Source: Saprospiraceae bacterium (GTDB lineage: Bacteria > Bacteroidota > Bacteroidia > Chitinophagales > Saprospiraceae). Taken from it: DNA of 26,803 nucleotides. The DNA lies in the NCBI GenBank assembly GCA_044378705.1, contig JBIPOY010000001.1, positions 1 through 26,803 of the forward strand, in the 5' to 3' direction. Made by a program: the position numbers and the translations under genes. Of the stretch, positions 1 to 26,803 are shown one piece after another. The number at the start of each line of letters is the position of its first letter. Position 1 is the first letter of the stretch. Below the pieces are notes generated by a model. That model ran no database searches, was not told the DNA's origin, and was given only the letters and a program-made list of their open reading frames with translations.

Positions 1-291
1 CTTTCCGTGACCGTCAGCAACACGGGAGATCTGGCCGGGGAAGAAGTTGTACAATGGTACATCCAAGACATTGCAGCAGACATTGCACGCCCCGTAAAAG
101 AATTAAAAGGATTTGAAAAGATAAAACTCGCCAAAGGCGAACGCCGCACCATCTCCTTCCGACTCACAGAAAAAGATCTCTCTTACTGGAACAATGAATT
201 GACATTCAAAGCCGATGCAGGAATTTTTAAGGTTTACGTCGGCGGAAATTCCAGAGACGTAAAAGAAGCAAGTTTTGAAATGATCCGATAA
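1..291 (+). CDS. Glycoside hydrolase family 3 (beta-glucosidase BglX-like), C-terminal fibronectin type III-like domain; 5' part lies outside the window
   Basis: Translation TVSNTGDLAGEEVVQWYIQD...RPVKELKGFEKI.L..GE...ISF.L matches the Fn3-like domain that ends GH3 enzymes; stop TAA at 289-291. Confidence 0.9.
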   Translation, partial: LSVTVSNTGDLAGEEVVQWYIQDIAADIARPVKELKGFEKIKLAKGERRTISFRLTEKDLSYWNNELTFKADAGIFKVYVGGNSRDVKEASFEMIR

Positions 292-306
292 GACCATGGT
301 AGGAAG

Positions 307-345
307 GCAGGAAACACCGGAAAATCAGTCATCGGTGTTTCCTGC
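307..345. terminator. Hairpin between convergent GH3 and dsbD, likely bidirectional terminator
   Basis: 13-bp perfect arms gcaggaaacaccg (307-319) and cggtgtttcctgc (333-345), with a T-rich tail on the + strand. Confidence 0.7.
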
Positions 346-378
346 TCTCTTGATTGTTTTTTGGTAGTAACGTCCGAG

Positions 379-2571
379 CTATTTGATACCCAATCGCTCG
401 CCGTATTTCTCCTCATTCACAAGCTTAAAATTTTGTAGCCCACACGCTAAGAAAGCCTCGTACACTTTTGGATCGTGTCCGTTGGCGTAGTCTGTGGGTT
501 GATTGAGCAACGTTTTCCCATCGTGGTGCATGAGTACGTAATAGGGCTGGGCACTCACATCAAAATTATTTACTTGAAAAGCACTCCATTTCGATCCCAC
601 GGTACGGAGCTTCTCGCCCGTTTTTGGATCAAGTAAATAGGCAAATTCGTTGTCGGGAAAAAGACGTACCTTCTCGTCCACATACAGCGATACCACGATA
701 TAATCATTCCGCAGCCGCTCAATAATACCCGGCAGCGGCCACACCGTCTCTTCCATTTTGCGGCAGTTTACACACCCATGACCTGTGAAATCTATAAAAA
801 CGGGCTTGTTTTGTCTTTTGGCCTCCGCGAATGCCTCATCAATATCATGGTAGCAATCTAAGTTGTGCGGGCAACCGGGCCCCTCGTGGTGCTTGGCATC
901 TTCTCCATCCCCGCTTTTGTAACTGTAATGTACCGGCGGCGCCAGTCCGCTCAATAGCGACAAGGACTGATAATTGACCAATCCCCAACCTACATACAAG
1001 GCAAATACCAAGGCAGTGAAACCAACGAGGGCACGCACAGTACCCGGACGCCCTTTGGCGCCCTTCCATCCCAACACGCCAAATTGATAGGCTGCCAATA
1101 CCAAAGCTACCACCAACCAAATCGCCAAAAAGGTTTCAAATTTCAACAGCCCCCATTGCTCTGCCATGTCTGCCGTACTGAAAAACTTGAACGCCAAAGC
1201 CAATTCTACCAATCCAAGCGTCATTTTTACGTTGTCCATCCATCCTCCCGATTTTGGCAGCGAATTCAACCAACCGGGAAACATCGCGAAAAGGCCAAAA
1301 GGCAAGGCCAAACCCAATCCGAATCCAAACATACCAATGGCTGGTTTGAGGGGAATAAAACCCATCAGTGACGCTCCTGCGTTGCTGCGTGCCGCCTCCA
1401 CCAACAAGGTGCCCACAATAGGGCCCGTACAGGAAAACGACACCAAAACCAAGGTAAATGCCATGAAAAAGGTGCCGAGTAAACCTCCTCGGTCGGCCAT
1501 CTTATCACTCTTACTCACCCAAGAGGAAGGAAGTGAAATTTCATAAAAACCAAAAAAGGAAAAAGCAAATACCACCAATAGCGCAAACACACCAAGGTTA
1601 AACCACTTGTTGGTACTCATGTCGTTCAGCGCCGTTGGACCGAGAGCCGCGGTAACCGCCGAACCTAGGGCTACAAAAATTAATACGATACTCGCAGCGT
1701 AAATAAAAGCGTTTCGCAACCCCGTTTTGCGATCCTTGGATCGTTTTACAAAAAAACTGACCGTCATCGGAATCATCGGAAAAACACAGGGCGTAAGCAA
1801 CGCAATGAGTCCGCCTAAAAAACAAAACAAGAAAATGGATACCCAAGAAGATCCATCACCACTACCCCCGGAAACAACCGTATCACAATTGCCCACAAAC
1901 TGGGTAGCTTGGATATCAGGGCGCTTGGATAAAAAAAAACCCTTAAAATTTACATCGTTCGGAGCCTGCATGCCACCGGATACCGAACCCGTGTCGGTAC
2001 CTACCCCAGGTACCAACGGTGCGGACGCATTGCCCGGAGTGGGTACTTGCCCATCCGTATTCGTGGGAACCGGGGTGGGAACAGGCTGTCTGTCACCACA
2101 ATTCGCCAATACCGGTATCTTAAACGAAAAATCTACATCCCTGGGGGGGAGGCACATTTCGTCATTGCAGGTCATAAAAGTAATGTAGCCGGTAATAGGC
2201 TTAGAAGGATCCGTTATTTCTACACGCTGGGTTAAGACCGCCGTGTGCTTAAACTTGGTAAGGTTCATGTCAAATACCTTGTCATGTACCTTGATGATAC
2301 CACCCGATTCCTTTGCCTTTCCCGACAATTTGTATCCGGGGCCGGGACTGAACGTAATGGAGGTTGCAACAGGACCATCCTCGCTTTCAAGAAATTGAGA
2401 GTAGGTGTACCAACCGTCGTCTATATTGCCTGAAAAAACCAAATCGACCTGACAATTACCCGCATCTTTGGACGAATAAGACCATTTAACTGGGTTTTGA
2501 GAGAAAAGGGTGACAGAAAACAAAAGAGAAGAGGCCAGAGCCCAGAGAGAAGGAAGATAGCTGCGCATCAT
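379..2571 (-). CDS. dsbD: Protein-disulfide reductase DsbD (N-terminal DsbD domain, CcdA-like membrane domain, C-terminal thioredoxin fold)
   Basis: Signal peptide; CNDEMCLPP N-domain cysteine pair; Pro/Thr/Gly linker; membrane cysteines LLTPCVFPMIP and SFSCTGPIVG; thioredoxin-like DFTGHGCVNCRKME. Confidence 0.92.
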   Translation of the reverse strand: MMRSYLPSLWALASSLLFSVTLFSQNPVKWSYSSKDAGNCQVDLVFSGNIDDGWYTYSQFLESEDGPVATSITFSPGPGYKLSGKAKESGGIIKVHDKVFDMNLTKFKHTAVLTQRVEITDPSKPITGYITFMTCNDEMCLPPRDVDFSFKIPVLANCGDRQPVPTPVPTNTDGQVPTPGNASAPLVPGVGTDTGSVSGGMQAPNDVNFKGFFLSKRPDIQATQFVGNCDTVVSGGSGDGSSWVSIFLFCFLGGLIALLTPCVFPMIPMTVSFFVKRSKDRKTGLRNAFIYAASIVLIFVALGSAVTAALGPTALNDMSTNKWFNLGVFALLVVFAFSFFGFYEISLPSSWVSKSDKMADRGGLLGTFFMAFTLVLVSFSCTGPIVGTLLVEAARSNAGASLMGFIPLKPAIGMFGFGLGLALPFGLFAMFPGWLNSLPKSGGWMDNVKMTLGLVELALAFKFFSTADMAEQWGLLKFETFLAIWLVVALVLAAYQFGVLGWKGAKGRPGTVRALVGFTALVFALYVGWGLVNYQSLSLLSGLAPPVHYSYKSGDGEDAKHHEGPGCPHNLDCYHDIDEAFAEAKRQNKPVFIDFTGHGCVNCRKMEETVWPLPGIIERLRNDYIVVSLYVDEKVRLFPDNEFAYLLDPKTGEKLRTVGSKWSAFQVNNFDVSAQPYYVLMHHDGKTLLNQPTDYANGHDPKVYEAFLACGLQNFKLVNEEKYGERLGIK

Positions 2572-2768
2572 TTTTTTATGTTATTGTGCTGCAAAGTAAC
2601 GCGTAATCATTCGCTCCGTTCATAATTTTGGGGGGTTTAAAACAATTTTAACCGCTAATTATGTACCCATTTTGCTAATTTTGGCTGAAAACCATGGCTG
2701 ACTTTAATTAAAATACTGTTTTTTGTAAAAACATACACCATAATACTTTCTTTTTTCAGAAAGCAAAT

Positions 2769-2776
2769 TACCTTTG
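2769..2776 (+). promoter_or_regulatory. Bacteroidota -7 promoter box for rpmH
   Basis: TACCTTTG matches the TAnnTTTG consensus, 45 nt before the rpmH ATG. Confidence 0.65.
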
Positions 2777-2821
2777 CGCTCCCAAATTTTTACATAATTC
2801 ATTATACAAGTCGAGTAAGCG

Positions 2822-2977
2822 ATGAAACGCACATTTCAACCATCACGCCGCAGCCGTAAAAACAAACTTGGTTTTCGGGAGCGCATGGCCTCTAAAAATG
2901 GCCGTAAAGTCATCGCACGCCGCCGGAAACAAGGTCGCTGGAAACTCACTGTTTCAGACGAGCGTCGCCTCAAGTAA
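2822..2977 (+). CDS. rpmH: 50S ribosomal protein L34 (51 aa; not in the ORF track)
   Basis: Manual translation [51 protein letters not shown], a classical bL34 sequence, located upstream of rnpA. Confidence 0.98.
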
Positions 2978-3034
2978 TATTAACCGTGTGTGACACCCCC
3001 ACTCTTGGGATGTTTCAAACACTGTTTTTACCAT

Positions 3035-3072
3035 ACCCGTCCTGTAGTGCTTTGCCACAGGACGGGTTTTTG
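3035..3072 (+). terminator. Intrinsic terminator after rpmH
   Basis: 11-bp perfect stem acccgtcctgt (3035-3045) / acaggacgggt (3057-3067) followed by a T-rich tract. Confidence 0.75.
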
Positions 3073-3097
3073 TTGTTTTTATACGGATCAAAATTCT

Positions 3098-3105
3098 TAC
3101 TTTTG
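3098..3105 (+). promoter_or_regulatory. Candidate -7 promoter box for rnpA
   Basis: TACTTTTG (TAnnTTTG), 8 nt before the GTG at 3114 and downstream of the rpmH terminator. Confidence 0.5.
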
Positions 3106-3113
3106 AGTCCATC

Positions 3114-3533
3114 GTGGACACACCTGCCTCTCAATCCTTTGATCGTAACGAACGGCTGAAAAGCCGGAAAGTCATTGCGACGCTCTTTAAAACCGGGCAA
3201 TCTTTCGTAGCCTATCCGCTGCGGGTGGTTTGGGTTGTTTCTCATGCCGGTGAGCATGGTTGCGCTACCTTAGCTGTTTCCGCGTCAAAACGAATTTTTA
3301 AAACTGCCGTCCAACGCAATCGTCTAAAACGACAGATGCGTGAAGCCTACAGATTACACAAACAGGCTTTTTACGAACAACTTCAGCCCCATCACAAACA
3401 TATTTCCTTGATGATCACCTATATCGCCAAGGAACCACTGTCGTATGCTGAAATTGATGCAGGCATGAAAAAACTGATCCGTAAGTTTCCGTTTGAAACG
3501 CTACAAAAGTCGCATGTAGCCGCCGGTGAATAA
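3114..3533 (+). CDS. rnpA: Ribonuclease P protein component
   Basis: FDRNERLKSRKVIATLF N-terminus and SASKRIFKTAVQRNRLKRQMREAYRL containing the RNR motif; adjacent to rpmH. Confidence 0.96.
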   Translation: MDTPASQSFDRNERLKSRKVIATLFKTGQSFVAYPLRVVWVVSHAGEHGCATLAVSASKRIFKTAVQRNRLKRQMREAYRLHKQAFYEQLQPHHKHISLMITYIAKEPLSYAEIDAGMKKLIRKFPFETLQKSHVAAGE

Positions 3534-3558
3534 CCGCTCATACATGGCAAACAACTTT

Positions 3559-3635
3559 GTAGCGACTTAGAGGGTCGCTTCTGAGACAAAAAATGGGCCT
3601 TTGGGGGCCGGACCGCAGGCCACCTATGTCGTTTT
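3559..3635 (+). repeat. Dispersed ~77-bp hairpin repeat (REP/REPIN/MITE-like), copy 1
   Basis: gtagcgacttagagggtcgcttctgagacaaaaaatgggcctttgggggccggaccgcaggccacctatgtcgtttt aligns with the copies at 6185, 7304, 9879 and 20617. Confidence 0.8.
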
Positions 3636-3814
3636 AGACAAAATTAAGATATCCTTAAATCTCGCTGTTACACGATAAGTATCCCCATAAACCATTATTT
3701 TTGTGGTAAGTATTCCATTTTAGTATTTCCTCTTTCTTCTAGGGCCTCTGTAAGACACTTCTCTCCAAGAGAACGTGATTTATCTTTTTGATCACTCTTA
3801 AAATGCATTAGAAG

Positions 3815-5167
3815 ATGAAAAAGTCCTACATCTTATTTTTTCTCCTCGCAACCACGGGTTATTTCCTTGGTTGTATCCATGATTCAGAAGCAAGTGTCGA
3901 CCAGCAACTGTTGGACTTGTTGAACATCCACTCTAAAACAGAATCTTACACAGGATATGCAATGCCGGAAAGTACCGACTTTGCGTCCCTTCCCAACCAA
4001 GATTCTAAAAACCCTGTGACTGCCGCCAAGGTCGAATTGGGGCGAATGCTTTTTTTTGAAACAGGCCTTGGATTACAGCCAACATACCCCATTTCAAAAA
4101 TCGCCTACTCCTGTAGCTCATGCCACATCCCTTCCCGGGGGTTTACAGCAGGCCGCTTTCAGGGCATTGCAGATGGCGCGCTCGGCTTTGGAACGGCGGG
4201 AGAAGCGCGCACTAAAAACCCTCTCTATACGGGGGATGAAGTAGATGCTCAGGGCGCAAGACCACTTCCTACCATCAACCTCACCTACGTTACCAATGCC
4301 CTGTGGGCCGGCACTTTTGGTTCCTTCCACGTCAATGTGGGGACGGAGTCTGCCTGGCGTCAAGATACCTTGGTAGAAATCAACTTGAAAGGACTGGAGG
4401 GCTTGGAAGCCAACAATACAAGGGCTCTGATCGTTCATCGGCAGGTAATCAACAAAGACGTGACAGACTCTCTCGGCTACACCGCAATGTTTGATGCCGC
4501 ATTTCCGGAGATACCCGTCAGTGAGCGCTACAGCCGGGAAACGGGTGGTTTTGCCATAGCAGCCTACTTTCGGACAATTTTGACGAACCAGGCGCCTTTC
4601 CAACGGTTTGTAAAAGGTGAAAAAAATGCGATGTCAGAACAACAGAAAAAAGGAGCCATACTCTTTTTCGACAAAGCGGGTTGTGTAAATTGTCATAATA
4701 GCCCTTCTCTGAACAGTTCCCCACACCAGTTTTTTTCCCTCGGTGTCAAAAATCTTTATCAAAACGGTCACAACGTTTTTAGAACAGGTGCATCCGACAA
4801 ACGAAACCTGGGACGAGGAGGGTTTACCGGCGTGCCAAATGAAATGCACAAGTTTAAGGTACCACAATTGTACAACCTTAAAAATGTCGGTTTCTATTTC
4901 CACGGGGCCAGTAAAAACTCTTTGCGTGAAGTAGTTGAATATTTCAACAACGGAATTCCAGAAAACTCGGAAGTGCCCGCCAGTCAAATCTCGGGATTTT
5001 TCCGCCCACTGGGTCTGACAAACAACGAAATAGACGATTTGGTAGAATTCTTGGAAAATGGATTATTCGACCCAAACTTACAGCGATATGCTCCTACTGT
5101 AACCATGTCCGGAAATTGCTTTCCAAACAACGATGCCCTATCAAGAATTGAAACGGGGTGTAATTGA
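3815..5167 (+). CDS. Di-heme cytochrome c peroxidase / MauG-family lipoprotein
   Basis: Lipobox FLGC at residues 17-20; two heme motifs CSSCH and CVNCH; family motifs KVELGRMLFFE, FKVPQLYNL and YFHG. Confidence 0.88.
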   Translation: MKKSYILFFLLATTGYFLGCIHDSEASVDQQLLDLLNIHSKTESYTGYAMPESTDFASLPNQDSKNPVTAAKVELGRMLFFETGLGLQPTYPISKIAYSCSSCHIPSRGFTAGRFQGIADGALGFGTAGEARTKNPLYTGDEVDAQGARPLPTINLTYVTNALWAGTFGSFHVNVGTESAWRQDTLVEINLKGLEGLEANNTRALIVHRQVINKDVTDSLGYTAMFDAAFPEIPVSERYSRETGGFAIAAYFRTILTNQAPFQRFVKGEKNAMSEQQKKGAILFFDKAGCVNCHNSPSLNSSPHQFFSLGVKNLYQNGHNVFRTGASDKRNLGRGGFTGVPNEMHKFKVPQLYNLKNVGFYFHGASKNSLREVVEYFNNGIPENSEVPASQISGFFRPLGLTNNEIDDLVEFLENGLFDPNLQRYAPTVTMSGNCFPNNDALSRIETGCN

Positions 5168-5176
5168 TTTGTAATA

Positions 5177-5250
5177 ATAATTACTTTGGTGGTCGCGTCT
5201 GGTTCAAAAAAACAAATTTTTTATCATGACGCGACCACCAAAATAGTTAC
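5177..5250. repeat. Dispersed hairpin repeat, copy 2 (symmetric doublet of the left half)
   Basis: 15-bp perfect arms tttggtggtcgcgtc (5185-5199) / gacgcgaccaccaaa (5228-5242); ends in gttac like the other copies. Confidence 0.75.
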
Positions 5251-5561
5251 TTTTTTTGTCAAATACGTTCTTGAACTAGGTAAAAGTAACTTGGATAATA
5301 CCACATTCACTACCGATAACCCGACAATTTAAACCCAAACAGATGTGTGTAAAACAAACAAAATCAACACTTTAATATTATTTTTATTAAAAAATTAAAG
5401 GTCTAAACCGGGCGATGATAGGTCGTTCAGTGTCCTTTCAAGGCAAACAACAATACCGCACCTTTGTATTGTCAATAAATGATTGAAAAACGACGACGGG
5501 GATATTATAAAAATTGACAACCTGATATTACAAATCTTTCATGAGATTATACAAGGGAAAT

Positions 5562-5600
5562 AAGCTGCGGCGCAAATGTGTGCTGCGGCTTTTTCTTGTT
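5562..5600 (+). terminator. Intrinsic terminator in the ccp-brx intergenic region
   Basis: 13-bp stem aagctgcggcgca / tgtgctgcggctt with three G-U pairs that work only on the + strand, a 4-nt loop, then tttcttgtt. Confidence 0.7.
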
Positions 5601-5746
5601 TATTGGCCACTGCCACTTGCTGAAAAGATTCCAAACGCATGTACCCTCTCCGTATATTTTCACCAAAAATAAAACCAAGGGGCCATTTTTGATGTTTACC
5701 TTCGTGGTTCAACCATTTCTAAACATTTACTCACCCATACATAACT

Positions 5747-6160
5747 ATGTATCCGATAGCACTAACAGCACCGATGGCCCAAGATCTGACAGATTTTGGC
5801 TTTGAATCGCTTTCAAACGCTGATGCGGTAGAGCAGCTCTTTGAAAATCATGAAGGAACAACCCTCGTTGTTGTGAACAGCGTATGCGGCTGTGCTGCTG
5901 CTATGGCACGTCCAGGCGCAAAACTTTCACTCCAAAACGAAAAAAAACCCTCCAATCTTTTTACTGTATTTGCTGGGGTAGATGCTGAAGCAACTGCAAA
6001 AGTTCGCGAGTTTTTGGCTCCTTACCCTCCGTCATCCCCAAGTATCGCCTTGCTCAAAGACGGACAAGTGGTACACATCTTAGAGCGCCGACATATTGAG
6101 GGCCGTTCTGCACAAATCATCGCAGACAACCTGCGCGCTGCATACGATATGTACTGCTAA
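5747..6160 (+). CDS. BrxA/BrxB family bacilliredoxin (YphP/YqiW-like)
   Basis: VVVNSVCGCAAAMARP with the CGC active site; TVFAGVDAEAT, PPSSPSIALLKDG and ERRHIEGR motifs; -7-like box TACCTTCG at 5697-5704. Confidence 0.93.
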   Translation: MYPIALTAPMAQDLTDFGFESLSNADAVEQLFENHEGTTLVVVNSVCGCAAAMARPGAKLSLQNEKKPSNLFTVFAGVDAEATAKVREFLAPYPPSSPSIALLKDGQVVHILERRHIEGRSAQIIADNLRAAYDMYC

Positions 6161-6184
6161 TGGTTGTTGCTGTAACTTTTTTTC

Positions 6185-6262
6185 GCAATCACTTCGTTGT
6201 TCGCGTCTGAGAAAAAAAGTACCCATTTTGGGGTCAAACAGCGTGGCCTCCCAAGTTATTAC
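6185..6262 (+). repeat. Dispersed ~77-bp hairpin repeat, copy 3
   Basis: gcaatcacttcgttgttcgcgtctgagaaaaaaagtacccattttggggtcaaacagcgtggcctcccaagttattac. Confidence 0.75.
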
Positions 6263-6324
6263 CTTTTTTAAAACACATGGGGATATTCCAACTGTTTGGA
6301 ATATCCCCATGTGTTTTAAAAAAG
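6263..6324. terminator. Long perfect inverted repeat between convergent brx and gldN, likely bidirectional terminator
   Basis: 29-bp perfect arms cttttttaaaacacatggggatattccaa / ttggaatatccccatgtgttttaaaaaag with 4-nt loop ctgt. Confidence 0.7.
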
Positions 6325-6336
6325 AATTAATGAATG

Positions 6337-7194
6337 CTACCAACTCCACACATCGTGTTCTCGGTTGAAGAGTTCCGCTTCAATTTTTTCTGCCTGCATC
6401 ACCAAATCGAGGCCCGAGTACATATCCTGTAACCGAAGGTCTTGCACGTTGTTTTCTTTTATAATGGTGGAAGCAAAATAGCGCATCTCAAAAATATCTT
6501 CCCATGTGGTGTTATTGGCCCAGTTGTCGTTGTGCGTAACCGCCTTGTGCTGTGCCAACAACGCACGAGCGGAAGGGTAGTGTACCCAAAACAAGGGCAT
6601 CTCCAGTCTGAAATCACCATTTTCATCGCGAACCTCGAGTAAAGGCGCAATGCCCAGTATTCGGTGTTGAAGGGTTGCTGTTTTGGCATCAAAAAACCAC
6701 GACTCCTTGATACGGAATCTTTTTACATCCTCCCAACTCACTTCATTTTGGATGACCTGTACTTTGTCATCACCGGTGACCACATCAATGGTGAGTATTG
6801 TATCGGTTTTATACAATTGGCGTTGAATATCAGAAACCGCAAGACGTTTGGTAAAACGATCATTCTCCGTGGAATATACCGGAAGGTCTCCAGCAAGGGC
6901 AGCTTCAAAAATGATTTGAAACAAAGGCGATTCCGGTGCGGAAAATGATTGGTTAATTTTTTCCCGAACATCCACGAGCCTCCAAATGCGTTTTTCCCAC
7001 AGAATATCAGCCTCTCGAATGGGTTGGTAGGGTAGTGAACGGTGATTGGTCACCACGGTTCGTTCCGTGATATCGTCCAATGGACCCGGTAATGCCATTT
7101 CAGATTCTTGTGCAAAAACCACGGTATTCAATAGTAATCCCCCGGCGAGACAGCCCATAAATCGGACTGACCGCACAGACAACAGGTTTGTCAT
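6337..7194 (-). CDS. gldN: Gliding motility / type IX secretion protein GldN (PorN) homologue
   Basis: Signal peptide; LPYQPIREADILWEKRIWRLVDVREKINQ, FRIKESWFFD, RILGIAPL, LFWVHYP and TWEDIFEMRYF motifs. Confidence 0.9.
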   Translation of the reverse strand: MTNLLSVRSVRFMGCLAGGLLLNTVVFAQESEMALPGPLDDITERTVVTNHRSLPYQPIREADILWEKRIWRLVDVREKINQSFSAPESPLFQIIFEAALAGDLPVYSTENDRFTKRLAVSDIQRQLYKTDTILTIDVVTGDDKVQVIQNEVSWEDVKRFRIKESWFFDAKTATLQHRILGIAPLLEVRDENGDFRLEMPLFWVHYPSARALLAQHKAVTHNDNWANNTTWEDIFEMRYFASTIIKENNVQDLRLQDMYSGLDLVMQAEKIEAELFNREHDVWSW

Positions 7195-7303
7195 GTCAGT
7201 AAAAAGTTAATAGCGGTGAAAAAATAGAGTAGCTGACCACGTGCTGTGCACAGCACCGCGGAAATATCAAACAAACATGGATGTTGAAAAACCTTGTCCT
7301 AAG

Positions 7304-7379
7304 GTAACGACTGCGGTGATCGCGTCTGAGACAAATAGTGGCTAGTGATTGGGACACACGGTACCACCTCAGTTGTTAC
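7304..7379 (+). repeat. Dispersed ~77-bp hairpin repeat, copy 4
   Basis: gtaacgactgcggtgatcgcgtctgagacaaatagtggctagtgattgggacacacggtaccacctcagttgttac; the outer 15-nt arms pair at 14 of 15 positions counting one G-U. Confidence 0.8.
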
Positions 7380-7438
7380 GTTTCAAGAACAATATGAAAA
7401 CGGTTCAAGAACGTACCGTATTTTCCCTGTTAATAATT

Positions 7439-8002
7439 TTAACAATCAGTAACGCTGCGGTGGTTTTGACCAAGCGACATAAACTTGGCAAACTCGAGTA
7501 AGGAATCAAACGCAAAATCAACTTTTACGGTAGACAATAGGTCTAGCTCTTCTATTTTTCCGCGTATCAACACTGTATGGAGACCAAGCCGGTTGGCAAA
7601 TTCGATGTCGGACATAGAATCACCCACCATCCATGCATTTTCAAAATCTATTTCCGGAAAATCTTCCAAAGCTTGCCAAGCCATTCCTGTTGCCGGTTTA
7701 CGACAAGGACACCCGTTCTCGCGGGTGTGTGGGCAGTAATAAATGCGATCAATTCGCCCACCGGCATCGTTGGCAATCCGCATCATTTTTTGATGTATGT
7801 CGGCCAATTGCATGGTACCCATCAGACCTTTACCCAATCCTTGTTGGTTTGTAACCACAAGGATTGGGTCAAAGATGATTGAAAGAAGTTGTAACGCTTC
7901 TCCTAAGCCATGCAACGGAACAAATTCCTCCGGTGATTTTACATATTCACCCGGTGTTCGCCGGTTAATGACTCCATCACGGTCCAGAAAAAGGGTAGGC
8001 AT
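7439..8002 (-). CDS. gmhB: HAD-IIIA phosphatase, D,D-heptose 1,7-bisphosphate phosphatase (GmhB) / histidinol-phosphatase family
   Basis: LFLDRDGVIN motif I, VVTNQ, YYCPH...CPCRKP zinc motif, WMVGDSMSDI; substrate specificity not provable from sequence. Confidence 0.75.
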   Translation of the reverse strand: MPTLFLDRDGVINRRTPGEYVKSPEEFVPLHGLGEALQLLSIIFDPILVVTNQQGLGKGLMGTMQLADIHQKMMRIANDAGGRIDRIYYCPHTRENGCPCRKPATGMAWQALEDFPEIDFENAWMVGDSMSDIEFANRLGLHTVLIRGKIEELDLLSTVKVDFAFDSLLEFAKFMSLGQNHRSVTDC

Positions 8003-8013
8003 ATAGCAACAAC

Positions 8014-9243
8014 TTAGCCGAAGGCATTAAAACCTGTCACGTCGTGCCCTGTTATGAGCAAGTGAATGTCGTGTGTACCTTCATACGTCAACACTGTTTC
8101 CAGGTTCATCATGTGGCGCATAATAGGGTACTCATTGGTAATGCCCATTCCACCGTGGATTTGTCGGGCTTCACGGGCAACTGTCAAGGCCATGTGAACG
8201 TTGTTGCGTTTGGCCATACTCACTTGAGCGGAAGTTACTTTACCCTCATTGGCCAAAGTACCGAGCCTCCATGCCAGCAATTGGGATTTGGTAATTTCTG
8301 TGATCATTTCAGCCAATTTTTTTTGTGTCAACTGAAATGCGCCAATGGGTTTGCCAAATTGTTCCCGCTCTTGCGAGTAGCGAAGGGCGGAGTCATAACA
8401 ATCCAATGCCGCACCGATGGCACCCCAAGCAATACCATAACGAGCTTTGGTCAGGCAGGTTAAAGGGCCTTTGAGACCAATAACACCGGGAAGGATGTTT
8501 TTCTTGGGGACACGAACATCTTCAAAAACCAATTCACCGGTGATACTGGCCCGGAGGCTCCACTTGCCATGAATTTCAGGGGCAGAAAACCCTTTCATAC
8601 CTTTTTCAACAATCATCCCCAGTATTTTTCCTTCCTCATTTTTGGCCCATACAACAGCGATGTCTGCCACAGGAGAATTGGTAATCCACATTTTAGATCC
8701 GTTGAGGATGTAGCAATCGCCATCGTCTTTCACATTGGTAAGCATTCCGCTGGGGTTGGAGCCGGCATCGGGTTCTGTAAGGCCAAAACAACCGATCATT
8801 TCACCACTGGCAAGTTTTGGAAGGTAATGCTTACGGTGTTCTTCGGAGCCGAACTTATAAATCGGGTACATAACCAAGGAACCTTGTACAGATGCCATGG
8901 ACCGGATGCCAGAGTCACCCCGTTCTAGCTCTTGCATGATAATTCCGTAGGCAATTTCATCCATGCCTCCGCATCCATATTCTGCAGGAAGAGACGGACC
9001 AAATGCCCCAATCTCAGCCAAGCCCTTGAACAAGTGGGTGGGGCATTGGGCCCTGTTGGAGTAGTCTTCAATAATAGGACTAACTTCTGATTTAACCCAT
9101 TGGCGCACGGCATCGCGTGCCAACAGATGTTCTGATGAAAGCAAGTCATCAACGCCATAGTAATCATGGTGCTGGAAGCGGTCTTCGCGAGCACTGCGTT
9201 TTGCTTGCTGCTGGGCGATGGTTTCTGTGCCGTTCGATTGCAT
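8014..9243 (-). CDS. gcdH: Acyl-CoA dehydrogenase, glutaryl-CoA dehydrogenase subfamily
   Basis: ELERGDSGIRSMASVQGSLVMYPI, GCFGLTEPDAGSNP, NGSKMWITNSP, SLRASITGEL and MNLETVLTYEGTHDIH motifs; -7 box TAATTTTG on the minus strand at 9296-9289. Confidence 0.85.
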   Translation of the reverse strand: MQSNGTETIAQQQAKRSAREDRFQHHDYYGVDDLLSSEHLLARDAVRQWVKSEVSPIIEDYSNRAQCPTHLFKGLAEIGAFGPSLPAEYGCGGMDEIAYGIIMQELERGDSGIRSMASVQGSLVMYPIYKFGSEEHRKHYLPKLASGEMIGCFGLTEPDAGSNPSGMLTNVKDDGDCYILNGSKMWITNSPVADIAVVWAKNEEGKILGMIVEKGMKGFSAPEIHGKWSLRASITGELVFEDVRVPKKNILPGVIGLKGPLTCLTKARYGIAWGAIGAALDCYDSALRYSQEREQFGKPIGAFQLTQKKLAEMITEITKSQLLAWRLGTLANEGKVTSAQVSMAKRNNVHMALTVAREARQIHGGMGITNEYPIMRHMMNLETVLTYEGTHDIHLLITGHDVTGFNAFG

Positions 9244-9408
9244 GTTAATATCGAATAATGGTTAGGTATAAGATGGAATAAACTTAGGCAAAATTAAAGA
9301 AAGTTTGTATTCAGCCGATTGTATTTTATTGAAAAAAGCATTTTAGACAAAATATTATTTCAAAAACAAAGCTAAACATATAAAAAAACAAAGATGGTTT
9401 GGTATTGT

Positions 9409-9747
9409 TCACCATTCCCAACCTTCTAGGTCATCTAGTGGTTGTGTTTTAATATTTTTTTTGGTATTGATTCGTTGTTTTTGGCGTTCAACCACCAACC
9501 TTGCCAGTCCAATATTGGCTGGCTCTGGCGCATCCGGTCGCATGACGGGTCTTATTTTCTCCTCCAACACGTCTAGGCGATAGAGTAGGCTCATCAATTG
9601 TTCGGGTTGATGTTCCAGCATTTCACCTATTTTTTCAGCGAGTATAAGAATCAATTCTTCTTCCTGCACAACAGATGTTGTGTCCGGGAGATTGAAGTGG
9701 CCGGTTACCAGCGACACTGTTTGTTGAATCAATGGATCTTTGTTCAT
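9409..9747 (-). CDS. Hypothetical protein (112 aa)
   Basis: Open frame with protein-like content (LMSLLYRLDVLEEKI, ARLVVERQKQRI); ATG at 9747 preferred over the track start at 9771 because a TACCTTTG -7 box (minus strand, 9764-9757) lies between them. Confidence 0.8.
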   Translation of the reverse strand: MNKDPLIQQTVSLVTGHFNLPDTTSVVQEEELILILAEKIGEMLEHQPEQLMSLLYRLDVLEEKIRPVMRPDAPEPANIGLARLVVERQKQRINTKKNIKTQPLDDLEGWEW

Positions 9748-9878
9748 ATTGATTGTCAAAGGTAGGGGCAATTAGAAGATTGTTCGCGGTTGCTCCGTAC
9801 TTTTGCTTGGCAATAATTGAATTAGTACTTTTGGGGTGCGCAAACAGTTGGCTTCCCTTGGGTTGCTGTTCGATAAAA

Positions 9879-9955
9879 GTAACTACTTAAGTGGTTGCTT
9901 CTGGGACACAAAATAGGCCTTTTGGGGCCAGACAGCGCGCCATCTCTGTTGTTAC
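9879..9955 (+). repeat. Dispersed ~77-bp hairpin repeat, copy 5
   Basis: gtaactacttaagtggttgcttctgggacacaaaataggccttttggggccagacagcgcgccatctctgttgttac. Confidence 0.85.
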
Positions 9956-9993
9956 ATATTACGTTAATCTTATTCATGAACGGTTCCCTGTGA

Positions 9994-10001
9994 TAAATTT
10001 G
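9994..10001 (+). promoter_or_regulatory. -7 promoter box for the lpxC/fabZ-lpxA-ABC operon
   Basis: TAAATTTG, 33 nt before the ATG at 10035. Confidence 0.55.
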
Positions 10002-10034
10002 CCGGAAGCCACTACATCTTTAACATCCACCTAG

Positions 10035-11462
10035 ATGAAACAATCTACCATACAAAAATCGGTTTCTGTACATGGTGTGGGCCTACATACGGGAAAGAAC
10101 GTACGGCTTACATTCAAGCCCGCCGAGGCAAACCATGGCTTTCGCTTTCAACGTGTGGATCTTCCGGATCAACCTGTTATACCGGCGGATGTAAAATTGG
10201 TTATTTCGACCAACAGGGGTACTACGATCAAATTGGGTGATGCGCAGGTGTCAACGGTGGAGCACGTTCTTTCAGCCCTTACCGGGTTAGGGGTTGACAA
10301 CGTCTTATTGGAAATAGACGGCCCTGAAATGCCCATCATGGATGGAACCTCCATGCCGTTTGTATTGGCCCTTCAGGAAGCCGGCATTGTGTTTTTGGAT
10401 GCAGCCCGAGAGTATTACGAAGTTACAGAGCCCATTTCTTATAAAGATGAGGTTACGGGTACTGAAATACTGGCGTTGCCCTCTGATCACTTTGAAGCCA
10501 CCGTTATGATTGACTTTAAGTCAACTGTTTTGGGGCATCAATTTGCCTCGTTGAGCAATATTGCTGACTATGTGCAGGAAATAGCGCCTTGCAGGACATT
10601 TGTTTTCGTCCATGAATTGGAGAAGTTATTAGACATGGGCCTGATAAAGGGTGGAGACATGGAAAACGCTATTGTGATTGCAGATCGAACAATGGCGCAA
10701 GAGGATCTCGATCATCTGGCGAAAAAACTGGGAAAGCCAGGTATAAAAGTTGATGCTGAAGGTGTGCTCAATACGGTTAAGCTACATTTTCAGAATGAGC
10801 CAGCCAGACATAAGCTACTGGATATTATTGGCGATTTGGCGCTGATTGGAAGGCCCATTCGTGGTAAAATAGTGGCTACGAAACCCGGCCATACTGCCAA
10901 TATCGAGTTTGCCAAAATTCTAAAAAAGTCGATGCTGGAAAAACGCCGTATGCTTGGAATCCCCAAGTATGATCCGGAAAAAGAACCGGTGATGGACATC
11001 AATGCGGTGATGCAGTTATTACCCCATCGTTATCCATTTTTATTGGTCGACAAGATTATTGAAATCAGCGCTACGCATGTTGTTGGCATAAAAAATGTCA
11101 CCATGAACGAAGGTTTTTTTCAGGGGCACTTCCCATCCAACCCTGTGTTTCCGGGTGTCTTACAAATTGAGGCCTTGGCACAAACCGGTGGAATACTGGC
11201 CTTGAACAACGTACCCGATAAAGGAAACTGGGATACATATTTTCTTAAAATTGACAATACTAAGTTTAAAGCGAAGGTAATGCCTGGCGATACCCTCATC
11301 CTGAAAATGGAACTCATTGATCCTATACGGAGGGGGATTGTTCACATGCAAGGCACCGCCTACGTAGGCAGTAAAATTGTTTCTGAGGGCGAACTGACCG
11401 CTCAGGTGGTACGCCGCACGAAAGAAACACCCGATAACTCATGTACAACACCAAATGAGTAG
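10035..11462 (+). CDS. lpxC: Bifunctional UDP-3-O-acyl-GlcNAc deacetylase / 3-hydroxyacyl-ACP dehydratase (LpxC-FabZ fusion)
   Basis: LpxC motifs GVGLHTG, STVEHVLSAL, NEPARHKLLDIIGDL and GH; FabZ motifs LPHRYPFLLVDKI and FFQGHFP.NPVFPGVLQIEALAQ. Confidence 0.97.
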   Translation: MKQSTIQKSVSVHGVGLHTGKNVRLTFKPAEANHGFRFQRVDLPDQPVIPADVKLVISTNRGTTIKLGDAQVSTVEHVLSALTGLGVDNVLLEIDGPEMPIMDGTSMPFVLALQEAGIVFLDAAREYYEVTEPISYKDEVTGTEILALPSDHFEATVMIDFKSTVLGHQFASLSNIADYVQEIAPCRTFVFVHELEKLLDMGLIKGGDMENAIVIADRTMAQEDLDHLAKKLGKPGIKVDAEGVLNTVKLHFQNEPARHKLLDIIGDLALIGRPIRGKIVATKPGHTANIEFAKILKKSMLEKRRMLGIPKYDPEKEPVMDINAVMQLLPHRYPFLLVDKIIEISATHVVGIKNVTMNEGFFQGHFPSNPVFPGVLQIEALAQTGGILALNNVPDKGNWDTYFLKIDNTKFKAKVMPGDTLILKMELIDPIRRGIVHMQGTAYVGSKIVSEGELTAQVVRRTKETPDNSCTTPNE

Positions 11463-11539
11463 TGTATTCCAAAACCATCGTTGCGATCACCACAATAACC
11501 TCAACCGTGTTTACCGCAACGAAGCAACAACTCATTGCA

Positions 11540-12337
11540 ATGAAATATTCTAACGGCTTACGAGACATACACCCCAAGGCTCAAATTGGCCAAAACGTAA
11601 CGATTGGTTCTTTTACTACGATAGAAGAAGATGTTGTTATCGGCGATGGCTGCCAGATTGGATCAAATGTTCATATTTTTAATGGCGCACGTATCGGGCA
11701 GGATTGCAAGATTTTCCCAAGCGCCTCTATTAGTGCACCACCTCAGACCAGACAAATACTCGAAGAGGCCGCAATCCTTGAAATTGGTAGCGGTACAGTT
11801 ATTCGGGAGTGTTGCACCCTCAATCGCGGAAATCTTAAGTTTGGTGGCAATACCATTATTGGAGAAAACTGCCTGTTAATGGCCTATGTACACGTAGCGC
11901 ACGACTGTGTAATTGGCCATGATTCTGTTTTGGCAAACAATGTTACGTTGGCCGGCCACATCAACGTGGGAAAATGGGCCACGCTAGGGGGTATGGTTGC
12001 TGTTCACCAATTTGTACGTATCGGCGAACAAACCATGATTGGCGGCGGCTCTCTGGTCAGAAAGGACGTCCCTCCGTTTGTAACTGCAGCGAGAGAGCCT
12101 TTATCATACGCGGGTATCAATACCTTGGGACTCAAACGTCGCGGGTTTGAAAAAGACGAAATGCACCATATTGAAGACATTTACAGAATTCTTTTTGTAC
12201 AAGGTTACAGTATAAACAAGGCGATAAAAATAATTGAGCAAGACCTTCCTCCAACCATTTATCGACAACAAATAACCAGTTTTATTCAAGGTGCAAAACG
12301 CGGATTGATGAAAGGCTTCCGCTCAAAAAACGCATGA
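11540..12337 (+). CDS. lpxA: Acyl-ACP--UDP-N-acetylglucosamine O-acyltransferase
   Basis: Hexapeptide left-handed beta-helix repeats; MAYVHVAHDC, LAGH, VHQF and KDVPP motifs; ATG at 11540 (MKYSNGLRDIHPKA) fits LpxA length better than the track start at 11462. Confidence 0.93.
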   Translation: MKYSNGLRDIHPKAQIGQNVTIGSFTTIEEDVVIGDGCQIGSNVHIFNGARIGQDCKIFPSASISAPPQTRQILEEAAILEIGSGTVIRECCTLNRGNLKFGGNTIIGENCLLMAYVHVAHDCVIGHDSVLANNVTLAGHINVGKWATLGGMVAVHQFVRIGEQTMIGGGSLVRKDVPPFVTAAREPLSYAGINTLGLKRRGFEKDEMHHIEDIYRILFVQGYSINKAIKIIEQDLPPTIYRQQITSFIQGAKRGLMKGFRSKNA

Positions 12338-12954
12338 ACATTACGCTAAAGAATATTGGCAAACGATATCGTCTCGATTGGGTTTTCAAGGGCATTGATT
12401 TCAACTTTGAACAACGGGGGCGATACGCAATTGTTGGCTCAAACGGTTCCGGAAAATCTACACTTCTAAAAGTCCTTTCCGGGCACCTTAGTCCTTCAAA
12501 AGGTAGTATTACTTTTAGCCATTTTGATAAAATTATTTCGGAAGATCATATTTATCAACAGGTGAGTTATGCCGCTCCATACATCGACCTCATAGAAGAA
12601 CTCACATTGGAGGAGGCCATCGGGTTTCATCAAAACATAAAACCCCTAATTTCCGGTATTACGGCGGTTAAATTGCTGGATATACTTGCTCTTCCCAAGG
12701 CTCAAAGAAAAGAGATCAGACATTTCTCTTCCGGCATGAAACAACGGGTGAAACTAGCCCTTGCCATTTGCTCCGATACGCCCATACTTCTCCTTGATGA
12801 ACCCTCCACCAACCTTGACCAACAAGGGATCGAATGGTACAAAGCCCTCGTAAAAGAGTTTTCTGCCAATAGACTCACCATCATTGCTTCCAATGATCCG
12901 CACGATATTTCTTTTTGTCAATCGCAATTGAATATATTGGATTATAAAAAATAG
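12334..12954 (+). CDS. Stand-alone ABC ATP-binding protein
   Basis: Walker A GSNGSGKST, signature FSSGMKQR, Walker B LLLDEP; overlaps the lpxA stop (ATGA). Confidence 0.92.
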   Translation: MNITLKNIGKRYRLDWVFKGIDFNFEQRGRYAIVGSNGSGKSTLLKVLSGHLSPSKGSITFSHFDKIISEDHIYQQVSYAAPYIDLIEELTLEEAIGFHQNIKPLISGITAVKLLDILALPKAQRKEIRHFSSGMKQRVKLALAICSDTPILLLDEPSTNLDQQGIEWYKALVKEFSANRLTIIASNDPHDISFCQSQLNILDYKK

Positions 12955-12969
12955 CCCAACTTCTTCCAC

Positions 12970-13035
12970 TGAGTGTTTACGAGAAACCCGTTATTGTTCC
13001 ACGTGGAACAATAACGGGTTTCTCGTAAACACTCA
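12970..13035. repeat. Perfect 66-bp palindrome with no loop, centred on parS
   Basis: tgagtgtttacgagaaacccgttattgttccac|gtggaacaataacgggtttctcgtaaacactca; all 33 pairs checked. Confidence 0.95.
12995..13010. promoter_or_regulatory. parS: parS centromere-like ParB binding site
   Basis: TGTTCCACGTGGAACA is a perfectly symmetric match to the widespread chromosomal parS consensus. Confidence 0.85.
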
Positions 13036-13140
13036 TATACCTGTTATGCTTTCATGATTGCCTTCGCGGTAGGCTCCAAGACAAAAAAATAGGTGCGCGA
13101 CTGAATTGTTCAATACCCTGCCAGTATCGTTCGGATATTC

Positions 13141-14766
13141 CTACAGGCGCGTAATGATAACCACAACCCTTCGGTTTAACGCACGCAGTGCGTCGGTAGA
13201 GTTGTCATTCAATGGCGACTTGGGGCCTTTCCCCAACACAGAAATACGCCCATCCGAAATTCCTCTTTTTACCAAAAATGATTTTATTGCCTCCGCCCGC
13301 GACTCCGACAAACGAATCAGGTCTTCTTCCTTTCCCTGATTGTCGGTGTATCCCACAATTTGAATGGCAATAGACGGGTTTTTTGCGAGGGTCAAAAACA
13401 AATGATCCAATGATGAAAATGAACTTTCTAAAATCGTTGCGGTGGATTGTTTAAAAAATATTGGCTGAAGCTCAATTTTAGTATCTACAAGGAGCGGGTC
13501 AAGGTATAGATCGATGTATTGTTCCCTAAAATAATAGTAATCCCTCCTATATAATAATTGCTCCACCTCACCGGCAAAACCAGGAAAATTTGCGACCATT
13601 TCAACCCCAACCCCTTTGGGGATTTTAAGGTGAAACAAACCATCCGTCGTGGTAAATTGATTGTTTTCTCCGTTCGCCATTGCATAATACACATTGGCAC
13701 TTGGTATTAAGGCATGGGTATTGCGGTTGATCACACGCCCAAAGACCTCTATTTCTGTTGCTTGAGGCGGTGCAATTCTTACCCGATATATATCACTGTT
13801 CCCACCCCGTTTAGAAGCAAAATATAAAAATCCTGATGTCATATTAAAATACGGCTGACTGTCGTCATACAGAGAATTAATTGGATCCCGTGCTGGGGTA
13901 GGGGCCGACCAATGGGTCCAAGTACTGTCTAAACGTTGCGATATAAATATGTCGTTCCCACCAATACTCTCTTCCCTGTTGGAAGAAAAATAGAGGGTGG
14001 TATTGTCCTCTGAAAGAAATGGCGTTGTCTCTCTACGAGCCGAGTTTATGGAAAAGCCCATGTGTCGGGGAGCACTCCACTGATGATCACCTTCCCGAAA
14101 ACATACGTATAGATCCATGTCTTTGGAATCAAATCGAACCGCAGACAGAATGAGAATTGACCCATCAAAACTCATGGTAAGACTTACATCAGACGTGATG
14201 GTATAGTAGTCTTTAATTTCAATCGGAGTGGGAAAGCTCCAAACAATACTATCCGCCACACGCAGAACCCGGGAAAAACCCTTCGTCATATCGCCGTTTG
14301 GAAGAAATTGATTCAGTACATAAAAAGCATTGGGATCTGGGGTTATCGTTACCAAACTGTTGGGCAACGCATTGTTCAGTGGATAACCAGGGTGCTGCAC
14401 TGCGGTGAACCCAATAGAGTCGCCAGACGCTATCCAAATATCTTGGTTGAAAGCAGATGCCTCAGGATTATTAATGCTCGTGCCGGCAATCTGAGAATAT
14501 ACCGTTCCCAGTATGGCTCTGTATTGTTCCGGAGTGTGCTTTAACGCCATATCAACACTGTCAATAAACAAGGTGCGATCAAAAATCGGATGTCCAACCC
14601 GCGTAAAATACAAGGTGCGGCCATCTCTACTCGTAACCGGCGTAATCTCCGGTTGAGTAGAATTGATAAAAGGTGGCAGTTTTTCTAAGGTAAAATATTC
14701 CTGTGAAACACCCGTAGGCGCCCAAAGAAGTAACAGCACCGCAAATAAAAACAATTGATTATTCAT
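13141..14766 (-). CDS. OmpA-family peptidoglycan-binding protein with PD40 (WD40-like) beta-propeller repeats, PorE-like architecture
   Basis: Sec signal peptide; PD40-like repeats (INSARRETTPFLSEDNTTLYFSSNR, INSLYDDSQP...LYFASKRGGNSDIY); C-terminal OmpA-like domain IQIVGYTDNQG...LSESRAEAI...NRRV. Confidence 0.9.
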   Translation of the reverse strand: MNNQLFLFAVLLLLWAPTGVSQEYFTLEKLPPFINSTQPEITPVTSRDGRTLYFTRVGHPIFDRTLFIDSVDMALKHTPEQYRAILGTVYSQIAGTSINNPEASAFNQDIWIASGDSIGFTAVQHPGYPLNNALPNSLVTITPDPNAFYVLNQFLPNGDMTKGFSRVLRVADSIVWSFPTPIEIKDYYTITSDVSLTMSFDGSILILSAVRFDSKDMDLYVCFREGDHQWSAPRHMGFSINSARRETTPFLSEDNTTLYFSSNREESIGGNDIFISQRLDSTWTHWSAPTPARDPINSLYDDSQPYFNMTSGFLYFASKRGGNSDIYRVRIAPPQATEIEVFGRVINRNTHALIPSANVYYAMANGENNQFTTTDGLFHLKIPKGVGVEMVANFPGFAGEVEQLLYRRDYYYFREQYIDLYLDPLLVDTKIELQPIFFKQSTATILESSFSSLDHLFLTLAKNPSIAIQIVGYTDNQGKEEDLIRLSESRAEAIKSFLVKRGISDGRISVLGKGPKSPLNDNSTDALRALNRRVVVIITRL

Positions 14767-14846
14767 GGGTACAAAAGTAAAAAGCTTGCGCGTGTTAAAC
14801 TTGATATTATATTAATTCAAGACTACAAGTGCTTTACCTTAGCGGT

Positions 14847-17366
14847 ATGAAAAAACATATATTCTTCATACTCGCACTCATCCCTATGGCAATAAGCGCC
14901 CAATCCGGTAATACCTCTATCAGACAAACCCTGCAAACAACTGCCTGGGAGTTCCGTCAGGCCAATACTCCCGATTGGAAACCAACCAAAATACCGGCAA
15001 GTATTCATACCGCCCTGCTGCAAAACGGCCTGATAGACGACCCATTTTACCGGGACAATGAGGAAAATTTGCAGTGGATTGAAAAGGAAGATTGGGAGTT
15101 TCAAACAATATTCAACGTTGACTCCGTATTACTCTCAAAAAAACACATCGAACTTGTTTTCAAAGGCATCGATACCTATGCCCAAATTTACCTGAATGAT
15201 AGTTTGATACTCCAAACAGACAATATGTTCCGAAGCTGGAACGTAGATGTTAAAAAACTACTCCGCACCACCGGAAATAAACTTCACTTCTATTTTGAAA
15301 GCCCCCTCAACAAAACAGATGCCGCTTGGAAAGCCTTGGGGTACGAACTGCCGGGAGGCCAACGTACCATGACCCGAAAAGCACAGTTCCATTATGGCTG
15401 GGATTGGGGACCAAAATTTGTCGGATGTGGCATTTTAAAAAAACCGGAATTCCTAGCTTGGGATGATTTACTCATTGAAAATGTATTTGTTACCACCCAC
15501 AGTATTACTCCCGAACTAGCGAAAATGGTTGCGAGATTTCGATACCGCGCTGACTTCACGGGCCCGGTATCCATCTTTACAAGAGATGGAAAAAAGAAAT
15601 CCGTGGAAGATCGGAAATTATGGGAGGGCGTACACGAAGACTCTGTGACGTTTGAAGTCGAAAATCCAAAACTCTGGTGGTGCGCCGGAATGGGGGAGCC
15701 ACATCTCTACGATTTTTCTATCGAAATAAAAAAAGGGTACGTGTTGGCAGACAAAGCAGCCGTACGTATGGGCATACGAACAATAGAATTGGTGACACAA
15801 AAAGACGAAAAAGGATCTTCATTCTATTTCAAACTAAACGGTAAACCCGTTTTTGCAAAGGGCGCAAACTATATTCCACAAGACATTTTCCAAGACCGCG
15901 TCAAGCCTTCCCAATACAAAAAACTGCTCGATGATGTCGTCGCCTCCAACATGAACATGCTCCGCGTTTGGGGGGGCGGGATTTATGAAGATGACACCTT
16001 CTATCAACTTTGCGATACTCGTGGTATTTTAGTATGGCAAGATTTTATGTATGCCTGTGCCCTTTATCCTGGAAACGGCGCCTTCTTAACAACAGCCGCA
16101 AAAGAAGCACTCGAACAAATTGAACGACTGCGCCAACACCCTTCAATAGCACTGTGGTGCGGAAACAACGAAAACAACGAAGCCTGGAACAATTGGGGAT
16201 GGCAAATGCAATTCAATGAAGCCCAGCGAACACAACTCTGGCGCGATTACCAAGTGCTGTTCAACGACCTCTTGAGAACCTATGTAGAACGTAATGCCGG
16301 GAATGTACCCTACTGGGAAAGCTCTCCGAAGTTTGGCCGGGGAAATCCAAAATCACTGACAGAAGGCGATGCCCACTACTGGGGTGTTTGGCACGATGAA
16401 GAACCATTCGATGTGTTCAACAAAAAAGTACCCCGCTTTATGAGCGAATACGGATTTCAAAGTTTTCCGGAATGGCGCACCATACAGTCGTTCACACTGC
16501 CGGAGGACCAAAAATTAGACAGCAAAGTTATGCTGCTCCATCAAAAACACCCCCGCGGCAACGCACTGATTGCCGAGTACATGAAGCGTGATTTTAAAAA
16601 CCCAAAGTCTTTTGAAGACTTTGTATATGTAAGCCAACTCCTTCAAGCAGAAGGTATTCGTACAGGAATTGAAGCCCACCGCCGCAACAAACCATATTGT
16701 ATGGGTACACTTTACTGGCAACTCAATGATGTATGGCAAGCAGCTTCTTGGTCAAGTATTGACTGTTTTGGGCGATGGAAAGCATTGCAATATTATGCCA
16801 AAGAAGCATACAGTCCGCTGGCTGCGCTCCCTCTTGTTGAAGATGATATTCTGAAAATATACGGTATCAATGATTTGTCAGAAGAAAAAACAGTCGTACT
16901 ACAAGTCAGGGCATTAACCTTTGAAGGGAAGGTGTTGAGTGACGTCACACAATTAAACACACGCATAAAAACAGACTCCAGCTCCTTGATCTGGCAAGGA
17001 ACCACAAAAGGAATCCTAAATAAATACAAACCAGAGGGTTCCGTCGTAGAAATTCTATTAAAAGGAACCGACGGAAATATCCTGTACCGAAGACTGTACT
17101 ACTTCGTGTCACCGAAAAAATTATCTCTGTCCGATGCTTCCATCCGTATAAAAACAGAACAAATCACAGAAGGATACCAATTGACTGTTTCCTGTGAACG
17201 ACTCGCAAAAAACGTCCTTTTGGGCACATCCGTTGATGGCTTTTTCAGTGAAAACTATTTCGACCTGTTGCCTGGCGAACAAAAAACGGTTGTATTCAAA
17301 ACAGAAACAATCTTGGATGATCCCAACCAATCTTTTAAAGCCAAAAGCTTGGTCGATACTTGGTAA
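14847..17366 (+). CDS. Glycoside hydrolase family 2, beta-mannosidase-like
   Basis: RKAQFHYGWDWGP, KGANYIP, NMLRVWGGGIYE, LWCGNNE (acid/base), RFMSEYGFQS (nucleophile) and YWQLNDVW motifs; ATG 14847 gives signal peptide MKKHIFFILAL. Confidence 0.93.
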   Translation: MKKHIFFILALIPMAISAQSGNTSIRQTLQTTAWEFRQANTPDWKPTKIPASIHTALLQNGLIDDPFYRDNEENLQWIEKEDWEFQTIFNVDSVLLSKKHIELVFKGIDTYAQIYLNDSLILQTDNMFRSWNVDVKKLLRTTGNKLHFYFESPLNKTDAAWKALGYELPGGQRTMTRKAQFHYGWDWGPKFVGCGILKKPEFLAWDDLLIENVFVTTHSITPELAKMVARFRYRADFTGPVSIFTRDGKKKSVEDRKLWEGVHEDSVTFEVENPKLWWCAGMGEPHLYDFSIEIKKGYVLADKAAVRMGIRTIELVTQKDEKGSSFYFKLNGKPVFAKGANYIPQDIFQDRVKPSQYKKLLDDVVASNMNMLRVWGGGIYEDDTFYQLCDTRGILVWQDFMYACALYPGNGAFLTTAAKEALEQIERLRQHPSIALWCGNNENNEAWNNWGWQMQFNEAQRTQLWRDYQVLFNDLLRTYVERNAGNVPYWESSPKFGRGNPKSLTEGDAHYWGVWHDEEPFDVFNKKVPRFMSEYGFQSFPEWRTIQSFTLPEDQKLDSKVMLLHQKHPRGNALIAEYMKRDFKNPKSFEDFVYVSQLLQAEGIRTGIEAHRRNKPYCMGTLYWQLNDVWQAASWSSIDCFGRWKALQYYAKEAYSPLAALPLVEDDILKIYGINDLSEEKTVVLQVRALTFEGKVLSDVTQLNTRIKTDSSSLIWQGTTKGILNKYKPEGSVVEILLKGTDGNILYRRLYYFVSPKKLSLSDASIRIKTEQITEGYQLTVSCERLAKNVLLGTSVDGFFSENYFDLLPGEQKTVVFKTETILDDPNQSFKAKSLVDTW

Positions 17367-17421
17367 GAAACCAAATCCTGTTCAGTCTCAACTATTACAG
17401 AGCGGAAACAACCTGTAAATA

Positions 17422-17466
17422 AAAAGAGGGGTGATGTAGGAGCGCTTCCTACATCACCCCTCTTTT
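17422..17466. terminator. Bidirectional terminator between convergent GH2 and RND genes
   Basis: 20-bp perfect arms aaaagaggggtgatgtagga / tcctacatcacccctctttt with a 5-nt loop; T tracts on both strands. Confidence 0.85.
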
Positions 17467-17489
17467 ATGGGCAGACCACTTTATAGCGT

Positions 17490-20400
17490 TTATTCTTGGC
17501 TGGACCAAGGTGCATTTCCCCGTTTTTTACCACTTAAAAAAGTGTACATCGCCGGAATAACAAATAAGGTTAGAAGCAACGAAAACAACAACCCTCCCAC
17601 CACGACGACACCCAAGCCGATACGACTCGTACTGGCAGCACCCAACGAGAGTGCAATAGGTAGCGCACCCAACACCGTTGCCAAAGTAGTCATCAAAATT
17701 GGGCGAAGTCTCGCTTGAGAGGCCTCACGGACCGCCAACGCTTTATGCATACCCGCGTCACGTTTTTGATTGGCAAATTCAACAATCAAAATTCCATTTT
17801 TTGTTACCAAACCAATGAGCATAATCATACCAATCTGAGAGAAAATATTCATAGTATTTCCCGTAACCCAAAGGCTAAAAAACGCCCCGGCAATGGCCAA
17901 CGGCACCGTCAGCATGATGATAAATGGATCCCGGAAACTTTCAAACTGCGCTGCAAGAATGAGGTAAATCAGGCCCAGCGCCAACAGAAATGCAAAAGAT
18001 GTATTGCCACTGGATTCGCGAAAATCACGAGAAGGTCCACTTAAATCCGTATCAAAAGAATCGTCCAACAAACCCACTGATATTTTCTCCATCGCCTCGA
18101 TGCCCTCGCCAAGGGTATAGCCCGGGGCCATCGCTGCGCTGATGGTAGCAGATTTGTAGCGGTTGTAGTGGAAAAGTTGTGGTGGATTGCTTGTTTCCGT
18201 GAAACTAACAATATTGTCAAGTTGTACCATTTCCCCTCGGTTGTTGCGAACATACAGCGCCGCCAAATCCAGCGGCTCGTCGCGGTTCGCGCGATCTATC
18301 TGGCCTATCACTTGATATTGCCGGCCATTTTGAAGGAAATAGCCGAAGCGACGGCCTGAAAGGGCCAGTTGGAGTGACTGGCTTACATCCAAGACATTTA
18401 CCCCCAATTCAGCCGCTTTCAATCGGTCAATGGTCACCTGCAATTCCGGTTTATTAAACTTCAGATTGACATCCACATTCGAAAAAATGGGGTTTTTCCG
18501 TGCTTCTTCTAAAAATTTGGGGATAACATCTCTGATTTTATTGAAATCCAAGTTTTGTAGAATAAACTGTACCGGTAACCCCTGGCCAAAACCAATCGTA
18601 ATGGTCTGTTCCTGATTGGGAAACATCCTGGCCGTTGGCATTTTGCGGGTCATGCCCAGCAGTTGGTTGTATATCTGCATTTGGCTTCGCTCTCGCTCTT
18701 CCGGATCGTTGAGAAGCAAGCTAACAAAACCAGAGTTCGTACTAGCATTTCCAAAGCCCGGGGATGTGATCCCAAAGACCATTTTACGCTCTGGTACGGA
18801 ATCCATGAGGACTTGAGAAAGATCGTAAATGATTCGTTCCATTCGATCATAATCGGTTCCCTCTGGGGCTGTTACACTCGTACGAATGATGCTCCGATCT
18901 TCCAAGGGAGCCAACTCACTTTTAATTTCTCCTTGAAAAAACCAGATCATACCAAAACATACAACCAACATCACCAAGCTAAGCCAACGCCATTGCATAA
19001 ACGAACGCAAGGCATTCCCGTAAACGCGATCTAGGCCCACAAAAAATGGCTCCGTATAATGATAAAACCGTCCGTTATTTTTAATATTGCCACCCAACTT
19101 GACGTTCAACACCGGTGTTAGGGTTAGGGAAACAAACGCTGAAATCAACACGGCGCCTGCCACCACAATCCCAAATTCCCGAAACAGCCGCCCCGTAAAA
19201 CCCTGTAGGAAAACAACCGGAATAAACACGACCGCTAGGGTAATAGAAGTACTGATAACGGCAAAGAAAATCTCCTTGGTACCTTCTCGAGCCGCCGTCC
19301 ACTTATCCATTCCGGACTCAATTTTCTTGAATATGTTTTCGGTAACAACAATACCATCATCTACCACAAGGCCCGTTGCCAATACGATGGCGAGCAAGGT
19401 TAGTACATTGATACTAAAACCAAAAATATACATAATAAAAAAAGCACCTATCAGTGAAACCGGAATATCAATCAAAGGCCTCAAGGCGATGATCCAGTTG
19501 CGAAAAAAGAGGTAAATGATCAAAATTACCAAACCCACCGATATTAAAAGGGTATCTGTTACCTCACTGATGGCCCGACGAACAAACCGCGTTTTATCTA
19601 TGCCAACACTCATTACAATATCCGGGGGGAGGTCTTTCTGAATCTGTTCAAAACGCCGATAAAATTCATCCGTAATCTGCACCCAATTCGAACCCGGTTG
19701 CGGAATAACAGCCATAGAAACCCCTTGCACCAAATTGCGACGGGCACCGGTTTCTTCATTGTCGGGACCCAACATCGCCTCGCCAATATCTTTGAACCTG
19801 ATCGTACTGCTACCTGATTGCCGAACAATCATATTGTTGAACTCTTCCTCTGTCTGGAGCCGTCCAAATGTTTTTACGGTTAGCTCCGTAACATCTCCCC
19901 GGACTTTTCCGCCGGGCAATTCTACGTTTTCACGCGTCAGGGCGAGTTGTACATCTTGCGGGGTTAAACCGTGCGCCGTCATTTTTTGGGGGTCCATCCA
20001 CAAACGCATGGCTGGGAGCTTCGATCCAAAGACATTCACAGCCGATACACCGGGAATCGTTTGAATTTTTTCCCGGATGACATTTTCTGCGTAATCCGAA
20101 AGCTCAATAATACTGCGGGAGCTGCTCTGAATGGGAATAAAAAGAATAGGGTCACCACTGGCATCGGCTTTGGTAACCACAGGCGGCGCATCAATGTCTT
20201 GAGGTAAATTGCGCAACGATTGACTCACTTTGTCGCGAACATCGTTGGCCGCTTGTTCGAGTTCTACACTCAAATCAAACTCCACCGTGATGTTACTATT
20301 CCCCAATGATGACGAACTTGATATACTTCGGATACCCGCAATACCATTGATGGCGCGTTCAAGCGGTTCTGTGATCTGACTCTCAATGACTTCTGCGTTG

Positions 20401-20561
20401 GCACCCGTATAATTGGTTCGAACCGTTATATTGGGTGGGTCAATGGCCGGATATTCCCGGACACCTAAATAAAAATAACCAATGCCCCCAAAAACGACAA
20501 TGAGGATGCTAAAAACAGTGGCCATCACAGGACGGCGGAGCGAAAGTTCAGGTAGATTCAT
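17490..20561 (-). CDS. RND efflux transporter permease subunit (AcrB/MdtC-like)
   Basis: 1023 aa; proton-relay motifs LVVDDGIVV, GLVTKNGILIVEFA and RLRPILMT; typical N-terminus LSLRRPVMAT. Confidence 0.95.
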   Translation of the reverse strand: MNLPELSLRRPVMATVFSILIVVFGGIGYFYLGVREYPAIDPPNITVRTNYTGANAEVIESQITEPLERAINGIAGIRSISSSSSLGNSNITVEFDLSVELEQAANDVRDKVSQSLRNLPQDIDAPPVVTKADASGDPILFIPIQSSSRSIIELSDYAENVIREKIQTIPGVSAVNVFGSKLPAMRLWMDPQKMTAHGLTPQDVQLALTRENVELPGGKVRGDVTELTVKTFGRLQTEEEFNNMIVRQSGSSTIRFKDIGEAMLGPDNEETGARRNLVQGVSMAVIPQPGSNWVQITDEFYRRFEQIQKDLPPDIVMSVGIDKTRFVRRAISEVTDTLLISVGLVILIIYLFFRNWIIALRPLIDIPVSLIGAFFIMYIFGFSINVLTLLAIVLATGLVVDDGIVVTENIFKKIESGMDKWTAAREGTKEIFFAVISTSITLAVVFIPVVFLQGFTGRLFREFGIVVAGAVLISAFVSLTLTPVLNVKLGGNIKNNGRFYHYTEPFFVGLDRVYGNALRSFMQWRWLSLVMLVVCFGMIWFFQGEIKSELAPLEDRSIIRTSVTAPEGTDYDRMERIIYDLSQVLMDSVPERKMVFGITSPGFGNASTNSGFVSLLLNDPEERERSQMQIYNQLLGMTRKMPTARMFPNQEQTITIGFGQGLPVQFILQNLDFNKIRDVIPKFLEEARKNPIFSNVDVNLKFNKPELQVTIDRLKAAELGVNVLDVSQSLQLALSGRRFGYFLQNGRQYQVIGQIDRANRDEPLDLAALYVRNNRGEMVQLDNIVSFTETSNPPQLFHYNRYKSATISAAMAPGYTLGEGIEAMEKISVGLLDDSFDTDLSGPSRDFRESSGNTSFAFLLALGLIYLILAAQFESFRDPFIIMLTVPLAIAGAFFSLWVTGNTMNIFSQIGMIMLIGLVTKNGILIVEFANQKRDAGMHKALAVREASQARLRPILMTTLATVLGALPIALSLGAASTSRIGLGVVVVGGLLFSLLLTLFVIPAMYTFLSGKKRGNAPWSSQE

Positions 20562-20616
20562 GAGAAGATAAGGCCTTTGGCCATTGCGCGAAGTTCCATA
20601 TTTTTTTCTGCTTTTT

Positions 20617-20696
20617 GTAACTACTTAGGTAATCGCGTTTGAAACAAAAAATGAGTTTTTGGGGGCCAGACAGCCTGCCACCAAAGCATTTGCTAC
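20617..20696 (+). repeat. Dispersed ~77-bp hairpin repeat, copy 6
   Basis: gtaactacttaggtaatcgcgtttgaaacaaaaaatgagtttttgggggccagacagcctgccaccaaagcatttgctac. Confidence 0.85.
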
Positions 20697-20756
20697 TTTT
20701 CGGCAGATCATGAAGACAACAATATAATTTTGATAATCAATTTATTATAATTGCTG

Positions 20757-20782
20757 TAAAATCATCAAATAAAATCATCAAA
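20757..20782 (+). repeat. Perfect 13-bp tandem direct repeat (TAAAATCATCAAA x2) in a divergent promoter region
   Basis: Read directly at 20757-20769 and 20770-20782. Confidence 0.85.
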
Positions 20783-20848
20783 ATTACTTTATTCCCACGT
20801 ATAATAAAATAGACTATTTTCGTCGTCTAAAATTAGAAATAGACACCC

Positions 20849-21688
20849 ATGGAAACAGTGGTTCAATATTTTGTTAGTATTTCTTCTGCCCACCGCAGTG
20901 CGTTTTTATTGGGTGGGCTCACGTTCTTCTTGCTCTTAGAATATGGAATACCCTATTACCATTGGAAATACAACAAAATACAACACATCGGGGTAAATAT
21001 TTTTTTCACAGGCACAACCATCGTCATAAATTTTCTGATGGCCTTTATCCTACTAAAATCCAGCGACTGGGCTATGACCAACGGGTTTGGTATATTACAA
21101 TGGCTTCCGGAGATGCCATTGACACTATTTGTGCTGACGGGATTATTGGTACTCGATTTCGTCGGAGCCTACCTCGTACACTGGGTACAGCACAATGTTA
21201 AATGGATGTGGCGATTTCACCTCATTCACCACACCGATCCAAATGTTGATACCACGACTGCAAACAGGCATCACCCCATTGAAAGTGTTTTCCGTTTTAC
21301 TTTTACCGCTTTTGGGGCAATTATTTCCGGGTCGCCCGTGTACCTGATCATGTTGTATCAAACACTCTCTGCCTTGCTATCCCAGTTCAACCATGCCAAC
21401 ATTCAATTGCCGGGATGGTTTGAACGTACGGTCGGCCTTATTTTGGTGACACCAGGAATGCACCGCGTACACCACCATTACATGCTTCCATACACAGACC
21501 GAAATTACGGAAATATTTTTTCGTTGTGGGATAGATTATTCGGCACTTTTTCAAAAATGGATCCTGACAAAATAATATTTGGCATTGACACGCACCAACA
21601 GGTGTTAGAACAATCAAACATCGGTACCATGCTTAAAATTCCCTTTCAACCATCCAGACATCCGAAAGGCGCAAAGTTTGAATCTTGA
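20849..21688 (+). CDS. Sterol desaturase / fatty acid hydroxylase family membrane di-iron enzyme
   Basis: His boxes HWVQH, HLIHH, RHHP and HRVHH; NYGNIFSLWDRLFGTF motif; hydrophobic segments. Confidence 0.92.
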   Translation: METVVQYFVSISSAHRSAFLLGGLTFFLLLEYGIPYYHWKYNKIQHIGVNIFFTGTTIVINFLMAFILLKSSDWAMTNGFGILQWLPEMPLTLFVLTGLLVLDFVGAYLVHWVQHNVKWMWRFHLIHHTDPNVDTTTANRHHPIESVFRFTFTAFGAIISGSPVYLIMLYQTLSALLSQFNHANIQLPGWFERTVGLILVTPGMHRVHHHYMLPYTDRNYGNIFSLWDRLFGTFSKMDPDKIIFGIDTHQQVLEQSNIGTMLKIPFQPSRHPKGAKFES

Positions 21689-21740
21689 TTGCGTGGGAAC
21701 ATCTTGCATAAAAAACAAAATACTCCGACGCCCACGGGCG

Positions 21741-23633
21741 TCAATAGGCCCTTTCGTCTTTCTTTTCCACAAAGTTCATAAAGGCTCTGTTGGCAACCCG
21801 ATTACCGCCGGGAGTAGGATATCTACCGGAAAAATACCAATCGCCCGTGTTTCCCGGACACGCTTGGTGTAGGCCTTCCAGTGTTTGGAACATCACATAA
21901 AGTTGTGGTTTCAAATCTTTTGGTTTCACGATTTCTGCAATTTTATCACTGATTTGCGTGTACTCAAAGTGCTCATACAGTTCAATAACCTCATTTTGTA
22001 CCGCCTCCACAGGCAGCATTTCGGAATGTTTACACCGGAGGTATGTTTCCTCCAGCAATTTTTCCATTCCATTTTCCTCTAATAATTTGACCAAGGCCTG
22101 AAATGCAACGAAGTCTTTCATTTTACTCATGTCAATACCATAACAATCGGGGAATCGGATTTGTGGGGCACTGCTCAAAATAACAATACGTTTGGGACGA
22201 AGACGCGCGGTGATACTCACGATACTGTTGCGCAAAGTTGTTCCCCGGACAATGGAGTCGTCGAGTAGCACAAGCGTATCTTTATCGTCATTACAGATTC
22301 CATAGGTGACGTCGTACACATGGTTCACCATATTGTTGCGCGATTTTTTATCCGCGATAAAGGTCCGCTGTTTGTCGTCTTTGTGCACCAGTTTTTCATT
22401 TCTGGTGTGTTGGGCGAGAATTTCAGCCACTTTTTCAGCGGATATTTTCTTCTCTAGGCCCATGATCTGATTCAATTTCCACTGATCCAATTCTTTATCG
22501 AGGCCCTCCATCAAGCCATAAAAGGCAGCTTCGGCTGTATTTGGAATGAATGAAAAGACGGTATTTTTAAAATCAAAATTGACCAATTCTAGTACTGGTC
22601 TGGCGAGTTGAGCACCCAGTGTTTTGCGTTCCTGGTATATTTCGCGGTCATTACCACGACTAAAATAAATCCGTTCAAAGGAACAAGCTTTCTTTTCCCG
22701 CGGTTCACAGAAAGGGAGTTCATCTATCTTTCCATTCAATTTCACAATAAGAGCGTGGCCAGGTTTGAGTTCACGGACATTTTTAAACCGAACGTTGAAA
22801 ACCGACTGAATGGCTGGCCGTTCGGAAGCTCCCACAACCACCTCATCGTCCATATACCAATAAGCCGGACGAATACCATTCGGATCACGCATCAGAAAGG
22901 CATCACCGTGACCGAGTAACCCGCCCAGCACATAACCACCATCAAATTTTTTACTTGCCCGACGCAGTAATCGTTGAATATCAAGGTTTTCGAAAATCAA
23001 TTGGTTGACCTCTTGGTTGCGGTAGCCATCGGGTTTGTACCACGTGTGCAAACGTTGTACTTCGTCGTCGAGAAAATGACCAATCTTCTCAAGCACTGTT
23101 ACCGTATCACTTTTTTCCTTTGGATATTGGCCCAAATCGACCAGTTCCTGGAACAGTTCGTCAACATTGGTCATGTTGAAATTACCGGCCAGCAATAGGT
23201 TTCTGGAAATCCAATTGTTCTGTCTGTGAAAAGGGTGCACCAATTCAATACTGTTGTCGCCGTGGGTACCATAGCGCAAATGCCCCATCAGTACCTCACC
23301 CATATAAGGCATATTGGCCTTCAACCAAGCGGGGTCGTTCTGTTGTTCCTTGGTGGTCGCGTTGAGTCGTGCCCATACCATCTCAAAAAGGTCGGTCAGA
23401 TAATTGGGCGCATTGCTGCGTTTTCGGCTGATATAACGGGCTCCCGGCTGTGGGTTCAGTTTTATCGTGGCTATACCTGCACCATCTTGGCCACGGTTGC
23501 GCATCTTCTGCAAAAGCAATTGCATTTTTTGCACCCCGTAAAAAGCTGTACCGTATTTCTTGTGGTAGTAATCAAGTGGCTTAAGGAGTCTGATAACAGC
23601 TATACCACATTCATGATGTATTGAATCGCTCAT
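21741..23633 (-). CDS. purF: Amidophosphoribosyltransferase, long Bacteroidota type (class II glutamine amidotransferase plus PRTase)
   Basis: MSDSIHHE-C-G N-terminal nucleophile Cys after a short propeptide; RNRGQDGAG, GHLRYGT, CSFERIYF, PRPP loop VLLDDSIVRGTT and PDCYGIDM; divergent from purC. Confidence 0.85.
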   Translation of the reverse strand: MSDSIHHECGIAVIRLLKPLDYYHKKYGTAFYGVQKMQLLLQKMRNRGQDGAGIATIKLNPQPGARYISRKRSNAPNYLTDLFEMVWARLNATTKEQQNDPAWLKANMPYMGEVLMGHLRYGTHGDNSIELVHPFHRQNNWISRNLLLAGNFNMTNVDELFQELVDLGQYPKEKSDTVTVLEKIGHFLDDEVQRLHTWYKPDGYRNQEVNQLIFENLDIQRLLRRASKKFDGGYVLGGLLGHGDAFLMRDPNGIRPAYWYMDDEVVVGASERPAIQSVFNVRFKNVRELKPGHALIVKLNGKIDELPFCEPREKKACSFERIYFSRGNDREIYQERKTLGAQLARPVLELVNFDFKNTVFSFIPNTAEAAFYGLMEGLDKELDQWKLNQIMGLEKKISAEKVAEILAQHTRNEKLVHKDDKQRTFIADKKSRNNMVNHVYDVTYGICNDDKDTLVLLDDSIVRGTTLRNSIVSITARLRPKRIVILSSAPQIRFPDCYGIDMSKMKDFVAFQALVKLLEENGMEKLLEETYLRCKHSEMLPVEAVQNEVIELYEHFEYTQISDKIAEIVKPKDLKPQLYVMFQTLEGLHQACPGNTGDWYFSGRYPTPGGNRVANRAFMNFVEKKDERAY

Positions 23634-23796
23634 TGTATGTTTTTGAAAACGCTGGTAAAGGTACGCTCCATATTGGATTGGAGGTCACCAACGATCAAAC
23701 AGGATAACAGAAAAAGGGTGATTCTGTTTTAATACACGATAAATCCTAAAAATAATGGATTACTTCAAAAAAAAGTGGCGCTGATTTATTTTGATG

Positions 23797-23812
23797 GGTC
23801 TGAAATCAGACC
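23797..23812. promoter_or_regulatory. Operator-like inverted repeat overlapping the putative purC promoter
   Basis: GGTCTGA-aa-TCAGACC, overlapping GACCTTTG (23809-23816, one mismatch to TAnnTTTG). Confidence 0.45.
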
Positions 23813-23820
23813 TTTGCAAC

Positions 23821-24759
23821 ATGAATGCTCTCCGTGAAACAAATTTCCAACTTCCCGGCCAAACGGCCTTTTACCGCGGCAAAGTTCGCGATGTCTATAC
23901 CATCGGTGATCGATTGATTATGGTCGCCAGTGACCGGATCTCTGCTTTCGACCACATCTTACCACGCCCAATCCCTTATAAAGGTGCGGTACTCAATCAA
24001 ATTGCTGCCTATTTTCTCGAAGCCACCCGCGATATTTGCCCCAATTGGTTGATTTCCAACCCAGACCCCAATGTCGCCATCGGCCACCGCTGTGAGCCTG
24101 TGCGTGTCGAAATGGTGATTCGGGGTTACATGGCTGGTCATGCAGCTCGTACTTATGCCGACGGGCTTCGTACCCTTTGCGGGATAGATTTACCGGAGGG
24201 CTTGCGGGAAAATGATCGTTTTGAAGCGCCCATCATCACACCAACCACAAAAGCTGACGAAGGGCATGATGAAGATATTTCAAGAGCAGAAATATTGGCG
24301 CGGGGCATCGTGGGTGAGGAAGATTACGCCCAAATGGAAGTTTATACACGGGCTTTGTTCCAAAGAGGCACCGAAATGGCTGCTAAACAGGGGCTTATTC
24401 TCGTGGATACGAAATATGAATTCGGCAAACGCGATGGAAAAATCGTGTTGATGGATGAGATACATACGCCCGACAGTTCACGCTACTTTTATGCCCATGG
24501 TTACGCCGAACGACAGGCCAATGGTGAGAAACAAAAACAATTGAGCAAAGAGTTCGTCCGCGAATGGCTGATGGCCAATGGTTTTCAGGGAAAAGAGTTC
24601 CAAATAATGCCAACGATGCCCGATGATTTTGTCAACGAAATCACAGAACGATACGTTGAATTGTATGAAAAAGTGACCGGAAAGGCGTTTGTACGCGACC
24701 CATCAACAGACATTGCCAGACGAATTGAGCAAAATATCTTGAAGACGCTCGTATTATAA
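23821..24759 (+). CDS. purC: Phosphoribosylaminoimidazolesuccinocarboxamide (SAICAR) synthase
   Basis: [45 protein letters not shown] and [11 protein letters not shown] motifs; ATG at 23821 preferred over the track start at 23791. Confidence 0.97.
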
Positions 24760-24763
24760 GTCT

Positions 24764-25552
24764 TCACAAGCAGTCCCAATCGTAAAGTACCCTCGAAAAA
24801 TCTTGGGCGATGAGGTCTTTTTCTCGAATGAAAAAGTGACCAACCCCCATGTCTCCCCACATCAAGTCCATCGTTTCATCAGAATCGAGTTGGAGCAACA
24901 GCATCATAGGATCTTCCGGGCGACGCGGATCATCTTGGGTAAAATAGGCATAACCTCCCATCCGATGCCCGTCTGAGCGAACAGCTTTTCCAAAATCTTC
25001 CATGACATCCCACTCTCTCTCCCCAAATTGTCTGAAAAAATCACCACCAAATTTGTTGTAGTATTCATAATCTGTAACGGGTACTACAGACTCGTCTAAT
25101 TGAAAGGTAAGGGGATATGACTCCTCCGGGTGGTGGGGTAAGTCTTCATACGTGCGTAACGCAGGAAAAGACGCCTGCAATAGAGCCATGTTCTCCACCA
25201 CATCAGGATGAAACATCACCCGAAACGTGTCCTGGTTTTCACCATCATCGAAGTCCATCCCATACAGGTCGTCGTCATTGACAAAAAACTGAACAATACC
25301 GCGGGTGGGAAATGGCGCAAGTGCCGGAATTTCGGCAAAATTTATCTGTGCCAAAAAAAATAACTCTTTCCCATCGGGAGCACAAGGCCAAACAGCATCC
25401 ATGGGAAAATACGGAACTCCCCCCACTTTACTTTCCCAGCGTTTTGTTTCGCGTGACGGGTTTGATTTCACCCGAACAAAAGGCTTAACCGTTTGGGATA
25501 ATTTTTCGCGAAAGGGCTCCATGGCCGCTGGAAGAGAGCATTGTAAAGACAT
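24764..25552 (-). CDS. YwqG family / DUF1963 protein
   Basis: SKVGGVPY, FLAQINFAEIP, HRMGGYAYFTQDDPR, LLQLDSD and MWGDMGVGHFFI...DFSRVLYDWDC motifs. Confidence 0.88.
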   Translation of the reverse strand: MSLQCSLPAAMEPFREKLSQTVKPFVRVKSNPSRETKRWESKVGGVPYFPMDAVWPCAPDGKELFFLAQINFAEIPALAPFPTRGIVQFFVNDDDLYGMDFDDGENQDTFRVMFHPDVVENMALLQASFPALRTYEDLPHHPEESYPLTFQLDESVVPVTDYEYYNKFGGDFFRQFGEREWDVMEDFGKAVRSDGHRMGGYAYFTQDDPRRPEDPMMLLLQLDSDETMDLMWGDMGVGHFFIREKDLIAQDFSRVLYDWDCL

Positions 25553-25581
25553 ACGTACGGTTAATCTTTATTCGAGAACTA

Positions 25582-26803
25582 CTACGAAAAAATAAGGTAC
25601 ACGACCCAAGCGCAGCAATACGCCAATCCACTCATGAAAAAAAACTGAAAGCCAGCCCATTTCCAACTTCCCGTCTCCCGACGTACCACAGCCAAGGTAC
25701 TCATACATTGCATGGCCAAGGCGTAAAAAACCAAAAGGGAAAGTACTGTGGCAAAGGTATAAACAGGCTTACCCGTGTCGAGGAAGGTTTCTTTTCGCAT
25801 TTTTTCCCGCAATGTCGCTTTGGCTTCATTGTCGGCCCTGTCGTTGATACCGCCTTCCGCAGAACCCATGTTGTACAAGACCGCCAAAGTTCCCGTAAAG
25901 ACTTCACGGGCAGCAAAAGACGTAAGCAAGGCGATACCAATTTTCCAATCATAACCCAGCGGCCGGATCACAGGCTCTATACCCTTTCCCATTTGACCCG
26001 CCCAAGAAGCCTCTAGTTCCCGCTGCTTGATAAAATCCTCGGTATGCGTGGTGTCAAGTTGTAACGCACCGGCTTGCGCCAACGCATCTACTCGCGCCTC
26101 CTCCATAGAACGGCCTGGTCCGAAACGGGACAACGCCCACAAGGCAATAGAAACAACCACGATGATTTTTCCCGCACCAATGATAAAGGCCGTCACTTTT
26201 TCCCAAACCGTGAGCCAAACATTTTTCCAAAAAGGCATTCTGTAAACCGGCAACTCAATGGCCAAAAAGGATGATTCCCGCGTGCGCAGCCAACGTTTCA
26301 TGGCCCAGCCTGAAAGCAGTGCGGCAAAAACGCCAAGGGCATACATAGCACCAAAAACAAGGGACTGTGCGCTCAAAAAGCCGAAAATCCTGACCTTCGG
26401 TACCGCAAGTCCTATCAGCACGAGGTACACCGGAATACGCGCACTGCAACTGATGAAAGGCGTTACCAAAACCGTGATAAGCCGTTCTTTCCAATTCCCA
26501 ATCGTACGCGAGCTCATAATGGCCGGAACGGCACAGGCAGAACCTCCTATGAGCGCCACGACACTCCTGCCATTCATTCCAAACCGCCGCATTGTTTTGT
26601 CAAACATAAACACCACCCTCGCCATATAACCAACCTCCTCTAGTATGGTAACTAGGAAAAAAAGCAAGGCAATTTGTGGTACAAACACCAAAATACCACT
26701 CAAACCGGCCAAAACACCCTCCGTCAGCAGTTCCGTCAACCAATTGTCTGGAAATCTTGCCTCAATCAAATCTGTCAACATCGAAAACCCCGCCTCAATC
26801 AAA
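25582..26803 (-). CDS. feoB: Ferrous iron transporter FeoB, membrane (gate and C-terminal) portion; 5' part lies outside the window
   Basis: ILEEVGYMARVVF, GSACAVPAIMSSRTI, PFISCSARIPVY, ELPVYRMP, SFAAREVF and MQCMSTLAV motifs. Confidence 0.95.
   Translation of the reverse strand, partial: LIEAGFSMLTDLIEARFPDNWLTELLTEGVLAGLSGILVFVPQIALLFFLVTILEEVGYMARVVFMFDKTMRRFGMNGRSVVALIGGSACAVPAIMSSRTIGNWKERLITVLVTPFISCSARIPVYLVLIGLAVPKVRIFGFLSAQSLVFGAMYALGVFAALLSGWAMKRWLRTRESSFLAIELPVYRMPFWKNVWLTVWEKVTAFIIGAGKIIVVVSIALWALSRFGPGRSMEEARVDALAQAGALQLDTTHTEDFIKQRELEASWAGQMGKGIEPVIRPLGYDWKIGIALLTSFAAREVFTGTLAVLYNMGSAEGGINDRADNEAKATLREKMRKETFLDTGKPVYTFATVLSLLVFYALAMQCMSTLAVVRRETGSWKWAGFQFFFMSGLAYCCAWVVYLIFS

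Follow-up and report, generated by a model that had tools for sequence, protein, structure and literature searches.

Introduction

Bacterial MITEs include the Correia elements of Neisseria, ERIC/IRU and the RUP elements of pneumococcus; the target-site duplication (TSD) of Correia elements is the dinucleotide TA. Among autonomous insertion sequences (IS), the IS66 family contains an ISBst12 group, with ISBst12 and ISDge4 as members. ISDge4, from Deinococcus geothermalis, has the terminal inverted repeats (TIRs) GTAACTGCTCAGCA and GTGACTACTCAGCA, one ORF and an 8-bp direct repeat (PMC12898284). REP sequences, by comparison, have neither a TSD nor a DDE partner; they are found on either side of a RAYT gene (PMC3333891).

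The window, a 26,803-nucleotide stretch from a freshwater Saprospiraceae-like bacterium of the Bacteroidota, carries six hairpin repeats that a first-pass annotation had read as a candidate new REP, REPIN or MITE family or as structured RNAs. Our analysis makes it very probable that these repeats are a MITE family with the ends of a single-ORF IS66-family element of the ISBst12-group type. Like other bacterial MITEs, they are short, non-coding, TIR-bounded, TSD-flanked and intergenic, form hairpins, occur in hundreds of copies and several sizes, and are probably mobilised in trans. Unlike those, they have a parent of IS66 type, a TSD of 8 bp where Correia elements have TA, a freshwater Saprospiraceae-like host and an orientation that is partly biased with respect to GC skew. 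With IS of the ISBst12 group they share the TIR start GTAAC-T (GTAACTGGTTAG here, GTAACTGCTCAGCA in ISDge4), an 8-bp target duplication and, in one relative, a single transposase ORF, but they are 32-165 bp long and non-coding, the interior consists of a nested palindrome unrelated to the IS, and they outnumber the IS roughly a hundredfold. REP and REPIN elements with their RAYTs are likewise palindromes of comparable size that abound in intergenic DNA and fold into long hairpins; the family studied here differs from them in having a TSD and a DDE partner and in flanking no RAYT gene. We found no description of this particular MITE family in the literature. The suggestion of novelty may hold for the family, but not for the type of element, as IS66/ISBst12-type MITEs have already been described.

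Results and discussion

Copies in the window and in the genome

We searched the window's own genome (G000), a 3.46-Mb draft (completeness 91%, N50 7.8 kb), with an iterated nucleotide HMM (nhmmer), and merged the hits into elements. This yielded approximately 370 elements, or 0.84% of the genome. The window contributes exactly six of them, at the places where they had been picked out by eye, and these six can be aligned (Table 1). The elements come in three size forms: short (~78 bp), long (~162 bp) and mini (~32 bp). As first described, they form long hairpins that pair imperfectly and end in GTAAC...GTTAC; the consensus TIR of the family, GTAACTGGTTAGGTGG, is perfect over 16 bp. Two TIR subfamilies can be distinguished, a TGG-type and a TAC-type, which differ at positions 7, 8 and 11. 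Copies lie between tandem, convergent and divergent genes alike, as the first-pass annotation had noted, and many are close to a gene 3' end (median distance 40 bp). A MITE family of such high copy number explains the strong fragmentation of this metagenome-assembled genome (MAG).

Table 1. Positions of the six MITE copies in the window
Feature	Coordinates	Strand	Description and evidence
MITE copy 1	3559..3635	+	short form, old TAC-type subfamily, degenerate right end; alignment and nhmmer
MITE copy 2	5177..5250	ambiguous	nearly symmetric derivative, both arms of left-arm type; alignment and HMM
MITE copy 3	6185..6262	+	convergent intergenic region; alignment and HMM
MITE copy 4	7304..7379 (element); 7296..7387 (with TSD)	+	between gldN and gmhB; alignment
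MITE copy 5	9879..9955 (element); 9871..9963 (with 8-bp flanks)	+	divergent region; alignment
MITE copy 6	20617..20696	+	alignment and nhmmer, 59.7 bits

Three of the window copies lie shortly downstream of a gene: copy 1 starts 26 bp past the rnpA stop, copy 2 lies 10 bp past the stop of a gene for a MauG-like di-haem protein, at a site that is an insertion hotspot, and copy 3 lies 25 bp past the stop of a bacilliredoxin gene (BrxA/B family). Copy 5 is 80 bp upstream of lpxC-fabZ, and copy 6 sits in a divergent region with an RND permease gene on one side and a fatty-acid hydroxylase gene on the other. Besides rnpA, the window contains a parS palindrome. Copy 1 gives a full-length nhmmer match (3559-3633, 57 bits) and shares 73% identity with the consensus of the family. 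All five asymmetric copies had been reported to point the same way, and copies 1, 3, 4, 5 and 6 do lie on the plus strand; copy 2 is ambiguous, with a consensus identity of 0.68 on the plus strand against 0.73 on the reverse complement, and the iterated HMM places it on the minus strand. All this concerns old copies, and those in the window have decayed TSDs. At copy 4, GTCCTAAG (7296-7303) and GTTTCAAG (7380-7387) differ at three of the eight positions, and at copy 5 the corresponding octamers, CGATAAAA and ATATTACG, differ at five.

Target-site duplications and empty sites

The first-pass annotation saw no consistent target-site duplication among the six copies. At the level of the family there is one, and it is 8 bp long. 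Among the 152 copies with defined ends, 73 are flanked by an 8-bp direct repeat with at most one mismatch (42 perfect and 31 with one mismatch), against 1.7 in a shuffled null (0.4 perfect and 1.3 with one mismatch). The duplicated sequences are 81% A+T. The same duplication recurs in two further MAGs, G031 and G032, where it is perfect in 10 of 21 copies in one and in 30 of 101 in the other.

The relative G031, which is 82% identical over the syntenic region, also allowed us to compare orthologous sites, and these differ in presence and absence of the element. G031 is empty at copies 1, 5 and 6. At copy 1 the orthologous place has no element. At copy 5 both flanks align and the gap in G031 is exactly 85 nt (77+8), a clean empty site. 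At copy 6 the sequence of G031 runs on continuously with no element there, and another MITE lies approximately 70 bp further on, at an assembly break of G031. The other three places are occupied or closely flanked in G031, by insertions that are independent of those in the window. At the place of copy 2, G031 has two elements, one of which is a long form whose TSD, ATTGATTA, is perfect. At the junction of copy 3, the G031 element belongs to the TGG subfamily and has the opposite orientation, which indicates that the two are independent insertions into a hotspot. The copy 4 locus presents reciprocal empty sites: G031 has a single target, GTTCCAAG, where the window has its MITE, and has a MITE of its own 24 bp upstream, at the target CAAACAT(T/G), which is single in the window. 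For one young copy, we found no empty-site allele among the assembler contigs of four lake metagenome runs, and the copy was present in all four. In four lake metagenomes, word depth rose approximately 400-fold from the flanks of a young copy to its interior.

IS66-type partner elements

The termini of the MITEs recur on larger, coding elements. A 599-bp deletion derivative in the window's genome (C174:2771-3369) has the MITE termini (GTAACTGGTTAG...) and encodes the N-terminus of an IS66-type transposase (DUF6444 and zf-IS66). A congener (G009) contains an intact, 1,469-bp, single-ORF IS66-family element (L018:1366-2834) with the ends GTAACTGGTTAG and GTAACTATTTAG and a perfect 8-bp TSD, CCTTTAAC. 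Its ORF (L018:1432-2826, 464 aa) encodes DUF6444, zf-IS66 and DDE_Tnp_IS66 domains (PF03050, E=1.5e-35), and shares 73% identity with the truncated copy of G000. The sequence common to the MITE and the full-length IS is limited to the outer 12-13 nt. The fragmented, incomplete draft of G000 contains no intact cognate transposase gene, only truncated pieces on C174, C378 and C7. Multi-copy IS usually drop out of assemblies. G031 contains an intact ISBst12-type IS with different ends (GTAAAAACTTAG), as well as a fragment that has 72% identity to the G009 transposase. We also considered canonical IS66 DDE fragments on two other G000 contigs, C75 and C158, as the partner; a tblastn search with the G009 transposase missed them, and they belong to another IS66 lineage.

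The TSDs and the IS66-type termini support the option of a MITE or other non-autonomous mobile element that the first-pass annotation had listed. In the model that we propose, non-coding hairpins bounded by 12-16-bp TIRs starting with GTAAC would be recognised in trans by a DDE transposase of a single-ORF IS66-family element of the ISBst12-group type. They insert into A/T-rich 8-bp targets, which are then duplicated. Which transposase copy mobilises the MITEs we infer rather than observe. The preference for A/T-rich targets accounts for the build-up of copies in intergenic DNA, often within approximately 40 bp of gene 3' ends and irrespective of gene direction.

A different mobile-element reading, favored in the first-pass annotation, is that these are REP- or REPIN-type elements that move as single-stranded DNA through a RAYT or an IS200/IS605-type Y1 (HUH) transposase. 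Targeting of the lagging strand would then produce the strand bias. The hairpin shape, the GTA-type 5' end and the partial orientation bias against GC skew (below) would fit such an element, and the genome does encode one Y1_Tnp protein (C167, E=1e-18). However, 8-bp TSDs are not a product of HUH/Y1 transposition, and the termini are those of IS66-type DDE elements. The gene on C167, which is IS200-like and the only one that a search for RAYT and Y1 genes turned up, lies on a contig without a single repeat copy, and the orientation bias does not exceed 61-65%, with whole contigs reversed. We therefore regard mobilisation by RAYT or Y1 transposases as extremely unlikely.

The repeats could also be structured non-coding RNAs or cis-regulatory RNA elements, such as terminators, attenuators or mRNA-stabilising hairpins, selected for the fold of the plus strand. 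The consensus hairpin is very stable (-45 kcal/mol with RNA parameters), and as many copies lie near gene 3' ends, many are probably co-transcribed. Other bacterial MITEs affect transcripts. Several observations nevertheless make an RNA family very unlikely. Searches with Rfam covariance models, including Flavo-1, gave no match at gathering or at permissive thresholds; in the window nothing reached the gathering score, and at E values up to 10 the only matches were chance-level ones to miRNA models. The long form contains no Rfam passenger motif. G-T wobbles had been thought to favor the plus-strand fold, but G-T and A-C stem mismatches occur at 147:136 in 98 short copies (p=0.55). Likewise, the T-A/C-G change that had seemed to preserve pairing reflects the two TIR subfamilies and not independent covariation, as double changes are limited to the subfamily-defining TIR positions. 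Orientation is independent of the direction of the flanking genes (74 vs 68 in G000, 46 vs 43 in G031), and the copies arrive by transposition, as TSDs and empty sites show. Presumably, the MITEs have no host function. Taken together, the TSDs, the shared IS66-type termini and the filled and empty sites argue for a MITE family of a DDE transposase rather than a REP/REPIN or RNA family.

For annotation, this means that approximately 370 intergenic hairpins, which occupy nearly 1% of the genome, do not have to be listed as candidate RNAs, REPs or terminators. The family also shows that, in freshwater Saprospiraceae-like bacteria, single-ORF IS66-type elements gave rise to MITEs of great success, the smallest of them 32-bp derivatives that consist of the ends only. 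The many insertions that can be dated, by TSD decay and by filled and empty sites, should be usable for following strain divergence in lake populations.

Orientation relative to GC skew

The first-pass annotation also proposed that the copies are co-oriented and perhaps polarised by replichore. Reading replichores from GC skew alone, with every genome a draft, we find that co-orientation is partly real, with clear exceptions: the same element strand lies on the C-rich strand in about 61-65% of copies in two genomes. In G000, the plus strand of the element (E+) coincides with the C-rich strand at a ratio of 162:102 when elements are counted and 80:41 when contigs are, and in 65% at |skew|>0.03; the window's contig (skew -0.060) fits this trend. 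On 19 long contigs of G031 the counts are 124:68 for elements and 11:5 for contig majorities, with a Spearman rho of -0.48 (p=0.04) and strong heterogeneity (p=9e-7), and regional runs of 16+/2-, 0+/8- and 9+/1- are seen. Agreement between neighbouring elements does not hold up in G000. An apparent excess of 129:66 was an artefact of counting the two halves of long forms separately, and after merging, 71 neighbouring pairs have the same orientation and 66 have different ones. The partial bias tied to skew is the one unusual feature of the family; if a MITE simply had two identical ends, no such bias would be expected.

It is possible, at somewhat less than an even chance, that the MITE is real and that its orientation is additionally shaped by replication, either because an asymmetric transpososome inserts with a bias at the fork or because loss depends on orientation, so that the elements would serve as a partial replichore marker. 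Consistent with this idea, the skew association is found in both G000 and G031, where it comes with regional runs, and it is unlinked to gene direction or TSD polarity. Family-specific biases of IS orientation relative to replication are also documented (PMC3971601). Against it, five G031 contigs with clear skew have the opposite orientation (C63, with 1+/8-, C321, C221, C77 and C19), an analysis of local skew in 8-kb segments of G031 gives 66:73, and G032 gives 15:12. Neighbour coherence is absent in G000, the two independent insertions at the copy 3 junction have opposite orientations in two species, and the short forms fold equally well on either strand. The replichores themselves are inferred from skew in drafts. 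What remains of the proposed replichore polarity is thus a partial statistical bias with exceptions, not a defining polarity of the family. The more specific version, a DDE-type MITE with near-identical ends and a replication-linked orientation preference that puts the same element strand of about two-thirds of copies on the C-rich strand, the predicted leading-strand template, we hold still more tentatively. If it were true, insertion by IS66/ISBst12-type transpososomes would be asymmetric, either at the replication fork or behind it, or one orientation would be lost preferentially. We know of no report of an IS orientation bias in Bacteroidota, and a true strand bias would offer a natural system for studying how replication is coupled to IS66-family transposition, the mechanism of which is poorly known.

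Other causes of the bias were considered and rejected. Target polarity does not account for it, as TSDs with A>T and T>A occur at 58:54, nor does gene direction, given the even counts above. The relation to copy age is inconsistent: in G000 the ratio is 35:17 for young and 29:18 for old copies, and in G031 it is 27:21 for young copies vs 96:47 overall. Hairpin stability of the single strands fails as a general cause, because short forms have the same energy on both strands (-15.8 vs -15.8 kcal/mol) and yet are biased; the long forms alone differ between strands in fold energy, by approximately 7 kcal/mol.

Identity of the hairpin family

The hairpin repeats are a new and very abundant MITE family of a known class, the IS66/ISBst12 type. 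A search of the window's own draft genome (G000; 534 contigs, 3.46 Mb, 47% G+C, N50 7.8 kb, completeness 91%) with an iterated nucleotide HMM yielded 428 non-overlapping matches, many of them, by BLAST, two halves of one longer form. With halves merged before counting, the total is 370 elements (165 full short, ~78 bp; 58 long, ~160 bp; 147 partial), occupying 0.84% of the genome. The six window copies of the first-pass annotation align with one another, and the HMM found no other members in the window. In the consensus, drawn from 115 full copies, the terminal inverted repeat (TIR), GTAACTGGTTAGGTGG, is perfect over 16 bp and the flanks are A/T-rich. Mini elements, which consist of the two TIRs only, count among the shortest transposon derivatives still resembling discrete insertions.

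The decisive feature is the target-site duplication. Both ends could be defined for 152 elements. A perfect 8-bp direct repeat borders 42 of these, and a further 31 have one that differs at a single position, where shuffled pairing predicts 0.4 and 1.3. The duplicated targets are 81% A+T. Two further genomes repeat the pattern, with perfect duplications at 10 of 21 elements in one and at 30 of 101 in the other. No consistent duplication had been seen at first in the window copies, which are old. They belong to a minor 'TAC-type' subfamily and are only 68–78% identical to the family consensus; the median identity is 91% among copies whose duplications are intact. REP/REPIN elements, initially offered beside MITEs and structured RNA, would be mobilized by a RAYT or TnpA(Y1) transposase. 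G000 does encode one IS200-like Y1 transposase, but its contig carries no copy of the repeat, and HUH transposition does not produce the 8-bp duplications that this family makes.

An IS66-type partner element

The ends of the MITE are those of an IS66-family transposon. An element on contig C174 of G000 has the same termini as the MITE, and its sole ORF encodes DUF6444 and zf-IS66 domains, as in the N-terminus of IS66-type transposases. Its intact counterpart in a congener (G009) ends in GTAACTGGTTAG and GTAACTATTTAG, is flanked on either side by the duplicated target CCTTTAAC, and has one ORF (464 aa; DUF6444, zf-IS66 and DDE_Tnp_IS66) with 73% identity to the truncated G000 copy. Within the IS66 family, this layout is that of the single-ORF ISBst12 group, whose published member ISDge4 has TIRs GTAACTGCTCAGCA / GTGACTACTCAGCA, an 8-bp direct repeat and a single transposase of 449 aa (PMC12898284). 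The MITE and the G009 element have only the outer 12–13 nt in common, and inside these the MITE is a nested palindrome unrelated to the IS. The relative G031 has another intact ISBst12-type IS, with different ends (GTAAAAACTTAG) and a transposase 50% identical to that of G009, so that more than one lineage of such ISs is present in these bacteria.

Filled and empty sites

Insertion is shown directly by comparison with G031, whose contig C198 is colinear with window 2800–10700 at 82% identity. Orthologous intergenic regions differ in the presence of the element. At copy 5, G031 is shorter by exactly 85 nt, which equals the 77-nt element and 8 nt more, and the flanks align on either side; at the positions orthologous to copies 1 and 6 it has no element. 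The flanks of copy 4, GTCCTAAG and GTTTCAAG, are a single GTTCCAAG in G031; 24 bp away, a separate G031 copy occupies a target, CAAACAT(T/G), that is single in the window, and the two sites are reciprocal empty sites. The copy 3 junction is occupied in both genomes, by different subfamilies in opposite orientations, which indicates independent insertions into a hotspot. At copy 2, two G031 elements lie just past the same stop codon. A young copy on contig C295 is entered from both flanks by assembler contigs in four lake metagenomes, where the word depth of its interior is ~400 times that of its flanks.

The other rival reading is a structured RNA family. Rfam covariance searches with the short and long forms gave no match at gathering or permissive thresholds, and the way an element points shows no relation to that of its neighbouring genes (74 vs 68 in G000; 46 vs 43 in G031). 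The first-pass annotation had read G-T wobbles as favouring the + strand fold and some substitutions as preserving pairing. G-T and A-C mismatches are, however, equally frequent in the stems (147:136, p=0.55), and the double ('compensatory') changes are concentrated at TIR positions 7, 8 and 11, which define subfamilies within each of which both ends match, as would be expected of transposase-binding ends. The copies lie nearer to gene 3' ends than to 5' ends (median 40 vs 97 bp), and effects on transcripts are therefore possible.

A partial strand bias

The MITE family is ordinary as a class, and a partial strand bias is the sole point out of the ordinary. The co-orientation first proposed does not extend to neighbouring elements (71 same, 66 different in G000, long forms merged), but orientation is non-random with respect to strand composition. 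GC skew of G000 contigs is strongly bimodal (median |skew| 0.04), and one strand of the element, here called E+, is on the C-rich strand in 162 vs 102 elements (80:41 by contig majority), a share that rises to 65% at |skew| >0.03. The window's contig agrees (skew -0.060; five E+ copies, one ambiguous). Across 8-kb loci of G031 orientation and skew were not associated (66:73), but when the replication component of third-codon-position skew was taken on 19 long contigs (~0.9 Mb), the two agreed 124:68 (contig majorities 11:5; Spearman rho -0.48, p=0.04). Heterogeneity among these contigs is very strong (p=9e-7; runs of 16+/2-, 9+/1-, 22+/5-, 0+/8- and 1+/8-), and five contigs of clear skew run in the opposite direction. 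A further MAG (G032) had too few copies to judge (15:12). Neither gene direction (74:68; 46:43), target polarity (58:54) nor unequal hairpin stability of the two strands accounts for the bias. Particular IS families are known to be biased in their orientation relative to replication, with a weak tendency reported for IS66a and none for Bacteroidetes (PMC3971601). We treat the bias as a real yet partial, unexplained regional effect.

Host and setting

Two products encoded in the window, the type IX secretion protein GldN and a fused LpxC-FabZ, place the host in the Bacteroidota. Its sequence is present nearly word for word in lake-water metagenomes, and the same repeat occurs in close relatives, a 'Saprospiraceae bacterium' MAG and a freshwater 'uncultured Bacteroidetes' bin. 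As the window contains rnpA as well as a parS-like palindrome, the contig may be close to the replication origin.

Elements and neighbouring features (C, contigs of G000 unless marked; L, stretches of sequence)
Feature	Location	Remarks
Mini elements	C221:996-1027, C282:5030-5061, C457:7119-7150, C55:237-268, C378:14751-14782	~32 bp; own 8-bp duplication each
Young reference copy	L003:1060-1138	
Young copy in lake metagenomes	C295:3230-3306	
Long-form variant	L074:264-569 (G031)	306 bp; additional internal segment of ~140 bp, either nested insertion or larger progenitor
Truncated partner element	C174:2771-3369	599 bp
Intact partner element	L018:1366-2834 (G009)	1,469 bp
Second ISBst12-type IS	L120:559-2031 (G031:C325)	1,473 bp; 472-aa open frame
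Different IS66-family DDE transposase (PF03050), pieces	C75:1257-1601, C158:5-100	Not found by tblastn with the ISBst12-type protein
DsbD-like thiol:disulfide protein	window 379-2571	Similar to TsoB-type selenoprotein models
MauG/MbnH-like di-haem peroxidase	window 3815-5167	Adjoins DsbD-like gene; both around rnpA
Near-perfect hairpin	window 6266-6322	25-bp stem, A/T runs both sides; separates bacilliredoxin and gldN, which converge on it; adjoins copy 3; conserved in G031; resembles an intrinsic terminator working in both directions
Palindromic stretch	window 7812-7888	Within gmhB-like HAD phosphatase ORF; miRNA-model matches on both strands, chance level
Perfect 66-bp palindrome	window 12970-13035	parS-like centre TGTTCCACGTGGAACA; in gap of convergent genes

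What the first reader, a model, noticed from the sequence alone, without database searches (positions are those of the whole stretch)
12970..13035. parS site at the exact centre of a perfect 66-bp loop-less palindrome
Seen: TGTTCCACGTGGAACA (12995-13010) is extended by 25 perfectly complementary bases on each side. No T-tract flanks it on either strand, although it lies between convergent genes, so it is not a standard intrinsic terminator. Established: ParB needs only the 16-bp site; long uninterrupted palindromes can extrude cruciforms and are usually unstable; protelomerase targets are palindromes of similar length. Inference: the arms are selected for, or actively regenerated, giving a composite element such as a cruciform-capable centromere, a second protein's site, or a ParB-dependent or hairpin terminator.
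Basis: partly seen in the sequence, partly recalled or inferred. Interest (0 to 1): 0.75.

Follow-up and report, generated by a model that had tools for sequence, protein, structure and literature searches.

The report
Centromere site inside a terminator-like palindrome
The only chromosome-partition (parS) site of this uncultured lake bacterium sits at the tip of a real, perfect 66-bp palindrome that looks like the two-way transcription stop signals found elsewhere in the genome; related species repeatedly build different, equally perfect palindromes around the same site.

Summary
Window 12970-13035 is a perfect 33+33 bp loop-less palindrome centred on TGTTCCACGTGGAACA (12995-13010). Independent lake metagenomes carry it unchanged, so it is not an assembly artefact.

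It is the only canonical parS in this 91%-complete Saprospiraceae MAG, which encodes parA-parB on another contig. Its position just 3' of an OmpA/PD40 gene is conserved across the family.

Among 104 distinct parS sites in relatives, 19 have perfect arms of 16-33 bp, against about 0.01 expected by chance. The arm sequences differ, and close relatives differ by mirrored changes.

All 19 lie downstream of a gene end. Their arms show a G/C block followed by a T-rich stretch. In this window an inner GC-closed hairpin (12987-13018) is followed by TTTCTCGT on both strands. The genome's other convergent gene pairs carry the same layered perfect hairpins.

Best reading (about 0.5): parS forms the apex of a bidirectional intrinsic terminator, with arms made and kept perfect by template switching.

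Main rival (about 0.27): palindrome growth nucleated by parS, with no function of its own.

No protelomerase gene and no conserved second protein site were found. Earlier notes of this scan report parS inside variable palindromes in other phyla.

The parts
12970..13035 (.). Perfect 66-bp loop-less palindrome (33+33). Single copy in the genome.
   Evidence: Confirmed in independent metagenomes. The RNA fold is -56 to -59 kcal/mol on either strand, z about -12.
12995..13010 (.). parS core TGTTCCACGTGGAACA. It is the only canonical parS (0-1 mismatch) in the 3.46-Mb, 91%-complete assembly.
   Evidence: parA-parB are present on contig C41. The site's position is conserved 3' of the OmpA/PD40 gene in relatives.
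12987..13018 (.). Inner GC-closed hairpin: CCCG, TTAT, parS, ATAA, CGGG. It gives a 14-bp stem with an ACGU loop in RNA and is the proposed terminator stem for both directions.
   Evidence: Read directly from the sequence. The layered design matches the genome's other bidirectional hairpins.
13019..13026 (+). T-rich tract TTTCTCGT directly 3' of the inner stem, for transcripts of the ABC gene.
   Evidence: In the position profile of extended arms in relatives, T is enriched at +9 to +13 from the core.
12979..12986 (-). Mirror tract, which reads TTTCTCGT on the minus strand, for transcripts of the OmpA/PD40 gene.
   Evidence: by symmetry.
13018..13024 (+). GTTTCTC, one mismatch from the parS half-site heptamer GTTTCAC. 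Its mirror GAGAAAC lies at 12981-12987.
   Evidence: GTTYCAC is recurrent at +7 to +12 outward of parS in relatives (22 occurrences against 6 for the inverted control; under 1 expected).
12334..12954 (+). ABC transporter ATPase gene. Its stop codon lies 15 nt before the palindrome.
13141..14766 (-). OmpA/PD40 (TolB-like beta-propeller plus OmpA domain) gene. Its stop codon lies 105 nt from the palindrome, with no other stable hairpin in between.

Best explanation
This is a composite element with three layers. (1) The central 16 bp is the chromosome's ParB-loading centromere, parS; this rests on homology and conservation. (2) The surrounding arms turn the site into the apex of a bidirectional intrinsic terminator for the convergent ABC-ATPase and OmpA/PD40 genes. 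RNA polymerase coming from either side transcribes through parS. The GC-closed inner hairpin (12987-13018) then folds while the polymerase sits on UUUCUCGU, and the transcript is released. The outer 9-17 bp only lengthen the 3' stem. This layer is inferred. (3) The arms arise, and stay perfectly Watson-Crick, through intrastrand template switching nucleated by the palindromic parS. That process copies one flank in inverted orientation and mirrors later mutations. This layer is inferred from the pattern of variation.
For: parS identity:
- It is the sole canonical site in the genome.
- ParA and a ParB with ParB_N and HTH_ParB domains are present.
- Relatives carry 1-3 sites, against 0 for the reversed control pattern.
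- The sites lie at an orthologous position 3' of the OmpA/PD40 gene across Saprospiraceae.

Arms are not chance and are maintained:
- Nineteen of 104 distinct sites have perfect arms of at least 16 bp, against about 0.01 expected.
- Arm sequences differ between species.
- L037 and L038 differ by one mirrored pair, and L043 and L087 by several mirrored changes, although their flanks are about 85-90% identical.

Terminator reading:
- All 18 extended sites that could be classified lie downstream of a gene end: convergent 8 of 23, tandem 10 of 55, divergent 0 of 5, genic 0 of 14.
- The outward profile of extended arms is A/T at +1-2, G/C-rich at +3-8 and T-rich at +9-13.
- In L037 and L038 the 50-bp palindrome fills essentially the whole gap between the two convergent stop codons.
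- No other stable hairpin exists in this window's 186-bp intergenic region.
- In G000, perfect hairpins of at least 12 bp occur in 9.6% of convergent intergenic regions, 3.2% of tandem and 1.7% of divergent.
- The 19 convergent hairpins of at least 16 bp mostly share one layered design: outer extension, A/T tract, GC core, AT-rich apex.
- In unrelated phyla, extended parS sites often carry classic A-run and T-run flanks, for example a Chitinophaga site with 24-bp arms.

Template switching:
- Arms are perfect and end abruptly; the X-drop length equals the perfect length.
- Arm lengths fall into two groups, 8-14 and 16-33 bp.
- In two-site species the palindrome extends exactly up to the neighbouring parS.
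- A half-site that follows parS on one side in two-site species appears on both sides in the single-site clade.
- Template-switch correction of imperfect inverted repeats to perfect ones is documented (PMC5941160, PMC7202029).
Against: - There is no RNA 3'-end data.
- The T-tract is weak (TTTCTCGT) and lies inside the palindrome.
- Four or five of about 13 arm families have no convincing T-tract.
- Many orthologous OmpA/PD40 genes have no strong hairpin at their 3' end, so a terminator there is not universally needed.
- Arms are just as perfect in tandem contexts, where a bidirectional requirement cannot explain strict Watson-Crick symmetry.
- Related species are not independent samples, and the divergent class is small (n=5).
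- Intergenic parS sites across bacteria show a general excess of palindromic extension.
Confidence: 0.5

Rival explanations
1. The arms are a non-adaptive by-product. The 16-bp perfect parS palindrome forms a hairpin in single-stranded DNA during replication and nucleates template switching. This repeatedly copies a flank in inverted orientation and mirrors later mutations. The long palindrome is tolerated in intergenic DNA but has no function of its own; only the 16-bp parS is functional.
For: - Arms are perfect with abrupt ends, and arm lengths fall into two groups.
- Turnover is high: the OmpA/PD40 tree needs at least 10 gains or losses among 58 rows.
- Arms are perfect in tandem contexts too.
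- Intergenic parS sites across phyla show an excess of extension: 42% have arms of at least 10 bp, against 14% of genic sites.
- SbcD_C was not detected in G000 or in 37 of the 40 relatives searched.
- Published support exists for preferential correction of inverted repeats to perfect ones (PMC5941160).
- Earlier scan notes report variable palindromes around arrayed parS sites, which cannot all be terminators.
Against: - Extended arms have a terminator-like composition (G/C block, then T-rich) that non-extended flanks lack.
- In some species the palindrome is the entire gap between convergent stop codons.
- The design matches the genome's other gene-end hairpins.
- Mirrored differences have accumulated over species-level divergence without a single decayed pair.
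Confidence: 0.27
2. The arms act at the DNA level in partition. They could provide flanking ParB half-sites on both sides of parS, or a cruciform or hairpin-capable structure that modulates ParB loading or marks the centromere.
For: A GTTYCAC half-site heptamer is enriched at +7 to +12 from parS in this family and lies inside both arms in the window's clade. The palindrome has zero spacer.
Against: - Apart from the heptamer, arm sequences are not conserved.
- In this window the heptamer is degenerate (GTTTCTC).
- Heptamer spacing varies from +7 to +12.
- Most orthologous parS sites (about 80%) have no extended arms, so the arms are dispensable for partition.
- Extrusion of a cruciform would destroy the duplex 16-bp site that a ParB dimer needs, and the centre CCACGTGG is GC-rich, which disfavours extrusion (established knowledge).
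Confidence: 0.12
3. The palindrome is the target of a second enzyme (protelomerase, recombinase or transposase), a copy of a mobile palindromic repeat, or an assembly artefact.
For: Its length is similar to protelomerase targets. Contigs of some relatives break exactly at the site.
Against: - No ResT/TelK catalytic domain was found in the 91%-complete genome.
- Unique chromosomal genes continue on both sides, and the context is conserved.
- The arm sequence is single-copy in the genome.
- No Rfam family reaches its threshold.
- Three independent metagenomes carry the identical palindrome.
Confidence: 0.03

Closest known systems
Chromosomal parS centromere of the ParABS system (Bacillus subtilis Spo0J / Caulobacter ParB type; review PMC7333895)
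   Same: It has the canonical 16-bp palindrome, a cognate parA-parB operon, one to a few copies per genome, and a position conserved among relatives.
   Different: It is embedded in a perfect 66-bp palindrome, is the only site in the genome, is not next to parAB (different contig), and lies between convergent non-par genes. Proximity to the origin is not shown.
Bidirectional intrinsic (Rho-independent) terminators between convergent genes
   Same: It is a GC-closed hairpin followed by a T-rich tract on both strands, placed 15 and 105 nt after two convergent stop codons. It has the same layered architecture as 15 or more other perfect hairpins at convergent junctions in this genome.
   Different: The apex is a protein-binding centromere site instead of an arbitrary loop. 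The stem is far longer (31 bp in RNA) than usual. The U-tract is weak and lies inside the pairing. Termination has not been shown experimentally.
Quasipalindrome correction and palindrome extension by template switching (PMC5941160, PMC7202029; perfect hairpins arising de novo, PMC10710096)
   Same: Arms are perfect with abrupt ends, changes between close relatives are mirrored, and gain and loss are repeated.
   Different: Here the nucleus is a functional protein-binding palindrome. The mechanism is inferred from comparative patterns and was not observed.
Protelomerase (TelN/TelK/ResT) target palindromes
   Same: A perfect palindrome of comparable length (about 56 bp for telRL).
   Different: No resolvase gene was found, the locus is internal to a chromosome with unique flanks, and the centre is a canonical parS.

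Membership tests
Chromosomal parS (ParB-binding centromere) | Match to the 16-bp consensus TGTTNCACGTGNAACA | tested here: met
   Exact match at 12995-13010. The same 16-mer is found across many phyla.
Chromosomal parS (ParB-binding centromere) | A cognate ParB (ParB_N plus HTH) and ParA are encoded in the same genome | tested here: met
   Contig C41 carries a ParA-type ATPase (259 aa) followed by ParB with ParB_N and HTH_ParB domains; ParB is cut by the contig end.
Chromosomal parS (ParB-binding centromere) | Rare in the genome and conserved at an orthologous position in relatives | tested here: met
   There is 1 site in G000. Thirty-two of 41 genomes (G000 plus 40 relatives) hold 1-3 sites, against 0 for the reversed control. 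The sites lie 3' of the OmpA/PD40 ortholog across Saprospiraceae.
Chromosomal parS (ParB-binding centromere) | Origin-proximal location | tested here: inconclusive
   In G009, parS is 345 kb from dnaA on the same contig. In the closed genome G034 (another family), parS is 1.67 Mb from dnaA. There is no GC-skew switch in the window. oriC itself was not located.
Chromosomal parS (ParB-binding centromere) | Specific ParB binding and CTP-dependent loading | not testable with these tools
   Needs EMSA, BLI or ChIP-seq.
Intrinsic bidirectional terminator | A stable GC-containing RNA hairpin downstream of the stop codon(s) of convergent genes | tested here: met
   Fold energy is -56 to -59 kcal/mol on both strands, z about -12. 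The hairpin lies 15 nt after the ABC stop and 105 nt after the OmpA/PD40 stop. It is the only stable hairpin in the gap.
Intrinsic bidirectional terminator | A U-rich tract immediately 3' of the stem on each transcribed strand | tested here: inconclusive
   TTTCTCGT (5 T of 8) follows the inner stem on both strands but is itself paired in the full palindrome. There is no T-run outside the 66 bp. Relatives' extended arms are T-rich at +9 to +13, and several have T5-T8 runs right after the stem.
Intrinsic bidirectional terminator | Transcript 3' ends map to the U-tract | not testable with these tools
   No listed RNA run was shown to hold the stretch, and the single read-laying run was used for the DNA check.
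Protelomerase target (telRL-type) | A telomere resolvase gene in the replicon, and hairpin ends or a linear replicon | tested here: not met
   No ResT-TelK_cat match in G000, which is 91% complete. Unique genes flank both sides.
Repeated extragenic palindrome / MITE family | Multiple copies of the same element in the genome | tested here: not met
   The arm sequence is single-copy. The best other match is 18 of 19 nt at E=0.03.

The most novel reading that the evidence does not exclude
Palindromic parS sites may be general hot spots for template-switch-driven palindrome growth across bacteria, and lineages such as Saprospiraceae may repeatedly co-opt the resulting hairpins. Centromere function and transcription termination would then be physically coupled. 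For example, ParB occupancy could gate termination of the two convergent genes, or the terminator could stop transcription from sweeping ParB clamps away from their only loading site.
Probability: 0.15. Interest if true: 0.7.

Novelty: new variant of a known kind. Interest (0 to 1): 0.45.

Why it matters
parS is treated as a bare 16-bp protein-binding site. In one bacterial family its orthologous copy has been rebuilt again and again into long, perfect palindromes that differ in sequence, at positions and with a composition typical of transcription terminators.

If the terminator reading is right, a single DNA element serves both chromosome segregation and transcript-end formation. That raises a testable question of how ParB loading and RNA polymerase traffic interact at the only centromere.

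If the neutral reading is right, this is an unusually clean natural record of template-switch palindrome growth and concerted evolution of palindrome arms, nucleated by a functional site.

There is also a practical point. Such palindromes break short-read assemblies exactly at the centromere.

Tried and rejected
- **Assembly artefact:** rejected by independent metagenome contigs.
- **Protelomerase target:** no ResT/TelK domain found.
- **Known RNA family:** only sub-threshold, miRNA-like generic hairpin hits.
- **Repeated or mobile element:** the arm is single-copy.
- **A separate terminator for the OmpA/PD40 gene upstream of the palindrome:** none, z = +1.1.
- **The tool's simple terminator scan:** it does not flag the site, because it scores the tail after the full stem and counts at most 20 pairs.
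- **Origin proximity:** inconclusive.
- **Literature:** searches for parS inside hairpins, terminators or palindromes, and for ParB roadblock or termination, found no description of this arrangement. Livny et al. 2007 (PMC2168934) is not held.
- **RNA evidence:** not obtainable.
- **A G:U versus A:C mismatch-asymmetry test for RNA-level selection:** considered and dropped, because the arms contain no mismatches to classify.

Full report
**1. Observation**

Window 12970-13035 is a perfect palindrome: arms of 33 nt, 100% complementary, no spacer. Its central 16 bp (12995-13010) is TGTTCCACGTGGAACA, a perfect-palindrome version of the chromosomal parS consensus.

It lies in a 186-bp gap between convergent ORFs. 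One is an ABC-transporter ATPase (12334-12954, +). The other is an OmpA/PD40 protein (13141-14766, -).

The window is a whole contig of a 534-contig, 3.46-Mb MAG that is 91% complete and 47% GC. Titles of related records place it in Saprospiraceae/Lewinellaceae, Bacteroidota.

An assembly artefact is excluded. Logan contigs from three other lake or freshwater metagenomes, one of them a slightly different strain, reproduce 12970-13035 without any difference. The flank contigs end 30 nt into each arm, and a central unitig sits at about twice the flank depth. That is the expected signature of a real palindrome at k=31.

**2. Is it a real parS?**

- It is the only site in the assembly with 0-1 mismatch to the consensus, and no truncated copy sits at a contig end.
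- The genome encodes a ParA-type ATPase followed by a ParB with ParB_N and HTH_ParB domains on contig C41.
- Of the 41 genomes searched (G000 plus 40 relatives), 32 hold 1-3 exact sites, while the reversed control pattern is found in none.
- The sites are orthologous. In most genus members, and in 77 Saprospiraceae loci retrieved with the OmpA/PD40 protein, parS lies just 3' of that gene. It appears either as one site, as two sites 39-49 bp apart, or about 1 kb further on.
- Origin proximity could not be established.

**3.

Among 104 distinct parS sites from relatives, the perfect-arm lengths are:

| Arm length (bp) | Sites |
|---|---|
| 3 (asymmetric cores) | 12 |
| 8 | 36 |
| 9 | 14 |
| 10 | 10 |
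| 11 | 7 |
| 12 | 4 |
| 13-14 | 2 |
| 16-33 | 19 |

About 0.01 sites with arms of 16 bp or more are expected by chance.

The long arms have different sequences, in about 13 distinguishable families. They end abruptly: the X-drop length equals the perfect length.

Close relatives differ by mirrored changes. L037 and L038 differ by one compensated pair. L043 and L087 differ by several, although their flanks are about 85-90% identical.

On a tree of the OmpA/PD40 orthologs, the extended state needs at least 10 gains or losses among 58 rows. It is concentrated in the window's clade, where 11 of 21 rows are extended.

A broad bacterial sample of the same 16-mer gives 5 of 161 sites with arms of at least 16 bp. 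The longest, 24 bp, is in a Chitinophaga genome and has A5/T5 flanks. Intergenic sites in that sample are extended far more often than genic ones: 42% against 14% have arms of at least 10 bp. So the arms are maintained or regenerated, and the phenomenon is strongest in this family but not confined to it.

**4. What the arms look like**

All 18 extended sites that could be classified lie downstream of a gene end:

| Context | Extended / total |
|---|---|
| Convergent | 8 / 23 |
| Tandem | 10 / 55 |
| Divergent | 0 / 5 |
| Genic | 0 / 14 |

Read outward from the core, extended arms are A/T at +1-2, G/C-rich at +3-8 and T-rich at +9-13. Non-extended flanks lack this profile.

In this window the layers are:
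- outer extension, 12970-78;
- ACGAGAAA, 12979-86;
- CCCG, 12987-90;
- TTAT, parS, ATAA;
- CGGG, 13015-18;
- TTTCTCGT, 13019-26;
- outer extension, 13027-35.

A 14-bp GC-closed RNA stem with an ACGU loop is therefore followed by a U-rich tract (5 of 8) on both strands.

No other stable hairpin exists in the gap. In L037 and L038 the 50-bp palindrome fills essentially the whole space between the two convergent stop codons.

Genome-wide in G000, perfect hairpins of at least 12 bp occur in 9.6% of convergent intergenic regions, 3.2% of tandem and 1.7% of divergent. The 19 convergent examples with stems of at least 16 bp mostly share one layered design: outer extension, A/T tract, GC core and AT-rich apex. 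One of them is another zero-loop palindrome. Two such hairpins lie in this very window, at 6263-6324 and 17422-17466. The parS palindrome is the longest member of this class.

**5. How the arms arise**

Several features point to discrete inverted copying of one flank, not to stepwise point mutation:
- The arms are perfect and their ends are abrupt.
- Arm lengths fall into two groups, 8-14 and 16-33 bp.
- Differences between close relatives are mirrored.
- In two-site species (L047, L087/L012) the palindrome reaches exactly up to the neighbouring parS.
- A parS half-site heptamer, GTTTCAC, follows the second parS at +9 in two-site species. In the single-site clade it lies inside both arms at +7 to +12. 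In this window it is degenerate, GTTTCTC at 13018-24.

This is the pattern expected from intrastrand template switching at a palindrome, the mechanism proposed for preferential correction of imperfect inverted repeats to perfect ones (PMC5941160; PMC7202029). SbcD_C was not detected in G000 or in 37 of the 40 relatives searched. That may relax selection against long palindromes, although the domain search is not proof of absence.

**6. Verdict on mechanism**

Best reading (about 0.5): parS is the ParB loading site, and the arms make it the apex of a bidirectional intrinsic terminator. The arms are created and kept perfect by template switching.

- Shown: the palindrome, its reality, the uniqueness and conservation of parS, the recurrence and covariation of arms, their gene-end location and composition, and the resemblance to the genome's other gene-end hairpins.
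- Inferred: ParB binding, termination, and template switching.

Main rival (about 0.27): the arms are a tolerated mutational by-product with no function. Support comes from the equally perfect arms in tandem contexts, the high turnover, the general excess of extension at intergenic parS sites, and the fact that many orthologous OmpA/PD40 genes lack any strong 3' hairpin.

A DNA-level role in partition, through half-sites or a cruciform, gets about 0.12. About 80% of orthologous sites lack extended arms, arm sequences are not conserved, and extrusion would destroy the duplex parS. A protelomerase or other enzyme target, a mobile repeat, or an artefact together get about 0.03.

**7. Comparison with known systems, and novelty**

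The core is an ordinary member of the chromosomal parS family (review PMC7333895). The arms work like, and look like, the bidirectional intrinsic terminators of this genome, but termination is untested and the U-tract criterion is only half met.

I found no paper in the searchable library that describes parS embedded in long covarying palindromes or in terminators.

Earlier AI notes of this scan describe parS inside variable palindromes in uncultured Bacilli, Peptococcaceae, an alphaproteobacterium and a sponge symbiont. One of them argued against terminators for a 16-site array. I treat these as leads. My own broad sample independently shows the general tendency.

I class the finding as a new variant of a known kind, with moderate interest of 0.45. 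It is a real, non-random, recurrent feature with a plausible ordinary function. It has added value as a natural record of palindrome growth, and as a testable link between centromere loading and transcription termination.

Noticed in passing
window 6263-6324 and 17422-17466: Two more long perfect hairpins (29-bp stem with 4-nt loop; 20-bp stem with 5-nt loop) carry paired A-run and T-run flanks at gene ends. They look like bidirectional terminators of the same layered design as the parS palindrome. Genome-wide there are 146 perfect hairpins with stems of at least 12 bp, up to 33 bp.
   Followed up: partly
L012:1540, L036:4674, L040:4668, L041:4786, L043:4625, L104:796, L108:4560 (relatives); window 13018-13024 and 12981-12987: A parS half-site heptamer, GTTTCAC, is conserved 8 nt beyond one side of parS in two-site Saprospiraceae. 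In the single-site clade it appears mirrored on both sides, inside the arms. It could be an auxiliary ParB half-site, or simply the conserved T-tract of a terminator.
   Followed up: partly
L032 (contig end at 4746), L026 (parS at 102 of its contig): Contigs of close relatives end exactly at or within the parS palindrome. L032, the closest relative found (83% aa identity in OmpA/PD40), stops at the last base of the core. Short-read assemblies therefore tend to break at these centromere palindromes, and arm lengths there are unknown.
   Followed up: no
G000 and 40 relatives (whole genomes): The SbcD_C domain (hairpin nuclease SbcCD) was found in only 3 of 41 genomes of this group, and not in G000. 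Its absence could relax selection against long palindromes. The Pfam control rings in only 5 of 14 model genomes, so sensitivity is limited.
   Followed up: partly
L109-L228 (broad bacterial sample): Across phyla, intergenic copies of the exact parS 16-mer are palindromically extended much more often than genic ones: 42% against 14% have arms of at least 10 bp. Several have classic T-runs right after the extended stem (Chitinophaga L177:6119, Shewanella L185:7194, L148, L166, L221).
   Followed up: partly
L053:4660-4693: In one relative the two parS sites (arms of 10 bp) are 163 bp apart. A separate 34-bp zero-loop perfect palindrome with a TTTTTAAAAA centre lies between them, so here the terminator-like palindrome and parS are separate elements.
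   Followed up: no
G000 contig C41 versus window; G009, G005, G034: parS is not next to parAB in this group. In G000, G009 and G005 parB lies on a different contig from parS. In G009, parS is 345 kb from dnaA. In the closed genome G034, parS is 1.67 Mb from dnaA and about 2.4 Mb from parB.
   Followed up: partly
G000 contig C463:303-321: An 18-of-19 match to the outer right arm (GGTTTCTCGTAAATACTCA) lies at the 3' end of another gene, without a partner arm. E=0.03, so it is probably chance.
   Followed up: no
both sides of parS cores (relatives): The base immediately flanking the 16-bp core is A or T in about 90% of sites and almost never G (read outward). This suggests the effective ParB site, or its mutational context, extends to 18 bp.
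   Followed up: no
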